A stretch of 64,000 nucleotides of DNA, taken from contig DASPWU010000186.1 of NCBI GenBank assembly GCA_035637675.1, positions 3,840 through 67,839 on the forward strand. The letters run 5' to 3'. Origin of the DNA: Candidatus Limnocylindria bacterium. Its GTDB lineage: Bacteria; Chloroflexota; Limnocylindria; Limnocylindrales; CSP1-4. The notes below the pieces were generated by a model that was not told where the DNA came from, ran no database searches, and was given only the letters and a program-made list of their open reading frames with translations. Numbering within the stretch: position 1 is the first letter of the stretch; every line of letters begins with the position of its first letter. Shown piece after piece: positions 1 to 64,000 of the stretch. Made by a program: the position numbers and the translations under genes.

Positions 1-166
1 CATCCTCACTGACCGGCCCGCCGCCATCGCAGCCCGCTCATCCGCTGCTCGACCCGGGACGCCGCAGTGTACCAATGCGGCCAACTCAACCACGTACAGC
101 GCCGCGGCTGCCGGCCGGCTGTGGCTCCCCCCAGGCTCCGTACCTCCGACGGTGTCGGCCTTGACA

Positions 167-181
167 TCGAACACCCGTTCG
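167..181 (+). promoter_or_regulatory. LexA SOS box (Cheo-box type, TCGAAC-N4-GTTCG) about 30 nt upstream of the lexA start
   Basis: Sequence tcgaacacccgttcg matches the Gram-positive/actinobacterial GAAC-N4-GTTC LexA operator. It sits directly upstream of the lexA homolog (autoregulation). Confidence 0.7.
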
Positions 182-208
182 GTATCATGCAGGGGAAAGG
201 AGGCGCCC

Positions 209-859
209 GTGACCAGGCACGACGCCGAACGCAAGGTGAAGATCCTCGATTACATCGCGGCCACGCTGCGTGCTCGCGGCTATCCGCCCTCGGTTCGGGA
301 GATCGCCCGTGCGGTCGGCCTGGCCTCCACGTCCGCCGTCCACCACCACCTGCAGATGCTCGAGCGGGAGGGCTACCTGGAACGCGGCGCGGCCCAGTCT
401 CGGGCAATCCGGCTGACGCCCACGGCGGCGATTCATCTCGGCCTTGCCAGCGAGCTCGTTCCGCAGGCGGGCGCCGCCGACTCACGCGTCCTGCCGGTCA
501 TCGGCGAGGTCGCAGCCGGCGGTCCGATCGAGGCGTACCGTGACGCCTCGGAGACCCTCGCCGTGCCGGAGATGCTCGCGCCCAGCGGCGACGCATACGT
601 CCTCAAGGTCCGGGGCGACTCCATGATCGAGGCCCACATCGCCGATGGGGACTTCGTCCTGATCCGGCCGCAGTCCACGGCCCGGAACGGCGATATCGTC
701 GTCGCCCAGGTGGAGGAGAACGCGGTCACGCTGAAGCGGTTCTTCAAGGAAAAGGACAAGGTCCGGCTCAAGCCGGCCAATGCGGCGTACCCGGACCAGA
801 TCTATGACGACGTCCGGATCCAGGGCAAGCTCATCGGGGTCATCCGCCGGCTGGACTGA
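209..859 (+). CDS. lexA: LexA repressor (wHTH + S24 peptidase)
   Basis: Translation is KVKILDYIAATLRARGYPPSVREIARAVGLASTSAVHHHLQMLEREGYLER ... VRGDSMIEAHIADGDFVLIRPQ ... LKRF, with the HTH and Ser/Lys self-cleavage motifs. GTG at 209 is preceded by a GAAAGGAGG RBS. The table ORF at 152 would cover the SOS box. Confidence 0.9.
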   Translation: MTRHDAERKVKILDYIAATLRARGYPPSVREIARAVGLASTSAVHHHLQMLEREGYLERGAAQSRAIRLTPTAAIHLGLASELVPQAGAADSRVLPVIGEVAAGGPIEAYRDASETLAVPEMLAPSGDAYVLKVRGDSMIEAHIADGDFVLIRPQSTARNGDIVVAQVEENAVTLKRFFKEKDKVRLKPANAAYPDQIYDDVRIQGKLIGVIRRLD

Positions 860-872
860 TCGCACACGCCGT

Positions 873-962
873 CCAGTGGTCTGTCCACAGCTCTGTCCCC
901 TGGTCGGTCCACAGGTCTATCCACTGGGTCTCCACAGGTCAATCCACTGGGCATCCACAGTG
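873..962 (+). repeat. Cluster of five same-orientation TCCACAG-core motifs (DnaA-box-like) between lexA and dnaB
   Basis: Motifs ctGTCCACAg, cgGTCCACAg, gtCTCCACAg, gcATCCACAg plus two ATCCACTGG units lie within 90 bp. The high-GC DnaA box consensus is TTGTCCACA. Confidence 0.4.
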
Positions 963-1070
963 CGCCATGCGGCCGGCTCGAATCCCGTGGATGAATTCCG
1001 TCGATAAGCCTCTTATCGGCGCGCGCCGGCGACGCCACGATGGCGTGCATCCCTCCCGCCGGAGATTCGC

Positions 1071-2420
1071 GTGATCGATCGACTACCGCCGCAAAGCCTG
1101 GAAGCAGAGCAATCGATCCTCGGGGCCCTGCTCATCGACCGCGACGCGATCGTCGAGGTCGCCGACTTCCTCCGCCCGGAGGACTTCTACCGGCCGGCCA
1201 ACGGCGCGATCTACGCAGCGATCCTCGACCTTTACGAGCGCCGCGAGCCCGTCGACATCGTCACGGTCGCCGAGACGCTCGAGCGGACGGACCAGCTCGA
1301 GTCCGGCGGTGGCCGGACGTATCTGTCCAGCCTGGCCAACCAGACCCCGACCGCCGTTCACGCCGTGCCCTACGCCCGCATCGTCGAGCGCAAGGCGGTC
1401 CTCCGAAACCTGATCGCTGCGGCCGGCAAGATCGCGGGAATCGGCTACGAGGACCCGGCAGAGATCCAGGAGGCGATCGACCGGGCGGAGAGCGAGCTGT
1501 TCAACGTCAGCAATCGCCGGGTGACCGTCGGCTTCAGCCGGCTGGCCAAGCTCCTCCACGAGGCATACGACCGGCTCGACTACCTGCATGCCCATCGAGG
1601 CGAGATCAGCGGTATTCGAACGGGCTTCACGGACCTGGATGCGTTAACCACCGGCCTCCAGAAGAGCGACCTGATCATCATTGCTGCCCGCCCGTCGGTG
1701 GGCAAGACCAGCCTCGCTCTCAACGTCGCCGAGCACGCCGCGGTCCGCGACCGCAAGAGCGTGGGCATCTTCAGCCTGGAGATGAGCAAGGAGCAACTCG
1801 TGCTCCGCCTGCTGTCCAGCGTCGCGAACATCGATTCGCAGCGGCTGCGCACGGGCTTCCTGGAAGAGATGGACTTCGCCCGCATCGCGCCGGCGATGAA
1901 CGCCCTGTCGGAAGCGCCGATGTACATCGACGACACGCCCAGCATCTCCACGATGGAGCTGCGCACGAAGGCCCGCCGCCTGCAGGCTGAGTCCGGCCTG
2001 GATCTCCTCATCGTCGACTACCTGCAGCTCATGCAGGCGCCCACCAGCACGCGAGACGCCAACCGCGTCCAGGAGGTCTCGGAGATCAGCCGCGGGCTCA
2101 AGGCCCTGGCGAGGGAGCTGTCGGTGCCGGTCGTCGCCCTCTCCCAGCTGTCCCGGCAGCCGGAGATGCGCGAGAGCAAGGAGCCACGCCTGTCCGACCT
2201 GCGAGAGTCGGGTGCCATCGAGCAGGACGCGGACCTCGTGCTGTTCCTGTGGCGCGACAAGGAACGCGCCTCAGAGGACGGCGACCAGGAGGGCGAGGTG
2301 ATCAAGCTCAAGCTCGCCAAGCACCGCAACGGCCCCACCGGCGAGGTGGATCTCTGGTTCAAGAAGCGCCAGACCCGGTTCGTGAGCTACGCCGGAGAGC
2401 GCTATGCCGAGGCCGGCTGA
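1071..2420 (+). CDS. dnaB: Replicative DNA helicase DnaB
   Basis: N-term PPQSLEAEQSILGALLIDRDAI. Walker A GKTSLALN, then FSLEMS and a RecA-like C-terminal domain. GTG start with a GGAGA RBS. Confidence 0.92.
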   Translation: MIDRLPPQSLEAEQSILGALLIDRDAIVEVADFLRPEDFYRPANGAIYAAILDLYERREPVDIVTVAETLERTDQLESGGGRTYLSSLANQTPTAVHAVPYARIVERKAVLRNLIAAAGKIAGIGYEDPAEIQEAIDRAESELFNVSNRRVTVGFSRLAKLLHEAYDRLDYLHAHRGEISGIRTGFTDLDALTTGLQKSDLIIIAARPSVGKTSLALNVAEHAAVRDRKSVGIFSLEMSKEQLVLRLLSSVANIDSQRLRTGFLEEMDFARIAPAMNALSEAPMYIDDTPSISTMELRTKARRLQAESGLDLLIVDYLQLMQAPTSTRDANRVQEVSEISRGLKALARELSVPVVALSQLSRQPEMRESKEPRLSDLRESGAIEQDADLVLFLWRDKERASEDGDQEGEVIKLKLAKHRNGPTGEVDLWFKKRQTRFVSYAGERYAEAG

Positions 2421-2589
2421 CGCCGACGATACCTGGCGGCGAGCGGCCGCCGGTGACGAAGATCGCACCGAATTGGGCCTGAGTCTGCGATTCTATCGAC
2501 TATCCGCCCGTTGACACCGCGCGTATCCTCGCCTGCATGTCGGAAGGCCGCCCGGTCCCGGGAGCCGCGGCCACACCGCGGGGTGCACA

Positions 2590-2911
2590 CGTGGAGGACA
2601 GGGTGTACGAGGACCGGACACTGACCTGCCGGGACTGCAACGAGCAGTTCCTCTTTTCCGCCGGAGAGCAGGCCTTCTTCATGAGCAAGGGTCTCCAGCA
2701 CGACCCGCAGCGCTGCCCGACCTGCCGGGCGGTGGCCAAGCGCGCCAGGACCTCGGGAGGACCGCGCGAGTACCACACCGCGATCTGCGGCGACTGCGGT
2801 GGCCAGGCCACCGTGCCGTTCGCCCCCCGCAACGATCGGCCGGTGTACTGCAGCTCCTGCTTCGACAAGGTCCGCGCCGGGACGGCGAACGCGGCGACCG
2901 CGCCCGCCTGA
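2590..2911 (+). CDS. Tandem CxxC zinc-ribbon domain protein
   Basis: Two CxxC...CxxC pairs (CRDC...CPTC; CGDC...CSSC) with the F..S.GEQ.FF..KG motif. The start could be 2537 (table ORF) or GTG 2590. Confidence 0.6.
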
Positions 2912-3009
2912 CATTCGACCCCACCCGAGAAGCCGCCAAGGATTCCGCGGCCTAGACTTGCCGCCGGAGGCGGATCGTGACGGCCGCCCAGGCAGTGGAG
3001 GAGACGGCG

Positions 3010-3213
3010 ATGGGCGTCATCATCATCCGGGAGATGGTCGGCACGAGCCCGCGTTCGTGGAGCGATGCTGCTCGTCAAGCGGTCGCCACGGCCTCCAAGA
3101 CGGTCCGGAACATCAGGACCGTGGAGGTCGTGAAGTCGACCGCGATGGTCGACGAAAGCCAGATCGTGGAGTACCGGGTAGACCTCAAGATCGGCTTCGA
3201 GTACGAGGGCTGA
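3010..3213 (+). CDS. Dodecin (flavin-binding dodecameric protein)
   Basis: 67 aa, MGVIIIREMVGTSP..W.DAARQAVATASKTVRNIR..EVV......D..I.EYRVDLKIGFEYEG, matching the dodecin fold signature. ATG after a GGAGGAG RBS. The table ORF starts at GTG 2977. Confidence 0.75.
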   Translation: MGVIIIREMVGTSPRSWSDAARQAVATASKTVRNIRTVEVVKSTAMVDESQIVEYRVDLKIGFEYEG

Positions 3214-3290
3214 TCACGCATCGTCGGATGTCCACAGCGAGGGCCTCGCAGCTAAGCCGGAGGTGAGCCCCCGGCGCCACCATCCGACAC

Positions 3291-6200
3291 ATGGCTTCGT
3301 CCGAGCGCGGCTCATCCGGCACCCGGTCCGGTCGCGTTGACACGCGGGCAAACGGGTCCCTATCGTTCGACCCATCTGAAGCCACCACGTGCCCCGCCGG
3401 GTCACACGCAGCCGCCGAGCGCCGGCCCGTGCCGGTCGGCACCAGCGGTCCGACGATCGAATCATCCAGCCTCGTCCCGCGGACTGCCTCCGACGTGAAC
3501 GCCTTCCCGATCCACGCATCCAAGGTCCAGCGGCCAGCCCTCCGAGAAGAGACGCTCACGCGTCATCGACTTCTCGACTGGCTGAACGTCAAGATCCACC
3601 ATCGGCTGGTCCTGGTCACCGCAGAGGCTGGTTACGGGAAGACCACACTGCTGGCGGACTTTTCCGGTCGTACGAGGCTCCGGACGCTCTGGTATCGCCT
3701 CGATGAGGGCGATCGTGACTGGGTAACGGTTCTCAACTACCTCGTCGCGGCCGGCCGAGAGGTCGACCCGGAGTTCGCACCCACGACCTGGTCGATGCTC
3801 GGCGAGCTGGGCACAAGCGGCTCGTCGAAGGACGCGATCCTGGCGACCTTCATTCGAGAGTTGCAGTCGATCGGGGAGCGTGGCGCGGTGTTCGTCTTTG
3901 ACGATTACCACGCCGTCGAAGACCAGCCGGACGTCCAGCACATCATTCGCGAGATCGTCACGCAGGCGCCAGAGCGCCTTTCGATCGTCATCCTGACCCG
4001 GCGCCAGCCGGCGCTCCCGGTCGCAAGGCTCCGCGCGCTGGGGGAAGTCGCCGAGCTTACTCGCGAGGACCTTCGGTTCGACTCAGAGGAAACCGAGCGG
4101 TTGTTCCGAGAGACGTACGGCCGCCCACTCGAGTCCGACGTTCTGGAGGAGCTCGCTCGGCACACGGAGGGCTGGGCGGCGTCACTCCAGCTCGTGCAAT
4201 CCGCTCTCCGTGAGCGCACGAGTACGGAGACGCGCACGTTCATCCGTGCGCTGAGTGGCGCCCATGGAACGCTTCACGACTACCTGGCCGAGGAGGTGGT
4301 CGGCGAGCTCGACCCCTCCCTGCAGGCGTTTCTCATGCGCACGTCGATCCTGACGACGCTCGACGTCAGCACCGCAACGGTCGTCGCCTCGGTGCCGGAG
4401 GATGAGGCGCGCCGCCACTTCGAGTCCGCGGAACGAGTTGGGCTGCTGCCGCGCGCCGGACGATCGAGAGGCACGTATCACTATCACAAGCTCGTTCGCG
4501 ATTTCCTCCTGGACCGTCTCCGCCGCGAGGTTGGCGATGCCGGCATTGCCGACCTGCATCGCCGGATGGCGCGCTTTGGCGAGACCACCGATTGGAAGCT
4601 CGCGGCTCACCATTACGCCGCCGCGGGGGATATCGAGGATCTTCGCCGGGTCCTGGTGGCATCGATCCAGGACATCATGGGCGGTGGCGGCTTCGCACTG
4701 GCGGAGTCGTACGTCAACCGCTACCCGGACCTCGATCCCGATCCGTCCTTCGGATTGTTCCTCTCGCGTCGAGACATTTACCGCGGCGACTTCGCGATGG
4801 CCCGCGCCCGTGCGCAGGCCGCCGTGGACGCGTATCCTGCGGAGAAAGCCTCCCGAGAAGCGCAGCTGGCGCTAGCCAACCTGGCCTCGATCAAGCACCT
4901 GACTGGCGACATCGCGAGCGCCGTCTTGACCGCACGCCAACTGCAAGCTCTCCAGCCAGAACCCGCCGTGAGCATGATTGCGCGGGGAACGATTATCCTC
5001 GCTTCAGAGTCGCTCGACGGAGACTTGGAGGAGAGCGCGAGGATCTTCGATGAGGCCTTGGCGCTCCAATTGCGCCGCGGTCACGAACATTATCGCGGGA
5101 TCACGCTGCTCAACCTAGCCGAGACCAGTCGAGCGCGAGGACTCGCCCAGCAGGCGCTGACGCATTCGAACCAGGCGCTCGAATTGCTTGCAGCCTCTTC
5201 GGCCGGAGTCGAGATTTATACCCTTCATGCGACGAAGGCGTGGGCTCTTCATCACCTCGACAGAGGTGCGGAGGCGGCCGAAGCGCTGGCGCAGGCAGTG
5301 CCGCCGGTTGGCCCCGAACGAGCCATGATGTTGATCGAAAGCGCGGAGATCGAGGCATCCTACGGCGATCCGGATGTGGCAAGGCTCCTTCTCGACGAGG
5401 CTGCCAACCTCGACCTCCAGCCGGACGCGAATGACCTCCGACGCCTCGTTCTCGCAGACCTGACGAGCCGGACGGCACCGGACTCATCCGATTCCTTGAT
5501 GGTCGGTGTCGATCTTGCCCGTCCTCGCCCCACGGTTTCCTTTGTCGGCCGGACGCATCTGACACGCGCCAGGGCGGCCTTGAGGGCAGGGCAATCCACG
5601 CTGCCGGAACTCCAATTGGCGCTCGACGTGTTCGTGCGTCAGCGAGCCGACTACTGGACAAGATGCGCCGCGCTCGTCAAAGCCATCGCCGAATGCAGGC
5701 CGACCGATCTGGGTCCAACCATCGTGCGAATCTGCGGGTGGGAGCCAGTGTACGCAACCATCTGCGCGGACGAACTTGCGCTACGTCTGGGCGAGCTCGG
5801 CCAAGAGGCACAGGGCCTGCTTCGCGCGGAGGTGAGGCTGCGTCCACAGAGATGGCGTCCGGTGTTGCGTCGCGTCATGGACCGCGGCGAGAAGTCTTCC
5901 ATGCTCTTCGCGGCGGAATGCCTCGATGAAGTCGGCCAGATCCACGACATCGCACGTTTACGGGCGTTCGCGCGGCTCCACAGAGACTCGGCGACAGCGG
6001 GCCTTGGACGGGGCCTCGCTCGACGCCTCGCACCTCGTGCCCACGTGTTTGACCTGGGTCACGTGACGGTTCTGATCGGTGAGCGAAGAGTCGATGGATC
6101 ATCGATACGTCGGAAGGTGCTCACGTTGGCGTGCTTCCTGCTCACAAGACCAGGATTCACGGCCGCACGCGACCAGGTCCTCGAGGCCTTGTGGCCGGAT

Positions 6201-6746
6201 CTCGATCCAGGAGTTGCTGTCAATTCCCTAAATCAGACCGTCTACTTCCTTCGACGGGTCTTTGAGCCGCGCTACGTCGAAGATGAGTCCGCGAATTACC
6301 TCCACCACGATGGAGACGTGGTGCGCTTCGACGCCGAACTTGTCTCGAGTCAGAGCACCCTCTGCCGCGACCTGCTCGAGCAGGCTCGTAATACGCTGGA
6401 TCCCGATGAAATCGAGCAGGTGAGCACGAGTTACTCCGGGCGCTTCGCCGTCGATTTCGAATACGAGGACTGGGCATCGCCGTATCGCGAGACGCTGCAC
6501 GCCTTGTATCTCGACGTCATCGAGCAGGCGCTTCGGGCCGACTCGGATGCGGGGAGGTTTGATCGTGCTGGGAAACTCGCCCGACGCGCAATGGCGATCG
6601 ATGCGGAGGCCGCATCCCTAGAGGTCGCGCTTCTTCGTCTATATCGCCAGACAGGCTCTCACGCGGCCGCAGCAGAGCAGTACTCGCATTACTCGGCAGC
6701 CTCTCGAGACGAAGGAATTGAGCCGCCGCCGCTCGAGGGTCTATAA
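3291..6746 (+). CDS. STAND/MalT-like P-loop NTPase with C-terminal SARP-type DNA-binding domain (OmpR-like wHTH + BTAD)
   Basis: Walker A is LVTAEAGYGKTTLLADF, then a DDYH Walker B, a long helical/TPR-like middle, and a C-terminal trans_reg_C-like wHTH (RRKVLTLACFLLTRPG...VLEALWPDLD...NSLNQTVYFLRR) plus BTAD helices. The true start is probably internal (the ORF N-terminus is R/S-rich); GTG at about 3495 is a candidate. Confidence 0.75.
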   Translation: MASSERGSSGTRSGRVDTRANGSLSFDPSEATTCPAGSHAAAERRPVPVGTSGPTIESSSLVPRTASDVNAFPIHASKVQRPALREETLTRHRLLDWLNVKIHHRLVLVTAEAGYGKTTLLADFSGRTRLRTLWYRLDEGDRDWVTVLNYLVAAGREVDPEFAPTTWSMLGELGTSGSSKDAILATFIRELQSIGERGAVFVFDDYHAVEDQPDVQHIIREIVTQAPERLSIVILTRRQPALPVARLRALGEVAELTREDLRFDSEETERLFRETYGRPLESDVLEELARHTEGWAASLQLVQSALRERTSTETRTFIRALSGAHGTLHDYLAEEVVGELDPSLQAFLMRTSILTTLDVSTATVVASVPEDEARRHFESAERVGLLPRAGRSRGTYHYHKLVRDFLLDRLRREVGDAGIADLHRRMARFGETTDWKLAAHHYAAAGDIEDLRRVLVASIQDIMGGGGFALAESYVNRYPDLDPDPSFGLFLSRRDIYRGDFAMARARAQAAVDAYPAEKASREAQLALANLASIKHLTGDIASAVLTARQLQALQPEPAVSMIARGTIILASESLDGDLEESARIFDEALALQLRRGHEHYRGITLLNLAETSRARGLAQQALTHSNQALELLAASSAGVEIYTLHATKAWALHHLDRGAEAAEALAQAVPPVGPERAMMLIESAEIEASYGDPDVARLLLDEAANLDLQPDANDLRRLVLADLTSRTAPDSSDSLMVGVDLARPRPTVSFVGRTHLTRARAALRAGQSTLPELQLALDVFVRQRADYWTRCAALVKAIAECRPTDLGPTIVRICGWEPVYATICADELALRLGELGQEAQGLLRAEVRLRPQRWRPVLRRVMDRGEKSSMLFAAECLDEVGQIHDIARLRAFARLHRDSATAGLGRGLARRLAPRAHVFDLGHVTVLIGERRVDGSSIRRKVLTLACFLLTRPGFTAARDQVLEALWPDLDPGVAVNSLNQTVYFLRRVFEPRYVEDESANYLHHDGDVVRFDAELVSSQSTLCRDLLEQARNTLDPDEIEQVSTSYSGRFAVDFEYEDWASPYRETLHALYLDVIEQALRADSDAGRFDRAGKLARRAMAIDAEAASLEVALLRLYRQTGSHAAAAEQYSHYSAASRDEGIEPPPLEGL

Positions 6747-6803
6747 AGATAGGTAACCTGACGTATTGACCGGTGCGCTCCGGCGTCCCTATAGTCCGGC
6801 CCA

Positions 6804-6829
6804 CTTCCTAGTACTCCAGTACTAGGAAG
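6804..6829. promoter_or_regulatory. Perfect 12-bp-arm palindrome (cttcctagtact-cc-agtactaggaag) in the HD-GYP leader; candidate operator
   Basis: Exact inverted repeat, AT-richer than its surroundings, about 60 nt past the stop of the STAND regulator gene. No T-tract follows, so it is unlikely to be a terminator. Confidence 0.45.
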
Positions 6830-6905
6830 CAACGTTAAGACGCTCGGACGCGCAGAAGCACCACCTGAAATGGGCACTTAGGGTGGAGCGGAGCGAGTAG
6901 TGCAA

Positions 6906-6935
6906 CCGACCGACCTCATCAGTCAGGTCGGTTTT
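6906..6935 (+). terminator. Intrinsic terminator-like hairpin (ccgacc-N10-ggtcgg + TTTT)
   Basis: A GC stem, 10-nt loop and following TTTT lie about 160 nt after the regulator stop. It could terminate that gene or a small RNA. Confidence 0.45.
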
Positions 6936-7038
6936 CGTGTCTCTAGGAGGCAGGAAGGCCGTTAGGAGGAACGAGCGTGAACCCGGAGTCCAGTACCAAG
7001 CAGTGGTAGCCAGGACGGATCGATAGAGGGATCAACCG

Positions 7039-7128
7039 ATGAAGGTTCGGCTAGTTCGATTGGCCGTCACACTCGCGACCGTCGCCGCGACGGTTCTCGC
7101 GGGCGGAGGATCCCTGCGGGGCTTCTGA
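7039..7128 (+). CDS. 29-aa hydrophobic micro-ORF (MKVRLVRLAVTLATVAAVTLAGGGSLRGF); possible leader peptide or small membrane protein
   Basis: ATG preceded by AGAGGGA, 8 nt upstream. Below the 60-aa cut-off of the ORF table. Lies 74 nt upstream of the HD-GYP gene. Confidence 0.25.
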   Translation: MKVRLVRLAVTLATVAATVLAGGGSLRGF

Positions 7129-7201
7129 GTACATTGGTCCCATACCACCCTGAACGGAGGGACTGCTACAGTTCAGAGGTCGGGTAAGCGGATCGAAGGA
7201 C

Positions 7202-8626
7202 ATGCCCAGATCCCTGAAGCTCTATTACGTTTGGCTCGTGGCCTCCGGCGCAGTGGCGCTGCTGGTCACGAGCTATTCATTTTCCAGTCACGCTGGATTC
7301 ATGCTGGGAATGCGCCCGGAAATCGGTAAAGGCATTCCCATGGGACAGTCCGAAAAAGAGATTCAAGCCCTCGCCGGGTTGCTCTTCTGGACGGTCCTGT
7401 CACTCTTTGCGTCGGCGCTCCCCGTGCGCATGCCGCGTGGAACCGTCGTGTCCGTCAACACGGCACCCATCGTGGCGGCGATGGTTCTTGGCGGTCCGGT
7501 TGCCGCGGGATGGGTCGCCGCCCTCGGCACGACGGAACTCCGCGAGTTGCGTGGTCGAATCCCCTGGTATGGAACGCTCGTAAATCACGCCGGGATTGTT
7601 CTGCCCGCGACGATTGGGGGCCTCATCGCAGAGTTCCTCCGTTCCAGCGATACCGACCCCATGCGAATCTTCCTAGCGACGATGGCGGGGGCATCAGTGT
7701 TCTTCGCCCTGAACGTGATGATCACGGCTGTCGGGGTTGGCATTCGAGACGGACAATCAATTCGATCCATGGTTCTCGGCGAGACCAGAGCCTATGCAGC
7801 GAGTGTTTTCGCCCTGGCACCGCTTGCATGGCTAATGGCCGAGATTTTCAAGATCGCGAATGCAGGTTGGTGGGCGACGTTGCTGTTTGCGTTGCCCCTG
7901 TACACGACCCGTGTTGCGCATCACCGGTTCGTCGAGATGCGCGAGATGTTCACCCAGACGATCGAGAGCCTGGCGAACGCCGTGGACAAGCGCGATCCGT
8001 TCACCAGCAACCACTCCAAGCGGGTGATGCTCATCGCCAGCGACATCGGCCGCGAGATGAAGTGCAACGAGAACGAGATGGAGGCCCTGGAGTGGGGCGG
8101 CCTGCTCCACGACATCGGGAAGATCGGCGTGCGCGACGAGATCCTCCTCAAGCAGGAGAAGCTCACCCGTGAGGAACGGATCAAGATGAACGCGCACCCC
8201 GAGCTGGGGGCCGAGATCATCTCGCCCGTCCGCAAACTGGCACCGGAGTTGCCGATCATCCGTCATCACCATGAGTGGTACAACGGCTCCGGCTATCCGG
8301 ACAGGCTCATCGGCGACGAGATCCCGTGGCTGGCCCGGATCCTCCACGTGGCTGACGCGTTCGAGGCGATGACCGCCCAGCGCCCCTACCGGATGACGCC
8401 ACTGACCGTGGAGCAGGCACTCTCGGAGCTGCGCAAGTTCGCCGGCATCCAGTTCGATCCCGCGGTGGTGGACGCCTTCGTGCGGACCAACTGGGTGGAC
8501 GGCGTACCCGACCCTGGCCGGACCTTCCAGCCGCGCCCGATCCCACTGCTGGCCCAGGCGGCCGGCCGGATGACGCAGGCGACGGCCCTGGCGGAGCCCG
8601 GAGCGGCCCAGACCGACGTTCGCTAG
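7202..8626 (+). CDS. Membrane-anchored HD-GYP domain phosphodiesterase (c-di-GMP)
   Basis: About 7 N-terminal TM helices, then HD (LLHDIGK) and GYP (HHHEWYNGSGYPD) motifs. GAAGGA RBS. Confidence 0.85.
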   Translation: MPRSLKLYYVWLVASGAVALLVTSYSFSSHAGFMLGMRPEIGKGIPMGQSEKEIQALAGLLFWTVLSLFASALPVRMPRGTVVSVNTAPIVAAMVLGGPVAAGWVAALGTTELRELRGRIPWYGTLVNHAGIVLPATIGGLIAEFLRSSDTDPMRIFLATMAGASVFFALNVMITAVGVGIRDGQSIRSMVLGETRAYAASVFALAPLAWLMAEIFKIANAGWWATLLFALPLYTTRVAHHRFVEMREMFTQTIESLANAVDKRDPFTSNHSKRVMLIASDIGREMKCNENEMEALEWGGLLHDIGKIGVRDEILLKQEKLTREERIKMNAHPELGAEIISPVRKLAPELPIIRHHHEWYNGSGYPDRLIGDEIPWLARILHVADAFEAMTAQRPYRMTPLTVEQALSELRKFAGIQFDPAVVDAFVRTNWVDGVPDPGRTFQPRPIPLLAQAAGRMTQATALAEPGAAQTDVR

Positions 8627-8629
8627 CGC

Positions 8630-10768
8630 GTGCTGATCGGCGGCATCGCGCTCGGCCTGATCGCCGGTTTCCTGGCCCGAGGCTCGTTCGCCAACCTCGT
8701 CGAGAACACGCGGCGGCTACGCTGGCTGGCGGTCCTCATCTTCGGCGCGATCGTCCGCTTCGGGACTGAGATCGCGCTCAACGCCGGCGTGCCGGCCGCA
8801 GACGCGCTCCGGCTGCCGCTGTTCGGGATTGCCTTCGGCCTCCTCCTGCTGGGCTGTTGGGCGAACCGTCGCGAACCCGGCTTCAGCCTGGCCTTCGTGG
8901 GCATCGCCTCCAACCTGGTTCCGGTAATCGTCAACGGCGGGTTCATGCCCATCTGGACGCCGAGCCTCCTGGCGGCAGGCTTCACACCGGCCGACGTCAC
9001 ATCGCATTTCCACACGCTTCTGCCGGCCGGCCTGAATGCCGACTTCCTTCTCCGGGCGGGCCCTCTCGGCGACGTCATTCCGATCCCTCTCCCGCTCATC
9101 CAGAATGTCGCGTCGATCGGCGACGTGTTCCTCGCCGGCGGCCTGGCCTTCTTCGGCTTCGCGAGCGTGGTTGGGGGTCGTGCCGAGCGAGACCAGTGGT
9201 CTGACGAGCTGACCGCCGCCGAAGCGGAGTCAGCATCTCCCGCCGGGGAGCCCGCGCCGACGGCCGGCTCGGGCCCCTCCCTCGTGGGACTGGCCGGAAC
9301 GGCCCGCCTGCCACGGACGGTGGACGCGGCCATCCGCGGAATCGGGGTACGAGCAGAGACGGGCCTCGCGCCCGGCCTGGCCGAGGCGTCCGTGCTCCAG
9401 CGGCCGCTGGTCCTGGGCAGCGGCGGAGCAGGCCTGGCCTCGCCCGCACTGGCGCCGCTGCCCGGTGAATTCGATGCGCTGGAGGCCGGCGGCCAGGCTC
9501 GGGCCTCGGCGGCCGCGATCGCCCGCCGGGCGGCGCCGCGGCGTCACCATCCCTACATCCGCCTCGCCCTCAACGGATCGTTCTCGGCCCTCTGGGTGGG
9601 CCAGCTGATCAGCCTATTCGGCGATCGCATTCACCAGATGGCGCTTGCCTTCCTGGTTCTTGGCGCCACGAACAACTCCCCGGTGGCCGTAGCTCTCGTC
9701 TTCCTGGCCGCCACGCTGCCAAACCTCGTCCTGGGTCCGGTGGCCGGGACCTTCGTGGACCGCTGGAGCCACAAGGACGTCATGGTCGTCAGCGACCTGC
9801 TCCGGGCGGCGGTCGTCCTCCTCATCCCGGTCGCGGCGGAGGTGAACCTCGTCCTCGTCTATCCGCTGGTCTTCCTCGTCACGACGATCTCGCTCTTCTT
9901 CCGGCCGGCCCGCACCGCGATCATCCCCCGGATCGTCGCCCGCGACGAGCTTCTGACCGCGAACTCGGCCACCTGGTTGAGCGACACGCTGGCCGACATC
10001 GCCGGCTATCCCCTGGCCGCGCTATTCGTGGCGTTCCTGGGCGCGGCGCTGCCGCTCGCATTCTGGGTGGACTCCGGGACGTACGTTGCGTCCGCTGTCC
10101 TGATCGCGTCGATGGCCGTGCCGCCGATGCTGCGGCGCCGCACGTCCGCTCCTGCCCCGGACTTCATCCGCGAGCTTCGTGAAGGCTGGCACTTCCTGCG
10201 ACGGGAGACCGTGCTTCTGGCCAACACACTGCAGAGTGCGGTCGCCCAATTCACGGTCGGCGTGCTCCTGGCGCTCACCCCGATCTACGCTTCCGAGGTC
10301 ATCCAGCGAGGCACGGTTGGCCGGGAAGCCGCCTACGGCCTCCTGGAGGCGGGCATCGGCGTGGGCAACCTCGTCGGCGGAGTGGCCATCGGGCTGGTCG
10401 GTGCGCGCCTGGCCAAGGGCCGCCTGATCATCGCCGGCTATACGGTCTGGGGGATCTGCACGACCGCGCTGGCAATCGCCGGCCAGCTGCCCCTGGCGAT
10501 CGGTCTCATGATCGGTTCGGGCATCGCCAACATGGTCTACATCATCCCCAGCCAGACGCTCTTTCAGGAGCGGACGCCCCCCGAGCTCATCGGCCGCGTC
10601 GTGGGCTTCCGGTTCTCGCTGGTGTTCGGGTCCATGACCCTGGCCATGGCCGTCGCGGGCCTGCTGGCCGCCGCGATCGGCACGGCCCCTGTCATCGGCA
10701 TCTTCGGCGTCATCACCACGCTGGCCGGCCTTGCCGGCCTGCTCATCCCGGCCGTCCGGGACGCCTGA
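8630..10768 (+). CDS. Fusion: DUF5317-like membrane domain, A/G/P-rich linker, 12-TM MFS transporter (DHA3/EntS-like)
   Basis: The N-terminal 190 aa is a 5-6-TM module. Then comes about 110 aa of low-complexity linker. The MFS signature follows: RLALNGSFSALWVGQLISLFGDRIHQMAL ... GPVAGTFVDRWSHKDVMVVSDL. GTG start lies 4 nt after the HD-GYP stop. Confidence 0.7.
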   Translation: MLIGGIALGLIAGFLARGSFANLVENTRRLRWLAVLIFGAIVRFGTEIALNAGVPAADALRLPLFGIAFGLLLLGCWANRREPGFSLAFVGIASNLVPVIVNGGFMPIWTPSLLAAGFTPADVTSHFHTLLPAGLNADFLLRAGPLGDVIPIPLPLIQNVASIGDVFLAGGLAFFGFASVVGGRAERDQWSDELTAAEAESASPAGEPAPTAGSGPSLVGLAGTARLPRTVDAAIRGIGVRAETGLAPGLAEASVLQRPLVLGSGGAGLASPALAPLPGEFDALEAGGQARASAAAIARRAAPRRHHPYIRLALNGSFSALWVGQLISLFGDRIHQMALAFLVLGATNNSPVAVALVFLAATLPNLVLGPVAGTFVDRWSHKDVMVVSDLLRAAVVLLIPVAAEVNLVLVYPLVFLVTTISLFFRPARTAIIPRIVARDELLTANSATWLSDTLADIAGYPLAALFVAFLGAALPLAFWVDSGTYVASAVLIASMAVPPMLRRRTSAPAPDFIRELREGWHFLRRETVLLANTLQSAVAQFTVGVLLALTPIYASEVIQRGTVGREAAYGLLEAGIGVGNLVGGVAIGLVGARLAKGRLIIAGYTVWGICTTALAIAGQLPLAIGLMIGSGIANMVYIIPSQTLFQERTPPELIGRVVGFRFSLVFGSMTLAMAVAGLLAAAIGTAPVIGIFGVITTLAGLAGLLIPAVRDA

Positions 10769-10921
10769 TCCGAGACCATCCCACGGGTCCGACGGGCCTT
10801 GGGTACACTGGCGGCCGCGCGGGGAGCTCCCGCCGCGGAGGCGCCGCTGGTGGGCCGCTGCTGCGAGCGACGATACGACCCGCGGCGATCCAGCTTGACC
10901 CGGAGGAGAGACGGCCACCCG

Positions 10922-11503
10922 ATGACCGACCGCGAGCGCGACGCGCCACGCACGGGCCCTGCCGACGACACGGACCGATTCCCGACCCCTCCGGCCAGCC
11001 CGGCGGACGCCGAGGCCGCCGAGGAGGAGGGCCTCGGCGATGGGGCCTTCCTCGATGATGGCTATGAGGAGGACGACGAGAATCTCGCCGAGGCGGAGAT
11101 CGGCGCGGGGGCGGACGAGGAGGTTGATGAGCCCACCGTCGCCACCGCCGGGGCGGTCTCGCGGCGGCTCCGGTTGGGCCAGCGGTTGGGTCGCGGCGAC
11201 GGCACCGCAGCCGGTGCCACCACGGTCACGCCGTCCGAGCGAGCCGTGCGCATCGACGATCGGGCGTCGCAGGTGTTCGTCGTCGGCGTCCTCGCAACCT
11301 TCCTCGGAATTCTCCTGTTCGGGATGCTGTGGGGCGCGGGTGGCTTCTTCACGACCGTGCCAGCCAGCCCGTCTCCGTCGCTTGTCGAGCCAGGCGAGAG
11401 CGCCTCGCCGAGCGCGAGCCTGGTGCCCTCGGCCTCACCGTCCGCCGCCGGCGTATCGAGCACGCCGAGCGCCTCGGCCCCGCCCTCTCCGTCTGGCTCC
11501 TGA
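10922..11503 (+). CDS. Hypothetical acidic low-complexity protein with one TM helix and S/P-rich C-terminal tail
   Basis: D/E-rich N-terminus, TM FVVGVLATFLGILLFGMLWGAGGFF, then SPS repeats. Start chosen at ATG 10922 (the ORF extends upstream to 10799). Confidence 0.45.
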   Translation: MTDRERDAPRTGPADDTDRFPTPPASPADAEAAEEEGLGDGAFLDDGYEEDDENLAEAEIGAGADEEVDEPTVATAGAVSRRLRLGQRLGRGDGTAAGATTVTPSERAVRIDDRASQVFVVGVLATFLGILLFGMLWGAGGFFTTVPASPSPSLVEPGESASPSASLVPSASPSAAGVSSTPSASAPPSPSGS

Positions 11504-11535
11504 GCGACCGCACCGATCGGTATACTCGCCGGGCC

Positions 11536-12624
11536 ATGGCCCATGTCTTCGTCGCGCCGCACCCCGACGATGTCGCGTTGTCGTGCGGCGGACTCATCGC
11601 CGGCCTTCGCGAGATCGGCCAGAACATCACGATCCTGACCGTGTACTCCGGCGCTACCCCGACGGGCGGCCTGTCGACCTACCAGCGTGAGGCACTGGGC
11701 TTTGGCACGAAGACGATCTGGCCGGTGACGGAGGCGTTCAACCGGTCCCACATCGCGGCGGACTATGCGCCTCATGCGGATCCTGTCGCGACCCTTCCGC
11801 CCTGGTCGGCGACCGCGGACCGGCTGGAGGCGACCCAGGCCGACGCGGATGCGGCGGCCAAGCGATTCTGGCAGCGCTCGTCGTGGTACCGGCGGGCGGA
11901 GATCCACAACGTTCCGCTCGGAGGGCAGCCGCTCATCGACGACGAGCCCAATCAGGGCGCGGTCATGACCGACGAATGGATGGACGCGGCCGGGGCCGGT
12001 GAGGCGATGGCGAGCCGGCGCCTGGAGGATGAGCGCTACGCGCTGTTCGCCGAGGCGTCGATCGTGTTTCTGGACCTGCCCGACGCGGTCTTCCGGGGCT
12101 ACGAGGGCGACGCCCAGCTGCTGGGCAGCCCTCGAGATGACGATCCGGCGCCGGTGGACATCCTGCGCCAGGAGATTGCTCGCCTCGAACCCCAGAAGGT
12201 GTACTTCCCGCTGGGTGTCGGCGGCCACGTGGATCACCAGTTGACCCGGGCGGCCGGCCTGGCGCTCCTGGGCGACGATCGACGATGGATCATGCCAGGG
12301 CCCGATTACGCCGGAGTGGTCACCTTCTACGAGGATTTCCCCTACGCCTGGTGGACCAGCTTCTCACGGCTGGAGGACCTGCCGCCCCAGGCCCTGGCGA
12401 ATCTGCCACCGGGCATCTCCCTGTGGCCCGAGTACGCTCCCATCGCCGATCAGATCGAGTACAAGGTGACGGGTGTCCGGCTGTACGCGAGCCAGCTGGA
12501 CCGGCTCTTCGGCGGCGTCCGGCCGATGGCCGACGCGGTCCGCCGGCAGGGCCGGCGGGTGGCCGAGCTGGGCGGGCTGACCGGCGGCTTCGCCGAGCGC
12601 TACTGGACGTCAGTCCGCGTCTGA
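11536..12624 (+). CDS. PIG-L/LmbE-family N-acetylglucosaminyl deacetylase with C-terminal extension
   Basis: MAHVFVAPHPDDVALSCGGLIAG..., the HPDDx zinc-binding signature of LmbE/MshB/PIG-L. A TATACT -10-like element lies 25 nt upstream. Confidence 0.75.
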   Translation: MAHVFVAPHPDDVALSCGGLIAGLREIGQNITILTVYSGATPTGGLSTYQREALGFGTKTIWPVTEAFNRSHIAADYAPHADPVATLPPWSATADRLEATQADADAAAKRFWQRSSWYRRAEIHNVPLGGQPLIDDEPNQGAVMTDEWMDAAGAGEAMASRRLEDERYALFAEASIVFLDLPDAVFRGYEGDAQLLGSPRDDDPAPVDILRQEIARLEPQKVYFPLGVGGHVDHQLTRAAGLALLGDDRRWIMPGPDYAGVVTFYEDFPYAWWTSFSRLEDLPPQALANLPPGISLWPEYAPIADQIEYKVTGVRLYASQLDRLFGGVRPMADAVRRQGRRVAELGGLTGGFAERYWTSVRV

Positions 12625-13451
12625 AGCCTGGCGGGCGGCCAGACGCGACCGTCGCGGAATCCGGGCCGGTTCTGGGGCGTCATGGCCACCAACATCGCCA
12701 GGCCATGGATCCAGAGGATCGGCAGGGCGAGCGTCGACCCCAGGGCGACCGTCCAGCGCCGGTTCGTGCGAGCGCCCCAGGCGACGATCAGCGCTCCGAC
12801 GGCGATACGCAGGAACGTCGAGACGTGGATCGCATTCGGGGCAGGTTCCGCGATCTCGTTCGACGTGAGCACGTGCCTGAGCCACGCCTGCCACAGGTCC
12901 GGCCGGGTAACGAGCGAAACGATGGTGATGCCCGCCGTGACCCCGACAGCGAGTGCCAGGTTGCGCCATTCGCGCCGGACGACGAACCAGACGAGACCGA
13001 CGCCACTGCTGATCTTGGTCAGGAGGACGACGCTCCACGCCCACGGGAACCGGAAGCCGAGCCAGATGGCCAGTGCCAGGAGCAGGTGGATGTTGCCGTG
13101 GTAGATCTCGATGGCGACCGGGGGGAAGGCGAGCCAGGCCAGGCCGTATCTGCCCCCGATGACGAGGAGCGCGGCAATCTGGACGACGAGGTAGACCCAG
13201 AACGCAGAGTCGAACGAGAACGGCTGGAGCGGAAGCGCCAGCCAGGCGGCCGGCGGGGTGTAGTGGAAGTGGCCGATGCCGTACGCGATGGCGTACGGGT
13301 TTCCGGGATCGACGTTCCAGTACGCGAAGAGGTCGAAGCCGTAGCCGCCGCCGACGAGGAGGTAGGCCAGGAGCGCAATGCCGGCAAACGCCAACCCGTC
13401 CAGGATCGGTCCTCGATAGCGCGACCAGGCGTAGGTGCCAAGCTCGGGCAT
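12600..13451 (-). CDS. DUF2029/GT87-like GT-C membrane glycosyltransferase (paralog of 38222..39130)
   Basis: Polytopic; FRFPWAWSVVLLTKISSGVGLVWFVVRREWRNLA closely matches FRWPAAWAFVLLSKVTPGIGLVWFAVRREWRALA in the paralog. Start taken at MPELGTYAW; the ORF extends to 13901. Confidence 0.65.
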   Translation of the reverse strand: MPELGTYAWSRYRGPILDGLAFAGIALLAYLLVGGGYGFDLFAYWNVDPGNPYAIAYGIGHFHYTPPAAWLALPLQPFSFDSAFWVYLVVQIAALLVIGGRYGLAWLAFPPVAIEIYHGNIHLLLALAIWLGFRFPWAWSVVLLTKISSGVGLVWFVVRREWRNLALAVGVTAGITIVSLVTRPDLWQAWLRHVLTSNEIAEPAPNAIHVSTFLRIAVGALIVAWGARTNRRWTVALGSTLALPILWIHGLAMLVAMTPQNRPGFRDGRVWPPARLQTRTDVQ

Positions 13452-13655
13452 CGAGCGGCCAGCGACTCTCGCCTCGGCGTTCAATGGCGTACATTCCCCT
13501 GGCAGTGTTGTGCGGGTGCAACGGTATCCCGTAGGTGGTCGCTCGCGCACCCCACCGATGGGCCGCCCCCCGACCAGTACCAGGGGATGTCGCCGCGCCG
13601 CGCCTACGCCGACGGTACTCTCAGGCCACAGCCCGAGCCTAACCTGCATCTCTAG

Positions 13656-14763
13656 AATGCCGGTCATGCCACCGAGTGTCGCGCCGGGCCCTGCCGCAGG
13701 GGTCGCTTCAGGAGCAACGCCGACGGTCCCGACCGGCCACTGGCGAACGCTGCCGGTCCTGCGCGTCTTCGGCGACTGGGGCCTGGATCTCAGCCTGCGG
13801 ATCGCCGCGACGGTCGCCCTCGTTCTGGCCGTGGCCTGGGTGGTAGGCAATGCCCGACCGTGGGCCACGGACCCGATGGTGTTCATCGCCGACACTTCCA
13901 ACTACTACGCAGCGGGCGAGCGCCTCAACGTCGGCCACTCGCTGTACGCATATGGCCCCGACGACCGGCACGTCCTGGCCCTGCTGTTCGGCCTGCCATC
14001 GCCGTATCTGTACCCGCCGCTGATGGGCGTGCTGTGGCGGCCGGTCGCGGCGCTCCTGCCGTTTGAGCCTGTCGTCATCGCCTTTTGGGCGGCTGGGATG
14101 GCCAGCCTCCTGGGGTTTCTGGTCTGGCTGCTATGGCGCGGTGGCCGGGCGACGGCGGCCGGATGCCTGATTCTGCTCGTGCCGCTCGCCATCACCGCGT
14201 GGTCGGGCAACGTGAGCACGTTCATCGCCATTGCGATCGTGGGCGCCTGGCTGCTCCTCCAGCGAGGTCATAACCGGGCCGCCGGGGCGATCATCGGCTT
14301 CACGACCGTGCTCAAGCTGTCGCCCGTCTTCCTGGGCTGGTGGCTGCTCGTGACGCGGCGCTGGAACGCACTCGCAGTGGGGATCGCTGTCGGGCTCGCG
14401 AGCCTGGCGGTGAGCGTGGCCGGCGCGGGCGTCGCGGCGCACGTGGAGTTTCTGCACGTCGGTGACGCCGCAGCCCGAGGAGGGGGCATCCAGGGCAGCA
14501 TCGTCGGGATTCTCTCGACCATCGGAACGCCGGCGGACGTGCTGCCACTCGTGGCACCGATCGTTTCGGTGGCCGGGCTCGTCTCGGTCTGGGCCCTTCG
14601 ACGTCACGAGCGGGCGGCCTGGGCGGTGGCGATCGCGACAGGCGTCTTCGCCTCTCCGATCTTCAACCTGACCAACGTGACGGTCCTCCTCGCGGCATTC
14701 GTGGCGTTCGACGGCCGCCTGACCGGCAGCGACGAGCCGTGTCCGGCACCGGCAGGCCCGTAA
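13656..14763 (+). CDS. DUF2029/GT87-like GT-C membrane glycosyltransferase
   Basis: Multi-TM; TVLKLSPVFLGWWLLVTRRW motif typical of DUF2029 (PimE-like). A conserved 19-nt motif lies about 40 nt upstream (see findings). Confidence 0.7.
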
Positions 14764-14774
14764 CGACTCCGATC

Positions 14775-16094
14775 ATGTCGAGCGCGGCGGAGATGCACGA
14801 ACCGCGCGAGACGCCGGGCGGCCGGGCCATCGGCCTCGCCGACCGCCTCGTACGCCACCGGGGGCTGATCCTCGTCGCCGCCGCGGGGATCGCCGTCCGA
14901 CTGGTCCTGCTACCCACGGTGGGCGTTCGCGACGATACGGACCTGTTCGCCGGCTGGGTCCACGGGCTGGCCGTGGGCCGGCTCGGTGAGGCCTACCGAC
15001 TGGAGCTCACGTTCCCACCCGTCATGGCATACATCCTGTGGCTGGTGAGCCTGATCCAGCCCGCCTTCCAGACGGCGACCAACGCCGCCGACGCGGCGGT
15101 TCGCATCGCCCTCAAGGCCCCGGCCAGCCTGGCGGACCTGGGCCTGGCCGCGGGCGTCTGGTGGTACCTGCGGACGAAGCCTGGCTGGGCGACGGTCGGG
15201 GCCGCCGCGATCCTGCTCCACCCGGCGGTCATCGACGTCAGTGCCTGGTGGGGCCAGTTCGAGTCGATCTACGTCTTCGCCGGCCTGGCTGCCTTCCTCC
15301 TGGCGGCTGCGGGCCGACCGCGCATGGCGGCCGTCGCCCTGGGGCTCGCGCTCATGACCAAGCCGCAGGCTCTGACGTTCGTCATTCCATTCGCCGCGTG
15401 GTACGTCGGCCGGCACGGCTGGCGAGAGACCGCCATCTGCGGCGCCATCGGCGTCGCCACGATCGCGGTCGTGTGGCTGCCGTTCCTTGCCGATGGCGGC
15501 GTGGGTCGGTACCTGAACACGCTCGAGCACCTCCAGAACGTCGACTTCAGCGTCCTGTCGCTCCGGGCGTGGAACCCGTGGTGGATCCTGCAGAGCGGAG
15601 CCGGGGGCGACTTCCTGAGCGATCGCGGCGCCCTCCTGGGCCCGCTCTCGCCGCGGACGATCGGGCTGGCCCTGTTCGGTCTCCTGGAGGCCGGCATCTT
15701 CGTCGCGGTCCTCCGACGACCGGATTCCCGGACTCTGGCGATCGGCCTGGCGGCGTCGGTGATGGCGGCGTTCATCACGCTGACGACCATGCACGAGCGC
15801 TACGCATACGGGGCGATCGTCTTCCTGGCGCTGCTCCTCCCCGAGCGCCGGCCCCGCTGGCTGTGGGCCGCGCTGTCGGTGGCCTTCACGGCGAACCTCC
15901 TTGCGGCGATCCCGCCACCTCCTCTCCTGGGCGTCATCCCGATCGGCGGTCCGGTCGGGCTCCTGGGGTCTGTGACGATGGTGGCCGTGGCGATCGGTTG
16001 CCTGACGTCGCTGGCCCAGGCGGTCCGGCGGCCAGCCGGTGACTCGTCCCTGGTCGTGACGCCGGCCCGCGTTGCCCGGCGCGGATCCGGGTGA
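14775..16094 (+). CDS. Polytopic membrane protein, probable GT-C glycosyltransferase
   Basis: About 11 TM helices with large loops. Follows a DUF2029 gene and precedes a translationally coupled membrane protein. No named motif recognised. Confidence 0.5.
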   Translation: MSSAAEMHEPRETPGGRAIGLADRLVRHRGLILVAAAGIAVRLVLLPTVGVRDDTDLFAGWVHGLAVGRLGEAYRLELTFPPVMAYILWLVSLIQPAFQTATNAADAAVRIALKAPASLADLGLAAGVWWYLRTKPGWATVGAAAILLHPAVIDVSAWWGQFESIYVFAGLAAFLLAAAGRPRMAAVALGLALMTKPQALTFVIPFAAWYVGRHGWRETAICGAIGVATIAVVWLPFLADGGVGRYLNTLEHLQNVDFSVLSLRAWNPWWILQSGAGGDFLSDRGALLGPLSPRTIGLALFGLLEAGIFVAVLRRPDSRTLAIGLAASVMAAFITLTTMHERYAYGAIVFLALLLPERRPRWLWAALSVAFTANLLAAIPPPPLLGVIPIGGPVGLLGSVTMVAVAIGCLTSLAQAVRRPAGDSSLVVTPARVARRGSG

Positions 16095-17461
16095 CGAACC
16101 CCGCCGTGCTTCGAAGCGTCCTCGACCGATACGCCGGCCGCATCTTCGCGCTGGTCGCGATCGGTGCCTGGGGGTTCCTCATCTGGATGGGACGCGGTCT
16201 CACCTTCTTCAGCGACGAATGGGCATTCATCGAAGGCCGCTCCCTGTTCGATCCCCCCACGTGGTTCGCGCCGCACAACGAGCACTGGTCCACGGTCCCG
16301 ATCGTCGTCTACCGGCTGCTCATGGAGGTGTTCGGGCTGCGGACCTACGTTCCCTACCTCGCGGTTCTCATCGGGCTTCACGTGCTGGCCGCCGCCGCCG
16401 TGTTTCTGCTGCTCCGGCGGTGGACCGGATCGCCGGCGGCGTTGGCTGGCGGAATCCTCGTGCTGTTCTTCGGGAGCGGCTTCGAAAACCTGTTCTGGGC
16501 GTTCCAGATCGCCTCCGTTGCGGCGGTTGCGGCGGGGCTCTGGACGGTCTGGCTCCTCCAGGAGCCGCCCACCGCCGCACGCGCCGGCGCCGTCGTGCTG
16601 CTCCTCGTCCTCAGCCTGGCGACGTCCGGGCTGGCCCTCATCTTTCTCGTCATCGTCACCCTGACGATGCTGCAGCGTCCGGCCTGGCGTCCCTACGCGC
16701 CCGGCCTGGTCGTGCCGGTGCTTGTCTATCTGGTGTGGTATCTCTGGATCGGTGGCACCGGAATCTCGGTGGTGCGGAATCCGTTCTCCCTGGATCAGCT
16801 GCTCCAGGCTCCGTGGTTCGTCGCGGAGGGGGTCGAGAATTCGATCGGCGCGTTGACTGGCCTCAGGCCCGTGTTCTCGGGGATCGTGTTCGTGGGCCTG
16901 GTGCTCGGGCTGCTGGAAGCGGTGGTCCGCGGACACCGCGTGCCCGTTCCGACGATCGCGCTGACCTTCGGGCTCATCCTGCAGTACGCGCTGATCGCGG
17001 TGGTCCGGGCGGGCGTCACCGTCGGTCAGTCGGGCTACACCCGGTACACCTATCTCGGCGGGATCCTGGCCCTGCTCGCCATCGCGGCGATGGCGGGGTC
17101 GATTCCGCTGCCGGCCGCGCCTGTGCGCAGGAGGGCCCTGTTCGTGGGCGCGACGCTGGTCCTGGAGGTCGCTCTCGTCTTCAACCTGCAGTTGCTCGTC
17201 GCCGGTCGTGACTTCTTCCTGGTCCGGGCCCAGTTCACCCGGGCACTCATCAGCGCCAGCCTGGCCGAGACGCCACCCGACGGGGTGGATCCGTCCCGTT
17301 CGCTGGTGATCGTTCCGTCACCCGAGTCGCTCCGCCGGATCGAAGCCGCCTATGGCCTGCCACTCACCGACAGCCTGGCCCTGGACGCGGTGCAGCCGGC
17401 GCCGGCCTGGATCGTGCACCTCGCCGATCTCCGCCTCCGGGGATTCGGGGTGGGGCCGTGA
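16091..17461 (+). CDS. Conserved polytopic membrane protein, unknown family (paralog of 23644..25032)
   Basis: Shares WMGRGLTFFSDEWAFIEGRSLFDPPTWFAPHNEHW...LRTYVPY...LVLFFGSGFENLFWAFQI with the paralog (about 60% identity). GTG start overlaps the upstream stop (GTGA). Confidence 0.7.
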   Translation: MTNPAVLRSVLDRYAGRIFALVAIGAWGFLIWMGRGLTFFSDEWAFIEGRSLFDPPTWFAPHNEHWSTVPIVVYRLLMEVFGLRTYVPYLAVLIGLHVLAAAAVFLLLRRWTGSPAALAGGILVLFFGSGFENLFWAFQIASVAAVAAGLWTVWLLQEPPTAARAGAVVLLLVLSLATSGLALIFLVIVTLTMLQRPAWRPYAPGLVVPVLVYLVWYLWIGGTGISVVRNPFSLDQLLQAPWFVAEGVENSIGALTGLRPVFSGIVFVGLVLGLLEAVVRGHRVPVPTIALTFGLILQYALIAVVRAGVTVGQSGYTRYTYLGGILALLAIAAMAGSIPLPAAPVRRRALFVGATLVLEVALVFNLQLLVAGRDFFLVRAQFTRALISASLAETPPDGVDPSRSLVIVPSPESLRRIEAAYGLPLTDSLALDAVQPAPAWIVHLADLRLRGFGVGP

Positions 17462-17508
17462 CCGGTCTGCGCGGTGATCGTCCCGGTACAGCGTCCGGTT
17501 CCCGCCCC

Positions 17509-18285
17509 TCAAGCCACCGGTGACCGGCGCCGGAAACGTTTACCCAGGCGTCGAAATCGGCCCCGGATCGCCACGGCGTACCAGCGCAGGTACTCCGGCA
17601 GCCACTTGCGAAGCCGGAAGTTGCTCTGCCCGGACGTCCGGTCGCGCCACGTCGTGGGGACCTCTGCCATCGGGCGGCCGGCGAGGGTCGCCTTGACCGT
17701 GAGCTCGAGGGCCAACTCGAATCCGGCCCGGCTCTCGATGGTCACGCTGTCCAGGAAGGCCCGGCGGTAGAGCCGGAAGTTGCTCGTCGCGTCGTGAACG
17801 GGCACGCCCGCGAACCAGTGCAGGCTGAGACCCGCCAGCCGGCTCATCAACGCCTTCAGGCGGGGTCCACCAACCTGCCGGCCGCCGCGCATATACCGGC
17901 TGCCTGCCACGACGTCCGCGCCGGCCCGGGCGAGGGCGACCATCCGCTCGACCACCTCGGGCTGGTCGGACCCGTCCGCCATCGTGACCAGCACATACTC
18001 GCCCCGCGCCGCCGCGAGCCCGGCGCGCAGCGCGTTCAGGACGCCCCGGCCGATATCGTTGCGCAGGCCGCGAACGGCGGGCAGCTCGACCGCGAGGCCG
18101 GCCAGGACGGGCACGGTCGTATCGCCCTCGAAGTCATACACGACGAGGGTCTCATGGGGGGTGGTGAGCGACGCCTCGAGCGCCCGAAGGACCGCGGCCA
18201 CCGCCTCCCCCTCGTTATAGACCGGCACGACGATGGACAGCTCGGGCAGCTTGGGCGTCGCCGGCGTGTTCGCCCGGGGGGTCAC
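17509..18285 (-). CDS. GT2 polyprenol-phosphate glycosyltransferase (Ppm1/GtrB-like)
   Basis: LSIVVPVYNEGEAV...VVYDFEGDTT...VTMADGSDQPE...DATSNFRLYRR. GTG start overlaps the methyltransferase stop (GTGA). The table ORF 17509..19239 is a readthrough into the next gene's region. Confidence 0.8.
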   Translation of the reverse strand: MTPRANTPATPKLPELSIVVPVYNEGEAVAAVLRALEASLTTPHETLVVYDFEGDTTVPVLAGLAVELPAVRGLRNDIGRGVLNALRAGLAAARGEYVLVTMADGSDQPEVVERMVALARAGADVVAGSRYMRGGRQVGGPRLKALMSRLAGLSLHWFAGVPVHDATSNFRLYRRAFLDSVTIESRAGFELALELTVKATLAGRPMAEVPTTWRDRTSGQSNFRLRKWLPEYLRWYAVAIRGRFRRLGKRFRRRSPVA

Positions 18286-18938
18286 GCCGGGCGCTCGCCC
18301 ACGTACAGCGTCTGCTTGCCCATGAGCCACCAGGCCGGCGGAAAGGCGAGGTAGGCGCGGACGAGGGCGGGGTGCTGGGGGAGCCGGCTCTTGGTCGTGT
18401 ACGGCAGGAACCGGGTCACGAGCGCGTGGGTCCGGAAGCCGGCGGTCAGGGCCGCCTCCTCGAGGCTGCGCTCCGTGAGCGGCACCTTGTGGTCGATGAA
18501 GTCCCAGTAACCGCCCCCGATCAGCCGGACATTGGGCTGGAGGACGATGACCCGGCCGCCCGGCCGGAGGACCCGATGGACCACCCGCAGTTGGTCCACG
18601 ACCGCGTCTCGCGAGGGAAGGTGCTCCAGGTAGTTGCTCATGAACGCCGTTCCGAAGTAGTCGGCCGGAACGGCCTCGTCCAGGGCGAGACCGTCCGCTC
18701 GTATGAAGCGGATGTCCGGCGGCAGGGACTCGCCCGGGTCGCGCAGGTCGGTGGCCCATCGTTCGAACTGCGGGACCTGACGGATGAAGTAGCCAAGGTC
18801 GCAGCCGATGTCGATCACCGGTCCGTCGACCATGTAGCGCCGAAGGTATTCTGCGATCGGCGGCCAGATCCGTTCCTTCGACGCGCGGTGGCGTTCGGGG
18901 AACCGCCTGGCGTAGACGCTGTCGAGATCGTCCGTCAC
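18282..18938 (-). CDS. Class I SAM-dependent methyltransferase
   Basis: VIDIGCDLGYF ... RVLRPGGRVIV methyltransferase motifs I and post-I. In a separate frame within the 576-aa readthrough ORF. Confidence 0.8.
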   Translation of the reverse strand: MTDDLDSVYARRFPERHRASKERIWPPIAEYLRRYMVDGPVIDIGCDLGYFIRQVPQFERWATDLRDPGESLPPDIRFIRADGLALDEAVPADYFGTAFMSNYLEHLPSRDAVVDQLRVVHRVLRPGGRVIVLQPNVRLIGGGYWDFIDHKVPLTERSLEEAALTAGFRTHALVTRFLPYTTKSRLPQHPALVRAYLAFPPAWWLMGKQTLYVGERPA

Positions 18939-19960
18939 AAGCGACCGGCCTCGAGCTCGGCGCGGATCCAGGGGATGACCTCATCGAGCATCGATTCGAG
19001 CGTCGTCTCCGCCTCGAAGCCGAGCACCTCGCGGGCCTTGCGGACGTCCGGCACCCTGAGCTGGACGTCGTGCTCGAACGGGGGGTCCGAGATCGTCCGG
19101 AAGGGCCGGTCCGGGCCGTGCACCTTTCGCCAGATGACCTCCGCCAGCTGAAGGACCGTCGTCGACGTCGCCGTCGACAGGTTGAAGTCCTCGTTGACCG
19201 CGCGATCGGATTCCATCGCCAGTCGGATGCCCTGGGCAAGATCGCCGCCGTACGTGTAGTGGCGGACCTGGTCGCCCGCTCCCAGGATATGGAGCGGATC
19301 CTGGCCTTTGAGCACCTTCAGGACGAGGTCCGGCACGACGTGGGACAGGGCGAGCTTCACGTTGCCGCTCATGATGTCCGTGTCGCGAGCTGCCCGCCGT
19401 TCGCCGATTCCGACGCAGTTGAAGGGGCGGACGATCGTGTAGGGCAGCTGGTACTGCTCCCAGGCGCCCTTGGCAAAGAACTCAGAGGCGAGCTTCTGGA
19501 AGCCGTAGGTGGACACCGGCGGCGGGCTCGTGAGCTCGGCGCCCTCCGGCGTGGGGAAGACGGTCGCCGACTCGTACACCATCGAGCTGCTCATGACGAC
19601 GATCCGCTCGAGGTGGCCATCCCGATGAGCGGCGATCGCCGCATCGAACGTGGCAGCCAGGATTCGCTCGTTCTCGGCCAGCAGGTCGTAGGCGAACTGA
19701 TGGAAATAGCTGATCCCGCCGATCATCGCGGCGGCCGCGACGACCTGGTCGCAGTCGGCAGCAAGCTCGCGCAGGAGCGACACGTCCTTTGCGTCGCCCT
19801 GCACGAACCGATAGCGCGGATGGTCGTCGTAGCTCTTGGCCAGCGGGCCGTACTTGCTGAAGTCGTCGATCCCGACGACTTCGTAGCCGGCTTCCAGGAG
19901 CTCCGGCACGAGATAGCCGCAGATGAAGCCCGCCGCCCCTGTGACGAGGATCCGGCTCAA
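18935..19960 (-). CDS. NAD-dependent nucleotide-sugar epimerase/dehydratase (SDR)
   Basis: ILVTGAAGFICGYLV Rossmann motif and YxxxK region. TTG start overlaps the stop of the upstream dehydrogenase (TTGA). The table ORF extends to 20236. Confidence 0.8.
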   Translation of the reverse strand: MSRILVTGAAGFICGYLVPELLEAGYEVVGIDDFSKYGPLAKSYDDHPRYRFVQGDAKDVSLLRELAADCDQVVAAAAMIGGISYFHQFAYDLLAENERILAATFDAAIAAHRDGHLERIVVMSSSMVYESATVFPTPEGAELTSPPPVSTYGFQKLASEFFAKGAWEQYQLPYTIVRPFNCVGIGERRAARDTDIMSGNVKLALSHVVPDLVLKVLKGQDPLHILGAGDQVRHYTYGGDLAQGIRLAMESDRAVNEDFNLSTATSTTVLQLAEVIWRKVHGPDRPFRTISDPPFEHDVQLRVPDVRKAREVLGFEAETTLESMLDEVIPWIRAELEAGRL

Positions 19961-21174
19961 AGGCGGATCCCGTCCCCCATGACGTTCCAGACGTCGACCA
20001 CATCGCGGCCGCCGAGCTGCAGGCCCCGATACGCGCGATGCGGCGCGCCGAGGACGAGGATCTCGCTCTCGGCGATCACCTGGTCGAGAGGCACCAGGCG
20101 GTCGTCGGGCACATATGGATCGGTGCACAGGACCTGCGCACCTGCCCAGGTCAGGAGCTTGCGCAGCTTGTAGCTGAGCGACGCCCGCATGTCGTCCGAC
20201 TCCGCCTTGAAGGCCATACCCAGGATGCCGATGCATCTACCGCGCAGGCCGCCATACCGGCGGTCGAGGGCGGACACGATGTAGGCCGGCAAGCCCTCGT
20301 TGACCTGCATGGCGGCCTGGCCCATCGGGAAGTGGTCGGTCGTGAACGCAGCCAGCTGCATGGCGTCCTTGAACAGGCACGGGCCGGCCGCGAAGCCCGG
20401 TCCGGGCAGGTCCGTTGCGCGGGGGTAGTCCTGGCGGATCGCCCGCAGGACGTTGGTGTAGTCGATGCCCGCCTGGTGGGCAATCATGAAGAACTGGTTG
20501 GCGACGGCGAACTTCATGTAGCGCCACGTGTTCGTGAACAGCTTGGCCAGCTCCGCCTCGCGGCTGCTCACCCGGACGATCTTGGTCCCCAGCCGCGTGA
20601 ACAGCTCGGACGCCCGGTCGCCCGACCGCTCGTCGTCCGCGCCGACGATCTGGGGCAGGCTGCCGAGCTCCTCGAGGGCGTGGCCTTCGGCGATGCGCTC
20701 CGGGCAGTAGGCGAGGTCGACCGCCAGGCCGCGGTCCGCGAGCGCCTGGGCGACGAAGGCCGTCGTGCCCGGATAGACCGTGCTCCGCAGCACGACGAGC
20801 ATGCCGTCCCGGAGATAGGGGCCGACCTGGTCGACGGCCTGCTGGAAGACGGTCATCGATGGCGCCAGGAACTCATCGACCGGCGTGCCGATGACGATCA
20901 CGATCGCGTCTGCCTGGCGGACGATCCCAGGCTCGGCCGAGGCAACGAGGCGTCCCGTGGGCAGCATCTCGCGCAGCAGCTCGTCGGCGCCGGATTCCAT
21001 GAACGGCATCTCGCCGGCTGTGATCCGCTCGACGGTGGCCGCGTTCGTGTCGAAGATTCCGACTCGCAGCCCGGCCCGTGCGAGAACGAGGCTCAATGGC
21101 AGGCCGACGTGGCCGCCGCCGCCCAGGACCACGACGTCCAACGCGCCCCCGGCCGCCCCCGGATCCACGGTCAT
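19957..21174 (-). CDS. UDP-sugar 6-dehydrogenase family (UDP-ManNAc/UDP-Glc/GDP-Man dehydrogenase)
   Basis: VVVLGGGGHVGLPL NAD motif and the catalytic GPGFAAGPCLFKD. Start at MTVDPGA; the table ORF extends to 21300. Confidence 0.85.
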   Translation of the reverse strand: MTVDPGAAGGALDVVVLGGGGHVGLPLSLVLARAGLRVGIFDTNAATVERITAGEMPFMESGADELLREMLPTGRLVASAEPGIVRQADAIVIVIGTPVDEFLAPSMTVFQQAVDQVGPYLRDGMLVVLRSTVYPGTTAFVAQALADRGLAVDLAYCPERIAEGHALEELGSLPQIVGADDERSGDRASELFTRLGTKIVRVSSREAELAKLFTNTWRYMKFAVANQFFMIAHQAGIDYTNVLRAIRQDYPRATDLPGPGFAAGPCLFKDAMQLAAFTTDHFPMGQAAMQVNEGLPAYIVSALDRRYGGLRGRCIGILGMAFKAESDDMRASLSYKLRKLLTWAGAQVLCTDPYVPDDRLVPLDQVIAESEILVLGAPHRAYRGLQLGGRDVVDVWNVMGDGIRL

Positions 21175-21298
21175 GCGGCGAGCAGTGCCGGCGGGATGCC
21201 GCCCGTCAGGATGCGGAGCGCGATCTTGGACATCGCCGGACATGCTACCAGCCGGCGGCGCAGCACCGGGCGGCTCCGGTCGGGCAAGATACAGCCTC

Positions 21299-23701
21299 AT
21301 GGTCGAGCGGATGAAGGCTGGGCGGTCGCGTGCCGCCGCATTGGGCTCGGTGCTCCAACGCCGACCGTGGCCCGTCTACCTCGTCCTGGCCCTCCTGGCG
21401 TTCCCGATCCTGGAAATGCTCGTGGCCGGCGACCGCGCCGTCGAGTACGCCCATGACGTCTTCGACGACGACGTGCCGCGTCTGTTCTCCATTGCGTCGG
21501 ATTGGAAGGCGTTCGGGCCACACTTGTGGGATCCGCACCTGACCGCCGGCAACGCCCTCCTCGCCCACTTCGCGTTGCCGCCGTCCACCCCGGATGTGCT
21601 CTTGAGCTTCATCGTTCCGCCGTTCGCCGCGTACGTCATCAACGCAACGCTCATGGCATTCGTGGCGGGCCTGGGCATGCACCTGTTCCTGCGCGACTCG
21701 CTGCGGCTGCCGGGGGTGGCCTGCTTCGCGGGCGGCGTCCTCGCCGCGCTTTCGTTCTGGCATTACATCTATGGCTACGGGGCGCTCGTCCTACCGCTCC
21801 TGCTGTGGAGCGCTGACCGCGCCCTGGCCGGCGGGACCGTGCCACGGCGGCGGGTCGTCTGGGCGATTGCTGTGGTCTGGTTCGCGCTGCTGTCGAGCCA
21901 GATCCAGCTTGTCGTGATCGGGGGCGCGGCGACCCTGGCCTACGTGCTGGCAACGGCCGAAGGAATCCGGGCATGGCCCGGGCGGATCGCGCGGCTGGCC
22001 ACGATCTGGGGCGTGGCTGCTCTGCTCGCGGGACCCATCCTGATCACCCAACTCGCCGCCATCCCGGACTCCCATCGCGCCATCTGGGATCTCGCCTACC
22101 TCACCGGGCCCCTCGGACTCGCCGTCCGGAATGCCGGACTCCTGTACGGCTCGGTGGCAATCGGCCTGCCGGTTACCGCCGATGTCGGCGGGTCCGCCGC
22201 GGTCTACGGCAGCTTCTTCCCCGGCGCCATCGCGTTGCCCCTCCTGGCGTTCTCGCTCGTCGTGCCGCGGCGGTCCGCCCGGGAACGCGCCGTGCTTGCC
22301 ATCCTCGTCGCGATCCCGGTCATCGACCTTTTGGCGATCCTGGGCATGCCCATCCAGGACCACCTCGGGGTCCTGCGGACCTTCCAGTTCGTCCGCATTC
22401 GTCACCTGCTCCCAGTCCTGGTCGCGATGAACGTCGCGGTCGCCGTGGCCTTCGTGGTCCGCTCGGACCCGAGCCATGCCCTCTCGCGAAGGCGGTGGTT
22501 GGCGGCCAGCGTGCTCGTCGCCCTGGCCGCAGCAGCGCTGGCGTGGCAGGGCGTCGTTGCGTTCCGGCATGTGCTACGACCGACGTCCCGCGCACTCGTC
22601 CAGATCGGCTGGGACCTTTCCTTCCTGGCCCTGGCCGGCGGCTTCGCGATCCTGTGCTTCGGGGCGTTGCTGGCGTTGCGGCGGCGGGGCGAGTGGCGCA
22701 CCACCGGCCTCCTGTCAGTGGGGCTGGCGGCCATGCTCGTCGTCGGCCTCGCGACCGAGCGCCTCGCGTACGCTCGGGCGGAAAGAGATCTGGACGGGAA
22801 CCTGGGCAGCTGGGCGGCAAACCTCGCGCCGACGAGTGGCCACGAGTACATCGCCGCACGAGTGGCCGAGGGACGTGACGGCCGGGTCCTGTCGGTAGGC
22901 GAGCATGCGAACCGGGCCCTGGCGGCCGGGCTGGACACGGTCGACGGCTACGTGATGATCTACCCGCTTCGCTACCACGAGCTGTTCGGGGTGCTGATCG
23001 GGCCGCACCTGGCGATCGATGCCGCCCGCGCGGCGTACTACAACGGCTGGGGCAACCGGGCGTATGCCTTCGGACCCGAGCTCAACTGGCCGGTTGCCGA
23101 CCTCCTGGGGACTCGCTGGCTGTACGTCCGCGGCCAGACACTGTCCGGGCCAGGGCTCGTCGCGCGCCATCGCGACGGTGACATCACGGCGTACGAGAAC
23201 ACCGATGCGTTCCCGCGCGCGTTCGTCGTGCACGAGGTGCGTCTGCTCGAATCGCGGCCGGCGCTGGTTGCTGCGCTGGGTGCGGCGACCGCCGATGACC
23301 TTCGCGCGACGATGTACCTTGCGGCCGCCGACGCCGGCGGCCTGAGCCTGCCGGGAGGCCCACCGGACGCCGCCGACCGAGCCACGATCGTGACCGATAC
23401 GCCGGACCGGGTGGTAGTCGCGTCGCGAGCGCAGCGGCCCGGGGCGCTCGTCCTGGCGGATACGTTCGAGGCGGGCTGGGTGGCCGACGTGGACGGCACG
23501 GCCGCGACGATCGTGCCGGCCTACGATGCCCTGCGCGGCGTTGCGATCCCCGCCGGCGAGCACACGGTCACATTCACGTATCGGCCGGCAGCCACGCTGG
23601 CTGGCGTCGCCCTTGCCCTTTTGACCGCGGTCACCCTTTCGGCGTGGGCCGTTGGGTGGTCGCGATTGTCCCTGGCAGCGACGCGGACCCGGCGACGGTG
23701 A
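21299..23701 (+). CDS. YfhO-family GT-C membrane glycosyltransferase
   Basis: Many TM helices, then a C-terminal periplasmic beta-domain (YENTDAFPRAFVV...HTVTFTYRP) typical of YfhO. The table ORF starts at 20885 but overlaps the opposite-strand dehydrogenase; ATG 21299 chosen. Confidence 0.75.
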   Translation: MVERMKAGRSRAAALGSVLQRRPWPVYLVLALLAFPILEMLVAGDRAVEYAHDVFDDDVPRLFSIASDWKAFGPHLWDPHLTAGNALLAHFALPPSTPDVLLSFIVPPFAAYVINATLMAFVAGLGMHLFLRDSLRLPGVACFAGGVLAALSFWHYIYGYGALVLPLLLWSADRALAGGTVPRRRVVWAIAVVWFALLSSQIQLVVIGGAATLAYVLATAEGIRAWPGRIARLATIWGVAALLAGPILITQLAAIPDSHRAIWDLAYLTGPLGLAVRNAGLLYGSVAIGLPVTADVGGSAAVYGSFFPGAIALPLLAFSLVVPRRSARERAVLAILVAIPVIDLLAILGMPIQDHLGVLRTFQFVRIRHLLPVLVAMNVAVAVAFVVRSDPSHALSRRRWLAASVLVALAAAALAWQGVVAFRHVLRPTSRALVQIGWDLSFLALAGGFAILCFGALLALRRRGEWRTTGLLSVGLAAMLVVGLATERLAYARAERDLDGNLGSWAANLAPTSGHEYIAARVAEGRDGRVLSVGEHANRALAAGLDTVDGYVMIYPLRYHELFGVLIGPHLAIDAARAAYYNGWGNRAYAFGPELNWPVADLLGTRWLYVRGQTLSGPGLVARHRDGDITAYENTDAFPRAFVVHEVRLLESRPALVAALGAATADDLRATMYLAAADAGGLSLPGGPPDAADRATIVTDTPDRVVVASRAQRPGALVLADTFEAGWVADVDGTAATIVPAYDALRGVAIPAGEHTVTFTYRPAATLAGVALALLTAVTLSAWAVGWSRLSLAATRTRRR

Positions 23702-25032
23702 CCGCCGGTCGGATATTCGCTGTGATCGCGGTGGCCGCCTGGGCGGTCCTCGTCTGGATGGGCCGAGGCCTCTCGTTCTACAGCGACGAGTGGTACTACA
23801 TCGAGGGCCGCTCGCTGTTCGATCCGGCAACCTGGTTCCCGCCCCACGGCGAACACTGGGCAACGGTTCACGTCGTCCTCTTCCGATCGATCATGGAGCT
23901 GGTCGGGCTGCGAACGTATGTCCCATACCACGCGGTCCTCATCGGGCTGCACGTTCTCGTTGCGGCAGGTGTCTTCGCGCTCCTGAGACGGTGGGCCGGA
24001 CCACTCTTTGCGCTCGCCGGCGGAACCCTGGTCCTCTTCTTCGGCAGCGGCTTCGAGAACCTGTTCTGGGCGTTCCAGATCATGTTCGTGGGCACGATCG
24101 CTCTCGGGATCTGGACGATCTGGTTGCTGGAAGGACCGCCGTCGATGCGGCGAACCGCGGCCGTCGTGACACTCCTGACGATCTCGCTCGCAACGTCGGG
24201 GCTGGGCCTGATCTTCTGGGCCATCACCGGGCTCACGATGTTGCTCCGGCCCGGATGGCGTCGGTGGCTGCCTGCCCTGGCGCTGCCGGCATTCGTCTAC
24301 CTCGTCTGGTACGTCGCCGTCGGGCACGCCGGGACCGGCTCCCAGCGAAACCCATTTACCGTCGACCAGCTCCTGCTCACGCCAGGGTTCGTGGCCGAGG
24401 GCGTCGGACACTCGATCGGGTCGATCACCGGGTTGCCACCGATCCTGGCCGGACTGCTGGGGGGCGCGCTCCTGATTGGCCTCGTGGTCGGCGCGATCCG
24501 CCGCTGCCCCATCCCGGTACCGACGATCGCCCTGACCTTCGGTGTCATCCTCCAATACACGCTGATCGGCCTCAGCCGGGCGGGGATCTTTGCGGGCCAG
24601 TCCGACTACACCCGATACACCTATCTGGGGGGCATCCTCACGCTCCTGGCGATCGGCGCGATGGCCGGGACGCTGCGGATGCCCACGGGATTGGCGGCGC
24701 GGCGCGCCGTCCTCCTGGCGGCGGTCGTCATCCTCGTCCCGGCCGCGATCCTCAACGTGCAGCTGCTCGTCGCCGGGCGGGATCTGTTTGCGGTTCGGGC
24801 GGAGTTCACCCGGGCCCTCATCGCCGACGCGCTGGCCCCACAGCTTCCCCCCGACGTGGACCCCGACAAGTCCCTCTTCTTCGTGCCCTCGCCCAACGCG
24901 CTCAAGCGGATCGAGGCGCGCTACGGCATGCCGCTGACCGACATTCTGGTCCCGGACGCCGTCCCGCCGACGTCGCCTCGCATCAAACGGCTCGCCGACG
25001 AGCGATTCCACGGCGCCGAGGTGGGGCCGTGA
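23644..25032 (+). CDS. Conserved polytopic membrane protein, unknown family (paralog of 16091..17461)
   Basis: See 16091. The alternative GTG start at 23698 overlaps the YfhO stop (GTGA), mirroring the arrangement at 16091. Confidence 0.7.
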   Translation: MGRWVVAIVPGSDADPATVTAGRIFAVIAVAAWAVLVWMGRGLSFYSDEWYYIEGRSLFDPATWFPPHGEHWATVHVVLFRSIMELVGLRTYVPYHAVLIGLHVLVAAGVFALLRRWAGPLFALAGGTLVLFFGSGFENLFWAFQIMFVGTIALGIWTIWLLEGPPSMRRTAAVVTLLTISLATSGLGLIFWAITGLTMLLRPGWRRWLPALALPAFVYLVWYVAVGHAGTGSQRNPFTVDQLLLTPGFVAEGVGHSIGSITGLPPILAGLLGGALLIGLVVGAIRRCPIPVPTIALTFGVILQYTLIGLSRAGIFAGQSDYTRYTYLGGILTLLAIGAMAGTLRMPTGLAARRAVLLAAVVILVPAAILNVQLLVAGRDLFAVRAEFTRALIADALAPQLPPDVDPDKSLFFVPSPNALKRIEARYGMPLTDILVPDAVPPTSPRIKRLADERFHGAEVGP

Positions 25033-25053
25033 CGGGTTGGGACGTGCTGGCGG

Positions 25054-26127
25054 CTACGCCCGGGCCATCGCTCCCGCCTGCTCGCGGCCCGCCAGGATCG
25101 ACGCGATCGTGGCCGTACCGGCGAGGACGATCGCGGCGAGGACGGGGCTGACGATCACGACGATCGGCAGGCCGATCGCCATGGCGACCGCCGCCCGGCG
25201 GTCCACCGTCCACAGGAAGATGACTCCGGGAATGAGCAGGGCCGCGTAGTTGAGGCCGATCGTCGGCTGGGCGAGCTGCGTCATCGCCAGGGCGACCACG
25301 GCGGCCGCTCGCTCATCCAGGCGGACCGCGGCCGCCGCGGTCCAGGCGTAGGCGATGGCGATGCCGACCACCCCGGCCAGCGGCGAGATCGCCGACAGCC
25401 CAAGGTTGCCGGTGAACGGAGCCGCGAGGACGGCGCTCTTTGGCAGTGCCTCGAGGTATTCGAAATACCGGCCCGGACCCAGCAGCACGGCGAAGACGAC
25501 CGTCGTCGCGAGACCGGCCAGGAACGTCCGTCCGAACGACGTGCGGCGGCGGAGAAGCAGCCAGGCGAGGTACGGTCCGATCGCCGGCTTGAAGGCGATG
25601 GCGCACGTCACGCCCAGCGCGCCGCTTCCCGCCCAGCCGGGCTCTGCCAGTGACAGGGCCGCCGCCGCCGCGAAGAACAGCATGACGTTTCCGAGCGCCA
25701 CATCATGGACGGCCGGTGAGGACGTCACCGCTGCGACGGCCACCGCGGCGGCGACCGGCCACCCGGCCCCACAGCGGCGGGCGAGGAGGGCAACCGCGCC
25801 GGCGAGGGCCACGAGCTTGACGATCGCGAACGACTCGGCCGTGAGCCCGGTCGACCAGACGGCCGCCAGGGGCGGGGGATAGAAGTAGGAGAAGTGCCCC
25901 TGCGAGTGAATGTCCTGGAGGTCCGGGTGAGCCGACCATGGGTAGAGAGGCGCTCCGGTGCGAAGCGCGTCGGCTGCCACCGCATACGCACGCCAGTCGT
26001 CCGCGCGCTCGAGCAAGAGGACCGGCACGACCGCGACGGCCACGATCGCCAGGGCGATGCCGATCGCGAGCGCAAGCAGGAGCTGGAGTGGGCGCGGCCA
26101 GGAATCGGAAGCGAGCGCCCTGATCAT
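25054..26127 (-). CDS. DUF2029/GT87-like GT-C membrane glycosyltransferase
   Basis: CAIAFKPAIGPYLAWLLLRRR motif; polytopic. Confidence 0.65.
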   Translation of the reverse strand: MIRALASDSWPRPLQLLLALAIGIALAIVAVAVVPVLLLERADDWRAYAVAADALRTGAPLYPWSAHPDLQDIHSQGHFSYFYPPPLAAVWSTGLTAESFAIVKLVALAGAVALLARRCGAGWPVAAAVAVAAVTSSPAVHDVALGNVMLFFAAAAALSLAEPGWAGSGALGVTCAIAFKPAIGPYLAWLLLRRRTSFGRTFLAGLATTVVFAVLLGPGRYFEYLEALPKSAVLAAPFTGNLGLSAISPLAGVVGIAIAYAWTAAAAVRLDERAAAVVALAMTQLAQPTIGLNYAALLIPGVIFLWTVDRRAAVAMAIGLPIVVIVSPVLAAIVLAGTATIASILAGREQAGAMARA

Positions 26128-26151
26128 GCTCGCCCAGTCAGGGTCGCGGGT

Positions 26152-26925
26152 TCAGGGTGTCGCCGGCTCCGGTCGGCCTCCGGTCAGTGCCGTTGCCGGC
26201 CGCCGGAGAAGGAGCGCGTACGAGAGGCCGAACGGCACCCGCGCCCGTTTCACGACGTGTCGCTCGAGCTTGAAGAAGGCGGCCAGGATGTCGTTCATGA
26301 GCGCGGGCGGCATCCGCTCCTGGTTGCCGAAGTCACGGCCCACGATCCGTTCGATGACCCGGTAGACCACCGCGATCGGGGCCAGGACCGTGTTGAACGC
26401 GGTCTCGAACGCGACCTCCGCGCCCGCTCCCTCGGCGAGCTCGCGGATCTGTCGCCGCCCGTAGCGTCGAAGGTGGTGAAGTCGCCGATCGTGCGAGCCC
26501 CACAGGATCTGGTGGGCCGGGACGGTGACGATGATCCAGCCGCCCGGCCGGGTGAGCTGGACGAGCGACGCCATCGCGCCGACGTCGTCGTCCACGTGCT
26601 CGAGAACGTCGAGGGCAGCGACGAGATCGAACGACGCATCGGGATAGGGCAGCCGCCTGGGCAGTTCCCCGGCCCGCACCTCGATCGTGGGGTGCCGGTC
26701 CCGGGCGATGTCCACGGCCTCGCCGAACGGTTCGAACGCCTGGACGACGCCGCGCTCGCGAAGCATGTCCAGGTTGCCGCCGGTCCCGCAGCCGGCCTCG
26801 ACGATGGACGGCTCGGGCGGGAGGTCCATCCGATCGAGGAGAGCGGCGATCACGGAGCGGCGGCCCGCGAACCACCAGTGGCGGTCCTCATGCGCGGCCA
26901 TGAGCCGATACGCAGCTCGCTCCAA
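26152..26925 (-). CDS. Class I SAM-dependent methyltransferase
   Basis: IVEAGCGTGGNL ... TRPGGWIIVTVP motifs. Confidence 0.8.
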   Translation of the reverse strand: MERAAYRLMAAHEDRHWWFAGRRSVIAALLDRMDLPPEPSIVEAGCGTGGNLDMLRERGVVQAFEPFGEAVDIARDRHPTIEVRAGELPRRLPYPDASFDLVAALDVLEHVDDDVGAMASLVQLTRPGGWIIVTVPAHQILWGSHDRRLHHLRRYGRRQIRELAEGAGAEVAFETAFNTVLAPIAVVYRVIERIVGRDFGNQERMPPALMNDILAAFFKLERHVVKRARVPFGLSYALLLRRPATALTGGRPEPATP

Positions 26926-26963
26926 CGTCTCCCTCTCGCAACTCCGACCTGGGCGCGACTAGC

Positions 26964-28037
26964 CTACCCGCTTTGGCTCCCGATGCGCCAGCCCGATCGG
27001 ATGGGTTCCGTGTCCGCGGGCGAGCGCCGGGGGCGGATGAGCAGGGCGACGGCGAGCACGACCGCCCCGGAGACGGGGTAGAGCTGGCCGCCGATGATCA
27101 TCGTTACGGCCGCGAAGATCGCCAGCACCGGCGCCGCGGCCCAGAAGGACGGCAGGCCCGCCAGAAACGGCAACCCCGCGTAGCCGCCGGCATACGGTGC
27201 GAGGAAGATGCCGGCGATCGTCGCCCAGACGAGGCTGGTGAGCTGGTCCCTGCGGAGGAGCACGACCAGGAAGCCCATCCCGACGAGAATGCCGACGGCG
27301 ATCGCGAGCGGGACGGACACGAGGGTCAGGCTCGTGTTGCCCACGAAGGCCGGGCCGACACCGCCGCCGGACGCCAGCAGCGAGGCAAATGCCGCGTACG
27401 CTCCCGGCCCAGCGATCAGCAACGCGGTGAGCGTCGTTCCCGCCGCCCCAGCCACGATGCCCACGAATGCCTGCCGGCGCCAGACCAGCGCCCAGAGGAC
27501 GAACGGCGCGAGGAGCGGCTTGGGAAAGGCCGCTCCCAGGACCCCGAGCAGGAGGCCGTTGATCGGGCGATCGCCGCGGACGACCAGGAGCATCCCGAAG
27601 GTGAGCGCCACCGTGACGTTGGCCAGCAGGAGATCGGCGATGACAGGCTGGAACAGCAGGACGCAGGGAAGGGCAGCGGCCGCGGCCCACCACGGGGCGG
27701 GCGAGGTCGACCAGCGGGTCGCGATCGCGACGAGACCGACCTCCAGGGCCAACCAGGCGACGATGGCCGCCGGGCCGCCTAGCGCCGCAAACGGCACGGC
27801 CATGATGGTCGCCGCCGGTGCGTAGAGGTAACCGGGAATGGTGTAGGGGTCGCCGCCGCGCTGCCAGGTGGCGGCGGCGTCGAGCAATCGCAGGCCGTCG
27901 AGGCCGAACCAGCCACCGGGCGTGAACAGGGTCTGCTGAGCGAGCAGGAATGCGATCCCCCCGGCCGCCGCGAGGATCCCGACGATCGCCCATGCAACGA
28001 CCGCCCAGCGGTCCCTCAGCCAGTCGCCCGCAGCCAT
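26964..28037 (-). CDS. DUF2029/GT87-like GT-C membrane glycosyltransferase
   Basis: LGAAFPKPLLAPFVLWALVWRR motif; polytopic. Confidence 0.65.
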   Translation of the reverse strand: MAAGDWLRDRWAVVAWAIVGILAAAGGIAFLLAQQTLFTPGGWFGLDGLRLLDAAATWQRGGDPYTIPGYLYAPAATIMAVPFAALGGPAAIVAWLALEVGLVAIATRWSTSPAPWWAAAAALPCVLLFQPVIADLLLANVTVALTFGMLLVVRGDRPINGLLLGVLGAAFPKPLLAPFVLWALVWRRQAFVGIVAGAAGTTLTALLIAGPGAYAAFASLLASGGGVGPAFVGNTSLTLVSVPLAIAVGILVGMGFLVVLLRRDQLTSLVWATIAGIFLAPYAGGYAGLPFLAGLPSFWAAAPVLAIFAAVTMIIGGQLYPVSGAVVLAVALLIRPRRSPADTEPIRSGWRIGSQSG

Positions 28038-28063
28038 GCGCGGGCAATGGTAGCCGGTACGGA

Positions 28064-29242
28064 TCAGCTCGCGGCGAGAGCCGGCAACCCGGCGACGACT
28101 CCCGCGGGGTCACCGCGCCGCACCTCCCTGGCGCCGTCGTCGTAGATCGCCTCGATCGCCCGGACCATGAGCTGGATGCAGAATCGATCGTGGACCAGGT
28201 CATGGCCGGCCCGCGCCAGCATGTCGGCCAGCGGATGATCGCGGAGGAGCCGGACGATCGCGACCGCCAGCGCGTCGGGATCGCGAGGCGGCACGAGCAA
28301 GCCGGTCACGCCGTCCTGGATCATCTCCGGGATCCCTCCGACGTTCGACGCCACGACCGGGCGGGTAAGTGCCATCGCCTCGAGAATCGTCAGGCCCTGG
28401 GCCTCGCGATAGGACGGCAGAACCGCCACGTCCAGGGCCGCGGTCACGGCCGGGATGTCGTCGCGGCGCCCGGTGAAGACGACTCGATGGCCGATCCGCA
28501 GGTCGTTCGCCTGCCGCTCGAGGGCCTCGCGCTGGCTGCCTTCACCCACGATCAGCAGGTACGCCTCCGGGCAGGACCGCAGCACGGCCGGCCAGGCCTC
28601 GAGCAGCGTGGGATGGCCCTTCTCGGGCTCGAGCCGGGCGACGACGCCGACGATCTGCGCGTTCGGCAGCATGCCGTATTCCTCGCGCAGCGTGCAGCAC
28701 GGCTCCTGGTGCTCGTAGCGGTCCAGGTCGACGCCGTTGTGGATGAGGCTGACCGGCGCGAGGCCGGCACGCTCGTCGGCGATCTTGCGAACCATCGACT
28801 CCGAGACGGCGATGAGCCGATCCATGGCCGGGGTGAGAGCCCTGACGTTCGCGCGGTCCTCCGGGGACCGGACCCGAGACGAGTGGACCGTGGACACGAT
28901 GTACGGGCGACGACCAATCCGCTCGCCGGCGAGGAGCGCCGCGCGGGTCCCCACGATCTCGGCCCGGTACATGTGGTTGTGGACGATGTCGGCGCACGTC
29001 GCCGCGATGTACTCGGCGACGAGCTCGACGACGCGATCGTCATCCCTGTTCTCGATGACGAGGACGGGGACCCCGAGTCGAGCGATCTTGCGAGCGCCGC
29101 TGCCCGCCGAGAGCGCGATGACGCTGACGTCGTATCGCCCGCGATCGATCCGCGACACGAGGCCATAGACGTGCTCCTGGGCACCCCCGCTGGTGCCGGT
29201 CGCCAGGACCTCCACGACCCGAATGCGCGACGAGCCGGGCAT
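28064..29242 (-). CDS. GT4 family glycosyltransferase
   Basis: C-terminal GT4 retaining-GT motif EAQGLTILEAMALTRPVVASNVGGIPEMIQDGVTGLLVPP. Start taken at MPGSSRIRVV; the ORF extends to 29308. Confidence 0.85.
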   Translation of the reverse strand: MPGSSRIRVVEVLATGTSGGAQEHVYGLVSRIDRGRYDVSVIALSAGSGARKIARLGVPVLVIENRDDDRVVELVAEYIAATCADIVHNHMYRAEIVGTRAALLAGERIGRRPYIVSTVHSSRVRSPEDRANVRALTPAMDRLIAVSESMVRKIADERAGLAPVSLIHNGVDLDRYEHQEPCCTLREEYGMLPNAQIVGVVARLEPEKGHPTLLEAWPAVLRSCPEAYLLIVGEGSQREALERQANDLRIGHRVVFTGRRDDIPAVTAALDVAVLPSYREAQGLTILEAMALTRPVVASNVGGIPEMIQDGVTGLLVPPRDPDALAVAIVRLLRDHPLADMLARAGHDLVHDRFCIQLMVRAIEAIYDDGAREVRRGDPAGVVAGLPALAAS

Positions 29243-29309
29243 GGTCGTCCGGTCGACCGGATTGGAGCACGGATCGAAGCTTTGATCGAGGCTGGGTCGA
29301 AGGCTCATC

Positions 29310-30566
29310 TCACTGGCCGGTACGACGGACGAGGATGCGCTGGATCGGCTCGTCCACGGCTCCCCAATCGTACTTGTATGGTTCGTCGCCGCGCAGGAAA
29401 TCGAACCGCCGGCGGCCCAGTGCGATGGCCGCCTCCATGACGTGCGCGATCAGGACCACGCCGGGCGACAGGTCCCGGGCGTCCGGGTCCACGCCGGCGT
29501 TGTAGTAGTAGATCGTCTGACCGTCGTCGAGGTGGATGCCCGCGGCGATTCGCCGGCCGTCGACGGTGAGGAATCTGAGCCGCACCGTGCCGTGCGGTCC
29601 GAAGGACTCGAACAGGCGGCGGATGAACGTGCGGCTCGCGTCGCCGCCCGGATTGGCCGGGAACAGGCCGGCCTCGCCCCATTTTCGCTGGTGGAGCTGG
29701 ATGAACCAGTCCAGGTCGCGCAGCGGATCGGGTGATTCGTCCAGCCTGACTTCACCCCGCGACAGCGCCCGGCGGAGCTTGCGCCGGATCTCGTGGCGGG
29801 TCTTCTTGCCCAGCGTGTCGAGATACCCGTCGACGTCCACGCCCTCGGGCAGGGTCACGATCGGACAGACGTCCTCGCGCTCCCGGATCACATCCCAGCG
29901 GTTGGCCCGGGCAGCGGCCCCGAAGGCTTCGGCCAGTGCGTCCACGGCCGGGTCGGCGCACCGCAGCCGGCGGAGGTCGACGACGTCCCACGGCGCCGGA
30001 TGGGGATGGCCGGGCGCAGGGGTCCTGGCCAGATGGCCGACCATGGCTCGGGCCACCTCTGGCAGATCCGCCGGCGCGGCGAGAATCGTCGCGTAATCGG
30101 CGTGATACGAGGCGCCGAAAAAGATGGCCTTGGCGGTCGGCTCAACGGGCGTCAGGCCCCGGTCGTTGCCGTGCCGGAGGGTGGACCGGGTCTCCGCGTC
30201 GGATGGCTCCACCTCGTGACGATGCATCAGCGGCACGATCGCGATCGGCAGGGCGTCCGGCGCGGTCGAGCCCGCGTCGCTGACCACCAGTGTCTGGTCG
30301 TGGGCCGTCGCGCCGTAGCCGTCCCACCACGCCCGGTGGAATGCCCAGCGGCTGAACGGGGTGGCCGCCGGCGCTCGATCCACGAGGGCGTCCCAAGTCT
30401 CGCGCGGCACGTCGTCGAAGCGGCACTCCTGGACGACCAGCCGCCGGTCCGGCGCCCGGCGGGCTCGCGACGCGTCGCCGCGGCCAGAGGTGGCCTGTCC
30501 CCATCGGATCGCGGCCTCGGCCGCCGGGGGACAGGCGGGATCCGCCTCGATCACCTGGAACGTCAC
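29310..30566 (-). CDS. GNAT-fold acyl/acetyltransferase, CelD/BioF2-like (FemAB-type)
   Basis: C-terminal HLDDGQTIYYYNAGVDPDARDLSPGVVLIAHVMEAAIALGRRRFDFLRGDEPYKYDWGA is typical of the Acetyltransf_6 / cellulose-biosynthesis CelD-like family. GTG start chosen at VTFQVIE; the ORF extends to 30734. Confidence 0.65.
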   Translation of the reverse strand: MTFQVIEADPACPPAAEAAIRWGQATSGRGDASRARRAPDRRLVVQECRFDDVPRETWDALVDRAPAATPFSRWAFHRAWWDGYGATAHDQTLVVSDAGSTAPDALPIAIVPLMHRHEVEPSDAETRSTLRHGNDRGLTPVEPTAKAIFFGASYHADYATILAAPADLPEVARAMVGHLARTPAPGHPHPAPWDVVDLRRLRCADPAVDALAEAFGAAARANRWDVIREREDVCPIVTLPEGVDVDGYLDTLGKKTRHEIRRKLRRALSRGEVRLDESPDPLRDLDWFIQLHQRKWGEAGLFPANPGGDASRTFIRRLFESFGPHGTVRLRFLTVDGRRIAAGIHLDDGQTIYYYNAGVDPDARDLSPGVVLIAHVMEAAIALGRRRFDFLRGDEPYKYDWGAVDEPIQRILVRRTGQ

Positions 30567-30735
30567 GCCCGCGAGGATAGCACCGGCTCCCCGAGACAGT
30601 TGCTGACGCAACGGATGATGAGCGACCCGCGGCCTGGCGCACGGTACCGCGACACATGGGACCTCCGGGCCCCTCCCTCGTGCCGGAGCGGGCCTGTACC
30701 ATCGTCGGGCAGTCTCAGGAGGGTCTCGGTACATC

Positions 30736-31572
30736 GTGGGCGTGGTCAGGCGGCGAATCCTGGAGAACCTTCAGGCGGCACGCGTCATGGCGAGGCTGCG
30801 ACGACTGCCGTCCGGCTATTACGCGTGCGCAGCGATCGCCATCCTGCTCGCCATCGTGGTCGTCAACGCGATGGACCTCGCGACGGTGCGTCAGCAATGG
30901 GGCGAGGACTACCGGTTCTTCATGGCCATCGCCGAACGGTGGCGGACCGGTGCGAGCGTGTACCTGCCTCACCAGCTCGCGGGGCCGTATACCGAGCTGT
31001 CGGGACGGGACATGATCTATCCGCCAATCGCCCTGCTGCTGTTCGTGCCGCTCTCGTTCCTTCCCGCGCCCCTGTGGTGGATCATTCCGTTGGCAACGAT
31101 TGCCGCGGTGATCATCTGGTTCCGCCCCGAAGCCTGGACCTGGCCGGTCTTCGCTCTCGCGCTCTGGTACCCACGCGACGAGTCGATGATCATCTGGGGC
31201 AACACGGGCATGTGGATGGCCGCGCTGGTCGGCTTGGGCCTCGTTTGGGGCTGGCCAGCAGCCTTCGTGCTCCTCAAACCCAGCCTTGCGCCATTCCTCC
31301 TGGCCGGCATACGCAAGCCCCGCGCCCTGGTCGTCGGGCTCGTGCTGCTGGCTGCACTCAGCCTGACGATGGTGCCGCTGTGGGCGGACTTCATCACCGC
31401 GGTCAGGAACGCAGGCTCCAGCTGGCCGTCCGTCCTGTACTCGCTGCCGGACATTCCCCTCTTGCTCATACCCGCGCTCGCATGGATGGCGCGGACGCGT
31501 GGCAGGCGCCAGGTTTCGGTGACCAACCCGGACGCAATCGAGCGCGCCCAGGCGAGCCTGACGATGGCCTAG
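30736..31572 (+). CDS. Small DUF2029-core-like membrane protein (paralog of 34040..34864 and 42571..43380)
   Basis: Shared motifs YPP.ALLLF.P...LP..LWW.IPL...WYPRD.SMII.GNTGMW and LLKPSLAPF.LAG. Confidence 0.65.
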   Translation: MGVVRRRILENLQAARVMARLRRLPSGYYACAAIAILLAIVVVNAMDLATVRQQWGEDYRFFMAIAERWRTGASVYLPHQLAGPYTELSGRDMIYPPIALLLFVPLSFLPAPLWWIIPLATIAAVIIWFRPEAWTWPVFALALWYPRDESMIIWGNTGMWMAALVGLGLVWGWPAAFVLLKPSLAPFLLAGIRKPRALVVGLVLLAALSLTMVPLWADFITAVRNAGSSWPSVLYSLPDIPLLLIPALAWMARTRGRRQVSVTNPDAIERAQASLTMA

Positions 31573-33965
31573 GGCGCCGTGACCTGGCTCGGGTTGAGCC
31601 GCGGCGACTCGGGGCCGAGCGTGTGGCGGAGGAGGAAGTACTCCGGCAGCGGATGATCATCGGTGATGAGCGGGCCCTGGCCCGCAAACCGCGCAACCTG
31701 GTCGCCGCTCAGCCTGACGAGTCGGGGGATGCGGGCGGCCCACTCGTCCGCCGTGTCGTGGGGCGAGTCGTAGGCCGACGAGATGTCCTCCAGGACACCG
31801 GGTCGGGCCAGGATGCTCCGCACAGCCGCCTCGTCGAATGTCATGGGTCCGTCCGAGCCGAGCATGTAGAACCCGTAGCCGCCTGGCCCCTGCGCGACGA
31901 TGACGTTGGCGAAGACGTCGCGGAAGGTTCGGACGTGGGCCTTGAACTCGTCGAGGGTCTGGCCGTACGGCACCCACTGCATCATGACCCCGTCCGGATT
32001 GAGCCGGCCCCTGGCGGCCTGGTAGAACTCCAGGCTCGAGATCACCGAGACGCCCGAGCTCTCGTTGGGGGGCGGTGGGTCAACGACGACGATGTCGTAG
32101 AAGCGGTCGGTGAGCTCCACATGATTCCGGCCGTCGGCGATGATGACCCGCCCGTGCGGGTCGGACAGCACCTCTGCGGCATCGTCATAAAACGTCGAGA
32201 ACATGCCCGGGACCGAAGGTACGAGCTCCACCGCGTCGGTATACAGCCCGGCACGCAATGATGCCCGATACGCCGAACCCATCCCGAAGGCGATCGTCAG
32301 CGCGGTGGTCGAGGCCGGCCGGAGCATGAGCGGCAGGATGGGCATGAGCTTGGCGTCGACGGTCAGCAGGGTCATGGCCGTTCCGGTCACCCACAGCTGC
32401 TTGTAGCCACCGACCTGGCCGGCCTGGACAGACGCGATCTCATCCTCCCGGCTCGCCACGATCAGGCCTCCGGCCGCAGCGATGTTGCTGAAGATCGGAT
32501 CCCGGAAGACCCTCCCACCGAGGACCGCCGTGCCGATGAGGCTGGCGGTCACGAGACCCGTCGTTGCCGCGGCCATGCGCCGGATCCAGCTCGCGCCCGG
32601 GCCGAACAGGCCCAGCGCGATACCCACCGAGAGATTGACCACGATCAGCAGACCGATGGCCGCCGGAGATCCGATCGCGGGGATGACGACGAACGGAATG
32701 AGGAATGTTGCGACGATGGCCCCGAAGGTGTTCGCCGCCAGGAGCAGGCCCGCGTTCGTCGCGATCCTCCCCGTGGGATCGGCGACGAGCGAAGACGCCG
32801 CCGGGAACGTCAGGCCCATGACGAATGTGGCCGGCAGGACCACCAGCGCCACGGGTCCCAGGTAGCCGCTGAGCAGCTTGTCGAAGTGCGTCGTGAGCGG
32901 GAGGAGCTCGGTCACCCGCGCGCCGATGACGTTCGCCATCCCGTCGAGGACGAGCAGGGCAATCGCGATCTGGCCGAATGCCAGGAAACCCACGACGTTG
33001 CCGATCCGCCTGCGCAGCCAGGCATAGGTGAGCGCACCGGCGGCAAGCCCGATCAGGAACACGGCCAGGATCGTCGTGAACACGTAGGTCGAGTTGCCCG
33101 TCCCGCTGGCGAGCAGCCTGATCCACAGGACCTGGTAGCCGAGCGATGTGAGGCCGGAAAGGAAGGCCAGTCCGACGGCCAGACGAATCCTCGGCGGAGG
33201 CGGGAGCTCGTCGAGGCTCGTTGGCGAGCGCGCCGACGCGGACGGGAGCGGCACACGGCCGCGATCGAGTGCCAGTGCAACCAGGCCCGCCACGGCAGAG
33301 CACACCGCGCCGACGATGAGCGTGCCGGTCAGGCCGAGCAGCTCGATGAGGACGAACCCTGCCGCGATCGTCCCGACGATCGCCCCGATCGTGTTGGCGG
33401 CGTACAGCTTGCTGAACGACCCGCTCAACTCGGAGGAGTCGCGGCTCAGGTAGCGAGTGAGCGTCGGCAGCGTCGCACCCATGAGGACGGTCGCCGGACC
33501 CAGGGCCAGCAGGGACAGGCCGAAGCGGACGAGCGCCAGCAGGCCGGGAGAGCCTTCCAGGGTCCCGAACGCGCCGCGGTACACCTCGTGGAGCAGCCGG
33601 AATGTCACCGGCGTGGCGAGGACGACGACGACGAGCACCAGCTCGAGGAGTCCGTACATCCGCAGCGGGCGGCGCACCCGGTCGCCAACGCGCCCGCCGA
33701 TCGCGCTGCCGATCGCCATTCCGCCGAAGAAGCCGGTCAGGATGGCCGACACCGCCTGGGTCGTGTTGCCGAAGACGAGGACGAGCTGGCGTGCCCAGAC
33801 GACCTCGTACACGAGGCCCGCGGCGCCGGACAGGATGAAGATGCCGAGGATCGGCCAGCGTCGGGTCACAAGGAAGACTCCGGGGGAGCGAGTGCTGGAG
33901 CGGCAGAGCCTGCCCGAGCGGCTGCCGGAACGGCAGCCGGAGCGGCGCCGGAGCCATGATCTCAC
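31569..33965 (-). CDS. Fused polytopic-membrane / spermidine-synthase-like protein
   Basis: N-terminal about 480 aa of MFS-like TM helices (ILGIFILSGAAGLVYEVVWAR...). The C-terminus has the aminopropyltransferase fold: VDPPPPNESSGVSVISSLEFYQAARGRLNPDGVMMQW. Start uncertain (the N-terminus of the ORF is R/S-rich). Confidence 0.7.
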   Translation of the reverse strand: MRSWLRRRSGCRSGSRSGRLCRSSTRSPGVFLVTRRWPILGIFILSGAAGLVYEVVWARQLVLVFGNTTQAVSAILTGFFGGMAIGSAIGGRVGDRVRRPLRMYGLLELVLVVVVLATPVTFRLLHEVYRGAFGTLEGSPGLLALVRFGLSLLALGPATVLMGATLPTLTRYLSRDSSELSGSFSKLYAANTIGAIVGTIAAGFVLIELLGLTGTLIVGAVCSAVAGLVALALDRGRVPLPSASARSPTSLDELPPPPRIRLAVGLAFLSGLTSLGYQVLWIRLLASGTGNSTYVFTTILAVFLIGLAAGALTYAWLRRRIGNVVGFLAFGQIAIALLVLDGMANVIGARVTELLPLTTHFDKLLSGYLGPVALVVLPATFVMGLTFPAASSLVADPTGRIATNAGLLLAANTFGAIVATFLIPFVVIPAIGSPAAIGLLIVVNLSVGIALGLFGPGASWIRRMAAATTGLVTASLIGTAVLGGRVFRDPIFSNIAAAGGLIVASREDEIASVQAGQVGGYKQLWVTGTAMTLLTVDAKLMPILPLMLRPASTTALTIAFGMGSAYRASLRAGLYTDAVELVPSVPGMFSTFYDDAAEVLSDPHGRVIIADGRNHVELTDRFYDIVVVDPPPPNESSGVSVISSLEFYQAARGRLNPDGVMMQWVPYGQTLDEFKAHVRTFRDVFANVIVAQGPGGYGFYMLGSDGPMTFDEAAVRSILARPGVLEDISSAYDSPHDTADEWAARIPRLVRLSGDQVARFAGQGPLITDDHPLPEYFLLRHTLGPESPRLNPSQVTAP

Positions 33966-34039
33966 AGACCGTTACGGGCAGGACCACGGCAGCGAGGCCC
34001 GATGATGGGCGACGGGTGCTGTCTGGGGCGACGTGACTC

Positions 34040-34864
34040 TCAGCTCGCCCGGGATTGCTCTGGGTGTCGTCGACCGGCCCATGCCACGACGGGCAGGAAG
34101 ATGAGCGGGAGGTCCGGCAACGTGTACGGGATCGGTGACAGCCCCGACCCGTTCATCATGGCCGTCACGTAGTCGGGCCACAGCGGCAGGGTGACGGCTG
34201 ACGCGACAACCACCAGGCCGACTCCTGCCCACCAGGCTCGCCGCGGGAAGCCGGCCAGGGCGAACGGCGCCAAGGTCGGTTTCATGAGGATCAGCGGCCC
34301 ACCCCAGCCCCACAGGAGGCCAGCGGCAACGAAGGCCGAAATCCACATCCCGGTGCTCCCGAGGATGACCATCGACATGTCGCGTGGCCACCACAGCGCG
34401 AAGGCGAGAAGCGGCCAGGCCCACATCGCCGGCCGCCAGCGCCAGATCGCGTACCCGATGATCCCGAGCGGGATCGCCCACCACAAGACCGCTGGCAGAA
34501 CCAGGAAGGGCACGAAGAGGAAGAGCGCGGTCGGCGGGTAGAGCGTATCCACACCGATTGACATCACATAGGGCCCCGTGAGCTGGTGCTCGAGGTAGAA
34601 CCCCTGGCCATCGACGAACCGATGGCCTGCCCGCATGAAGAAGTCGTAATCGACGGCGAGGGTGGCGTTCAAGTTCGCCGGCAGGCTCACCAAGATCCCA
34701 ACCGAGGCGACCGACAGCACGAGGAATACGCCCGTGGAGGCGAGCAGGAGCACGCGAACAGGCGCCGCCGGCACTCGGTCACCCGTGAATCGGCCCCACC
34801 GCTGCCATCGCGGAGCGTCCAATGCTCTCGCCCAGGCGAGGATCGACCGAACGTATGTCGTCAC
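34040..34864 (-). CDS. Small DUF2029-core-like membrane protein (paralog of 30736 and 42571)
   Basis: LYPPTALFLFVPFLVLPAVLWWAIPL...WWPRDMSMVILGSTGMW...LMKPTLAPFALAG. Confidence 0.65.
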   Translation of the reverse strand: MTTYVRSILAWARALDAPRWQRWGRFTGDRVPAAPVRVLLLASTGVFLVLSVASVGILVSLPANLNATLAVDYDFFMRAGHRFVDGQGFYLEHQLTGPYVMSIGVDTLYPPTALFLFVPFLVLPAVLWWAIPLGIIGYAIWRWRPAMWAWPLLAFALWWPRDMSMVILGSTGMWISAFVAAGLLWGWGGPLILMKPTLAPFALAGFPRRAWWAGVGLVVVASAVTLPLWPDYVTAMMNGSGLSPIPYTLPDLPLIFLPVVAWAGRRHPEQSRAS

Positions 34865-34900
34865 GTGATCACGTTTCCGTAAGCCTGCGATTGAAGCCGC

Positions 34901-36958
34901 TCATGCGGCGGGCTCGCTCACGGCGCCAGGGACGGCCGCACGATCGGCGACGCCCTCGATCACCAGGTCCCGGTCGGCAAGCACCCGCCAGCGCCTGGCG
35001 AAGAGGAACGCCAGGCCGTATAGCCCGGCCACGACGAGCAGCAGCGCCTGGTAGCCGGTGATGAGGGCCAGGTACTCGACGGCGCCGCCCAGCATTGCCC
35101 CCAGCAGGTTGCTCGCAAAGGCCATGTCCGCCGTGCGGGTGTCGCGGAAGCTGTGGCTGAACACGAGATTGGCGAAGAAAACCGGGGCGAACGTCAGGCC
35201 CGCGGCCAGGACATAGCGCAGCCAGGCAGGCTCGATGAGGAGCGACGTCGGCGGCAGGAGGTAGCTCAGCGCGATCGCCCCGAACAGCGCGAGGTAGAGC
35301 GGCCGCGCGTCGCGGAACCGGAACCGGGCATTGATGCCGATGGCCAGGAGGACGCTGGCCAGGATCGCGAAGAACACGAGCGAGTTGACGATCCAGGTGC
35401 TGCCGAACAGCAGGCTGAAGGTCACGAGGCTGCGGGTCTCGAGCAGGAGGAACGCGACGCCGAGCACGAAGAAATGGGGGCTGAACCGGCGGAACGAGGT
35501 GCCGCCGCGGCGTGCGCCCCGTGCGACGAGCAAACCGGCCCACAGGAGCACCAGACCGAGCGCGATGATGTAGTGCGGCGCGATGATCGGCTCCCGCAGG
35601 TACAGGAACGGCCAGTCGTCCGTCGCCGGGCGCGGCGCGGTCGCCGTGTCGATGGCGTCGATCCGGTCGCCCGGGGGCGCGGCGCCGGCCAGGGACGCCA
35701 CGAGGGGACCGTCGGCCAGGGTCGCCGCCGACATGCCGAATTCCGGGTACAGGCGCACGATCGGGCTCGTGCCGAAGCTCTGCTCCAGCATGCCGGCCAT
35801 CTTCTGGACGAGCCAGGGCTCGCGGTAGAAGTTGTAGAGGACGAAGATGCCGTTCGGGGCGAGGTGCTCGCGGACCCCGTCGAAGGCCTGCTTCGTGAAC
35901 AGGAATGATTCGAGCCGGATGTTGGCCGAGGTGCTGACGAGGGTGAGCGAGTCGGGCAGCGCGAAGACGACCAGGTCGTAGCTGCCCGTGGCGTTGCGCA
36001 GGAAAGCACGGCCGTCGTCCACATAGCGATGGACGCGCGGGTCGTCGTACGGTCGATCGGGGTGGTCGCGGACCCCGATCGCCTGGATCTGCGGGTCGAT
36101 TTCGACGGCGTCGATCGAGCCCGCCCCGTTGGCCAGGTTGAGCGCCGTATCCGTGCCGCTTCCGGCGCCGATGATCAGCACCCGGTCGTAGGTCCGCTCC
36201 GGGAACCAGCGGTAGACCTGCTGGTAGAACGACCGGCGGGCCGTCTCCGCCGGGATCATCCCCTGGTGGGGAATGCCGTTGACGTCGAGAGCCTGCACGC
36301 CACCGCTGCTGTACTCGGAGATTCGATAGTAGGGCGACCACACGTCGCCTCGCTGGGCGGCCACGATGGAGAGCCCGATCACCCCGGCCATCGCCAGCGC
36401 CGAGACAGCGGACCAGCGGGTCAGGCCGACGCCCAGGCCGCCGAGCGACAGGAGCAAGGCGACGATCGCGAACCAGACGACGGGCCCGGAGCCGGCCGCG
36501 GACAGCACGGTGAACGCAGCGATCCCGACCATGGACCCCGCGATGTCGATGGCGTAGGCGCGCAAGGGCGGCATCGCCGTGAGCAGGCCGCCGAGGGGCA
36601 CGGCCAGGCCGGCCATGACCACCGTGACGAGGACCACGATGAACGGCAGGAGCAGGTAGTTGGCGTTGGCTGACTGGCTGTTCTGGGGCCCGAAGAAGAT
36701 CTCGTCCGGCGAGCCGACCTGGACGTTGAGCTGCGCCCGGGTGACGAGCAGGACGACCGCGAAGAGGAGCGGCGCGAAGGGCGAGACCGGGATTCGGCGC
36801 GCGTCACGACCGAACAGGATCCCGGCACCAATCCCGAGGAAGCTCGCCATCAGCAGGAAGTTGCTGAAGTAGCCGACATACACGACGTTCGCCGGGATCC
36901 AGCGGATGAGCAGCAGCTCGACGAAGAGGATCGTCGCGCTGGTGAGGAAGAGGCGCAT
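34901..36958 (-). CDS. Membrane / spermidine-synthase-like / membrane fusion protein
   Basis: Starts MRLFLTSATILFVELLLIRW. Central soluble domain VLIIGAGSGTDTALNLANGAGSIDAVEIDPQI...YDLVVFALPDS...LAPNGIFVL (SAM/dcSAM-binding Rossmann), flanked by TM segments. The 981-aa table ORF includes about 290 aa of spurious R/P-rich upstream readthrough. Confidence 0.7.
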   Translation of the reverse strand: MRLFLTSATILFVELLLIRWIPANVVYVGYFSNFLLMASFLGIGAGILFGRDARRIPVSPFAPLLFAVVLLVTRAQLNVQVGSPDEIFFGPQNSQSANANYLLLPFIVVLVTVVMAGLAVPLGGLLTAMPPLRAYAIDIAGSMVGIAAFTVLSAAGSGPVVWFAIVALLLSLGGLGVGLTRWSAVSALAMAGVIGLSIVAAQRGDVWSPYYRISEYSSGGVQALDVNGIPHQGMIPAETARRSFYQQVYRWFPERTYDRVLIIGAGSGTDTALNLANGAGSIDAVEIDPQIQAIGVRDHPDRPYDDPRVHRYVDDGRAFLRNATGSYDLVVFALPDSLTLVSTSANIRLESFLFTKQAFDGVREHLAPNGIFVLYNFYREPWLVQKMAGMLEQSFGTSPIVRLYPEFGMSAATLADGPLVASLAGAAPPGDRIDAIDTATAPRPATDDWPFLYLREPIIAPHYIIALGLVLLWAGLLVARGARRGGTSFRRFSPHFFVLGVAFLLLETRSLVTFSLLFGSTWIVNSLVFFAILASVLLAIGINARFRFRDARPLYLALFGAIALSYLLPPTSLLIEPAWLRYVLAAGLTFAPVFFANLVFSHSFRDTRTADMAFASNLLGAMLGGAVEYLALITGYQALLLVVAGLYGLAFLFARRWRVLADRDLVIEGVADRAAVPGAVSEPAA

Positions 36959-37035
36959 GGCAGGGCCGGCCAGGACGGCTACGGGTGGGACGAGGTGGGG
37001 GGCAGAGGCGGCGCCGGTTGCGGGCTGAACGCGGG

Positions 37036-38214
37036 TCACGGGACGTAATACCCCCCAAACATGAGGATGGCGAAGGTGGTCATGAGGCCGACCGAGGCAA
37101 TCGGCCAGACTCGCCGGAACCAGCCAGTTCGGCGGCCGGCCAGGATCCAGGCGTACGGAAACGCGAGCATGGCGATCCGCCCGATCGCCTCCAGGAGGCC
37201 GGACGAGAGCGCCAGGCCCACCGTCAGCACCGGCAGCAGCGCGTACGCCACCGGGATGCGGTCGCTCCGCAGGTAGACGAGCAGGAAGATGGCGACGGCC
37301 AGGACCGCGAGCAGCGCCGCCTGGTACGGCGTGAACAGCTGACCGAGGCTCTCGCCGTTCGCGGCGGCGGTCACGGCGCCCGTGCGGCCCCAGCCGACCT
37401 GGGCGTCGAGATACCCGCTGGAGCGGCCGGTGAGCGACGCCACGAACAGCAGGAAGGCGCCGGAGGCCGCCGGGCCCAGCGCCAGCCAGGCCTGGGAGGG
37501 CCGCGGCCGCCAGCCATCCCGAAGGAGCAGGATGATGGCGAGCGGCACGATCATCAGGACGCCCTGGAGCCGGCACAGGCAGGCGAGGGCGAACAGGACG
37601 CCGGCCAGCGGCCGGCGGTCGCGCTCCGCAGCGAGGAACGCGCCGAGAGCCAGGGCCAGGAAGAGGCTCTCCGTGTAGGCCATCGAGAACACCGCGGCGA
37701 ACGGGAAGATCGCCAGGTAGATCGCGCCGAGGCGAGCCCGCCGGCGGCCGACGACCTGGTCGCCGAGCCGGACGAAGAGCCCGAGGGCAACGAGGAACGC
37801 CGCGTTGCTGACGACGACCGCGGTCAGGCCGGCGAATGCGGGCCACGGCGCCGACAGGATGCGGACGAGCAGCGGGTAGAGCGGCAGGAACGCGTAGTCG
37901 TGGTAGCTGCCGGTGACCGCGGCCGCGTGATAGCCGTCGCGGACGATGCCCAGGTAGAACCAGCCGTCCCAGCTCGTCAGGCTGCGCAGGACCGGCGCGC
38001 CGTCGCCGCTGGTCAGGCTCGGGTTCCGAATGATGAGCGTCTCGGCGACGAGCGCGGCGAGGACGACGAGGAGGCGCGACGCGACGAAGACGGCTACCAG
38101 CGAGCGGTCGAGGGCGACCGCCTCGCGGAGGCCGTCGGCCAGGCGACGCAGGCTCGGCCCGAGGGCCGCGAGTCGCGGTTGGACGGTCGTTCTGGCCCGA
38201 AGATTCGCGCTCAC
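37036..38214 (-). CDS. GT-C membrane mannosyltransferase, PIG-V-like
   Basis: SWDGWFYLGIVRDGY motif resembles the PIG-V/GPI-mannosyltransferase-2 family; polytopic. Confidence 0.5.
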   Translation of the reverse strand: MSANLRARTTVQPRLAALGPSLRRLADGLREAVALDRSLVAVFVASRLLVVLAALVAETLIIRNPSLTSGDGAPVLRSLTSWDGWFYLGIVRDGYHAAAVTGSYHDYAFLPLYPLLVRILSAPWPAFAGLTAVVVSNAAFLVALGLFVRLGDQVVGRRRARLGAIYLAIFPFAAVFSMAYTESLFLALALGAFLAAERDRRPLAGVLFALACLCRLQGVLMIVPLAIILLLRDGWRPRPSQAWLALGPAASGAFLLFVASLTGRSSGYLDAQVGWGRTGAVTAAANGESLGQLFTPYQAALLAVLAVAIFLLVYLRSDRIPVAYALLPVLTVGLALSSGLLEAIGRIAMLAFPYAWILAGRRTGWFRRVWPIASVGLMTTFAILMFGGYYVP

Positions 38215-38221
38215 CGGGCGA

Positions 38222-39130
38222 TCACCGGTCGGCCGGCGCGGGGTGGTTTTCGGCCGGCGCCCCGGCTGCCGCGCGTCGCCAGGTCCGGATGTCGGGGTGG
38301 GCGATCGCCATCACCAGGCGGCGGACCGACCAGCCGGGCGTCCGCACCAGCAGGCCGGCAATCGCGACGACGATGATCGCCGTGAACGTGTACCAGCCCA
38401 CCGGGACGGCGATGGCCGAGCCGACAGGCACCGTCCAGCGCCGGTCCGTGCGTGCTCCCCATGCCACGATGGCGCCACCGGCCAGCACCCGCAGCCACAG
38501 CGGACCGGGCAATGTGGGAAGCGAGACGGTCGTCGCGCCGTTCTTCGACAGGACCTCGGCCCAGTCGAACCATAGGCGCGGCGCGATCGCGAACGACACG
38601 ACGGCGATGGCCGCGGTCGCCCCGAGCGCGATCGCGAGCGCTCGCCACTCGCGCCGGACCGCGAACCAGACGAGGCCGATCCCCGGTGTCACCTTGGAGA
38701 GCAGGACGAAGGCCCAGGCGGCCGGCCAGCGGAAGCCGGCGACGATCGCGGCCGCGATGAGGAGCTCGACGTTGCCCAGGGCGATCGAGGCGATCACCGG
38801 CTGGAACAGCAGCAGGGGCAGGGCCAGACGGCGGGCTGTCCAGGCCAGCGCCCCCACGAGCACGAGCGTCCAGACTGCCACGAACCAGCCGATCGGCAGC
38901 AGGCGAAGCGGCGCGAGCACCTGTGCAAACGCTGGCGAGTACAGGTACGCGTAGTCGCCGCCCACGAGCGACCGCGCGTACGGGTCGTCGAGGGAGGCGA
39001 GGTAGTAAGCCTTGGAGTCCTGCGATTCGGGGGCGCCTCCGGCCAACTGCCAGGCGGCATACGCGGCACCCACGAGCAGCACGGCCGCAATGGGGCCAAA
39101 GCGCACCAGAAAATTTCGGGTCGTCGTCAT
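38222..39130 (-). CDS. DUF2029/GT87-like GT-C membrane glycosyltransferase (paralog of 12600..13451)
   Basis: See 12600. Start at MTTTRNFLV; the ORF extends to 39295. Confidence 0.65.
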   Translation of the reverse strand: MTTTRNFLVRFGPIAAVLLVGAAYAAWQLAGGAPESQDSKAYYLASLDDPYARSLVGGDYAYLYSPAFAQVLAPLRLLPIGWFVAVWTLVLVGALAWTARRLALPLLLFQPVIASIALGNVELLIAAAIVAGFRWPAAWAFVLLSKVTPGIGLVWFAVRREWRALAIALGATAAIAVVSFAIAPRLWFDWAEVLSKNGATTVSLPTLPGPLWLRVLAGGAIVAWGARTDRRWTVPVGSAIAVPVGWYTFTAIIVVAIAGLLVRTPGWSVRRLVMAIAHPDIRTWRRAAAGAPAENHPAPADR

Positions 39131-39260
39131 CCCGGCGGATGGAACCGCAGCGGGCGGCGGATCGGCATCCCCCGGGAGTACCACGGGCCTGAGGATACCG
39201 GGGCGGTCCAGCGTGACGAGCGCCGCTCGGGGCGGGCCCGGCGGCCGGCCCGAGCCATCA

Positions 39261-40535
39261 TCAGAGGTGATAGGCCCAGTACACGCTGGCGACACCCACG
39301 ATCACACCGAACATCGTCAGCAGGCGCCACGGCCAGCCGAACCCGTGGCGCGCGGTAGGCATGGCCGCCAGGGCAATCACGAACGGGATCGAATCGAGGG
39401 CATAGCGATAGCCGAACTGCAGCCAGCCGCCGCCGTAATACAAGAGGTTGGGCACGAGGACCGCCAGCGCGGTGATAGCCAGGCCCACCGCCAGCGGCCC
39501 CTGGTTCGGGTCGCGCCATGGCGCGCGAATCGCCCGCAGGAGTCCCGGGCTGGTCAGGAAGATCGACAGTCCCAGTCCGTCCGGCCGGAAAAAGGGCGGG
39601 TTCGGGATCGGCGTGGGCAGGTGGGTGAACAGATAATCCAGGTTCATGCCCAGATGGCTGATCGAGAAGAGACCCTCGGCCCGGACGGCGGCCAGCCACG
39701 GCGGCAGTGTCGCCAGCGCGTAGCCCGATTCGAGCGGGGAGCCGAATCGGACTTCGTTGTACCAGAGGAAGAACGCGAGGAACGGCAGGACACCGAACGC
39801 GAAGCCGATCCAGCCCTCGATCGGCCAGGATTGCGGGTCCCGCCAGCCCCGCGGCTCGTGCTCCATCGGCGAATCCGGCTTCCGCCGCGGGATGACCAGC
39901 AGGAACAGGGGCACGGCGAACGCGAGCGGCGCCCGAGTCAGGAAGGCCGCCCCGGCGAGGAGGCCCAGCAGCAACGGGCGGCGGCGGCCGAAGACTTCGA
40001 TGAGCGCGGCAAGGATCAGAAACGTCGCGATGAGGTGACCGGTGTGCCACACGCCGCCGCGGGTGGTCACCCACCAGATCTGGGTGCTGAAGCCGAGGAG
40101 CACCGCCAGCCACACTCGATCGACCAGCGATCGAACGCCCACCCGCCCGGCCAGCCACATGGCCATCCCCACGTCCGCGGCGGCGATCGCCGCATTGATG
40201 ATCGGCTCCCAGAGATCGGCCCTGGCCGGCCCGATGACGGCCACGAGCGGCATGAAGACGATGGCGGGGAATGGCGCGAACGGGACGAAGACCTCGCCAG
40301 ACGGACCGTAGACGACGTCGTTCGGCCCGAGCGGCGCATCCAGCCAGGTCCGGCCCTTGAGGAACGCGTCGGCCAGCCAGAACAGATCGCCCCGGCCCGC
40401 ATCGAATTGCCGTGCGCTCAGCAGGTAGATGGCGAACGAGATCGCGACCAGCACGAGCCCGACGCCCACCGTGGCGAGCCGATCGCTCACCCGGCCCTCG
40501 TCCACCGGACGTTCGGCCACCCGACGCTCGATCAA
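39261..40535 (-). CDS. GT-C family (ArnT/PMT-like) membrane glycosyltransferase
   Basis: Polytopic, with Pro/Trp-rich loops (PFLAFFLWYNEVRFGSPLESGY). It is the C-terminal part of the 1,095-aa readthrough ORF. The start is TTG overlapping the upstream stop (TTGA) or GTG at 40520/40490. Confidence 0.55.
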   Translation of the reverse strand: MIERRVAERPVDEGRVSDRLATVGVGLVLVAISFAIYLLSARQFDAGRGDLFWLADAFLKGRTWLDAPLGPNDVVYGPSGEVFVPFAPFPAIVFMPLVAVIGPARADLWEPIINAAIAAADVGMAMWLAGRVGVRSLVDRVWLAVLLGFSTQIWWVTTRGGVWHTGHLIATFLILAALIEVFGRRRPLLLGLLAGAAFLTRAPLAFAVPLFLLVIPRRKPDSPMEHEPRGWRDPQSWPIEGWIGFAFGVLPFLAFFLWYNEVRFGSPLESGYALATLPPWLAAVRAEGLFSISHLGMNLDYLFTHLPTPIPNPPFFRPDGLGLSIFLTSPGLLRAIRAPWRDPNQGPLAVGLAITALAVLVPNLLYYGGGWLQFGYRYALDSIPFVIALAAMPTARHGFGWPWRLLTMFGVIVGVASVYWAYHL

Positions 40536-41653
40536 CCGGTCTCCGCCGATCGAGGCTCGGGACCGTGGGCATCGCCGGCCGGTGCGCGAGCGACGGCACG
40601 CCCTGCGGCATCGTCGGGCCGCCGGCGCGAGCCGGTGACGAGCGGCGCGACCAGGCCGACGAGGAAGACCGGGGGATAGGCAAGCGGTCCCAGCCACGGC
40701 AGCAGCGGCAGGCCGATCGCCCACCACTGGCGGCGCTCGAGCAGCAACGCCATCGGGATCAGCAACAACATCGCGTAGTGCTCCCAGAGGAGTGGCGAGA
40801 CCACCTGGCTGCCGACGACCGTCGTGACGTAGCCACTGACGGCATCGGCCCGCCACCAGGAGTACAGGACCACGATCGCGGCGACGGCGACGCCGGCCCA
40901 CTGGATGGCGGTCGCCACCGCGAGGGACGCGCCGGCCGCGTAGGCGATCGCTCCGGCCGTGTAGTTGTGCGGCGTCGTCACGGGCGCGCTGACACGACCC
41001 AGGATCGCCAGATAGTCCGCCCACGTCGCCGGCCCCGTCAGGAGCGTCGCGACGGCGATCGCCGCCACCAGGAGGCCGAGCCCGATCGCCGCCGCTCGGG
41101 ACCGGCCGGTGGCGAACGCCCAGCCGAACAGGAGCGCCGGCTGGACCTTGACCAGCGTGCCGGCGGCCATCGAGATCGCGAGCGGCAGGGGCCGGTCCAG
41201 CCATCGCCACCCGGCGACGAATGCCAGGAACAGGAGCGGGCCAACCTGCCCGAGCTTGATCGAATAAAGGAACGGCCAGCAGAGCCCGGCCAGCAGCAAC
41301 GTCGCCCAGCGCACCCGGCGGCTCGCCGGCAGCAGCCAGACGCCGGCTGCGAAGGCGAGCGCGAGCACGACCGTCCAGGCTGCCGGGCCGGTCCCCGGGG
41401 GGAGCCAGGTGAACGGGATCATCGCGATCGCGAACGGCGGCGGGTACAGGTAGATCGCGAACGGGCCGGCGACGTCGACGCTTGGGTCGTACAGCGGCTG
41501 GCCCGCCAGCAGCCGGTTGGCCGCCTGCACGTAGGCCTGGTAGTCGTAGCCGAGTGTCGAGCCGGCTGCCACGGCGATGGCAACGAGCGCCGCCACGAAG
41601 ACGAGAACCGCCACGATCGGCAGGGCGGCATCGAGCATGCGGCGAGCCACCAA
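40532..41653 (-). CDS. DUF2029/GT87-like GT-C membrane glycosyltransferase
   Basis: GTLVKVQPALLFGWAF motif; polytopic. Hidden in an alternative frame of the 1,095-aa table ORF. Confidence 0.7.
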   Translation of the reverse strand: MVARRMLDAALPIVAVLVFVAALVAIAVAAGSTLGYDYQAYVQAANRLLAGQPLYDPSVDVAGPFAIYLYPPPFAIAMIPFTWLPPGTGPAAWTVVLALAFAAGVWLLPASRRVRWATLLLAGLCWPFLYSIKLGQVGPLLFLAFVAGWRWLDRPLPLAISMAAGTLVKVQPALLFGWAFATGRSRAAAIGLGLLVAAIAVATLLTGPATWADYLAILGRVSAPVTTPHNYTAGAIAYAAGASLAVATAIQWAGVAVAAIVVLYSWWRADAVSGYVTTVVGSQVVSPLLWEHYAMLLLIPMALLLERRQWWAIGLPLLPWLGPLAYPPVFLVGLVAPLVTGSRRRPDDAAGRAVARAPAGDAHGPEPRSAETG

Positions 41654-41659
41654 GACCGG

Positions 41660-42484
41660 TCAGCCGCCCGCCGTGCCGGACCTGCCGGGCCGGGTCGACC
41701 GGCCGAAGCCCCGGTGAAGCATCGGGATTCGCAGGACGTCCCAGGCGACGCGAGCGGCCAGCCTGGGGCCGGCCCGCATCCTGGATCCGCGCCGGTCGTA
41801 CCAGCGGATGGGCACGATCGCGATCTCGTAGCCGCGCCGGCGGGCCAGGAAGATGAGCTCGACGTCGAACACGATGCTCGTGATCCGCTGCTCCGCGAAC
41901 AGGTCGTGGGCCGCCTCGCGGCTGAACGCCTTGAAGCCGCACTGCGTGTCCTGGACGTCGCCCACGACCCATGCCGAAGCGAAGGCATGGAACGCCTTGC
42001 CGAGCAGCCGCCGGTAGAGGGGCTGTGAGCCGCGCATGTCGGAGCCATCGTGCTGGATCCTGCTGCCGAGCGCGACGTCGTGATCGTCCAGCGCGCGGAC
42101 GATGAGCGGGAACTGGTCGGGCGGCGTGGCCATGTCCGCGTCGGCGAACACGATCAGGTCCGTCTGTGCGGCGAGCATGCCCGCCCGGACGGCCGCGCCC
42201 TTGCCGCCGTGGGGCACGGAGATGAGCTCCAGTGTCGGCGCCGTCCCGTCGGCTGCAGGGGCCGCCTCCGGCCTGCCCTGCACCAGGGCCCGCGTGGCGT
42301 CCGAGCTCCCGTCGTCCACGACCAGCACGTGGATCTCGGCCGGCAGCAGACCGGCGCCCTGGGCCTGGTCGCGGGCCTGGTCGCCGCGTCGCCGCAGGTA
42401 GCCGAAAAGCTCGTCGAGTGCCGGCCCGATCCTGGCGGCCTCGTTGTAGGCCGGCAGCACGATCGTGAGGGAACGGGTCTGCAT
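41660..42484 (-). CDS. GT2 polyprenol-phosphate glycosyltransferase (Ppm1/GtrB-like)
   Basis: LTIVLPAYNEAARI...VVDDGSSDAT...FADADMATPP...QCGFKAF. First gene of a long minus-strand operon running from 42484 down to 31569. Confidence 0.85.
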   Translation of the reverse strand: MQTRSLTIVLPAYNEAARIGPALDELFGYLRRRGDQARDQAQGAGLLPAEIHVLVVDDGSSDATRALVQGRPEAAPAADGTAPTLELISVPHGGKGAAVRAGMLAAQTDLIVFADADMATPPDQFPLIVRALDDHDVALGSRIQHDGSDMRGSQPLYRRLLGKAFHAFASAWVVGDVQDTQCGFKAFSREAAHDLFAEQRITSIVFDVELIFLARRRGYEIAIVPIRWYDRRGSRMRAGPRLAARVAWDVLRIPMLHRGFGRSTRPGRSGTAGG

Positions 42485-42570
42485 CCGGCGAGTGTAGTGG
42501 GGGCGGGCCGCCCCGCGACGGTACTCTCGGGCCAGTCGCGGGCCCCATCCACGCGAGGCATCATTGGGTC

Positions 42571-43380
42571 ATGTTCCGATCCCCCGCGGGAGCGCCAGCC
42601 TCGGTCGACCGCCCTGCCCTCGATCGCGCCGCGCTCGTCCGGCGGCTCGTCGTGGTGGCGTCGCTGACGGTCATCGGGGTCGAGATCCTTGCCTTCGCGA
42701 TCGGCTGGATCGCCTGGCGAGACCGGATCCCGCTGGGGCTGGATTGGCTCGGCTATCGGGCGGGGGTCGAGCGGCTGGTCGCCACGGGCAGCCCGTACGC
42801 GCCGTTCGAGCTGGCCGGCCCGTTCGTGCCCGAGCATCTCGACTTCATCCATCCGCCCAACGCGCTGCTCCTCTTCGCCCCGTTCGTCGTACTGCCGCAG
42901 CCCCTGGACTTCATCGCCTGGGACGCGATCCCGCTCGCCGTGCTGGCGTACTCCCTCCGCCGCCTTGCCTGGTGGGCCTGGCCATTCGTCGCCCTCCTTG
43001 GCGCGACCGACTCGCTCCAGTACCCGATCCTCAACGGCAACAGCTCGCTGTGGATGTGCGCCGCCTTCAGCCTGGGCCTCCGGTTCGGCTGGCCGGCCGG
43101 GCTCATCGCGATGAAACCCTCGCTCGCGCCGCTGGCCGTCGTCGGCCTCCGTCGCCCGTTGCCGGCGATCGTCCTCGCCGCCGTTCCCATCGTGCTGACT
43201 CTGCCGCTCCTGCCGGCCTACCTGGTCGTGCTCCGGAACGCGAACCTGGGCCCGAGCTACTCGATCACCCAGTACTCGCTGGTGGCCCTGGCTGCCTGGC
43301 CGTGGCTGGCCGAGCGGCTCCCCGGCTGGCTGCAGCGCGTCCGCGCCGCCAGGCCGCGGGCCAGCCAACGAGCCGCCTGA
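42571..43380 (+). CDS. Small DUF2029-core-like membrane protein (paralog of 30736 and 34040)
   Basis: HPPNALLLFAPFVVLP...LIAMKPSLAPLAVVG. The conserved upstream motif lies at 42515..42533. Confidence 0.65.
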   Translation: MFRSPAGAPASVDRPALDRAALVRRLVVVASLTVIGVEILAFAIGWIAWRDRIPLGLDWLGYRAGVERLVATGSPYAPFELAGPFVPEHLDFIHPPNALLLFAPFVVLPQPLDFIAWDAIPLAVLAYSLRRLAWWAWPFVALLGATDSLQYPILNGNSSLWMCAAFSLGLRFGWPAGLIAMKPSLAPLAVVGLRRPLPAIVLAAVPIVLTLPLLPAYLVVLRNANLGPSYSITQYSLVALAAWPWLAERLPGWLQRVRAARPRASQRAA

Positions 43381-43389
43381 CGAAGCCGA

Positions 43390-44649
43390 TCAGGCGGACG
43401 TGCGGTTGGCCGGGTTGGCCTGAGGCCAGCAGGCCGCGAGAACGAACGCCACCGCCAGCCAGACGGCGACCGGCTCCGAGATCGACAACGCGGCGACCAC
43501 CAGCGCAGCGATGAGCAACGCCGCAGTCCGTCCCGCACGGGCCGATTCACGCGCCCCCAGCCAGGCGGCCGCGGCAAACGGGAGCATTGCGACCGGGTAG
43601 TGGAACCAGGTGATCGGCAACACGACGAGCGACACGGCGGCAGCCACGGCCAGGCTCAGTGTCGCCGGCCTCAGGAACCAGGCGGTCGCGGCAGTCACGG
43701 CCAGCGCGACCAGGGTCACCGCCGGGGTGAGGCGCACGGCAACGCCCAGATCGCCGGTCAGCAGGGCGAGCTGGCTGGCCGGGCCGACGTTCAGCCGAGA
43801 GACGAAGTCCGCCCCGGTGCCCGACCGCAGGACGTTCAGGTACTCGGCCCACGGGTCCGTTCCCCAGATCGCCAGGCTGGCGATGACGATGCCTGCGATG
43901 GTCGTGAGCGCGACGCCCAGGGATGGCCAGGCCGCGCCTGCCGCGCGCGACGGGCTCGCGCCGTCGCCGGGATTCGCGCCGGGATTCGTGCCGGGATTCG
44001 CGCGGCCACCCCGGCGGTCGCGCAACCCGCGGATCGCCAGCCAGCCCAGGAGCGCCGTGGGGTGGAGCTTGGCCAGGCTGATGAGGCCGATTGCGATCCC
44101 ACCGCCGATCCGCCAACGGGTCGTACCGCCGGTCGCGGCGAGGAGGGCGGCGCCGTACGCCAGCGGGAACCATGCGTCGAGGTTACCGAACAGCAGGGCG
44201 ATCGCGAAGGGATAGACGAACGGTGCCAGCGCCAGGGCGGGCAGGACGGCGTCGACCGCCGGGGATCCGGGGGCCGCGCCGCGGCTCAGCGCTCCAACGA
44301 CCGCGGCGAACCCGATGGTGGCGGCGACGCCCATCGCCACGAGGACCAGCCCGTCCGGCAATCCAGACACGAGCGAGGCCGCCTGAGCGACCGGCGGCGG
44401 GTAGGAGTAAAAGAGGTTCTCGACCTGCGTGCCCAGGCCGACCGACCCAGCCAGATAGGGGCTCGTCCCGCCGGCGACATGGCGACCCGCCTCCAGGATC
44501 AGCGCGAGGTCGAAACCGGCCCGGGGCGGACGCTGGGCGAACAGCGCGGCACCCAGGAGGACCAGGCCCGTCCAGCCGATGGCGCCGACGAGAAGCCAGA
44601 CGAGCCGCCGGAAACGGCGGTCGGCGAACGGACGGGCGAGGGCAGTCAC
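43390..44649 (-). CDS. DUF2029/GT87-like GT-C membrane glycosyltransferase
   Basis: ISLAKLHPTALLGWLAIR motif; polytopic. Contains an internal NPG tandem repeat. Confidence 0.6.
   Translation of the reverse strand: MTALARPFADRRFRRLVWLLVGAIGWTGLVLLGAALFAQRPPRAGFDLALILEAGRHVAGGTSPYLAGSVGLGTQVENLFYSYPPPVAQAASLVSGLPDGLVLVAMGVAATIGFAAVVGALSRGAAPGSPAVDAVLPALALAPFVYPFAIALLFGNLDAWFPLAYGAALLAATGGTTRWRIGGGIAIGLISLAKLHPTALLGWLAIRGLRDRRGGRANPGTNPGANPGDGASPSRAAGAAWPSLGVALTTIAGIVIASLAIWGTDPWAEYLNVLRSGTGADFVSRLNVGPASQLALLTGDLGVAVRLTPAVTLVALAVTAATAWFLRPATLSLAVAAAVSLVVLPITWFHYPVAMLPFAAAAWLGARESARAGRTAALLIAALVVAALSISEPVAVWLAVAFVLAACWPQANPANRTSA
43968..44003. repeat. 3 x 12-bp tandem repeat (cgggattcg[c/t]gc) inside the CDS, encoding ANPGTNPGANPG
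   Basis: Direct read of the sequence. The in-frame repeat lies in a loop region of the DUF2029 protein. Confidence 0.8.
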
Positions 44650-44792
44650 GCGCGCATCCTAGTCGGCGCGATGGGTCACGAGCGAGGCCGCGAAGGGCCG
44701 AAGGGAGCCCGGTCGCACGGTCGTCCGGGTCGCGGACTGGCCCAATCGTACCGGTCAGAACCGGCCAGACCCGGTGCTAGACTGCACCGGCC

Positions 44793-46469
44793 GTGCGGAC
44801 CCCCGTCACCCTGTTTGTGTTCGCCCTCGTGGTCCGGACCATCCTCGTGGCGCTCTATCCGGATCCGGCGTACCCCGACTCCTATTACTACGTGGATGTC
44901 GCCCGGGCGCTCAACGCCGGCCACGGTTTCAACATCGACTTCATCTGGGCGTTCGTGGAGACCGGCGGCCAGCTGCCGGCCAACCCGCAGCTGCCGATCC
45001 CCAGCAACGCCCACTGGCTACCGCTCGCGTCGCTCATCCAGCTGCCCTTCCTGGCCATCCTGGGAACCTCGCCCACGGTCGCGATGATCCCGTTCGTGAT
45101 CATCGGCGCGACCGCCGCCCCGCTCACCTGGGCAATCGCGCGCGACGTCGGCGCCAGCCGGGCGATCCAGATCGGCGCGGGCCTCATGACCGCCGTGCCG
45201 GCGGCCTCGACCGTGTTCATGGCCCAGCCCGACAACTTCGCGCTCTACCAGCCCCTGGGTGCCGCCGCCCTGTGGCTCGGCGCGCGAGCGCTCAAGGGCG
45301 ACCGGCGGGCCTTCGCCCTGGCCGGCCTGCTGGTTGGCCTCGCCTCGCTGGCCCGCAACGACGGCGTGCTCATCGGCCTGGCCCTGGCCATCGCCTTCTT
45401 CTGGGACCGCTGGCGAGCGTGGCGCTCCGGAAGCAGCCGGCGCCCGGCGATCGGCTGGGGCCAGGCCGTCGCCTGCGCCGCGCTGTTCGCTGTCGTCGTG
45501 GCTCCGTGGTGGATCCGACAGCTCGCGGTATTCGGCAGCATCTCGCCGTCGTCGGCGTCAGGCCGGATCCTGTGGATCCGCCAGATCACGGACATGAACA
45601 GCGTGACGATCCCGGCGACGCCCCAGACGTTCCTGGCCCAGGGCCTGGGTCCGCTGCTCGAGAGCCGGGTGTTCGGCTTCATCGCGGCGGTCGGGAACTA
45701 CGTGATCATCGTCCTCTCCTTCGTCCTGACGCCGTTTCTCATCGTGGGCGCGTGGATCCGGCGGAGCTCCATCGACTACCGGATCTTCTTCATCTACTCC
45801 GCCCTCCTGTTCGCCGCGGCGGGCCTGATCTTCGCCATCCACGTGCCGCTGGGCATGTTCCTCCACTCGGCCGTCGCGTTGGTGCCCCACACCTACATCC
45901 TGGTCCTGGAGGGAGTCGTGGCCGCGGTCGTCTGGATGGCCCGTAAACGGCGGAGCTGGAACCAGGCGGAGGCAACCCGCTTCTTCCTGGCGGCGACCGT
46001 CGGAGTCGCCTTTCTGACGGGCGCCCTGGGTACCTGGAAGGTCCACGAGGAATGGGCCCGGATGCGCCACGACCGACAGATGGCGGCGGCCGCCATGGAC
46101 CGTCTCGGAATCGGCCCGGATGAACGGGTCATGAGCGGCGACACGGCCGGCTTCAAGTACTTCACGGGTCGCGGCGGAGTCGTGACGGTCAGCGACCCGG
46201 TCGACGTGATCGGCCAGGTCGGTCGGGCCTATGGCGTCCGCTGGCTGATCCTGGAGCGGACCCACATCGTGGATACGCTCGGGCCGGTCCTCAAGGGCAC
46301 CCTCCGACCGAGCTGGCTGGGGTCGCCGGCCTGGTCGCTCGACGAGACGGCACAGCAGGATCCGGGCGACACCTACCCCGACATCGCCCTGTACCCGGTC
46401 TGCTTTGCGCCCGGCGATCTTCGCTGCGCCACGGCGATGGGGACCGCAGGGCCCTCCAGCCGGCCGTGA
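44793..46469 (+). CDS. GT39/GT83-like (PMT_2/ArnT-type) GT-C membrane glycosyltransferase
   Basis: N-terminal LYPDPAYPDSYYYVDVARALNAGHGF first-loop motif typical of ArnT/Pmt enzymes. A TAGACT -10-like element lies 14 nt upstream of the GTG. Confidence 0.65.
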   Translation: MRTPVTLFVFALVVRTILVALYPDPAYPDSYYYVDVARALNAGHGFNIDFIWAFVETGGQLPANPQLPIPSNAHWLPLASLIQLPFLAILGTSPTVAMIPFVIIGATAAPLTWAIARDVGASRAIQIGAGLMTAVPAASTVFMAQPDNFALYQPLGAAALWLGARALKGDRRAFALAGLLVGLASLARNDGVLIGLALAIAFFWDRWRAWRSGSSRRPAIGWGQAVACAALFAVVVAPWWIRQLAVFGSISPSSASGRILWIRQITDMNSVTIPATPQTFLAQGLGPLLESRVFGFIAAVGNYVIIVLSFVLTPFLIVGAWIRRSSIDYRIFFIYSALLFAAAGLIFAIHVPLGMFLHSAVALVPHTYILVLEGVVAAVVWMARKRRSWNQAEATRFFLAATVGVAFLTGALGTWKVHEEWARMRHDRQMAAAAMDRLGIGPDERVMSGDTAGFKYFTGRGGVVTVSDPVDVIGQVGRAYGVRWLILERTHIVDTLGPVLKGTLRPSWLGSPAWSLDETAQQDPGDTYPDIALYPVCFAPGDLRCATAMGTAGPSSRP

Positions 46470-48112
46470 CCCGACGCGAAGCCTGGCTGAGTGCCGGCGG
46501 CCTGTTCGTCCTCGCCCTCGTCGTCCGGTCGGCCATCGCCACCACAATCCCCTTCCCGACGCCGGAAGATACCGCCTACTACTACGGCGTGGCCCGGAAC
46601 CTGGTCGAAGGGCGGGGCCTCGTGTCCGACGCGATCTGGAGCTTCGGGACCCCGCCTCTGACATTTCCGCGCCCCGCGTTCGAGGTCTGGCTGCCGCTGC
46701 CCACGCTCCTGGCCGCGATTCCGATGCTCGTCCTGGGCACCGGCTTCCACGTCGCCCAGGTGGGCACGGTGGTCGTCGGGGCGCTCGTGCCGGTCCTGGC
46801 CTGGCGCCTGGCCGCCGACGTGGCGGCGGAACGGAGCCTGCCGCTCGGACGGGCCCGGACCTTGGCGCTGGGCTCCGGTCTGACGGCGATCATCCTCCTG
46901 CCCCTCGTGCTCCACGGCGTCCTGCCGGACTCGACGACGCCGTTCACCGCAATCGCGCTGGCGGCTTGCCTGCTGATGAGCCGTCTGGCCGGCGACGCCG
47001 GTCGCGTCCGATCGGCCGACCCGCGGCTCCTGGGGCTCGGCCTGCTGTTCGGCCTGGCGGCTCTGACCCGGAACGAGGTCGCCTGGCTGGGCCTCGCATG
47101 GATCCTCCTCGTCTGGCGGGCCGGTGGCGGCATGCCGACGCGCGCTCAACGGCTCCGGCTCGTCGCGATACCGGCCGCGATCGGGATCCTCGTGCTGGCG
47201 CCCTGGCTCGTCCGGGACTGGCTGACGTTCGGCAGCCCGCTGCCTGGCCAGGCCGCGACGAACGCGCTCTCGGTCAGCGGCTTCGACGTCTTCGCCTACC
47301 AGCAGCCCCCGACCCTTGCCCGCTACCTCGCCCAGGGGCCGGGCTGGCTCGTGTCGTCGCGGATCGAGGGCCTCACCCACAACCTGGTTACCGTGCTCCT
47401 CCTGCCCAGCGTGCCGGTTGGGATCGTGGGCCTGCTCGCCCTGCCCTGGACCGGCCGCGCGCGGGCCCTCCGGCCGGTCGTTCTGGTGTCGGTCCTGACC
47501 TTCGTCGCGACGACCCTGCTGTTCCCCGTCTCGACCACGTGGGGCACCTTCCTGCACGCGGCCGGCCCTATTCACGTCCTGCTCATCGTCAGCTGCCTCC
47601 TGGCGCTCGATGCTGCCATCGCCCGGCTGGGGGCCTGGCGCGGCTGGACTCGACCCGTCGCCTGGCTGGGTCCCGCACTGACGGTGTTCATGGCCGTCCT
47701 GTTCAGCGTCGGCATCCTCGGCTACGCGGGCCAGGCGCGCCAGGTCGAGCGCCGCTACCAGGCCCTGGGACCGGCCCTCGTCCCGGCCCTGGCCGCAGTC
47801 GGCCAGGGCGATCTGCGCAGTCCGGTCATCGCCGACTTCCCGATCTGGTACGCGGAGGGGATGCGGCAGCAGGCGCTCGCCCTGCCGGACGAGCCGCCCG
47901 CCGCGATCCTCGATCTGGCCCGCCGGTTCGGGGCCCGGCTCCTCGTCATCAGCAAGCCGGACCATGGCCGCTGGCCGGCCGTGCTCGACGCCGGCGGCCC
48001 CGACGCGGCCTGTTTCAGCGAGCTGCACCTCCCCGCGCCGGCCAATGCTGCTTCGGCGGAGGCGTTGCGGGGGACGCGCGCCTTCCTCATCACGCTGGTA
48101 GGCTGCCCGTGA
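46466..48112 (+). CDS. GT39/GT83-like (PMT_2/ArnT-type) GT-C membrane glycosyltransferase, paralog of the preceding gene
   Basis: TIPFPTPEDTAYYYGVARNLVEGRGL motif. GTG start overlaps the upstream stop (GTGA). Confidence 0.65.
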   Translation: MTRREAWLSAGGLFVLALVVRSAIATTIPFPTPEDTAYYYGVARNLVEGRGLVSDAIWSFGTPPLTFPRPAFEVWLPLPTLLAAIPMLVLGTGFHVAQVGTVVVGALVPVLAWRLAADVAAERSLPLGRARTLALGSGLTAIILLPLVLHGVLPDSTTPFTAIALAACLLMSRLAGDAGRVRSADPRLLGLGLLFGLAALTRNEVAWLGLAWILLVWRAGGGMPTRAQRLRLVAIPAAIGILVLAPWLVRDWLTFGSPLPGQAATNALSVSGFDVFAYQQPPTLARYLAQGPGWLVSSRIEGLTHNLVTVLLLPSVPVGIVGLLALPWTGRARALRPVVLVSVLTFVATTLLFPVSTTWGTFLHAAGPIHVLLIVSCLLALDAAIARLGAWRGWTRPVAWLGPALTVFMAVLFSVGILGYAGQARQVERRYQALGPALVPALAAVGQGDLRSPVIADFPIWYAEGMRQQALALPDEPPAAILDLARRFGARLLVISKPDHGRWPAVLDAGGPDAACFSELHLPAPANAASAEALRGTRAFLITLVGCP

Positions 48113-48159
48113 GCGCGCCCGATCGGCCCCGGGAGGGGCGCCCGTATACTCGGGAGCCG

Positions 48160-49248
48160 ATGGACACTGCCCGACCACCGTCACAGGGACGCGACGGTCG
48201 CTTCGATGGGCTTCATGCCGAGGCGAAGGCCACGCTGGGCGACTCTGCGAATTCGCTCCATGCGATCCGGGAGCGATATCGCGCGGCCTACCAGGAAGAG
48301 CTGACCAGATGGCAGGCCCTGCGCAACAACCTTGATGCCGTGTTTCGGCCGTCCGCCGGCGGGGCCATCGCGACGCGTTCCGGCGACCCGGCATCGGCGA
48401 CGGAGGCGGATGCGGATGACAGCCGGATTCGAACGCTTCGCGCCGACGTCGACGAGCTGGCGGCGGAACTGGCGATGCATCGGACGGAGCTGTCCAAGCT
48501 CGATGTCGCTCACCGCAGTCTCGAGACCGCGTGGCTGTTCATGGAGCGGGGCGACGCGAGCCTCGTGGCCAGCCCCGAGACGCTCCTGCCGGCCGATCTC
48601 CAGATGCGGATCGTGGAGGCCGGCGAGGCCGAGCGCTCGCGGCTGGCCCAGGAGATCCACGACGGGCCCGCCCAGGCCCTCAGCAATGCGATCTTTCAGG
48701 TGGAATATATCGATAAGGTGCTGGACCAGGACAGCCGGATGGCCCATACGGAGCTGCGCTTCCTGCGCGACCTGTTGCGCCGGGAGCTGGGCGACGTCCG
48801 CAGCTTCATCACGCAGCTGCGTCCGCCGCTCCTCGAGCAGCTCGGCCTGGACGGTGCAATCGCCGATTCCGTGGACACGATGAAGACGCTCACCGGCCTG
48901 CCGATCGAAACCGACCTGCAGGCGCCGGCCGACCGACTCGCCGAGGCCGAGCAGACGGTCGTGCTGCGGGTGGCCCAGGAAGCCCTGCAGAATGTGCGCA
49001 AGCACGCGGCAGCCAGCCGCGTAACGATCTCCAGCCGGATGGCCGGCACGGACTGGAACCTGGAGGTGCGCGACGATGGGAGGGGGTTCGATGTCGGAGC
49101 AGTGGCGTCACGTGGCCGGCGCAACTTCGGCCTCCAGTTCATGAGGGAGCGCGCCGAGCTGATCGGCGCCCGTTTCGAGGTTCGGTCGCGCCCCGCGGGG
49201 GGCACGGTCGTGGTGCTATCGATCCCGACGGGAGAGGAGAGCAGATGA
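48160..49248 (+). CDS. Cytoplasmic sensor histidine kinase (HisKA_3 + HATPase_c, NarL-partner type)
   Basis: LAQEIHDGPAQAL H-box, then a C-terminal ATPase (VLRVAQEALQNVRKHA...DDGRGF...GLQFMRERA). No TM segments. GGGAG RBS. The table ORF 46405..49248 is a readthrough. Confidence 0.8.
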   Translation: MDTARPPSQGRDGRFDGLHAEAKATLGDSANSLHAIRERYRAAYQEELTRWQALRNNLDAVFRPSAGGAIATRSGDPASATEADADDSRIRTLRADVDELAAELAMHRTELSKLDVAHRSLETAWLFMERGDASLVASPETLLPADLQMRIVEAGEAERSRLAQEIHDGPAQALSNAIFQVEYIDKVLDQDSRMAHTELRFLRDLLRRELGDVRSFITQLRPPLLEQLGLDGAIADSVDTMKTLTGLPIETDLQAPADRLAEAEQTVVLRVAQEALQNVRKHAAASRVTISSRMAGTDWNLEVRDDGRGFDVGAVASRGRRNFGLQFMRERAELIGARFEVRSRPAGGTVVVLSIPTGEESR

Positions 49249-49991
49249 GCGCGATGGACTACAGCGGGCCCGAGCGGAGGCGGGGTGGACCCGACCGGCG
49301 GACCGTCGGCGAGAAGACAAAGATCCTCATCGTCGACGACCATGCCCTGTTCCGGGTCGGCATCCGCAACATCCTCGAGAAGGAGTCCGACTTCGAGGTC
49401 ACCGGTGAGGCCGACGACAGCCGCAGCGCATTCGACCTCGCCGTCGAGACATCGCCCGACATCATCCTCATGGACCTCTCGCTGCCCTCGCCCGGCGGCA
49501 TCGAGACGACCCAGCGCATCAAGCGCGAGCTGCCGTCCGCCGGGATCATCGTCCTGGCGGTCAACGAGGACGAGGACGCCCTGTTCGATGCGATCAAGGC
49601 GGGTGCCGCCGCCTTCATCCTCAAGGACGTCGGTCCGGACGACCTGGTCACGATCATCCGGCGTGTCTTCCTGGGCGAGTACCTGATCAACGACAAGGTC
49701 TTCGCCAAGCCGGCGGTCGCCAGCCGGGTCCTCAAGGAATTCCGCGAGCTGGCCGTCTATGGGCAGGAGGCCGCGCCCATCTTCGCCCCGCTCTCCCCGC
49801 GCGAGGTGGAGATCCTCGACAACATCGCCCAGGGCATGACCAACAAGCAGGTCGCCTACGCCCTGTCGATCAGCGAGCAGACCGTCAAGAACCACATGAG
49901 CTCGATCCTCCGCAAGCTGTCCGTCAATGACCGGACCCAGGCCGTCGTCTACGCGATGCGTCAGGGCTGGATCAGGATGCCCGAAGACTGA
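49245..49991 (+). CDS. NarL/FixJ-family response regulator (REC + LuxR HTH)
   Basis: ILIVDDHALFRVG...DIILMDLSLP receiver domain and the C-terminal LSPREVEILDNIAQGMTNKQVAYALSISEQTVKNH. ATGA overlap with the kinase. Confidence 0.9.
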   Translation: MSAMDYSGPERRRGGPDRRTVGEKTKILIVDDHALFRVGIRNILEKESDFEVTGEADDSRSAFDLAVETSPDIILMDLSLPSPGGIETTQRIKRELPSAGIIVLAVNEDEDALFDAIKAGAAAFILKDVGPDDLVTIIRRVFLGEYLINDKVFAKPAVASRVLKEFRELAVYGQEAAPIFAPLSPREVEILDNIAQGMTNKQVAYALSISEQTVKNHMSSILRKLSVNDRTQAVVYAMRQGWIRMPED

Positions 49992-50037
49992 TCCCGCGCC
50001 GGACGAGCCACGGCAGCAATCCCGTCGATTCGCGACC

Positions 50038-51321
50038 ATGAGCGAGACCGCGACACCGCCGCCCACACCGGTCACCGTCGCCGAGATGGCCACGGGTACG
50101 GCACGGCATGCCGAGACGATGCAGAACGAGCTGGACGAGATCGAGCTGCTCGTCCAGCAGGCTCGGACGGAAGCGGGCCGCCACGAAGCGAAGAGGGCCC
50201 AGGTGGCCGAGCGTCTCGTAGCGGCTCGGGCCGCCGGCGCCGGCGACCCGGCGGTCCAGCTCGATCTCGCCGAACAGCTCGTCACGCTCACGAGACGGGC
50301 GGTGCTGATGGACGCCCAGGTCGAAGTCCTGGAGGGCAAGGCCAAGGTGCTGGGACGGTACCGCGACGTGGTGGCCGAGATTGCCGCCGGCCTGTCCGCC
50401 CTGGGCGCCGGCCCCAGCGCCGCCGGCCAGGCAGCGGCTGAGCGTGTGGCCGTGTCGCCGGCCTTCACGAGGATCGTGCTCGGGGCCCAGGAAGACATGC
50501 GCCGGGACATCGCGCGGGCAATGCATGACGGTCCTGCCCAGAGCCTCACCAACATCGTCCTTCAGGCCCAGATCGTGGAACGCCTCATCACGGACGACCC
50601 GGCCCGGGCCCAGGAAGGAATCCAGCAGCTGGTATCCATGGTCCAGACCACCCTCGACGCCACGAAGTCGTTCATCTTCGACGTGCGGCCGATGGTTCTC
50701 GACGACCTGGGGCTCGTCCCGACGCTGCGGCGAGCCGCCCGCGATCGTGGCAAGCGCGACCAGGTGCCGGTCGAGTTCGAGTCGCTCGGACTGGATCGAC
50801 GCCTGTCCATGGAGCTCGAGAGCGGGCTCTTTCGGATCGTGGACGAGGCGCTGGGCGGCTTCCTCTCGAACGGTCCAGAGCGGGTGTCGATCCGGCTGGA
50901 CTGGAGTGACCAGCTGGACGTACGAGTGCGTGCCGAGCGCACGCCCGTGCGCGTACCCGAGGTCACCGAGCCGAGCCCGCCCCAGTCCTCGCGCGGTCGC
51001 GGCAAGGGCAAGCAACAGGACCTGCCGCCCGCGCTGGTGGCGATGATCGCGGAGCGCCGCGAGGATCGAGCCGCCGCCGTCGAAACAGCCCGCCGGGCCG
51101 CGATCGTGCCGTTGCCGGCGGCCGCCTGGCGAGAGATCCAGGACCGGGCCGCGACCCTGGGGATCAGGGCCGAGCTCCGGACCTGGGACGACCGCACGCC
51201 GGAGGGGTCGACCGAACAGCCGACCGAGACGGCCATCGACCCATTGACCAGTCAGGCACCCCAGCCGCGAACCGAGCTCCGGCTCGTCGCCGACATCGTC
51301 GACCTGCCGGGGGCCGGCTGA
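50038..51321 (+). CDS. Second HisKA_3-type histidine kinase-like protein with atypical C-terminus
   Basis: Coiled-coil N-terminus and an H-box IARAMHDGPAQSL. A degenerate ATPase region follows, and a long disordered tail. Confidence 0.6.
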   Translation: MSETATPPPTPVTVAEMATGTARHAETMQNELDEIELLVQQARTEAGRHEAKRAQVAERLVAARAAGAGDPAVQLDLAEQLVTLTRRAVLMDAQVEVLEGKAKVLGRYRDVVAEIAAGLSALGAGPSAAGQAAAERVAVSPAFTRIVLGAQEDMRRDIARAMHDGPAQSLTNIVLQAQIVERLITDDPARAQEGIQQLVSMVQTTLDATKSFIFDVRPMVLDDLGLVPTLRRAARDRGKRDQVPVEFESLGLDRRLSMELESGLFRIVDEALGGFLSNGPERVSIRLDWSDQLDVRVRAERTPVRVPEVTEPSPPQSSRGRGKGKQQDLPPALVAMIAERREDRAAAVETARRAAIVPLPAAAWREIQDRAATLGIRAELRTWDDRTPEGSTEQPTETAIDPLTSQAPQPRTELRLVADIVDLPGAG

Positions 51322-51344
51322 GCGGCCGGGCTGACCGACCCGGC

Positions 51345-51572
51345 ATGTTCGCTTGCCGGTTCTCTGGCCGATCGATCGCCCCGACGGGGTGGGCAGACGG
51401 CCTGCCGACGGCCGGCCTGCAGGCGAGCGCACGCAGTGGCCAGGGGATCGTCGAGTACGGCCTGATCCTCAGCCTGATGGTGGTCGTGGCGGGCGTGATC
51501 CTGGTGGTGTTCGGGGGCACGCTGGCCGAGGTGCTGTCCGTGATCGGATCGGCGATCGACGGCCCCGGCTGA
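51345..51572 (+). CDS. flp: Flp/Fap-family pilin (divergent copy 1)
   Basis: G-x4-EY motif (GQGIVEYGLILSLMVVVAGVILVVFGG) plus a hydrophobic helix. Unusually long leader if ATG 51345 is used. Confidence 0.55.
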   Translation: MFACRFSGRSIAPTGWADGLPTAGLQASARSGQGIVEYGLILSLMVVVAGVILVVFGGTLAEVLSVIGSAIDGPG

Positions 51573-51672
51573 ATGGGCCAGTACCATCTCGCTAGTGGTC
51601 TTTCGAGAAACGCCCTGCCTATAGTGGCCGCGCCCTCATCCGGGGGACCAGAACTCATCCAGGAGGCCACGA

Positions 51673-51843
51673 ATGGCGCTTATCCACATGTTCCTCAGCT
51701 CGCTTCGCCGAGACGAGGAAGGCCAGGGTCTCGCCGAGTACGCGCTGATCCTCGCCCTTATCGCGATCGTCGCGATCATCGCCCTGATTTTCCTGGGCGG
51801 CCGCGTCAGCCAGATCCTCAGCAACGTCGGTAACTCGGTCTAG
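51673..51843 (+). CDS. flp: Flp/Fap-family pilin (copy 2)
   Basis: 57 aa: MALIHMFLSSLRRDEEGQGLAEYALILALIAIVAIIALIFLGGRVSQILSNVGNSV. GGAGG RBS. Prepilin cleavage motif G/LAEY. Below the ORF-table cut-off. Confidence 0.85.
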   Translation: MALIHMFLSSLRRDEEGQGLAEYALILALIAIVAIIALIFLGGRVSQILSNVGNSV

Positions 51844-51865
51844 TCACAGCGACGCCTGAGCGAGT

Positions 51866-51903
51866 GCGGCCGTTCGGGCCCCGATGGGCGCCCGAACGGC
51901 CGC
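51866..51903 (+). terminator. Terminator hairpin after flp copy 2
   Basis: gcggccgttcgggc-N10-gcccgaacggccgc 14-bp stem, followed by ttcgttct. Confidence 0.55.
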
Positions 51904-51951
51904 TTCGTTCTATGGGGCGTTGCCTTCCATGAAGCACGGAAGGAGTCGCCC

Positions 51952-52122
51952 ATGTCATTCATTCGAGCCGTGCTCGACCGCCACCGGCGGAGCGAGCAGG
52001 GCCAGGGTCTCACCGAATACGCACTCATCCTCACTCTCATCGTCATCGTCGCAATCATCGCCCTCGTCTTCATTGGGGGCCAGGTAAGCCAGGTCCTCAG
52101 CAACGTCGGCAACTCTGTTTAG
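51952..52122 (+). CDS. flp: Flp/Fap-family pilin (copy 3)
   Basis: MSFIRAVLDRHRRSEQGQGLTEYALILTLIVIVAIIALVFIGGQVSQVLSNVGNSV. GGAAGGAG RBS. Confidence 0.85.
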   Translation: MSFIRAVLDRHRRSEQGQGLTEYALILTLIVIVAIIALVFIGGQVSQVLSNVGNSV

Positions 52123-52146
52123 CCGCCGTCTGCATCGATGAACTGG

Positions 52147-52179
52147 AAGGACCGCCCGGGCTCAGCCCGGGCGGTCCTT
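52147..52179 (+). terminator. Terminator hairpin after flp copy 3
   Basis: aaggaccgcccgggc-tca-gcccgggcggtcctt, a perfect 15-bp stem followed by tcgatt. Confidence 0.6.
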
Positions 52180-52424
52180 CGATTCCACAGCCAGCCGGGA
52201 TTCCATGGGCCGCGGTCCGGTTGGACGGCTCGACGACCGGACGGCCCGGACGGGCGTCGGCGCACCGCTCCGTTCGCCGGTCTCTTGACAGCCGGCCCGG
52301 CCTTGCCTAGTGTGGCGCGGCCATTGGGCGCCGGGGGCCCAGGGGTTCTTGTGGACTCCGCCGCCCGGCAGCTCTCGTCGAGGATTCGGCGAGGGACTAT
52401 CGAGGAAAGGAGGTCCACACATCC

Positions 52425-52595
52425 ATGTCGCTTATCACCGCTCTCATCGCTTCCTTCCGTCGCGACGAGGAAGGCCAGGGTCTCGCCGAGTACGCGCTGA
52501 TCCTCGCCCTCATCGCGATCGTCGCGATCATCGCCCTCATCTTCCTGGGCGGCCGCGTCAGCCAGATCCTCAGCAACGTCGGTAACTCGGTCTAG
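52425..52595 (+). CDS. flp: Flp/Fap-family pilin (copy 4, near-identical to copy 2)
   Basis: MSLITALIASFRRDEEGQGLAEYALILALIAIVAIIALIFLGGRVSQILSNVGNSV. GAAAGGAGG RBS. Confidence 0.85.
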   Translation: MSLITALIASFRRDEEGQGLAEYALILALIAIVAIIALIFLGGRVSQILSNVGNSV

Positions 52596-52610
52596 TCACA
52601 GCGACGCGAC
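52461..52610 (+). repeat. About 150-bp near-identical direct repeat of 51709..51858 (3' two-thirds of the flp gene plus 15 nt downstream)
   Basis: Nucleotide identity apart from three synonymous changes. Same downstream tagtcacagcgacgc. Implies a recent tandem duplication or gene conversion. Confidence 0.8.
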
Positions 52611-52615
52611 ACATG

Positions 52616-52648
52616 CGGCCGCCCGGACCCAGCGGGTCCGGGCGGCCG
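52616..52648 (+). terminator. Terminator hairpin after flp copy 4
   Basis: cggccgcccggaccc-agc-gggtccgggcggccg, a 15-bp stem followed by ttcc. Confidence 0.55.
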
Positions 52649-52912
52649 TTCCATGTCCACGCCAGGCGCCTCCGCGGCACCGGCGATTCGAGCTGACGGG
52701 CGGGCGATCGGCGACCTTGAACCGTGGCGCCCCGGCCGCCGCTCGCCTGTCCCGGCCGCCTCGACCATCGCCCGGACGGGCGGCGATTCACGCACCGCAG
52801 GCGGGCCGTTTCTCGCCAATTCTTCCTAACGGTCCTAGCCCTTTGGTATAGTCGCGCCGCCTTTGGGCGGTGCTACAGTGGTGCCACCTGTCACACGGCT
52901 GGGGAGAACACA

Positions 52913-53833
52913 TTGAAGCGGTCGAACCGTCTCGTCCTGCTCATCGGGGTCCTGCTTGCGGTCGTTGCCTTCGTGGGCATCGTCCTCGTTCTGGGACAAG
53001 GCCCGAGCACTGGGCCGGGCCCTCAAGCGACGATCCCGACGACGACCAACGTCGTCAAGGCCAAGGTGGACATCGGGGCCGGGACCATCGTCACCGCGGA
53101 CATGGTCGACACCGGGATCCTGCCGATCGGCGCGGCCGCAAACACGTTCCCGGATCCGGGTTTCGTCATCGGTCAGACGATCCGCAAGGACGTGAAGGCG
53201 GGAGCGATCCTGATCCATGACGACTTCATCGACCTGGGCCAGACCAGCAACGTCACCGACGGGTTGCCTCTCGGCCTCAGGGCGATGGCCATCCAGGTGG
53301 ATCAGGTCACCGGCGTCGGGACGCTCATCCACCGCGGCGACAGCGTCGACATCGTCATCGGCCTGAAGATCCAGCAGACGCTGCCCGACCCGACCGACAA
53401 GACGAAGACCAAGATCATCAAGGTGGGAGACCCGCAGGCCAGCGTCAAGATGATCATCCAGAACGTGAAGGTCCTGGGAACGCTTCTCCCGGCGGCGCCC
53501 GCCCAGGCGCAGCAGCAGCAGCAACCGGGCGCCTCTCCCTCGCCGGGCGCCCAGAGCCAGCCCAACACCACGCTCAACGGCCAGCAGGAGATGGTCATGG
53601 TGGCCGTGACGGCCAACCAGGCCGAGGCGATCCGCTGGGCGCAGCTCTACACCGACCCCATGGCCCTCGTCCTCCGCTCGCCCAAGGACTACGTGGCGAT
53701 CGACGCCAGCGGGTCCCCGATCCCCGGAGCCAGCCCCATCGTTCCGCCGCTCGAGAAGACCGACGGCATGATCCTCAAGATCCTCATCGACAAGTACGGC
53801 GTCATTCCCCCGAACCTCCTGGTCGTCCGCTAG
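52913..53833 (+). CDS. cpaB: Flp pilus assembly protein CpaB/RcpC (TM anchor + SAF domain)
   Basis: N-terminal TM LVLLIGVLLAVVAFVGIVLVL, a SAF-like domain (VVKAKVDIGAGTIVTADMV) and a Q/P-rich linker. TTG start with a GGGGAG RBS. Confidence 0.75.
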   Translation: MKRSNRLVLLIGVLLAVVAFVGIVLVLGQGPSTGPGPQATIPTTTNVVKAKVDIGAGTIVTADMVDTGILPIGAAANTFPDPGFVIGQTIRKDVKAGAILIHDDFIDLGQTSNVTDGLPLGLRAMAIQVDQVTGVGTLIHRGDSVDIVIGLKIQQTLPDPTDKTKTKIIKVGDPQASVKMIIQNVKVLGTLLPAAPAQAQQQQQPGASPSPGAQSQPNTTLNGQQEMVMVAVTANQAEAIRWAQLYTDPMALVLRSPKDYVAIDASGSPIPGASPIVPPLEKTDGMILKILIDKYGVIPPNLLVVR

Positions 53834-53933
53834 CGGGACACGCCCGGTCTGGATCGGCGACCAGCCACCGACCGACCCGCGATCCCTGATCGCGGGCATC
53901 GGTCTCCATCGCATCACCACCACAACGAGCATC

Positions 53934-55184
53934 ATGGCCGACCAGATCAGAGTCCTCATCGTCGACGACATCCCGGAGACGCGCGACCACCTGGCGAAGC
54001 TTCTCGGCTTCGAGGGTGACATCGACGTGGTCGGCTCTGCCGCCTCGGGCGCCGAGGCAATCGAGCAGGCCGGTCGACTCCAGCCGGACGTCGTCCTCAT
54101 GGACATCAACATGCCCGACATGGACGGGATCACCGCGACGGAGCGGCTCTCGTCCGAGGTCCCCACGGCCTCCGTTGTGATGATGTCCGTCCAGGGCGAG
54201 GCGGACTACCTGCGCCGCTCGATGCTGGCGGGTGCCCGCGAGTTCCTCGTCAAGCCGTTCAGCAGCGACGAGCTGACCGCGTCCATCCGCCAGGTCTACG
54301 CCCGCGAGCGCGACAAGGCGAGCCGGTTCGTCATCGCTGCTGCCGGGCCGTCGGCGTCCTCACGGTCCGCCCAGGACGCGGATCCCGGCATCGTGGTCGC
54401 CCTGTTCAGCCCCAAGGGCGGCGTCGGCCGGACCACCGTGGCGGTGAACATGGCGATCGCCGCGGCCACGGAGCTCGGCAAGAAGGTCGTCCTCGTCGAC
54501 GGCTCGTTCCAGTTCGGGGACGTGGGCGTCCTCATGAACCTGAACCCCAAGAACAAGTCGATCGCGGACCTGGTGCCCGAGTTGGAGGCCGGCGGCGAGC
54601 CGGAATCGCTCGACACGTTCGTGATCAACCACTCGGCCGGCGTGGGGGTCCTCCTGGCGCCGCCCTCGCCCGAGATGGCCGAGCTGATCACGCCGGGCGG
54701 CATCAAGCGGGTCCTGGAGCGTCTCCGCGAGACCAACGACCTGGTCATCGTGGACTGCTCCTCGTACTTCAACGACACCACCCTGGCGATCCTCGACGTC
54801 GCCGATGTGATCCTGACGATGCTCACCCTCGAAATCACGAGCATCAAGAACATGCGCCAGTTCCTGGAGGTTGCCGACCAGCTCGGCTACGAGCCGGGCA
54901 AGCTTCGGCTGGTCCTCAACCGGGCCGACTCGACCCTGGGCATCCGCGTGTCTGACGTGGAGCACTCGATCGGTCGCAAGGTGGACCACTCCATCGTGAG
55001 CGACGGGCGGAGCGTCGTGTACGCCCTCAATCGGGGCGTGCCGTTCTTCCTGTCGAATCGGGAAGCGCAAGTCTCGCAGGACATCCTTCGCCTCGCGGTG
55101 TCGGTGGCCGGTGAGACAAAGGAGCCGGTCGTCGACGACGCCCGGAAGGCAGCCAAGAACAAATCACTTTTCGCATGGCGATAG
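53934..55184 (+). CDS. cpaE: CpaE/TadZ-like pilus assembly ATPase with N-terminal REC domain (REC + ParA/MinD-type P-loop)
   Basis: RVLIVDDIPETRDH...VVLMDINMPDMDG receiver domain, and the deviant Walker A SPKGGVGRTTVAVNMA. Confidence 0.85.
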   Translation: MADQIRVLIVDDIPETRDHLAKLLGFEGDIDVVGSAASGAEAIEQAGRLQPDVVLMDINMPDMDGITATERLSSEVPTASVVMMSVQGEADYLRRSMLAGAREFLVKPFSSDELTASIRQVYARERDKASRFVIAAAGPSASSRSAQDADPGIVVALFSPKGGVGRTTVAVNMAIAAATELGKKVVLVDGSFQFGDVGVLMNLNPKNKSIADLVPELEAGGEPESLDTFVINHSAGVGVLLAPPSPEMAELITPGGIKRVLERLRETNDLVIVDCSSYFNDTTLAILDVADVILTMLTLEITSIKNMRQFLEVADQLGYEPGKLRLVLNRADSTLGIRVSDVEHSIGRKVDHSIVSDGRSVVYALNRGVPFFLSNREAQVSQDILRLAVSVAGETKEPVVDDARKAAKNKSLFAWR

Positions 55185-55219
55185 CAGTCAGCCCCTCGGG
55201 GCGACAAGGGGTGTAGGCG

Positions 55220-56635
55220 ATGTCCCTTCTCAAGCGGATCGAGAGCGCACGACCGGGATCCGGCCCGGCGTCCCCGGGCGTCCCGGTGGCCGTTGGCGGA
55301 CCGGGCCAGGCGCCGCCGCCGGCCGGCACGCCGCCGTCGGCCCAGGCCGCCCGGCTCATGACCACGGGACCCGTCCGCGAGTCCTTCCGGGACGTCAAGT
55401 TCCGCATCCAGAACCGAGTGATCCAGGACCTAGACCCCAAGCTGGACCTGTCCAACCAGGTCGAGGTACGCCGCCAGATCGAGGAGATCTTCGGCAAGGT
55501 CATCGACGAGGAAGGGCTTGCCCTGACCCGCGCCGAGCGGGTCCGGATGCTCGAGCAGATCACGGACGAGATCATCGGCCTGGGTCCGCTGGAGCCGCTC
55601 CTCCGCGACGAGAGCATCACCGAAGTGATGGTCAACGGGCCGCGCCAGGTCTACATCGAGCGGTCGGGCAAGCTCGAGCTGACCAACGTCGTCTTCCAGA
55701 ACGACGACCACGTCATGCGGATCATCGATCGGATCATCGCTCCGATCGGCCGCCGCGTGGACGAGTCCAGCCCGATGGTCGACGCGCGCCTGACCGATGG
55801 CTCGCGCGTCAATGCGATCATTCCGCCGCTGTCGCTGGTTGGCCCGGTCATCACGATCCGGAAGTTCTCGGCCAGCCCGTTCACGGTGGACGATCTCATC
55901 CGCTTCGGGACGGCCACCCCGGAGATGTTCGACTTCCTCAAGGCCTGCGTGGAGGCCCGCCTGAACATCTTCGTGTCAGGCGGCACCGGCTCCGGCAAGA
56001 CCACGACGTTGAACGTCCTGTCGTCGTTCATCCCCAACGACGAGCGGATCGTCACGATCGAGGATGCCGCCGAGCTGCAGCTCCGCCAGGAGCACGTGGT
56101 GACCCTTGAGTCGCGCCCGCCGAACATCGAGGGCAAGGGTGCGATCCCGATCCGCGAGCTCGTCCGGAACTCCCTCCGCATGCGCCCTGACCGGATCATC
56201 GTCGGGGAGTGCCGGTCGGGCGAAGCGCTCGACATGCTCCAGGCCATGAACACCGGCCATGACGGCTCGATGTCTACCGGCCACGCCAACAGCCCGCGCG
56301 ACATGCTCTCGCGCCTCGAGACCATGGTCCTCATGGCCGGCGTGGACCTGCCCGTCCGGGCAATCCGCGAGCAGGTCGCCTCGGCGGTGGATCTCATCGT
56401 CCACCAGGCGCGCCTCAAGGACGGGACCCGGCGGATCACCAACATCACCGAGGTCCAGGGCATGGAGGGCGACGTCATCGTCATGCAGGACGTCTTCGTC
56501 TTCGAGCAGACGGGCGTCGTGGAAGGCAAGATCCAGGGGCGCCTCAAGCCAACCGGCATCCGCCCGAAGTTCGTCGAGAAGTTCGAGGTGATGGGGATCC
56601 ATCTGCCGCCGGGCCTCTTCGGCTTCAGCTTCTGA
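55220..56635 (+). CDS. cpaF: CpaF/TadA secretion ATPase (type II/IV secretion NTPase)
   Basis: Walker A GGTGSGKTTTLN, Asp box, Walker B IIVGECRSGEALDMLQAMNTGHDGS, His box. Confidence 0.9.
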   Translation: MSLLKRIESARPGSGPASPGVPVAVGGPGQAPPPAGTPPSAQAARLMTTGPVRESFRDVKFRIQNRVIQDLDPKLDLSNQVEVRRQIEEIFGKVIDEEGLALTRAERVRMLEQITDEIIGLGPLEPLLRDESITEVMVNGPRQVYIERSGKLELTNVVFQNDDHVMRIIDRIIAPIGRRVDESSPMVDARLTDGSRVNAIIPPLSLVGPVITIRKFSASPFTVDDLIRFGTATPEMFDFLKACVEARLNIFVSGGTGSGKTTTLNVLSSFIPNDERIVTIEDAAELQLRQEHVVTLESRPPNIEGKGAIPIRELVRNSLRMRPDRIIVGECRSGEALDMLQAMNTGHDGSMSTGHANSPRDMLSRLETMVLMAGVDLPVRAIREQVASAVDLIVHQARLKDGTRRITNITEVQGMEGDVIVMQDVFVFEQTGVVEGKIQGRLKPTGIRPKFVEKFEVMGIHLPPGLFGFSF

Positions 56636-56654
56636 GCCGCAGGAGATCGTTCCA

Positions 56655-57668
56655 ATGCCCAGCTTGACGCTCCTCGTCGCCGCAGCGGCCGCCGGCGCCA
56701 TCATTCTCATCGCCCTGGGGGTGGCGACCTCCGGCAGCGGTTCGGGGATCAGCACCCGCCTGGAGCGCTACGCATCCGGCAAGGAGGAAGGGCCCAAGGT
56801 CGGCACCGGCCAGGGTGGGCTCGCCGATCTCCTCGCCCAGAGCGCCGCGCTCGCCAACCTCAACAAGGTCGTCGAGCAGCGCGACTTCGGCGCGAATCTG
56901 TCCCGCGAGCTGGCCCGGGCGGACCTCCGCCTGAAGGTCAGCGAGTACCTCGGGATCTGGGCTGGCGTCACCGTCGGCGTGCCGATCCTCATGCTCGTCC
57001 TGTCGATCTTCATCCCGACCCTGGGCAATCCGATCTTCGTGCTGGTTGGTGCCCTGATCGGCTTCATGATTCCGCGGATCTGGCTCAGCCGCCGGAAGAG
57101 CGGCCGGCTCAATGCGTTCAACAAGCAGCTCCCGGACACGATCATGCTCATCGCCAACGCGCTCCGAGCCGGGTCGTCGTTCCTGCAGGCCATCGAGCTG
57201 GTCGTCCGCGAGTCGCGGCCGCCCATCTCGACGGAGTTCGCGCGGGTCATTCGGGAGGTCAACCTGGGCCTGCCGTTCGAGCAGGCACTCGAGAACATGG
57301 TCCGGCGCGTTCGCTCCGACGACCTCGAGCTGATGGCCACCGCCATCGCCATCCAGCACACCGTCGGCGGCAACCTCGCCGAGATCCTCGACTCGATCGC
57401 GTTCACGATCCGCGAGCGAATCCGGATCAAAGGTGAGATCCGGACACTGACCGCGCAGCAGCGGCTGTCCGGCTACGTCGTCGGCTTCCTGCCGATCGCC
57501 CTGGCCGGGTTCCTGTTCGTCGCCGCGCCCGGCTTCATGGATCCGATGTTCAAGAACCCCCCGGACATCCTGGGCCTGCCAGCCGGCGTGGTGATTCTCA
57601 TGTTCGGTGGGCTGATGATGTTCATCGGCTTCATGATCATTCGTCGCATCGTCGACATCGAGGTCTGA
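56655..57668 (+). CDS. tadB: Flp pilus assembly inner-membrane protein TadB (T2SS-F domain)
   Basis: T2SSF-type domain (LPDTIMLIANALRAGSSFLQAIE...) with flanking TM helices. Confidence 0.8.
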   Translation: MPSLTLLVAAAAAGAIILIALGVATSGSGSGISTRLERYASGKEEGPKVGTGQGGLADLLAQSAALANLNKVVEQRDFGANLSRELARADLRLKVSEYLGIWAGVTVGVPILMLVLSIFIPTLGNPIFVLVGALIGFMIPRIWLSRRKSGRLNAFNKQLPDTIMLIANALRAGSSFLQAIELVVRESRPPISTEFARVIREVNLGLPFEQALENMVRRVRSDDLELMATAIAIQHTVGGNLAEILDSIAFTIRERIRIKGEIRTLTAQQRLSGYVVGFLPIALAGFLFVAAPGFMDPMFKNPPDILGLPAGVVILMFGGLMMFIGFMIIRRIVDIEV

Positions 57669-57673
57669 CCACG

Positions 57674-58615
57674 ATGCCTGTTGCAGCACTCATCGTCGCC
57701 GGGGCAGCCGCCTTCGCGATCCTCCTCATCGTCGTCGGTCTGGCCGGCAGCTCGCCGGTCGACCCCGTCCAGGCCCGCCTGACACAGCTCGGGTCGATGC
57801 AGGCCAGGAACCTCGAGGAACTGGAACTCCAGCAGCCGTTCATCGAGCGCACCCTGCGCCCCCTGGCCAGCCGGCTGTCGGGCACCGTGGCCCGGATCAC
57901 CAGCGCGTCGTTCGCCGATCGGACCCAGAAGCGCCTCGCATTGGCGGGCAACCCCGGCGACCTGCGCGTCGCCGACTGGCTGGGCATCAAGGCCATCGCG
58001 GCCTTCATCTTCTCCGCGCTGTTCTTCGTCCTCGCGGCGTTCGTCTTCGGAGCCGGCGTGACGGGCGGCGTGCTGATGGGCGCGATCGGCCTCGTCTTCG
58101 GCTACATCGCTCCCGAGTTCTGGCTCGGCGGACGCGTCCGCAAGCGCCAGAAGGCCATCCTGATGATGGTCCCCGACTCGCTCGACCTGCTGACGATCTC
58201 GGTCCGGGCCGGCCTCGGCTTCGATGCCGCGCTGGGCAAGGTGGTCGAGAAGCTCAAGGGCCCGCTCACGGACGAATTCCGGCGGGCGCTGGCCGAGGTT
58301 CGCGTTGGCAAGGCTCGCCGCGATGCCCTGCGGGACATCGTGCCGCGAACCGAAGTGCCGGCCCTGACCAACTTCATCGGCGCGATCATCCAGGCAGAGC
58401 AGCTCGGCGTCTCGATCAGCAAGGTGCTCCAGGTCCAGTCCGAGCAGCTCAGGATCGAGCGCCGGCAGCGGGCCGAGGAGATGGCCGCAAAGGCGCCGAT
58501 CAAGATGCTCTTCCCGCTCGTGGGCTGCATCTTCCCGTCGCTGTTCATCATCATCCTGGGCCCCGCCATCATCCTCATCGCCCTCAACCTGGGTGGCGCC
58601 AGCGGCGCCAAGTAG
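57674..58615 (+). CDS. tadC: Flp pilus assembly inner-membrane protein TadC (T2SS-F domain)
   Basis: MVPDSLDLLTISVRAGLGFDAALGKV... T2SSF domain with TM helices. Confidence 0.8.
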   Translation: MPVAALIVAGAAAFAILLIVVGLAGSSPVDPVQARLTQLGSMQARNLEELELQQPFIERTLRPLASRLSGTVARITSASFADRTQKRLALAGNPGDLRVADWLGIKAIAAFIFSALFFVLAAFVFGAGVTGGVLMGAIGLVFGYIAPEFWLGGRVRKRQKAILMMVPDSLDLLTISVRAGLGFDAALGKVVEKLKGPLTDEFRRALAEVRVGKARRDALRDIVPRTEVPALTNFIGAIIQAEQLGVSISKVLQVQSEQLRIERRQRAEEMAAKAPIKMLFPLVGCIFPSLFIIILGPAIILIALNLGGASGAK

Positions 58616-58628
58616 CGTCCTGGCCTCG

Positions 58629-59012
58629 ATGGGGGACGGCGGGCCGGCTCAAAACCTCACTCGGGGGGCACGGCTGGCGGACCGGCTGGAGGTCGCCGCC
58701 GGCCTGTGGGACAAGTTCCGCGGGCTCATGGGCCGGCCGGACCTGCCATCGGGACACGGGCTGTGGCTGCCGGACAGCAACGGCATCCACATGATGTTCA
58801 TGCGATTCCCGATCGATGCCGTGTTCGTCGGTCGCCCTGGCTCCGACGGCTCGCGACCGGTGGTCGCCCTGCGACGGGCCCTTCGACCGTGGACCGGCGT
58901 CGTCTGGTACGTACGGGACGCTCACGGCGTGGTGGAGCTGCCGGCCGGCGCGATCGACTCGTCCGGCACGCAGGTCGGCGACCTCATCGCACTGGGAGCC
59001 GAAGCCGGCTGA
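58629..59012 (+). CDS. DUF192 (COG1430) family protein
   Basis: GLWLPDSNGIHMMFMRFPIDAVFV is the DUF192 core. Start chosen at MGDGG after the tadC stop; the table ORF starts at 58593. Confidence 0.6.
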   Translation: MGDGGPAQNLTRGARLADRLEVAAGLWDKFRGLMGRPDLPSGHGLWLPDSNGIHMMFMRFPIDAVFVGRPGSDGSRPVVALRRALRPWTGVVWYVRDAHGVVELPAGAIDSSGTQVGDLIALGAEAG

Positions 59013-59093
59013 CGCCGGGACTGACGTCGTGGCCTGACGCCGGGGGCCTGACGCCCGGGCCCGGCCGCTGGGCCGCCGAGCGGCAATTGCTGG

Positions 59094-59834
59094 GTGAGGG
59101 CCATCCGGCAGGCTATGGACATGACCACGCACGACGCCGCCCGGCCGCGCCTGGGACCGGCGCGATGGCGTCGGGCCGGTGCCTGGCTCCTCGACCTGGC
59201 CCTGCCCGCGACGTGCGTCGGCTGCGGCCGGGAGGAGGAGCCGATCTGTCGGGCCTGCCGGCCGGCCCTCGCGGTGCGGGACGGGGTGCCGGCCGGAGCA
59301 CCCATCGGACTGCCCTCCGACGTGCCGGAGCCGCTGCTGCAGCTCGAGTGGTGCGCCCCGTTCGGCGGGCTGGTGCGCCGCGCGCTGCACGACCTCAAGT
59401 ACGCGGGTGAGCGCCGGCTGACGGAGCCGCTCGGCGCCGCGATCGCCGATCGCTGGCGGCGGACCGGCGCCGGCGGCGATCTCATCGTCCACGTGCCGGT
59501 TCACGCCGACCGTGCCCGCGAGCGCGGCTACGACCAGGCGGAGACCCTCGCCCGCGTCGTGGGCCGGGAGCTGGGGTTGCCGCACGTCGCCGCCCTCGAG
59601 CGCGGCCGGGCCACGGTTGCCCAGTTCCAGCTCGGACGCGATCGACGCGCGGCGAACGTCGCCGGGGCGTTCAGGCCCGCCGGTCCGGCAGCGGCGTCTG
59701 CCGTGGCCGGCCGATGGATCATCCTCGTCGACGACGTCGTGACGACCGGGGCTACGCTGGCGGCATGTGCAGAGGTCCTCCTGGACTCGGGCGCGATCGG
59801 CGTGTCGGCGGTCACGGTCGCTCGCGAGCGCTGA
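59094..59834 (+). CDS. comF: ComF/GntX-family phosphoribosyltransferase-like protein
   Basis: N-terminal zinc finger CVGCGREEEPICRAC and a C-terminal PRTase fold IILVDDVVTTGATL. Start may be the internal ATG at about 59119. Confidence 0.75.
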   Translation: MRAIRQAMDMTTHDAARPRLGPARWRRAGAWLLDLALPATCVGCGREEEPICRACRPALAVRDGVPAGAPIGLPSDVPEPLLQLEWCAPFGGLVRRALHDLKYAGERRLTEPLGAAIADRWRRTGAGGDLIVHVPVHADRARERGYDQAETLARVVGRELGLPHVAALERGRATVAQFQLGRDRRAANVAGAFRPAGPAAASAVAGRWIILVDDVVTTGATLAACAEVLLDSGAIGVSAVTVARER

Positions 59835-60018
59835 GTCGGCAGGCACCGTCACATCCGCTCCCCCCGCACGGTCCGTCGGACCCCTCGTCGACGCTCCCGG
59901 GAGATGGCCGAGGATATACTCGGGCCAGGACAACTCGACGTCGGCGGTCGCTCGAGAACTGCCGCGCAGCGGTTCATGCCAACGATGCGACCGAGCTGCG
60001 CTCGACGGAGGTACCTCC

Positions 60019-60663
60019 ATGAGGACGATCGTCAAGGGCAAGAACCTCGAGGTCCCCGACCGGGTCCGCCGCTATGCCGAGCGCAAGCTGACGCGCATCG
60101 AGCGTCTCCTCGACGATCGGACCGATGCGATCGTGGAGCTGTCAGTCGAGCAGCACCGCAGCGCAGCCGATTCCCACCTCGTCGACGTCACCCTCGTCAT
60201 CGACGGGGCGACCCTCCGCGGCCATGCGGCCGGGGCAAGCTTCCAGGCCGGCCTGGATGAGGTCATGGACAAGGTGGAGCGGCGCGCCGTCGACCACAAG
60301 GAGAAGCCCCGCGTCCGGGCCCGCCCGATCGAGGAAAAGCAGCTCCTTCGGCGGATCGCGGACGGCACCGCAGAGCCGCTGCGCGAGCGCCGGATCGTGA
60401 AGACGAAGCGCTTCGCGATCGAGCCCATGTTCGAGGAGGACGCCGTCTCCGAGATGGAGGAGCTGGGCCACAGCTTCTTCATCTTCGTGAACGCCGAGAC
60501 CGAGCGCCTGGCGGTTCTCTATCGTCGCAACGATGGCGACTACGGCATCATCGAGCCGAGCATCGGCGGCCAGTACACGAGCGGCCGAACGGCGGCCGAC
60601 GGCCGGGCCATCCGGAGCACGAGAGTCCGGCGGTCGGGTGGGCGGCGGGCCGACGCCGGCTGA
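60019..60663 (+). CDS. hpf: Ribosome hibernation-promoting factor, long form (HPF/RaiA)
   Basis: MRTIVKGKNLEVPDRVRRYAERKL...VDVTL...RGHAAGASFQAGLDEVMDKVERRAV, with the C-terminal dimerisation domain FFIFVNAETERLAVLYRRNDGDYGIIEP. GGAGG RBS. A TATACT -10-like element lies about 100 nt upstream. Confidence 0.9.
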   Translation: MRTIVKGKNLEVPDRVRRYAERKLTRIERLLDDRTDAIVELSVEQHRSAADSHLVDVTLVIDGATLRGHAAGASFQAGLDEVMDKVERRAVDHKEKPRVRARPIEEKQLLRRIADGTAEPLRERRIVKTKRFAIEPMFEEDAVSEMEELGHSFFIFVNAETERLAVLYRRNDGDYGIIEPSIGGQYTSGRTAADGRAIRSTRVRRSGGRRADAG

Positions 60664-60669
60664 CCGGGC

Positions 60670-61236
60670 TCAGGCGCGCCGATACTGCCCGGACTCGCGA
60701 GTCATGAGCCCGGCGTCCACCAGGTACCGGCGCAGGGCGGCCACATCCGGGTGGAACAGCGCGAGCCGCTGGTTGACCTCCTTCTCCGGATAGGGCCGGT
60801 CCTCCGTGAAGGCGCGGTCACGGAGATAGGCGAGGACGACCAGCCGCTTCTTCTCCTGGGCCGGGATGGAGACCAGCCGGTCGTCGACGATGAACGCGCG
60901 GAGGACCTTCGCCTCGAATGCCGGCAGCGGCGCGCCGTCGGGCCCGGGCAGCGTCGCCCGATCTTCCGTGCCGGTCTCCATGGCATGGAGCATGCGGCCT
61001 ACTGCGTTCAGGCGATCGCGCCGCAGCGAGTACTCGACATAGGGCCGTCTGGGGCGGGCCTCCACGAGGCCCGCGGCCCGCAGTCGCTTGAGGTGATGGA
61101 CGACCGTCCCCGGGGCGAGGCCCAGGTCGTCGGCCAGCTCCTCGACCGCGTACGGTCGACCGGCGAGCAGCCCGACGATTCGCAATCGGGACGCGTCCGA
61201 CAGGGCCTTGAGGGTGGAGAGGAGCTCCGGATCCAT
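60670..61236 (-). CDS. ArsR-family HTH regulator with C-terminal DUF2087 domain
   Basis: ALSDASRLRIVGLLAGRPYAVEELADDLGLAPGTVVHHLKRLRAAGLV (ArsR HTH), then a DUF2087-like domain. The table ORF extends to 62040 as antisense readthrough. Confidence 0.75.
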   Translation of the reverse strand: MDPELLSTLKALSDASRLRIVGLLAGRPYAVEELADDLGLAPGTVVHHLKRLRAAGLVEARPRRPYVEYSLRRDRLNAVGRMLHAMETGTEDRATLPGPDGAPLPAFEAKVLRAFIVDDRLVSIPAQEKKRLVVLAYLRDRAFTEDRPYPEKEVNQRLALFHPDVAALRRYLVDAGLMTRESGQYRRA

Positions 61237-61295
61237 GGTCGCTCCAGTGTCGGGTAATGATTTGATGCCTGTCAAATGACCCGCTCGTGGGGTAC

Positions 61296-62292
61296 GATGC
61301 GGCCGATGCCCCGCTCCCTGCCCGACGGCCGTCGCCTGGGTGCCCACCTGCCGGTGGCGGGCGGTGCGGTCGCCGCCGCTGAGCGCGCCCACGCGATCGG
61401 CGCGAGAACGCTCCAGGTCTTCGCAGACAATCCAACGGCCTGGCGGCGCCGAGCCGAGCCGCCGAACGATCTCGTGGCCTTCCGCGAGCGGCTCGCCGCG
61501 CTGGACGTGGGTCCGGTCGCGATCCACGCCTCGTATCTCATCAACCTGGCGGGGCCGGACGACGAGTTCAGGAAACGGTCCGTCCAGGTCCTCGCCAGCG
61601 AGCTCCGGGCGGCGCCGGGCTTCGGCGCCCGATTCGTCAACGTCCACATCGGGTCGCACCGGCTGACGGGTCTGGACGGCGGGATCGCGCGCGTCGGCGA
61701 GGGCGTCGCTCGCGTCCTTGCCGAGGTGGACGCCGGTTCGGAAGCCGCGGTCCTCGCGCTCGAGAACTCGGCCGGTGGCGGCGGTGGTATCGGCGTGTCG
61801 CTCGACGAGCTGGAGGCGGTCGTGGAATCGATCGCCAGCCACGGCGGCGATGTCGCTCGGGTCGCCCTGTGCCTGGACACGGCCCATCTGTGGGCGGGCG
61901 GCGTGGCCATCGGAGACGATGAATCGGTCGACGCCCTGGTGGACGAGCTCGACACGCGGGTTGGCATCGAGCGCGTGGCCATGATCCATCTCAACGACTC
62001 GAAGTCGGCGTTGGGGTCCCGGCTTGATCGCCACCAGCACCTGGGCGCGGGGGAGATCGGGGTGCCCGGACTTCGGCGCCTGCTCTCACACCCGCGGCTG
62101 GCCGGGGTTGCGTACTACCTGGAGACCCCGGGCATGGACGAGGGGTATGACGCGGTCAACGTCGCCCGGGCGTATGCGATCGCGGCCGGCGAACCGCTCG
62201 AGGAACTGCCGCCCGAAGCCAGGACCATGCGGGGCGGCCGAGCCCGCGGCGGGCCGCGAGCGTCACCCGACTCGCCACAGTCGCCGGGCTGA
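61296..62292 (+). CDS. nfo: Endonuclease IV (AP endonuclease, Nfo)
   Basis: TIM-barrel AP endonuclease family-2 motifs: LGAHLPVAGG, IHASYLINLA, LALENSAGGGG, DTAHLWAGG and HLNDSK. Divergent from the ArsR gene. Confidence 0.85.
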
Positions 62293-62294
62293 GG

Positions 62295-63881
62295 ATGGGC
62301 CTTGGCACCCTGATCCATCGCTGGGCGTGGCCGGCGGGCTTCCTCATGATCGTCGCCCTCGCCGCCGGCCTGCGCTTCCACGATCTCGCGACGAGAGGCA
62401 CGTGGGACGCCGACCAGGGTCACGACATGCTCGTCCTCCGGGCGTTCGTCGCCGATGGCGTTCCGCCGCTGCTGGGACCACCGACTTCGATCGGCGATTT
62501 CCATCACGGTGCCCTCTACTACTACCTTCTGGCGCCGGCCGCCCTGGTCGGCGGCGGCGACCCGACCGTGGTGGTCGGCGAGATCGCGCTGCTCGGCGTC
62601 GTCGCGGTCGGTCTTGTGGCAGTCCTGGCCCGCCAGGTTGCCGGCGTGGCGGCGGGCCTCGCGGCCGGCCTGATCATGGCCGTCTCGGCGTCGGCCGTCG
62701 ACGAGTCGACGTTCCTGTGGAACCCCAACCTGGTCGCCTTCTCGAGCGCCCTCGCCGTGAGCGCGGCCTGGAGAGCGTGGTCCAGCGGGCGAGCCGGCTG
62801 GTGGCTCGTCGCGGCGGCCGGCCAGGCGATCACGATGCAATGCCATGTCCTGGGCTGGACCCTGCTGCTGCCGCTCGCGGCGTGGCTCCTGGTCGACGCA
62901 CGCCGGCGCGTCGGCCCTGAGCGGCAGCGCGTGATCGCGACCGGGATCGGCGGGCTGCTCCTCATCGCGGCGAGCTACCTGCCCCTGGTGGCCTCCGAGC
63001 TGCAGACCGGCTACCACGAGGCGCGCTCGGCGATGGCATTCCTGGCCGGGGGCGGGCAGGCCACCGCGCCGGAGCCGATCCTCCGCGTGGTGTTCGTCTC
63101 ACTGCGGATCGTCGCGTGGCCGCTGACCGGCCTGCTGACCGACGCCCTCGCGGCGGGTGTGGTCGCCGCCGTCGCGGCGGTGGTCCTGCTCGTGTGGCGG
63201 GCGCGGGTGGCGCCGCCGGCCGAGCGCGCGCTCGACCGCTGGATCGCCGCCACGATCTGCTGGAGCTGGCTCGTGCTGGGCCTGGGCGTGTCGAGTCTGG
63301 CCTCGGTCACGCCGCTGCCGGTCGACCACTATCATGCCTTCCTCGACCCACTCGTGATCCTGGCGGTCGGGTTCGGCGCAGCCGGGCTGTGGCAGCTGGC
63401 CGGCCGATCGTGGGCCACGAGCGGCGGATCGCGAGGGCCGGGGCTCGGGCTCGCGGGACCGGCCGCGGCCGTCACCCTGGTCGGCAGTCTGGTGGCATGG
63501 AACGCCATGCATCAGCCGCCATCGGTGGCGAGGGACGGCGGCTATCCCGCGGCCCTGGCAGCGGCCCAGCGCATCGCGGACACGGCCGGTTCCCGAGACG
63601 GGCTGATCGTGAGCCTGCCGGAATTCAAGGCGCCGGATGCGTATCTCTATCCCCTGACCCGGATCGGAGCGGCGATCGAGGGCCGGGTCCCGGATCCGCT
63701 CGGCCTCCAGGCGCTCGTGGTGGTCTGCGACGACCTGTTCGTGGACGATTGCGGTGGACCAGCCGAGGACGCAGCTGCCGACGGCTCGTTCAGGACGGAC
63801 GGCCTGTTCTTCCGGCTCGCCGACCGCTTCAGCGCAGCCCCGGGCCGGACGATCTCGGTCTACCTCTCGGCGACGCCGTAG
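62295..63881 (+). CDS. GT39/PMT_2-like GT-C membrane glycosyltransferase
   Basis: Polytopic with a large C-terminal extracytoplasmic domain. Starts 3 nt after the nfo stop. Confidence 0.55.
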   Translation: MGLGTLIHRWAWPAGFLMIVALAAGLRFHDLATRGTWDADQGHDMLVLRAFVADGVPPLLGPPTSIGDFHHGALYYYLLAPAALVGGGDPTVVVGEIALLGVVAVGLVAVLARQVAGVAAGLAAGLIMAVSASAVDESTFLWNPNLVAFSSALAVSAAWRAWSSGRAGWWLVAAAGQAITMQCHVLGWTLLLPLAAWLLVDARRRVGPERQRVIATGIGGLLLIAASYLPLVASELQTGYHEARSAMAFLAGGGQATAPEPILRVVFVSLRIVAWPLTGLLTDALAAGVVAAVAAVVLLVWRARVAPPAERALDRWIAATICWSWLVLGLGVSSLASVTPLPVDHYHAFLDPLVILAVGFGAAGLWQLAGRSWATSGGSRGPGLGLAGPAAAVTLVGSLVAWNAMHQPPSVARDGGYPAALAAAQRIADTAGSRDGLIVSLPEFKAPDAYLYPLTRIGAAIEGRVPDPLGLQALVVVCDDLFVDDCGGPAEDAAADGSFRTDGLFFRLADRFSAAPGRTISVYLSATP

Positions 63882-64000
63882 CTCGAGTCATCGCCCGGAA
63901 TAACGAACGCCGGCCACGAAGGCCGGCGTTCGCTGTCCCCGAGACCCGGACGTGGAGGCGACCGGGCCGTGCCCTGATATGCGCTAGTAGCGACCCTGCG

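Follow-up and report, generated by a model that had tools for sequence, protein, structure and literature searches.

A conserved 36-kb chromosomal locus in Limnocylindria, rich in GT-C-fold proteins, very probably makes a cell-surface glycoconjugate that is uncharacterised

The mycobacterial PIM/LM/LAM pathway combines cytoplasmic GT4 enzymes (PimA and PimB'), the GT2 enzyme Ppm1, the GT87 enzymes PimE, MptA, MptB and MptC, and the Emb/Aft GT-C proteins, all encoded by genes scattered over the chromosome. In PimE, D58 is the catalytic base, and both D58 and K195 are essential (PMC12041525). The core of the eukaryotic GPI anchor (PIG-A, PIG-L, PIG-M, PIG-V and PIG-B) couples a GT4-type transferase and a PIG-L-family deacetylase to Dol-P-Man-type GT-C enzymes. 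Three-component systems (Gtr-, GT136- and Arn-type) are an established concept, in which a polyprenyl-phosphate-sugar synthase, a flippase and a GT-C transferase act together; in Ugd-ArnA-ArnC-ArnT, an auxiliary dehydrogenase and SDR diversify the donor (PMC11127046). The streptococcal Pgf and Bacillus/Listeria CsbB-YfhO/GtcA systems contain a GtrB-like GT2, a YfhO-type GT-C and an epimerase, and modify teichoic acids or adhesins with just one sugar.

Here, we analyse a 64-kb stretch of DNA (the window) from an uncultured soil Chloroflexota bacterium of the class Limnocylindria. It carries a 36-kb chromosomal locus that very probably makes a cell-surface glycoconjugate, built outside the membrane (table 1). 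As originally predicted, the locus appears to be uncharacterised; a literature search found no paper describing it. Between positions 12,600 and 48,112 there are 28 genes, with 96.5% of bases coding and 4-nt stop/start overlaps at many gene pairs. Gene calls were made with a GC3-based caller and are consistent with those on independent contigs; GC3 per gene is 0.85-0.93 across the locus, with zero frameshifts. An assembly artefact is argued against for most of the locus, since independent contigs at least 99% identical span 12,967-27,194 and 31,660-52,496.

Table 1. Genes of the locus, with positions in the window and the evidence for each assignment.
Gene	Product	Position	Strand	Evidence
g07	PIG-L/LmbE-family deacetylase	11536..12624	+	Pfam PIG-L 50 bits; HPDD and HVDH zinc motifs
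g08	GT87-type GT-C	12600..13484	-	Pfam GT87 52 bits; 39% identity to g28
g09	GT87-type GT-C	13657..14763	+	Pfam GT87 78 bits
g10	Divergent GT87/ALG6-like GT-C	14775..16094	+	Alg6_Alg8 24.8 bits; GT87 20.6 bits
g11	Predicted GT-C, family A (no Pfam model)	16091..17461	+	Class-conserved core
g12	Soluble GT2 polyprenyl-phosphate-sugar synthase (predicted)	17509..18285	-	Pfam GT2; no TM helices
g13	SAM methyltransferase	18282..18938	-	Methyltransf_23; 4-nt overlaps with g12 and g14
g14	SDR NDP-sugar epimerase/dehydratase	18935..19960	-	Pfam Epimerase 134 bits
g15	NDP-sugar 6-dehydrogenase	19957..21174	-	Three UDPG_MGDP_dh domains; TIGR03026 274 bits (above cut-off)
g16	DUF6044/YfhO-like, 800 aa	21299..23701	+	DUF6044 100 bits; YfhO C-terminus 25 bits (sub-threshold)
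g17	g11 paralog (family A), predicted GT-C	23656..25032	+	61% identity to g11; DNA repeat D1
g18	GT87-type GT-C	25054..26127	-	Pfam GT87 26.5 bits
g19	SAM methyltransferase (second)	26152..26925	-	Methyltransf_23/11/25
g20	GT87-type GT-C	26964..28037	-	Pfam GT87 42.8 bits
g21	Cytoplasmic GT4 (GT-B), BshA/PimB'/MshA/PimA group	28064..29308	-	Pfam; PDB
g22	Acetyltransf_6 (CelD/FemAB/Mig-14-like GNAT)	29310..30566	-	Pfam 123 bits; 1-nt gap to g21
g23	Short GT87-like GT-C, ~278 aa	30736..31572	+	hhalign; PimE D58 and K195 equivalents retained
g24	Fused MFS-like membrane domain and spermidine-synthase-like domain	31569..33869	-	NF037959 82 bits
g25	Short GT87-like GT-C	34040..34753	-	48% identity to g23; hhalign
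g26	Polytopic membrane protein, embedded spermidine-synthase-like Rossmann domain	34901..37039	-	Pfam Spermine_synth 31.5 bits
g27	PIG-V/PMT_2-type GT-C	37036..38214	-	PF04188 40 bits; PMT_2 28.6 bits
g28	GT87-type GT-C	38222..39130	-	Pfam GT87 48.5 bits
g29	Predicted GT-C, family B (no Pfam model)	39261..40535	-	Highly conserved in class
g30	GT87-type GT-C	40532..41653	-	Pfam GT87 72.9 bits
g31	Second soluble GT2 polyprenyl-phosphate-sugar synthase (predicted)	41660..42484	-	Pfam GT2; no TM helix
g32	Short GT87-like GT-C	42571..43380	+	37% identity to g23; hhalign
g33	Divergent GT87-type GT-C	43390..44649	-	Pfam 23.5 bits (sub-threshold)
g34	PMT_2 (ArnT/PMT-like) GT-C	44793..46469	+	Pfam PMT_2 40.9 bits
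g35	g34 paralog, PMT_2-like	46466..48112	+	33% identity to g34, E 5e-26
	HisKA_3 histidine kinase and LuxR-type response regulator	48109..49991	+	Pfam; 4-nt overlaps

Membrane proteins assigned to the GT-C fold account for 18 of the 28 genes: 11 GT87/PimE-type (10 DUF2029-type had been predicted), three PMT_2/PIG-V-type, one DUF6044/YfhO-like, and g11, g17 and g29, assigned by model. The count rests on Pfam, paralog identity, hhalign, and structure models with Foldseek. The view that these are GT-C proteins rather than transporters is supported. A GT-C fold is no proof of activity, and glycosyltransferase function is a prediction for all 18. The seven ORFs with no Pfam match (g11, g17, g23, g25, g29, g32 and g35) are all polytopic membrane proteins.

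Six of the GT87-type proteins (g08, g09, g18, g20, g28 and g30) lie above the Pfam gathering score and five are backed by profile comparison. The latter include g10 and g33, both sub-threshold in Pfam, which match the GT87 core by hhalign (90%, E 1.6e-6 and 97.4%, E 9e-12, respectively), and the short (~270 aa) family g23/g25/g32 (97.4%, E 9e-12). Even relatives whose protein identity is only 60-65% carry a short form at the corresponding position; orthologs of g32 are 276 aa in the relative L059 and 275 aa in L060. A profile of all 11 paralogs matches PimE (9dm5, E 7e-16), and an Asp and a Lys that are invariant throughout align to PimE D58 and K195, while an equivalent of PimE Tyr62 is present in only six.

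Sequence comparison links g11, g17 and g29 to no known family (Pfam and PDB sequence searches with g29 were without match), but their structure models adopt a GT-C fold. The g29 model (AF2 pLDDT 87) has as its top Foldseek matches AglB, Pmt4 (TM 0.55), PimE, ArnT, ALG12 and AftB. There are 1,697 homologs of g29, with at least 58% identity among the matches listed; D50 and D56 are invariant, just past TM1. In the g11 family, D42 is invariant and E43 nearly so, again just past TM1, and a distant member is fused to Wzy_C and a methyltransferase, which ties this family to surface-glycan assembly. In the large protein g16, about 14 TM helices at the N-terminus precede a soluble domain and a final TM helix; the g16 C-terminus resembles that of PgfM1. 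Four ArnT/PMT-type genes had been expected; g34 and g35 are PMT_2-type by sequence, but the others are ArnT-like by fold only. Two further genes, g24 and g26, overlooked in the original prediction, encode membrane-embedded spermidine-synthase-like proteins rather than GT-C proteins: g24 has weak Pfam matches to both MFS_1 and Spermine_synth, and g26 matches PDB spermidine synthases at about 5e-7 and carries the motif IIGAGSGTD.

Donor supply is represented by a coupled sugar-nucleotide operon, g15, g14, g13 and g12, with a 4-nt overlap at each junction. NCBIfam and PDB matches of g14 are generic only. Among solved structures, g12 matches only DPMS (7.5e-18), ArnC and GtrB; the best NCBIfam matches of g12 and g31 are AglJ, a Dol-P-hexose transferase (the top match of g31), ArnC, PgfS and PpgS. 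On sequence grounds, both fall in the polyprenyl-phosphate-sugar synthase subgroup of GT2, in agreement with the two synthases predicted. An identical g31 protein occurs on 11 independent contigs. A PIG-L gene (g07) is indeed present, but at 11,536-12,624, outside the 12,600 boundary from which the locus had been drawn; its start is likely M70 of the 11329 ORF, giving 362 aa, the length of its ortholog in L059, and about 30 MAG loci have it in synteny. The g21-g22 pair is retained in L059 and L060. In the PDB, g21 matches BshA (4.5e-29), PimB' (8e-22), MshA and PimA. The GT4, PIG-L and GNAT proteins all fall far under every NCBIfam equivalog cut-off (g21 scores 134 bits against 274 for BshA and 101 against 462 for MshA), so any substrates named for them are guesses.

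Smaller versions of the locus, with the same flanks, occur in about 30 Limnocylindrales MAGs, in which the core g07-g10-g11-g12-g13-g14-g15-...-g21-g22 is syntenic. Compact whole-locus versions in the class, L059 and L060 included, hold 9-10 GT-C genes in ~20 kb, and lineages differ in their GT-C number, from about 9 to 18. The density, thought highly unusual, is thus lineage-typical and merely further expanded here. The idea of a mobile or acquired island was rejected, as the locus is conserved across Limnocylindria between the same flanks. The HisKA_3 kinase and LuxR-type regulator genes, translationally coupled to g35 and adjacent to it in L059 and L060 too, are likely a regulatory module.

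Compared with PIM/LM/LAM, the locus shares the subgroup of its cytoplasmic GT4, soluble polyprenyl-phosphate-sugar synthases, multiple GT87 proteins that retain the catalytic Asp and Lys of PimE, a predicted extracytoplasmic elongation by GT-C proteins, and the absence of a phosphoglycosyltransferase, Wzx and Wzy. Unlike that system, it belongs to another phylum (the monoderm Chloroflexota) and is gathered in one place; it has no PatA/PIG-W-type acyltransferase, UbiA/DprE arabinose-donor (DPA) genes or Emb/Aft sequence relatives, and it adds a uronic-acid/SDR/methyltransferase donor branch, PIG-L, GNAT, the spermidine-synthase-like proteins and two GT-C families that Pfam does not cover. With the GPI core it has in common a GT4, a PIG-L-family deacetylase and Dol-P-Man-type GT-C proteins, g27 exceeding the PIG-V Pfam cut-off and the GT87 profile weakly matching PIG-M (2e-4); ethanolamine-phosphate transferases, inositol acyltransferase and transamidase are absent from the locus, and the GT4 and PIG-L memberships are only at superfamily level. 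The proposed likeness to both pathways holds for the logic of the parts list (GT4, PIG-L, PIG-V-like, PimE-like), not for pathway membership, several defining parts being missing; for GPI it does not extend to orthology either. The three-component pairing of GT2 and GT-C is present, along with an auxiliary dehydrogenase and SDR that would diversify the donor, but with two synthases for 18 GT-C proteins rather than one each, and the locus encodes no flippase of the GtrA, MATE, ArnE/F or Wzx type, only MFS-like domains (g06 and g24). Aminotransferase and formyltransferase genes are absent from the locus, so the donor is not L-Ara4N. The g16 architecture, together with a GtrB-like GT2 and an epimerase, recalls Pgf and CsbB-YfhO; however, g16 is the sole YfhO-like protein among the 18 GT-C proteins, and its YfhO score is sub-threshold.

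Pfam searches of the window gave no match to Bac_transf, Glycos_transf_4, Wzx, ABC2, LCP or Wzy_C, which disfavours a classical Und-PP pathway. With no initiating phosphoglycosyltransferase, Wzx, Wzy, ABC exporter or LCP protein, the best model is a PIM/LM-like one, in which a lipid (or protein) acceptor is built upon outside the cytoplasm; the window contents point to no PI, DAG or protein anchor. We give about an even chance to the reading of this locus as the organism's main one for a cell-envelope glycoconjugate, working by a multi-branch scheme of polyprenyl-phosphate-sugar synthases plus GT-C enzymes with a lipid-anchored product.

A protein acceptor is the basis of an unlikely alternative, in which g34, g35, g27 and g16 transfer a first sugar from polyprenyl phosphate to Ser/Thr of secreted or surface proteins, such as an S-layer protein or the adjacent Flp pilins, and the GT87-type proteins elongate it. 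The PMT_2 matches of g34 and g27 fit such O-glycosylation, as do the YfhO/PgfM1-like C-terminus of g16 and the PgfS likeness of g12 and g31, Pgf being a protein glycosylation system. However, PMT_2 is common to ArnT-type lipid and glycan transferases, and neither PMT (PF02366) nor MIR was matched. A further point in favour is the conserved adjacency of four Flp pilin genes and a Tad locus, 3 kb downstream, but this may reflect class-wide chromosome synteny, since the left flank is equally conserved. The 18 GT-C proteins far exceed any known bacterial O-mannosylation system, and to our knowledge all characterised GT87 enzymes use glycolipid or lipoglycan acceptors. PimE is one such enzyme (PMC12041525).

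It is rather improbable that the locus builds or decorates a wall-linked polysaccharide (of arabinogalactan, teichuronic-acid or secondary-cell-wall-polymer type), its backbone initiated and exported from elsewhere in the genome and the GT-C proteins acting after export as side-chain transferases that form several Gtr-like three-component systems. The lack of polymer-initiating or -exporting genes in the locus would suit this, as would the wide occurrence of three-component logic (PMC11127046). Uronic acids, such as teichuronic acids contain, are suggested by the NDP-sugar dehydrogenase; the sub-threshold NCBIfam matches include TuaD and TuaC, and g27 matches the family AZOBR_p60025 ('cell surface glycopolymer formation'). 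Yet LCP ligase, phosphoglycosyltransferase, Wzx/Wzy and ABC exporter are missing from the whole window, decoration normally takes one GT-C per modification, not 18, and the cytoplasmic GT4/PIG-L/GNAT set better suits acceptor priming.

BshB and MshB belong to the PIG-L/LmbE enzymes, and MshD to the GNATs. It is very doubtful that many paralogs are redundant or non-functional duplication relics around a small core making a simple glycolipid, with GT4/PIG-L/GNAT separately producing a bacillithiol/mycothiol-type low-molecular-weight thiol: the lineage-variable GT-C number, three short paralogs and BshA as top structural match of g21 favour this, but the catalytic Asp and Lys, GC3 and intact frames, the positional conservation of the short form, the low g21 scores, the absence of BshC and MshC from the window and the fact that the trio lies amid GT-C genes in all relatives examined speak against it.

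For the favoured lipid-anchored scheme, g15-g14-g13-g12 would convert an NDP-hexose in the cytoplasm to a uronic-acid-derived, possibly methylated sugar and place it on polyprenyl phosphate, and g31 would supply a second polyprenyl-phosphate sugar. The GT4 g21, probably with g07 and g22, may prime and tailor a membrane-bound acceptor, for which a HexNAc-to-HexN glycolipid is favoured. After flipping, the 18 GT-C proteins would lengthen the glycan and add branches to it on the external side of the membrane, each forming one linkage type. The product would most likely be a lipid-anchored heteroglycan, a PIM/LM-like lipoglycan; and since lineages differ in how many GT-C genes they have, they probably differ in glycan structure too.

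The window has a G+C content of about 70% throughout and therefore contains many spurious open reading frames (ORFs), so genes were called by third-position GC; the called lengths match those on independent public contigs. The locus holds 28 genes, numbered g08–g35 in order, with 96.5% of its bases coding and frequent stop/start overlaps of 4 nt (coordinates are collected in the table). Eighteen of the 28 encode proteins of GT-C fold according to Pfam, BLASTP, hhalign and structure prediction, which bears out, with minor corrections, the original prediction of a dense GT-C glycan-assembly locus. Pfam domains identify g12 and g31 as GT2 enzymes, g13 and g19 as methyltransferases, g14 as an SDR epimerase/dehydratase, g15 as an NDP-sugar dehydrogenase (all three domains), g21 as a GT4 enzyme and g22 as an Acetyltransf_6 protein; PIG-V and PMT_2 are matched in g27, PMT_2 in g34, and g24 and g26, both large membrane proteins, contain Spermine_synth-like domains. 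Seven ORFs have no Pfam match, and all seven encode polytopic membrane proteins. BLASTP groups g11 with g17 (61% identity), g23 with g25 and g32 (35–48%), and g34 with g35 (33%). The PIG-L gene expected within the locus is present (HPDD and HVDH motifs), but lies just before the start given for it. An additional, nineteenth GT-C gene of PMT_2 type is found 14 kb downstream of the locus, beside an ArsR/DUF2087 regulator. The single ARAGORN match, a tRNA-Cys(ACA) of 95 nt, falls inside the coding sequence of g17 and is probably a false positive.

Coordinates of the locus and of features in and around it (window positions unless stated otherwise).
Feature	Position	Strand
AAA/TPR/BTAD (AfsR/SARP-like) regulator	3291–6746	+
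HD-GYP-type HD_5 protein	7202–8626	
DUF5317-MFS_3/MFS_1 fusion	8630–10768	+
PIG-L deacetylase gene, g07 (probable position)	11,536–12,624	
GT-C-dense locus, g08–g35	12,600–48,112	
Covered by independent contigs, first part	12,967–27,194	
Covered by independent contigs, second part	31,660–52,496	
ARAGORN tRNA-Cys(ACA), probable false positive	23746–23840	+
Spermidine-synthase-like proteins g24 and g26	31569–33869 and 34901–37039	-
HisKA_3 kinase, LuxR-type response regulator, second HisKA_3 kinase	48109–51321	
Four tandem Flp/Fap-type pilin genes	51361–52596	
Tad/Flp pilus assembly operon	52724–58615	
Additional PMT_2-type GT-C gene	62295–63881	+
632-aa gene of relative L013 (JGI 3300066662)	4035–5933 (locus coordinates of L013)	

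Neither an assembly error nor a mobile element accounts for the locus. Contigs at least 99% identical to it, from independent JGI, ENA, NCBI and Logan assemblies, cover two long parts with equal gene order, and the stretch between them has the same order in the MAG CF_114 at about 78% nucleotide identity; the locus is thus not an assembly or chimeric artefact, as had been considered when it was first described. The term 'island' used at that time is not upheld: there is no integrase, IS element, flanking repeat or compositional shift, GC is uniform and the flanks are conserved, which rules out a mobile island. The composition of the window is in line with that of the class, since Limnocylindria genomes have a median size of 2.39 Mb and a GC of 68.9% (PMC10608941).

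Genomic context in relatives was drawn from g31, the g11 cluster representative and homologues of g29. Homologues of g11 and g29 occur almost only in MAGs of Chloroflexota that bear the label Candidatus Limnocylindrales or 'uncultured Chloroflexia'. About 30 MAG loci keep the order DUF5317/MFS, PIG-L, g10, g11, GT2, methyltransferase, SDR, dehydrogenase, variable GT87, GT4, GNAT and MFS/spermidine-synthase-like. In two relatives, L059 and L060, the locus is complete yet compact, at about 20 kb and 9–10 GT-C genes (GT-C ORFs per relative locus were counted with HMM domain envelopes), and is bounded by the PIG-L gene on one side and by the same HisKA_3/LuxR two-component genes and Flp pilins on the other. 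Gene content already differs in a relative with a g11 orthologue 83% identical (L013), which lacks the DUF6044/YfhO-like g16 and has a 632-aa gene without Pfam match between epimerase and dehydrogenase; the content of the locus therefore shifts even between close lineages. Taken together, the syntenic MAG loci, the compact relatives and the 83% relative show a chromosomal locus that is shared across the class, has a GT-C complement varying by lineage, and is expanded in the window.

The largest set of GT-C genes comprises 11 paralogues of GT87 type. Six of these (g08, g09, g18, g20, g28 and g30; 26.5–78 bits) exceed the Pfam PF09594 gathering cut-off of 25 bits, two fall below it (g10 at 20.6 bits, with an Alg6_Alg8 match too, and g33 at 23.5 bits), and the short-form members g23, g25 and g32 gave no match to this model. 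When aligned by hhalign with the six core members, the remaining five reach probabilities of 90–97.4% (97.4% and E 9e-12 for the short family, 97.4% for g33 and 90% for g10). A profile of all 11 matches PimE (9dm5) at E 7e-16 and PIG-M at 2e-4. D37 and K169 (g30 numbering), the two polar residues that do not vary in any of the 11 paralogues, align in the 9dm5 comparison with D58 and K195 of PimE, respectively the catalytic aspartate at the tip of JM1 and the phosphate-binding lysine, both of which are essential for activity (PMC12041525). At the position of PimE Y62, six paralogues have Tyr, three Phe and two Leu/Ile. The GT87-type proteins thus keep the equivalents of the PimE catalytic Asp and Lys; enzymes of PimE type would use a polyprenyl-phosphate-mannose donor on a glycolipid acceptor.

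Two further families, represented by g11/g17 and by g29, have no detected sequence relatives among known families and PDB chains. Searches of PDB sequences with the g11 and g29 sequences and family profiles gave nothing, hhalign comparison with the GT87 and PMT_2 sets of the window was not significant, and their placement was therefore left to structure prediction. AlphaFold models built on deep alignments of metagenomic homologues are confident (pLDDT of 92 for g11 and 87 for g29), and their likeness to solved GT-C enzymes places both families in the GT-C superfamily, with a multi-TM core and juxtamembrane helices. The top Foldseek matches of the g29 model are AglB, Pmt4 (TM 0.55), PimE, ArnT, ALG12 and AftB; the likeness of g11 to AftB is one of fold only. 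An oligosaccharyltransferase role for g29, raised by AglB as its top match, is ruled out by its length of 424 aa and its lack of a C-terminal periplasmic domain. Across 63 sequences of the g11 family (motif FFSDEW), D42 never varies and E43 reaches at least 90% conservation; across 53 sequences of the g29 family, D50 and D56 never vary. Judged from helix boundaries in the models, these acidic residues would directly follow TM1, within the first extracytoplasmic loop. The g11 family is large: clustering at 50% identity gives at least 4,800 clusters (4,808, E up to 1e-3), and the ten distant members tested carry no Pfam glycosyltransferase domain. One of these ten, P0362 (1304 aa, representative library), is fused to Wzy_C (O-antigen ligase/polymerase) and a SAM methyltransferase domain.

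The GT2 proteins g12 and g31 are both soluble and, from their database matches, belong to the polyprenyl-phosphate-sugar synthase subgroup (GT-A domain). PDB matches of g12 are limited to the polyprenyl-phosphate glycosyltransferases DPMS (5mlz, 7.5e-18), ArnC and GtrB; in NCBIfam, g12 and g31 score highest with AglJ, Dol-P-hexose transferase, ArnC, PgfS and PpgS, each time falling well short of the equivalog cut-off. Translational coupling links g15, g14, g13 and g12, and a second operon headed by g31 contains four GT-Cs and g26. The cytoplasmic GT4 g21, nearest to BshA, PimB', MshA and PimA, is paired with the FemAB/CelD-like GNAT g22. The PIG-L deacetylase g07 is part of the conserved core; its assignment (PF02585, 50 bits where 28.2 is required, HPDD and HxDH motifs) and that of g27 to PIG-V (PF04188, 40.1 bits against 22.4) denote family-level membership only. 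The 800-aa g16 scores 100 bits for DUF6044 and has a YfhO-like architecture, without reaching the YfhO gathering score (25.3 against 28.5 bits, over the C-terminal 50 residues only). There is no PDB sequence match for g16 or g22, and exact-protein look-ups of g21, g16 and g15 gave none. In the large polytopic proteins g24 and g26, classed by NCBIfam as 'fused MFS/spermidine synthase', a Rossmann domain like that of spermidine synthases is embedded; in g26 it lies between TM bundles and has the motif I GAGSG, not GGGDG; a literature search on such fusions found nothing relevant. The DUF5317-MFS fusion stands directly upstream of PIG-L in nearly all Limnocylindrales loci examined, and may be a transporter or flippase for the locus.

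Comparison with known systems partly supports the original interpretation; membership of the PIM/LAM or GPI pathways is not borne out. PIM/LM assembly in mycobacteria is alike in working principle, yet no gene among the 48 in the window has a Pfam or NCBIfam match to a PatA-type acyltransferase, Emb/Aft or the DPA-donor genes (UbiA, DprE1/2). The proposed resemblance to GPI-anchor biosynthesis holds at family level for PIG-L and PIG-V, but ethanolamine-phosphate transferases, inositol acyltransferase and GPI transamidase were not found in the window. GlcNAc transfer and de-N-acetylation are a logic known from the GPI, mycothiol and bacillithiol pathways, but g21 is far below the equivalog cut-offs of BshA (TIGR03999, 134 against 273.7 bits) and MshA (TIGR03449, 101 against 462.5). 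Gtr/Arn-type systems are alike in principle, but ArnA and ArnB were not found; the Arn (L-Ara4N) pathway is ruled out, as there is no aminotransferase/formyltransferase and g14 scores 39 bits against an ArnA cut-off of 777. The locus appears to work like PIM/LM and Gtr/Arn-type systems and is a member of none of those pathways. No publication was found on the locus or on GT-C expansions in Limnocylindria/Chloroflexota.

In the proposed scheme, suggested in its first step by translational coupling, g15, g14, g13 and g12 would convert an NDP-hexose to a uronic-acid-derived, possibly methylated sugar and then to a polyprenyl-phosphate-sugar. A membrane acceptor would be primed in the cytoplasm by g21 and the GNAT, with the PIG-L of the conserved core, and would be flipped; GT-Cs supplied with at least two polyprenyl-phosphate-sugars would then elongate and branch the product stepwise outside the membrane. 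The locus may be seen as a multi-branch form of mycobacterial PIM/LM and of the three-component principle of polyprenyl-phosphate-sugar synthase systems (PMC11127046). Sugars and acceptor are inferred here, as are the roles given to the methyltransferases, GNAT, PIG-L and spermidine-synthase-like proteins.

Three other readings were weighed. One is that the paralogues may be partially redundant. The locus may decorate a wall polymer made elsewhere; an initiating phosphoglycosyltransferase, flippase/polymerase, exporter or ligase of the classical Und-PP pathways (Wzx/Wzy or ABC) was not found in the window, which has no Pfam match to Bac_transf, Glycos_transf_4, Polysacc_synt, ABC2_membrane, LytR_cpsA_psr or Wzy_C. 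Alternatively, the GT-Cs may glycosylate proteins, possibly the neighbouring Flp pilins: g34, g27 and g48 (the last outside the locus) match PMT_2 (PF13231), but no window gene has the PMT (PF02366) or MIR domain of protein O-mannosyltransferases (GT39, Pmt). Priming, flipping and elongation outside the membrane are favoured because of the GT2 subgroup, the gene coupling, the g31 operon, the combination of g21, GNAT and PIG-L, and the lack of Und-PP and exporter genes in the window. The locus is an unusually GT-C-dense glycoconjugate locus with a known polyprenyl-phosphate-sugar/GT-C assembly logic, not a new mechanism.

Regulatory and pilus genes flank the locus. Immediately downstream, overlaps of 4 nt join g35 to the first HisKA_3 kinase and this kinase to the response regulator, so the two-component system appears to share a transcript with the final two PMT_2 GT-Cs; the adjacency is kept in L059 and L060. 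The pilin genes, three encoding 56 aa and one about 75 aa, have G/LAEY- or G/LTEY-type processing sites and lie directly upstream of the Tad locus, and the array also occurs in relatives L005 and L060. The Tad operon encodes RcpC/CpaB, a CpaE-like ATPase with an N-terminal receiver domain, CpaF, TadB and TadC; 10 contigs, drawn from several soil metagenomes, encode an identical CpaF protein. On the other side, the AfsR/SARP-like regulator (1151 aa) has a third-position GC of 0.74, clearly below its neighbours, and is followed by the HD_5 protein, where the GC content of the window is lowest.

Among the classes of glycosyltransferases, GT-C has been explored least and, to our knowledge, bacterial multi-GT-C assembly lines are understood essentially for the mycobacterial envelope only. 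This 36-kb locus of a small genome has about as many GT-C genes as the whole Mycobacterium tuberculosis genome, and contributes two sizeable GT-C families for which Pfam has no model. It is uncharacterised, expanded in the present lineage and conserved across an essentially uncultured class that is abundant in soils (also freshwater) and has no envelope chemistry on record. Through its pair of donor synthases, its GT4/PIG-L/GNAT set for priming and its defined catalytic residues, it provides an entry point to a surface glycoconjugate of Chloroflexota, and lets serotype-like diversity through GT-C copy-number variation be tested. We tentatively suggest, with rather less than even confidence, that Limnocylindria make a large, lineage-variable, lipid-anchored heteroglycan, a functional analogue of actinobacterial LM/LAM or of a GPI-like glycolipid. 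As many as 18 GT-Cs from one locus, members of two large unannotated families among them, would assemble it almost wholly outside the membrane, with the spermidine-synthase-like proteins adding a non-sugar substituent. If true, lipoglycan pathways would for the first time extend beyond Actinomycetota and Bacillota, and no denser GT-C assembly line would be known.

Follow-up and report, generated by a model that had tools for sequence, protein, structure and literature searches.

A family of predicted GT-C-fold membrane proteins, probably glycosyltransferases, encoded beside a putative lipid-linked sugar operon in Chloroflexota

Introduction

Among the described systems closest to the locus analyzed here, the Arn pathway follows a Ugd/ArnA/ArnC/ArnT logic, and the polyprenyl-P-GalNAc pathways, represented by mycobacterial PpgS/Rv3779 and Francisella FlmF2/NaxD/FlmK, include a lipid-linked deacetylation. 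A framework of extracytoplasmic glycosylation formed by a GT2, a flippase and a GT-C protein is established, and systems of this kind include GtrABC, CsbB/GtcA/YfhO, PgfS/PgfE/PgfM1/PgfM2 and the GT136 systems of Kelly et al. 2024 (PMC11127046). The conserved core of GT-C proteins consists of seven TM helices and the juxtamembrane helices JM1 and JM2, and in PimE, ALG6, ArnT and PglB the catalytic Asp is located where the first juxtamembrane helix begins, behind TM1 (PMC12041525).

In this work, we analyzed a window of 64,000 nucleotides (the whole stretch of DNA under study), which encodes two related membrane proteins, named here X1 and X2 (X when taken together), located downstream of the membrane-protein genes U1 and U2, respectively (Table 1). 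An earlier note had presented these proteins as a pair of paralogues, each coupled to a different GT-C enzyme, and had proposed that they act as a dedicated accessory subunit or as a second catalytic partner, for example a flippase or a chain-length factor. Our results suggest with a probability of about 0.7 that X1 and X2 belong, as catalytic members, to a large family of GT-C-fold membrane glycosyltransferases for which no sequence model exists so far.

Results

Comparison of the locus with described systems

As in the extracytoplasmic glycosylation systems mentioned above, the X locus groups the genes of two GT-C proteins with those of an epimerase and of a small GT2 that resembles, below cut-off, ArnC, PgfS and PpgS; the Streptococcus Pgf system likewise comprises two GT-C proteins, and the NCBIfam models PgfM1 and PgfM2 weakly match U2. 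In contrast to the GT2-flippase-GT-C systems, no flippase family of the GtrA, MATE or SMR type was detected with Pfam among the scanned neighbours of X, where MFS-fusion proteins alone were present (8630-10768 and 31569-33965). Further differences are the additional conserved PIG-L deacetylase, methyltransferase and sugar 6-dehydrogenase, the origin of the GT-C proteins from other sequence families, and the hosts, which are Chloroflexota known here from metagenome-assembled genomes alone.

With genes for a sugar dehydrogenase, an SDR enzyme and a small GT2 around it, X is reminiscent of the logic of the Arn pathway. Like the polyprenyl-P-GalNAc pathways, the X locus also combines a GT-C and a deacetylase with a GT2, here a putative lipid-sugar synthase; it differs from them in the PIG-L type of its deacetylase and in the presence of two GT-Cs, not one; a link to these pathways may be drawn by analogy only.

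Table 1. Coordinates of the features of the X locus within the window.
Feature	Coordinates	Strand	Description
PIG-L-family de-N-acetylase	11329..12624	+	Pfam PIG-L 5.4e-13; first gene of PIG-L -> U1 -> X
U1	14739..16094	+	ALG6/PimE/PIG-M-type GT-C ("Gpi18-like mannosyltransferase"), directly upstream of X1
X1	16091..17461	+	456 aa, 11 predicted TM, GT-C-fold family without existing model
X1 D42-E43 codons	16214-16219
GT2	17509..18285	-	258 aa; Pfam Glycos_transf_2; convergent with X1; resembles polyprenyl-phosphate sugar synthases
SAM methyltransferase	18282..18938	-	218 aa; Pfam Methyltransf_23 3.1e-9
NAD-dependent sugar epimerase/dehydratase (SDR)	18935..19960	-	Pfam Epimerase 1.2e-38
Nucleotide-sugar 6-dehydrogenase	19957..21174	-	Pfam UDPG_MGDP_dh N, central and C; divergent from U2/X2
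U2	21299..23701	+	DUF6044 membrane protein, 800 aa; C-terminal 50 aa YfhO-like
Inserted segment	21338..23703	+	~2,366 nt, relative to lineages without U2
X2	23698..25032	+	X1 paralogue; 444 aa if the start is the GTGA overlap
X2 D-E codons	23785-23790

Paralogy and gene starts of X1 and X2

The BLASTP alignment of X1 (16091..17458) and X2 (23644..25029) displayed 61% identity and 74% positives over 442 aa with 0 gaps (E 1e-170), a likeness that, at the level of sequence, far exceeds what common TM composition would give; the paralogy proposed earlier is thus sustained. Both motif blocks quoted for it are real, and fall on columns invariant in 40 homologues, namely G34, G36, D42, E43, W44, R50, W58, P61, H62, E64, H65 and W66 in the N-terminal block, and G128, G130, F131, E132, W136 and Q139 in the second one.

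Regarding the gene starts, the GTG of X1 (16091-16093) does overlap the stop codon of U1 (TGA, 16092-16094) as GTGA, and this 4-nt overlap of U1 stop and X start was found again in ~22 related genomes. For X2, a GTGA overlap with the upstream gene also exists, at 23698-23701, but the start at 23644 given in the earlier note is a different GTG, from which X2 and the upstream ORF would share 58 nt. The public gene call starts X2 at 23656 (458 aa), and these three positions are all candidate starts, the N-termini of the orthologues being variable.

Predicted fold and putative catalytic site

The AF2 model of X1 (pLDDT 91, pTM 0.92), combined with positive-inside analysis, predicts 11 TM helices in an N-in/C-out topology. 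TM1 is followed in the model by two short helices (41-49 and 68-81) and then by TM2 onwards, so ordered that an approximately seven-TM N-terminal module carries juxtamembrane helices in its first outer loop, and the chain ends in an outer domain of ~65 aa. When compared to the PDB with Foldseek, the best 21 matches of this model were all GT-C enzymes with the exception of PIG-U, and included ArnT (5f15; E 9.7e-4, TMq 0.52), AftB (9dlf; TMq 0.49), STT3, PMT (Pmt4), AftD and PglB; GT-C matches reached a probability of 1.00, whereas non-GT-C matches stayed below 0.15. On the basis of the predicted structure, X belongs to the GT-C superfamily at the fold level.

D42 was invariant in both a shallow and a deep alignment of 40 sequences each, and E43 and W44 were at least 90% conserved even in the deep one (28-38% identity). 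According to the model and the positive-inside analysis, the D42-E43 pair opens the first short helix that follows TM1, within the first loop on the extracytoplasmic side, which places D42, a conserved acidic residue, at the predicted JM1 tip or close to it. The best structural matches, ArnT (GT83) and mycobacterial AftB, both polyprenyl-phosphate-sugar GT-Cs, resemble X in being N-in, multi-span proteins whose first juxtamembrane helix begins with an acidic residue; X differs from them in the lack of detectable sequence similarity and in its architecture of ~11 TM helices with a short C-terminal outer domain, where ArnT and AftB have a large periplasmic domain.

A remote homology was also detected between X and U1, whose profiles aligned with hhalign at 86.7% probability (E 4.3e-6) over 298 columns from TM1, placing D42 of X on the invariant D66 of U1; a weaker version of this alignment was obtained from another profile comparison. 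The motif pairs GFENLFW/GQFESIY and YTRYTY/HERYAY (X/U1) were aligned as well, so that through the U1 profile X is also related to the GT87/PimE, ALG6 and PIG-M/Gpi18-type proteins, with the Asp of their first outer loop in register. In contrast to these families, X1 and X2 have no GT87 or ALG6 Pfam match and carry invariant motifs of their own (DEW, PHxEHW, GSGFENLFW and N365/R373/R384). The fold rankings differ: X places ArnT, AftB and STT3 above ALG6 and PimE, whereas U1 places ALG6 and PimE first.

A large family without an existing model

The family of X comprises ~4,758 clusters at 50% identity, with hosts that are mostly soil Chloroflexota. That it is an unrecognized family, as had been suspected, agrees with our searches: X1 and X2 gave no Pfam, NCBIfam or PDB sequence match, the PDB sequence and profile searches being empty, and no model of an existing GT-C family (GT87, ALG6_ALG8, PMT/PMT_2, STT3, YfhO, DUF6044 and PTPS_related, and those of NCBIfam) passed its curated threshold on either protein. 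Below threshold, Pfam and NCBIfam returned nothing for X1 and PTPS_related alone for X2 (E 0.29). Single members of the family do match, weakly and sporadically, GT-C-type families exclusively, i.e., GT87 (4e-6), DUF6057, PTPS_related and STT3, with weak PF09594 matches in 2 of 40 members; in the sequence sets A1 and A3 the matches were sporadic and all sub-threshold. X is most likely a new family inside the known GT-C superfamily. Among its relatives, protein P0243 is a natural fusion of Wzy_C, a methyltransferase and an X domain, and distant homologues of ~600 aa, with an extra C-terminal domain of ~130 aa that the paired 450-aa subfamily lacks, are solitary beside dxs, eno, uvrA and similar genes.

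A conserved cassette facing a putative donor-synthesis operon

U1, whose start is probably slightly downstream of the position in Table 1, gave borderline Pfam matches to ALG6_ALG8 (24.8 bits) and GT87 (20.6 bits), and its homologues are annotated as Gpi18-like, PF03155 or PF09594. Its AF2 model (pLDDT 89) matched ALG6 (6snh, TMq 0.66), PimE, GPI-MT-I and ALG3 in Foldseek. In the Chloroflexota genomes, the order PIG-L, U1 and X is conserved, facing the convergent GT2, methyltransferase, epimerase and sugar dehydrogenase genes: U1 lies directly upstream of X in 41 of 44 close loci, the GT2 downstream of X in 39 of 41, and PIG-L upstream of X in 59 of the 71 genome loci having enough flank, two GT87 genes separating PIG-L from U1 in the window. 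The linkage of X to an upstream GT-C therefore holds for U1, as a conserved operon pair whose stop and start codons often overlap.

In the convergent operon, the best NCBIfam models for the GT2 were AglJ, dolichyl-P-hexose transferase, ArnC, PgfS and PpgS; from these matches, all far below their curated cut-offs, we infer a polyprenyl-phosphate specificity. The SDR matched the LegB, GalE, RmlB, TviC and UXS-like models, also below cut-offs, and the 6-dehydrogenase reached 272 bits with TIGR03026, above the cut-off. The same methyltransferase gene is also present in three other loci (L081, L083 and L085).

Insertion of U2 into the 5' end of X2

The second pair has a different history. U2, for which the public gene call also gives 800 aa and whose start is at ~21299 and not at 20885, is mainly a DUF6044 protein (1.2e-28); the YfhO identity assigned to it in the earlier note applies to its last 50 residues alone (6.4e-6, below cut-off), while the GT-C identity of U1 stood. 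In the DNA alignment of window positions 21160-21345 and 23650-23760 with locus L086, the segment carrying the body of U2 appears as an insertion, bordered on both sides by the short repeat GTG(A)CCGCCG. At the protein level, the N-terminus of protein P0011 reads MVEHMDAGWSRAA followed by GRIF, that of U2 reads MVERMKAGRSRAA followed by ALGS, and that of X2 reads VTA followed by GRIF. Judging from these alignments, this lineage acquired the DUF6044/YfhO body by an insertion behind codon 13 of X2, as a recent accident, and the first 13 codons of U2 derive from the ancestral X2 gene. This 2.4-kb insertion gave rise to the overlap and pairing of U2 and X2.

The U2-X2 arrangement was found in none of 79 genome loci, and X2 orthologues have no upstream GT-C in four other lineages, nor an adjacent GT-C in loci L001, L081, L082, L085 and L086. 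The repeated module of a GT-C enzyme plus X, proposed from the two pairs of the window, is consequently not general, since the second pairing is lineage-specific and born from the insertion.

Discussion

The most likely explanation is that X acts as a polyprenyl-phosphate-sugar-dependent GT-C working alongside U1. The four-gene convergent operon would make a modified sugar and load it onto polyprenyl phosphate at the cytoplasmic face, a flippase would move the loaded sugar across, and X would then act at the outer face, passing the sugar on to an acceptor glycan or glycolipid of the envelope; to our knowledge, no acceptor glycan has been described in the Chloroflexota hosts of X. Asp42, with Glu43, may serve as the catalytic base, and the conserved Arg, His and Tyr residues of the outer loops of X may bind the phosphate. 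X and the co-translated U1 could act one after the other or side by side, with each enzyme contributing a residue or linkage of its own, and the upstream PIG-L-type deacetylase would prepare the donor or the acceptor. X2 would represent an older duplicate which gained its upstream DUF6044/YfhO-type gene by insertion into its own 5' end.

A different, unlikely reading is that X is a GT-C-fold partner in an obligate hetero-oligomer with U1, either catalytically dead, with a scaffold or acceptor-binding function as PIG-U in the GPI transamidase, or active only as one half of a pair of the Pmt1-Pmt2 or EmbA-EmbB kind. The adjacency and overlap of U1 and X suggest stoichiometric co-expression, the paired subfamily is the one without the extra C-terminal domain of the stand-alone homologues, and GT-C-like folds can be non-catalytic, PIG-U being one of the fold matches. 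On the other hand, the invariant Asp at the presumed catalytic position and the many conserved polar residues of the outer loops argue against a dead scaffold; furthermore, X2 orthologues occur without an adjacent GT-C, and distant members are solitary beside housekeeping genes, which indicates that the X family is not bound to another GT-C as an obligate partner. The same observations speak against the accessory subunit of the earlier note, and of the two roles it offered, the second catalytic partner is the one favoured by the data.

Quite doubtful is a more specific proposal in which the cassette (PIG-L, the PIG-M/Gpi18/ALG6-like U1, X and the polyprenyl-P-sugar operon) would constitute a bacterial GPI-like pathway, where a lipid-linked GlcNAc would undergo de-N-acetylation before its extension at the outer face, possibly with X and U1 as an obligate heterodimer. 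If true, X would be the founder of a new GT-C family in CAZy and perform a step without a characterized bacterial counterpart.

It is improbable that X is instead a Wzy- or WaaL-like polymerase or ligase acting on polyprenyl-diphosphate-linked glycans. Although the X domain is fused to Wzy_C in P0243 and the region is devoted to glycan assembly, that very fusion points to an X function distinct from that of Wzy_C; no Wzy, WaaL or SEDS protein appeared among the Foldseek matches, the confident ones being all GT-C enzymes with polyprenyl-P or polyprenyl-PP donors, and the GT2 conserved next to X is of the small Dpm1/ArnC-like type that typically goes with monophosphate donors. As for the missing lipid-linked-sugar flippase, or a chain-length regulator, both suggested earlier, the conserved cassette holds no recognizable flippase, but such roles are highly improbable for X, a GT-C-fold protein of 11 predicted TM in which the acidic pair occupying the GT-C catalytic position is invariant. 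X does not resemble the GtrA, MOP/Wzx or SMR (ArnE/F) flippases, and its fold matches to MATE and MFS proteins stayed at probabilities below 0.15. Wzz-type regulators, for their part, combine two TM helices with a large coiled coil in the periplasm.

Thus, the preferred reading of X is that of a catalytic GT-C working alongside U1. Close to the cassette, the window also contains a dozen additional GT-C genes and a PIG-A-like GT4, and the region constitutes a large glycan-assembly island.

Paralogy and gene starts of X1 and X2

X1 and X2, the paralogous membrane proteins of the X family studied here, are encoded in a window of ~70% GC, and third-position GC marks both ORFs as coding. Their paralogy is clear, as BLASTP aligned 442 residues with 61% identity, 74% similarity and zero gaps (E 1e-170), and the blocks quoted in the earlier note, WMGRGL[TS]F[FY]SDEW..IEGRSLFDP.TWF.PH.EHW and LVLFFGSGFENLFWAFQI, are present in both proteins. 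Since these blocks fall on columns that are invariant across 40 homologues, the similarity is specific, and a mere resemblance in transmembrane (TM) composition is ruled out. The GTGA overlap described for both genes was found at X1, whose GTG start lies on the stop of the upstream gene (16091-16094); at X2 such an overlap exists at 23698-23701, but the start originally assigned to it, 23644, is another in-frame GTG. A public gene call places this start at 23656, and the N-termini of X2 orthologues are too variable to choose among 23644, 23656 and 23698.

Predicted fold and remote homology

X1 and X2 had no usable match to Pfam or NCBIfam models, the X region of the family representatives displayed no Pfam domain in any member, and phmmer and family-profile searches against PDB sequences were empty at E ≤ 10. 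Individual family members gave sporadic weak matches, to families of the GT-C glycosyltransferase type only (GT87 at 4e-6, DUF6057, PTPS_related and STT3). The AlphaFold2 model of X1, for which a 40-sequence alignment served as input, was confident (pLDDT 91, pTM 0.92), and the top 21 ranks of its Foldseek comparison with the PDB were essentially all GT-C enzymes, including ArnT (5f15 and 5ezm, TMq 0.52), AftB, STT3 (several OST structures), Pmt4, Pmt1-2, AftD and PglB, along with the GT-C-like PIG-U; transporters and GPCRs ranked below these, with a probability below 0.15. Model helices and the Arg/Lys distribution predict an N-in topology with 11 TM helices and an outside C-terminal domain of ~65 residues. 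The invariant D42-E43-W44, which belongs to the first outer loop, opens the first short helix following TM1; the same position, the 'tip of JM1' (the first juxtamembrane helix), holds the catalytic Asp in PimE, ALG6, ArnT and PglB (PMC12041525, the PimE structure paper). Other invariant polar residues cluster in the outer loops (R50, H62, E64, H65, E132, Q139, R318, Y319, N365, R373 and R384), and D42 stays invariant even in a deep profile of the family, built from sequences 28-38% identical to X1.

U1, the gene directly upstream of X1, is unambiguously a GT-C: its homologues are annotated with PF03155 or PF09594 and named 'Gpi18-like mannosyltransferase', and its AlphaFold2 model (pLDDT 89) matches ALG6 (TMq 0.66), PimE, GPI mannosyltransferase I and ALG3. 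The deep X profile and the U1 profile align along 298 columns from TM1 onward with a probability of 86.7% (E 4.3e-6), and D42 of X falls on the invariant D66 of U1; a shallower X profile gave 57%. The predicted fold, the position of D42 and the remote homology to U1 therefore point to X as a divergent GT-C, and not as a small accessory protein, nor as the flippase or chain-length regulator suggested in the earlier note.

A conserved PIG-L, U1 and X cassette

The arrangement PIG-L deacetylase, U1 and X, in this order, is strongly conserved (79 loci), as U1 immediately precedes X in 41 of the 44 close loci with enough flank, GT2 is downstream in 39 of 41, and PIG-L is upstream in 59 of 71 loci, taken at all degrees of similarity, whose upstream flank is long enough; the 4-nt stop/start overlap was seen again in ~22 loci. 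The cassette faces a convergent operon encoding, successively, a nucleotide-sugar dehydrogenase, an SDR epimerase/dehydratase, a methyltransferase and the small GT2. Distant homologues are solitary: their immediate neighbours, Pfam-scanned individually, are dxs, eno, uvrA, a 3-hydroxyisobutyrate-dehydrogenase-like gene and other unrelated genes, so that partnership with a further GT-C is not obligatory for the family. It is unlikely that X forms a hetero-oligomer with U1 and is itself non-catalytic or dependent on U1.

In many 'MFD' long-read MAG loci (L026, L052, L055, L061, L068, L070, L071 and others), the U1, X, PIG-L and dehydrogenase genes are broken up across several reading frames, most likely through indel errors and not as pseudogenes, and this lowers the apparent synteny counts. 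Some Chloroflexia MAGs carry a GT87-type gene after X, one of them with a second, weaker X-like ORF, which indicates that the GT-C content of the cassette changes by gain and loss from lineage to lineage. Between the epimerase and dehydrogenase genes, relatives L081 and L085 harbor a 612-632 aa membrane-protein gene with no Pfam match that is absent from the window; the 632-aa L081 gene was rejected as a relocated U2 (BLASTP E 0.17).

Proposed activity and donor supply

The best matches of GT2 (258 aa) are polyprenyl-/dolichyl-phosphate sugar synthases (AglJ, DolP-hexose transferase, ArnC, PgfS and PpgS), all below curated cut-offs. Glycosylation outside the cytoplasm, in which a GT2 synthase, a flippase and a GT-C work together, follows a known logic (PMC11127046), which the X cassette resembles in encoding a candidate GT2 synthase with a GT-C; it differs in having no recognisable flippase and in co-encoding two different GT-C proteins. 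The small ORFs and unannotated neighbours considered for a flippase, namely three ORFs of the window (see table) and a 222-aa gene of L085, gave no Pfam match. Two MFS fusion proteins flank the glycan island, one of 712 aa (DUF5317 + MFS_3) and the other of 798 aa (MFS_1 with a C-terminal spermine/spermidine-synthase-like domain), and either could be an exporter or flippase.

In the mechanism that we propose, the neighbouring operon would make a polyprenyl-phosphate sugar, and X would move the sugar from this donor to an envelope glycan or glycolipid on the outer side of the membrane, with D42 as catalytic base; X and the adjacent U1 would each add a different residue or linkage, and the role of the PIG-L enzyme would be deacetylation, whether of donor or acceptor. 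The core claim, that X is a catalytic GT-C, is given a probability of about 0.7. A GPI-like glycolipid pathway made up of PIG-L, a PIG-M/Gpi18-like GT-C and X seems quite unlikely; in it, X would found a new GT-C family and might work within a heterodimer. It is improbable that X handles diphosphate-linked glycans in the manner of Wzy or WaaL, and hardly credible that it is a flippase or chain-length factor.

Should the catalytic GT-C assignment hold, it would give several thousand membrane proteins now called 'hypothetical' a function open to testing, with D42/E43 as a defined candidate catalytic pair for the ~4,758 clusters of the family; the conserved cassette, in which PIG-L and two GT-C genes occur with an operon that would supply the lipid-sugar, suggests an uncharacterised envelope glycoconjugate pathway in largely uncultured bacteria. 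X extends the known GT2 and GT-C logic and implies no new kind of machinery, being mechanistically unsurprising, useful for annotation and a way into the envelope glycobiology of Chloroflexota.

The U2-X2 arrangement appears to derive from an insertion

The earlier note had read U2-X2 as a second copy of a GT-C plus X module, which the comparison of loci contradicts. U2, a DUF6044/YfhO-type gene whose real start is ~21299 (800 aa), was found beside X in 0 of 79 genome loci, and the pairing was confined to two contigs that match the window (L083, L084) and probably L087, where the upstream ORF is incomplete. The X2 orthologues of L001, L081/L082, L085 (75% identical) and L086 lie right beside the dehydrogenase gene in divergent orientation and lack a GT-C upstream. 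In L086 the N-terminus reads MVEHMDAGWSRAA followed by GRIFAV; in the window, U2 begins with MVERMKAGRSRAA followed by ALGS, and X2 picks up at ..VTA followed by GRIFAV. The regions bearing on this junction are 21160-21337, 21338-23703 and 23698-23760 of the window and 2655-2850 of L086; by DNA alignment, the L086 dehydrogenase-X2 intergenic region plus the first 13 codons corresponds to the first of these. Because the L086 peptide and DNA are continuous where the window is split, ~2,366 nt (roughly 21338-23703) appear to be an in-frame insertion behind codon 13 of X2, a deletion elsewhere being the less parsimonious reading; a short repeat, GTG(A)CCGCCG, lies on both sides of the insert. U2 would now use what was once the promoter region of X2, together with the X2 start codon and the 13 codons that it opens, and X2 appears to restart at or near the U2 stop. 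Since the insertion created this junction, the GTGA 'coupling' of X2 would be its by-product and not an ancestral module.

Size and hosts of the X family

Searched with a family profile, 1.84 billion representatives yielded 4,758 X clusters (50% identity) at E ≤ 1e-3 and, under the stricter limit of E ≤ 1e-30, 2,060; X is a sizeable unmodelled sequence family inside a well-known superfamily and of a familiar pathway type. In GTDB genomes it is overwhelmingly found in Chloroflexota (Limnocylindria/Limnocylindrales, 'Chloroflexia' MAGs, Anaerolineae and Thermomicrobiales), with remote members in Acidimicrobiales and Solirubrobacterales; its main hosts are Chloroflexota of soil and freshwater (Limnocylindria and relatives), and some members belong to Actinomycetota. 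A literature search on Limnocylindria glycosyltransferases returned nothing relevant. The metagenome representative P0243 (1304 aa) is a natural fusion of Wzy_C, an O-antigen ligase/polymerase-like domain, with a SAM methyltransferase and an X domain (residues 745-1092), a putative Rosetta-stone link of X, methylation and surface-glycan assembly. Many members have 550-640 aa and an extra C-terminal domain with conserved Cys; this longer subfamily (~550-660 aa; many representatives, P0137-P0266) also displays a PDLG..W.VRL motif in that domain, which the U1-paired 450-aa form lacks, and is often solitary beside housekeeping genes.

Glycan island

The 11-43 kb stretch of the window is unusually rich in GT-C genes (six GT87, U1, X1, X2, the DUF6044/YfhO gene and a PIG-V/PMT_2-like gene), and GT2, GT4 and methyltransferase genes also lie within it. 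Because of this richness, proximity to a GT-C within the window is weak evidence alone, and conservation across genomes is what counts. Judging from its gene content, 12600-41653 is a large putative envelope-glycan island, which also holds two GT2 genes and two methyltransferases. Equivalents of the three ORFs without Pfam match in or beside the island are found on related contigs L081, L084 and L085.

Coordinates of features in the window and in related loci
Locus	Feature	Coordinates	Strand	Remark
Window	MFS fusion protein	8630-10768	+	flanks island
Window	ORF without Pfam match	10799-11690	+	third-position GC not flagged
Window	GT87-type	12600-13901	-
Window	GT87-type	13435-14763	+
Window	U1	14739-16094
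Window	X1	16091-17461
Window	X2 (ORF)	23644-25032
Window	GT87-type	25054-26127	-
Window	GT87-type	26964-28037	-
Window	GT4	28064-29308	-
Window	FemAB/Mig-14-like acyltransferase	29310-30734	-
Window	ORF without Pfam match	30736-31572	+	third-position GC coding-like
Window	MFS fusion protein	31569-33965	-	flanks island
Window	ORF without Pfam match	34040-34864	-	third-position GC coding-like
Window	PIG-V/PMT_2-like	37036-38214	-
Window	GT87-type	38222-39295	-
Window	GT87-type	40532-41653	-
L009	GT87-type after X	7469-8578		same strand as X
L010	GT87-type after X	5862-8417		same strand as X
L011	GT87-type after X	5865-8420		same strand as X
L011	Second X-like ORF	8417-10417		opposite strand
L053	Longer X subfamily	5956-7797
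L056	Longer X subfamily	5719-7644
L062	Longer X subfamily	1111-3093
L073	Longer X subfamily	5788-7689
L081	Membrane protein	4035-5933	-
L085	Membrane protein	13877-15715	-

Follow-up and report, generated by a model that had tools for sequence, protein, structure and literature searches.

The window, meaning the whole stretch of 64,000 nucleotides that was analysed, derives from an uncultured soil member of the Chloroflexota (Ca. Limnocylindrales/Limnocylindria), a lineage represented by metagenome-assembled genomes (MAGs) only. Four tandem flp pilin genes, here designated c1 to c4, were located on the + strand between glycosyltransferase and sensor genes on the 5' side and five Tad assembly genes on the 3' side. 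The locus was compared with 80 species-level loci, all from Ca. Limnocylindrales/Limnocylindria MAGs, 34 of which were tad-linked. The following features were identified.

44793-48112, + strand: pair of GT-C-type membrane glycosyltransferase genes (44793-46469, Pfam PMT_2, E 3e-10; 46466-48112, a paralog without a Pfam match)
48109-49991, + strand: two-component pair identified with Pfam (histidine kinase, 48109-49248, HisKA_3 and HATPase_c; LuxR/GerE-type response regulator, 49245-49991)
50038-51321, + strand: HisKA_3-only protein (427 aa in public gene calls; HisKA_3, E 8e-14, as the sole Pfam match)
51345-51572, + strand: c1, divergent "type-1" Flp-like paralog (75 aa from the sole in-frame start; predicted mature part QGIVEYGLILSLMVVVAGVILVVFGGTLAEVLSVIGSAIDGPG)
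51581-51666, + strand: block upstream of c2, from an alignment of 24 species (GTACCA 51581-51586; CTAGTG 51592-51597; -10-like TATAGT 51620-51625; potential hairpin GCCCTC..GGGGG 51632-51646; ACTCATCCAGGAGG, with the SD, 51653-51666)
51673-51843, + strand: c2, canonical Flp prepilin (56 aa; leader MALIHMFLSSLRRDEEG; mature part 39 aa)
51858-51910, + strand: hairpin after c2 (core arms 51866-51903, inverted repeat I3), followed by TTCGTTCT
51952-52122, + strand: c3, variant Flp prepilin ("B-type", LTEY; 56 aa; good SD, GGAAGGAG)
52139-52187, + strand: hairpin after c3 (inverted repeat I1)
52285-52313, + strand: putative Sigma-70-type promoter of c4 (TTGACA 52285-52290; 17-nt spacer; TAGTGT 52308-52313)
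52425-52595, + strand: c4, canonical Flp prepilin (56 aa; leader MSLITALIASFRRDEEG; mature part the same as that of c2)
52616-52648, + strand: hairpin after c4 (perfect 15-bp arms, inverted repeat I5)
52806-52912, + strand: putative cpaB promoter/5' UTR block (-10-like TATAGT at 52847-52852)
52913-58615, + strand: Tad assembly genes (Pfam RcpC, Response_reg+AAA_31, T2SSE and two T2SSF), namely:
52913-53833, + strand: cpaB/rcpC (TTG start; RcpC)
53934-55184, + strand: REC-cpaE/tadZ (Response_reg+AAA_31)
55220-56635, + strand: cpaF/tadA (T2SSE)
56655-57668, + strand: tadB (T2SSF)
57674-58615, + strand: tadC (T2SSF)
58629-59012, + strand: DUF192 gene, end of the conserved block (Pfam DUF192, E 1.8e-14)

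The GT-C island that had been placed near the array was confirmed with Pfam. Each gene of the GT-C pair overlaps the next gene by 4 nt, and both were found upstream of the tad block in 33 of the 34 tad-linked species loci using phmmer. The GT-C pair also appears in the gene calls of L001-L006. The two-component pair was kept in 33-34 of the 34 tad-linked loci and the HisKA_3-only protein, whose longest ORF runs from 49927, in all 34; no HATPase_c domain was detectable with Pfam in the latter (50038-51321). The five Tad assembly genes lie directly 3' of the flp array, in identical order in 34/34 tad-linked loci, and the DUF192 gene was present in 30/34.

The four pilin genes were recovered as had been proposed, each being a + strand ORF in which the Flp processing motif G/xxxxEY is accompanied by a hydrophobic core. 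The lengths of c1 to c4 lie within the range of the Flp family (approximately 50-80 aa, with a hydrophobic stretch of about 20 residues), c2-c4 having 56 aa and not the 57 aa given in the preliminary description, in which the stop codon had been counted. GC3 was coding-like (0.79-0.89). A lineage Flp profile scored c2, c3 and c4 at 115.5, 104.2 and 121.3 bits, respectively, and c1 at 31.6 bits, with c1 reaching 74.9 bits against a type-1 profile. The processing region reads RRDEEG/QGLAEYALILALIAIVAIIALIF in c2-c4 and ARSG/QGIVEYGLILSLMVVVAGVILVVF in c1; among canonical copies, G-1 was invariant in 146/146 distinct 17-residue leaders, and all 121 distinct mature sequences had E5 and Y6. Matches to Pfam PF04964 (Flp_Fap) were under the gathering cut-off of 32.2 bits (c2, 26.2; c3, 17.5; c4, 27.7; c1, 12.2 bits, E 0.16), and c1 had no Pfam match at E<=0.01. 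Homologs at 82-98% identity are listed in the database with a precomputed PF04964.20 annotation and under the NCBI name "Flp family type IVb pilin", a name borne by thousands of 56-aa homologs in Chloroflexi/Limnocylindrales. A protein identical to that of c4 was found in 63 blocks of the assembly collection, with 23 contigs read. Solved Tad pilins gave weak matches (8u2b/8ucr, Flp family type IVb pilin, E 0.031; 8u1k, PilA, E 0.11); the 8u2b and 8u1k alignments are colinear from EY to the tail, in a register that places mature +1 at Q18. Together with the linkage to RcpC/CpaB, TadZ/CpaE, TadA/CpaF, TadB and TadC, these comparisons support the assignment of c1-c4 as Flp prepilin genes of a Tad locus.

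The first copy, c1, begins 23 nt past the upstream stop and is colinear with c4 (41% identity over 41 aa). Orthologs were found in 23 of the 34 tad-linked loci, in 22 of them at the first position, and by sequence c1 is a member of a conserved first-position paralog class. Canonical flp arrays of 2-5 genes, most often three, were present in 33/34 tad-linked species loci. Single-copy flp loci, considered as second tad loci, were found to be orphan flp genes in unrelated contexts. Judged from these loci, a multi-copy flp array is the norm for the lineage, and the finding is real and mostly ordinary.

Upstream elements and hairpins of the pilin genes

The preliminary description had assigned each gene its own -10-like element and terminator. 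The similar elements upstream of c2 and c4 were present as described, tgccTATAGTggccgcgcc at 51616-51634 and tgccTAGTGTggcgcggcc at 52304-52322, and no such element precedes c1 or c3. For c3, a motif scan and a comparison of upstream sequences revealed no promoter-like element; for c1, an SD, a -10-like element and a downstream hairpin were all looked for and none was found (hairpin z +0.23).

The motif of the c2 block was found before 21 of 79 first-position copies and before 1 of 84 later copies. No -35 element was seen for c2 or cpaB, each having a conserved -10-like TATAGT alone. The c4 promoter has the -35 and -10 hexamers, the spacing (16-18 nt) and the conserved position of a Sigma-70 promoter, and is the sole TTGACA-17-TAGTGT site in 51200-53000; sites of this type precede 52/84 later-position flp genes, versus 32/3240 control segments (1%). 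The 5' UTR of c4 would be about 105 nt long. In the cpaB block, the window agrees with L001-L006 and with the divergent L004 at every position over approximately 115 nt (100% identity), and the flanking spacer varies. Length differences among strains in the c4-cpaB spacer were considered as a repeat array and proved to be simple deletions (75 nt and 50 nt) and, in one assembly, a duplication of 55 nt. A hairpin in the c2 5' UTR (CCCUC/GRGGG) was rejected, as it was 95% pairable with zero compensatory changes and was equalled by shuffles; the RNAalifold alternative, in which CCU pairs with the SD, was weak (-3.6 kcal/mol).

A consensus scan of 50800-53200, which required 4/6 matches per hexamer and a tail with >=5 T, returned no promoter and recognised none of the hairpins after c2-c4 as a terminator. 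Such criteria are too strict for a genome of 69% GC, and cross-species conservation was therefore used. By that measure, c2 and c4 are very probably each transcribed from a promoter of their own.

Strong GC hairpins follow c2, c3 and c4 (dG -47.2, -45.4 and -46.0 kcal/mol; z -6.27, -5.05 and -6.40), with 0/200 shuffles as stable, so that in this respect the earlier description fails for c1 only. Their tails are short interrupted T-runs (TTCGTTCT, TTCGATTC and TTCCATGT; 4-5 T in 8 nt). Across the lineage, the minimum free energy of the 80 nt downstream of flp genes averaged -41.1 kcal/mol, versus -31.3 kcal/mol in controls, and 73/149 were under the control 5th percentile. A search of 51200-53000 against Rfam at E<=1 returned sub-threshold generic GC hairpins and no known RNA family. 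Conservation across species supports the view that c2-c4 carry their own terminator-like hairpins.

Each canonical gene would then be transcribed as a short unit that ends at a strong hairpin, an arrangement that may provide abundant, stable pilin mRNA and isolation from the cpaB-tadC operon with its own conserved promoter block. The c3 gene, which starts 48 nt past the c2 hairpin core (arm end 51903), probably relies on read-through of that hairpin, and c1 is probably transcribed by read-through from the upstream sensor genes. We infer from the sequence which promoters would fire, and likewise the function of the hairpins, the processing and the role of each copy.

Relationships among c2, c3 and c4

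It had been reported that c2 and c4 are nucleotide-identical over about 150 bp, including 15 nt of 3' flank, as the result of a recent duplication. Near-identity was confirmed and exact identity was not: 141 of 144 nt agree (51712-51855), the three mismatches (51759, 51786 and 51789) are all synonymous, and the longest exact run is 66 nt. The 5' boundary is sharp, and on the 3' side the identity extends 12 nt past the stop codon, the figure of 15 nt being reached only if the stop is counted. Both genes encode the same 39-aa mature pilin and are therefore not variants of one another; the mature part of c3 differs from theirs at 7/39 residues.

The age of the duplication was read from the leaders. 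Those of c2 and c4 agree at 35/51 nt, whereas leaders in L004 match the c2 type and the c4 type at 49/51 nt each, and a leader in L051 matches the c2 type at 44/51 nt. The A-B-A(-B) array is shared between genomes, with c3 orthologs in L004 and L051 and a c4 ortholog in L051 that has a frameshift in its leader. Because the c2- and c4-type leaders have orthologs in other genomes, the duplication predates the species splits; its proposed recency is not supported, and on leader orthology c2 and c4 are old paralogs kept alike.

Within a genome the mature segment is the most uniform part of the gene, and the cleaved leader diverges. By mature-coding nucleotides, the nearest neighbour was a same-locus paralog in 76/116 genes (chance 1.3%), and by leader in 25/116; in 29 within-locus pairs the mature parts were at least 95% identical and the leaders 27-96% identical. 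Lineage-wide, then, paralogs are closer than orthologs in the mature segment and not in the leader, as under concerted evolution. In the three closest genomes (the window, L004 and L051), paralogs were no closer than orthologs (A-type mature coding, 113-118/120 nt for both), so that there selection, for example on the codon use of a highly expressed gene, explains the identity equally well; c3-type mature coding diverges faster (104/120 nt).

The near-identity of c2 and c4 thus points to concerted evolution by gene conversion, to very strong constraint on the segment that encodes the mature pilin, or to both, and not to recent duplication. Purifying selection alone, with no gene conversion, could act on the protein and, if expression is very high, on codons or mRNA as well; it is consistent with the equal figures for paralogs and orthologs in these three genomes, the lower figure for the c3 type and a protein core nearly invariant over 121 distinct sequences. 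We nevertheless regard it as unlikely, although with some weight, in view of the same-locus excess, of species-specific substitutions common to paralogs with unrelated leaders (the tail is ...STVGSSI in every L011 copy and ...SNVGKSI in every L024 copy), and of the 12-nt non-coding flank, identical between c2 and c4 in the window and matching at 8/12 in L004.

Processing and candidate glycosylation of the pilins

The absence of the prepilin peptidase TadV/CpaA from the window was verified, as Pfam revealed no Peptidase_A24 in GC3-supported ORFs. The A24 motif GxGD[VIFLAM][KR] in a hydrophobic context was absent from all six frames of the window and 88 loci, no Peptidase_A24 was found with Pfam beside the orphan flp genes of L035, L046, L048 and L050, and TadV was absent within 7 kb from all of the approximately 80 related loci. 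TadE/F-type minor pilins were likewise not found in the window or near related loci. The lack of tadV in the window is no sign of a non-functional locus, since some 80 related loci likewise have none within 7 kb and the cleavage site is invariant. An A24 peptidase encoded elsewhere would cleave the prepilins behind the invariant Gly of RRDEEG/QGLAEY, and CpaF/TadB/TadC would then polymerise the mature pilins.

Tail Ser and Asn residues had been suggested as glycosylation sites. For Asn the suggestion is not supported, as N34 and N37 are variable and an N-X-S/T sequon occurs in 1/121 distinct mature sequences. Ser29, Ser33 and Ser38, three of the 39 residues, lie in the exposed tail; canonical mature pilins conserve them and vary at their neighbours, and these Ser residues may be candidates for O-glycosylation. 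A larger proposal, compatible with the best explanation given below, is that the neighbouring GT-C enzymes O-glycosylate the Flp tail and that the several pilin genes work as one unit with the GT-C/two-component operon. Beyond the conserved Ser residues, it draws on the translational coupling of the two GT-C genes, one of them PMT_2, to the histidine kinase-response regulator pair upstream of the array, on the linkage to the pilin genes, through the two-component operon, in 33/34 loci, and on the precedent of TfpW, a GT-C glycosyltransferase for type IVa pilin in P. aeruginosa (bioRxiv 10.1101/2020.04.19.049825). We consider it rather improbable, given that synteny conserved within one class may be inherited gene order, that the wider GT-C island (GT87, PIG-V-like, ALG6/8-like) looks like envelope glycan synthesis, that the i/i+4 spacing of Ser29 and Ser33 could reflect helix packing, and that the tail Asn residues point the other way. 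It is a still more speculative step to make the GT-C pair dedicated to Flp O-glycosylation on S29/S33/S38, with several genes for one mature pilin kept under unlike promoters and leaders, the activator-type c2 block under the adjacent LuxR-type regulator, the consensus c4 promoter constitutive and c1 replacing the missing TadE/F minor pilins. If this is true, an abundant class of uncultured soil bacteria would have a distinct monoderm Tad architecture, with the first example of an Flp pilus glycosylated by GT-C enzymes.

Interpretation of the array and comparison with known systems

Whether every copy is functional may be questioned. If c1 were a decaying relic and c3 silent or barely expressed, this would agree with the lack of an SD, a Pfam match and a terminator for c1, with a c1 leader that is not conserved and has ambiguous starts, with the missing promoter-like element of c3, with the frameshifted c4 ortholog in L051 and with the silent flp3 of Bdellovibrio (PMC5430801). 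The mature part of c1 is, however, kept as a distinct class in 23/34 species loci while the surrounding non-coding DNA is not visibly conserved, its GC3 is 0.89, and for c3 the ORF is intact, the SD is good, and both a terminator-like hairpin and orthologs in two genomes are present; loss of function is accordingly improbable, and c1 is a candidate minor or specialised pilin. The reading of the array as a recent c2/c4 duplication providing alternative major pilins for switching, variation or mixed-subunit filaments, to which the sharp boundary and common 3' flank, the separate promoter-like elements and hairpins of c2 and c4, the altered residues of c3 and the non-interchangeable, differentially regulated flp paralogs of Bdellovibrio (PMC5430801) lend some appeal, is very unlikely, because switching between identical mature pilins leaves the filament unchanged, c3 alone varies, the leaders are closer to their orthologs than to each other, and all copies are complete (the canonical ones with an SD), with no silent partial cassettes.

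A mature part that is uniform within a genome behind a diverging leader is the opposite of an antigenic-variation design. The best explanation of the locus, to which we assign a probability of approximately 0.8, is a secretin-less Tad/Flp (type IVc) pilin array in which c1 is a paralog, c2 and c4 are old paralogs with the same mature pilin behind unlike leaders and promoters, and c3 is a variant. The Limnocylindria are abundant uncultured soil Chloroflexota. In the comparison, the 13-kb block of GT-C pair, histidine kinase-response regulator pair, HisKA_3-only protein, flp array, cpaB-tadC and DUF192 gene proved to be a stable class-wide unit. Its normal state is an flp array of several copies in which the mature parts are homogenised and the leaders and promoters have diverged. 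The array points to regulation and gene dosage of a single pilin and not to antigenic variation. For pilus biology at large it is a further case of paralogous flp genes and introduces no new principle.

Tad loci with several flp genes include those of A. actinomycetemcomitans (flp-1/flp-2) and H. ducreyi (flp1-3). The Bdellovibrio Tad locus has flp1-4 (PMC5430801), and flp paralogs are present in Bradyrhizobium/Agrobacterium (PMC12918737). The likeness lies in small prepilins with G/xxxxEY at the head of a cpaB/rcpC-tadZ-tadA-tadB-tadC cluster, in several paralogs, some with their own promoters, and in orphan flp genes elsewhere in the genome. The Limnocylindria locus differs in having no secretin, TadD, TadE/F/G or TadV in or near it and a TadZ whose receiver domain is strong and canonical. 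It also has as many as 5 canonical copies, joined by a conserved, divergent paralog at the first position, and its paralogs have an identical mature part behind different leaders.

Within the phylum, rcpC-tadZABC, tadEEG and flp are known from Chloroflexales (PMC7332563) and a Tad locus from Litorilinea aerophila (bioRxiv 10.1101/2025.08.19.671072). These share the secretin-less rcpC-tadZABC core, with pili seen by EM in those species. A single flp with tadE/G was reported there, whereas here an flp array is accompanied by the GT-C pair, the histidine kinase-response regulator pair, the HisKA_3-only protein and DUF192, with no tadE/G within the approximately 7 kb of flank examined.

Kram et al. 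2008 reportedly described a tad "termination cascade" in A. actinomycetemcomitans. In both systems, terminators after the pilin gene(s) would yield far more pilin mRNA than assembly-gene mRNA; here, however, at least c2, c4 and cpaB appear to be separately promoted, in place of one promoter with attenuation, and the U-tracts are weak.

TfpW of P. aeruginosa group IV (bioRxiv 10.1101/2020.04.19.049825) resembles the GT-C pair as a membrane enzyme of this type that is genetically linked to a pilin gene and for which the acceptor would be a hydroxyl residue on the exposed part of the pilin. It is encoded directly 3' of pilA and acts on a type IVa pilin, whereas the GT-C genes here lie 3.2 kb upstream in a two-component operon and the modification is a candidate only.

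In Neisseria pilE/pilS, gene conversion brings about antigenic variation of a type IVa pilin. Non-reciprocal recombination among tandem or dispersed pilin paralogs would be common to both systems, but all copies here are complete, in place of promoterless cassettes, and the outcome is the opposite one, with uniformity in the mature part that forms the surface and divergence in the leader that is cleaved off.

The pilin array and its neighbourhood

The four tandem flp genes placed by the preliminary description at 51345-52648 were confirmed as small ORFs on the + strand (c1 to c4), with the Flp motif present in c2 to c4, and they are Flp pilin genes of a Tad locus.

Features of the pilin array and its surroundings
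Upstream of the array: LuxR-type response regulator, full HisKA_3 kinase and two GT-C-type membrane glycosyltransferases (PMT_2-like)
50038-51321 (ORF from 49927): HisKA_3-only protein, between the kinase-regulator pair and the array
51345-51572, + strand: c1, 75 aa from the sole in-frame start, divergent copy
51673-51843, + strand: c2, 56 aa, canonical Flp prepilin
51952-52122, + strand: c3, 56 aa, variant Flp prepilin
52425-52595, + strand: c4, 56 aa, canonical Flp prepilin
TTG start at 52913: cpaB/rcpC, downstream of the array
53934-55184: receiver-domain-fused cpaE/tadZ, downstream of cpaB (Response_reg E 3e-28)
Downstream of the array, after cpaE/tadZ: cpaF/tadA, tadB and tadC
58629-59012: DUF192 (COG1430) gene, directly 3' of tadC, as in 30 of 34 related loci

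The 57 aa first reported for c2 to c4 had included the stop codon. Each protein consists of a leader, RRDEEG followed by QGL(A/T)EYALIL (the Flp G/xxxxEY processing motif) and a hydrophobic helix. Alignment to pilins of solved Tad filaments (8u2b/8ucr, 8u1k) spanned EY to the tail, and its register puts mature residue 1 at Q18, which predicts a 17-aa leader and a 39-aa mature pilin. Pfam Flp_Fap scores were 26.2 (c2), 17.5 (c3) and 27.7 bits (c4), all below the 32.2-bit cut-off. The c4 protein had nearly 8000 database relatives, mostly of 56 aa, of which the named ones, in MAGs of Chloroflexi or Ca. Limnocylindrales, are called "Flp family type IVb pilin"; 63 blocks of the assembly collection contained the identical protein, and the 75+56+56+56 aa layout was the same in six contigs (L001-L006). 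For c1, no Pfam match was obtained at E<=0.01; it aligned colinearly with c4 across cleavage site and core (41 aa, 41% identity, gap-free), and its GC3 was coding-like (0.89; GC content of the window, 69%).

Searching species-representative genomes gave 80 loci, every one of them in a MAG of Ca. Limnocylindrales/Limnocylindria or of unclassified Chloroflexota; these loci were sorted using the lineage Flp profile and phmmer with the neighbouring proteins of the window. Full flanks were available for 49 loci, 34 of them tad-linked and 15 with orphan flp genes in unrelated contexts. Canonical (c2-c4-like) copies per tad-linked locus numbered one in 1, two in 7, three in 20, four in 4 and five in 2, and the block comprising the GT-C pair, kinase, regulator, HisKA_3-only protein, flp array, cpaB to tadC and DUF192 was kept in 30-34 of the 34. 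The class of c1, termed the type-1 paralog (QG[ILV]VEYGLIL...FGG...IG.AID), was found in 23 of these loci, at first position in 22; c1 therefore belongs to a conserved class rather than being a decayed copy. L035, L046, L048 and L050 each carry, at about 7001-7170, a lone orphan flp gene of the same subfamily as the window's Flp pilins, in unrelated neighbourhoods; the L035 gene adjoins an SDR-adenylate cyclase fusion and a cNMP-binding protein, the L050 gene a LysM protein and a T4 gp19-like tail-tube protein. In many relatives the array is closed by a third pilin class, not present in the window, with a longer leader, a ...SDKLS.IGS... tail and its own gggcTATTGACA promoter.

Third pilin class in related loci
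L008: 8752-8946
L011: 7368-7559
L043: 7353-7592
L086: 6995-7168
L024: 7385-7564

Four-nt overlaps among the GT-C genes, kinase and regulator indicate one operon. The HisKA_3-only protein was kept in all 34 tad-linked loci; no HATPase_c was detectable in it with Pfam, and it could be a kinase-dead partner, a phosphatase or a protein with an ATPase domain too divergent for Pfam. The receiver domain of the CpaE/TadZ homolog was strong and canonical. No literature tying DUF192 to pili was found. No secretin, TadE/F/G or A24 prepilin peptidase was detected by Pfam on every GC3-supported ORF of the window, and a scan of the window and 88 related loci for the A24 catalytic motif gave no match. Following the tad block (59094-60663) are hpf, encoding a ribosome hibernation factor, and a ComF-like gene (double zinc ribbon and phosphoribosyltransferase), for which a competence link is possible.

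Likeness and age of the pilin copies

The nucleotide identity of c2 and c4 over about 150 bp held as near-identity but not as exact identity: 141 of 144 nt matched in register (51712-51855), the longest exact run was 66 nt, and the three mismatches (51759, 51786, 51789) were all synonymous. The match begins 12 nt 5' of the cleavage codon, the leaders upstream being only 35/51 nt identical, and reaches 12 nt beyond the stop codon, so that the same mature pilin is encoded behind different leaders. In c3, 7 of 39 mature residues were changed relative to c2/c4 (A4T, A11T, A14V, I22V, L24I, R27Q, I31V).

A recent duplication had been proposed, but c2 and c4 are old paralogs. The c2 leader of the window matched its orthologs at 49/51 nt in L004 (a related strain or species) and 44/51 nt in L051 (a different species), and the c4 leader matched its L004 ortholog at 49/51 nt; with c2 and c4 orthologs in L004 and L051, the duplication is older than these splits. 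The array order is A-B-A' in the window and A-B-A'-B' in L051, which has a fourth canonical copy (A, c2/c4-like; B, c3-like). The c4 ortholog of L051 (6632-6919) was recognisable, but its leader lacks 1 nt, which puts the ATG out of frame; either the gene is a pseudogene or the deletion is a sequencing error. Mature-coding parts of the A type were 113-118/120 nt identical in all paralog and ortholog comparisons among the window, L004 and L051, whereas the c3 type fell to 104/120 and flanks to about 30%. Variant switching, also suggested earlier, does not fit two genes whose leaders and promoters differ but whose mature pilin is the same, a pattern that is the norm in this class.

Nearest neighbours were determined for 152 canonical genes from 78 loci. 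By mature-coding sequence the nearest neighbour was a same-locus paralog in 76 of 116 genes (chance, 1.3%), and by leader in only 25 of 116; in 29 within-locus pairs the mature part was at least 95% identical while the leaders were 27-96% identical. The tail variants STVGSSI, SNVGKSI and SNVGNSI were species-specific and common to all canonical paralogs of a genome. Judged from sequence, this pattern bears the signature of concerted evolution in the mature module, with strong selection on a gene of high expression as a possible contributor. The 12-nt non-coding 3' flank is common to c2 and c4 in the window, but only 8/12 nt of it agree between the two genes in L004, which suggests a recent short conversion tract between the two genes in the window.

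Promoter-like elements, 5' regions and hairpins

Of the -10-like elements proposed for each gene, both those quoted (c2, c4) were present; none was found 5' of c3, which has an SD and starts 48 nt past the c2 hairpin core (arms end 51903). A third, TATAGTcgcgccgcc, lies at 52847, 5' of cpaB. Upstream of c4 the sequence is that of a textbook promoter, with TTGACA at 52285-52290, a 17-nt spacer and, as its -10, the quoted c4 element (TAGTGT, 52308-52313). Using the criterion of TTGACA with at most one mismatch, a 16-18 nt spacer and TAnnnT within 170 nt upstream, such promoters preceded 52 of 84 later-position canonical genes versus 32 of 3240 control segments. First-position (c2-like) genes carried a block kept in 24 species, consisting of GTAC[CG]A, CTAGTG, about 22 variable nt, (T)ATAGT/ATATT, GCCCTC-loop-GRGGG and ACTCATCCAGGAGG just 5' of the ATG; it has a -10 and no -35, and its conserved upstream half is where an activator would bind. 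We infer from these motifs that c4 would be driven by the consensus promoter and c2 would depend on an activator, for which the neighbouring LuxR-type regulator is the obvious candidate.

The small putative hairpin of the c2 UTR was pairable in 95% of cells, with no compensatory change. Conservation of ACTCATCCAGGAGG (51653-51666 in the window) 5' of first-position starts in the 24 species went far beyond SD needs; CCCUC near it could pair with GRGGG or the SD, with no covariation for either.

Over the 115 nt 5' of cpaB the window and L004 showed 100% identity, whereas elsewhere the spacer varied and had strain-level deletions, which supports a separate promoter and UTR for cpaB. The c4-cpaB spacer region (52660-52805 in the window; L002, 6172-6420; L006, 1678-1951; L005, 6172-6550) varied in length among otherwise near-identical strains, with deletions of 75 nt in L002 and 50 nt in L006; in L005, 55 nt are directly duplicated across the cpaB start, which may be an assembly artefact.

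A terminator hairpin had been described after each gene, which was borne out for c2, c3 and c4 as to strong hairpins but not for c1, the c1-c2 spacer being unstructured (z +0.23). The 70-78 nt 3' of c2, c3 and c4 folded at -47.2, -45.4 and -46.0 kcal/mol (z -6.3, -5.1 and -6.4; 0 of 200 shuffles as stable). Their tails are T-poor (TTCGTTCT, TTCGATTC, TTCCATGT), and a consensus terminator scan did not call them. Across the lineage, the mean MFE of the downstream 80 nt was -41.1 versus -31.3 kcal/mol in controls, and 73 of 149 downstream stretches fell below the control 5th percentile. No Rfam family matched these hairpin, promoter or UTR elements.

Possible glycosylation and comparison with known systems

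N34 and N37 varied across the 121 distinct canonical mature sequences, and N-X-S/T occurred once, which gives no support to the Asn residues as glycosylation sites of the tail. Ser29 (108/121), Ser33 (115/121), Gly36 (120/121) and Ser38 (108/121) were conserved. TfpW, a GT-C enzyme, glycosylates a type IVa pilin (bioRxiv 10.1101/2020.04.19.049825), and with this precedent and the GT-C pair conserved in the operon adjacent to the array, O-glycosylation of Flp by that pair is a reasonable hypothesis. The GT-C linkage could equally well reflect inherited gene order, and the conserved Ser residues helix packing.

Further upstream, at about 11-44 kb, GT87, PMT_2, PIG-V-like and ALG6/8-like genes are dense. 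The whole GT-C island (11329-48112) is unusually rich in membrane glycosyltransferases, including DUF6044/YfhO-like ones; the gathering score for GT87 was reached by at least eight ORFs, two of which overlap and may be a single gene. Interspersed are GT2, GT4, methyltransferases, UDP-glucose/GDP-mannose dehydrogenase and spermine-synthase-like fusion proteins, and the product is probably an envelope glycan or lipoglycan.

A tad "termination cascade" has reportedly been published for A. actinomycetemcomitans. In Pectobacterium, a two-component system beside flp/tad activates flp/tad. No literature linking Limnocylindria with pili was found; Tad pili and rcpC-tadZABC/flp genes have been reported in other Chloroflexota (PMC7332563; bioRxiv 10.1101/2025.08.19.671072). 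Bdellovibrio has four flp genes, three required and non-interchangeable and one silent (PMC5430801), and Bradyrhizobium/Agrobacterium have compensating flp paralogs as well as an flp gene under a promoter of its own (PMC12918737). Several flp genes with distinct regulation are already well documented, and the comparative details, namely the homogenised mature module, the conserved type-1 paralog and the conserved GT-C/two-component linkage, are of modest interest.
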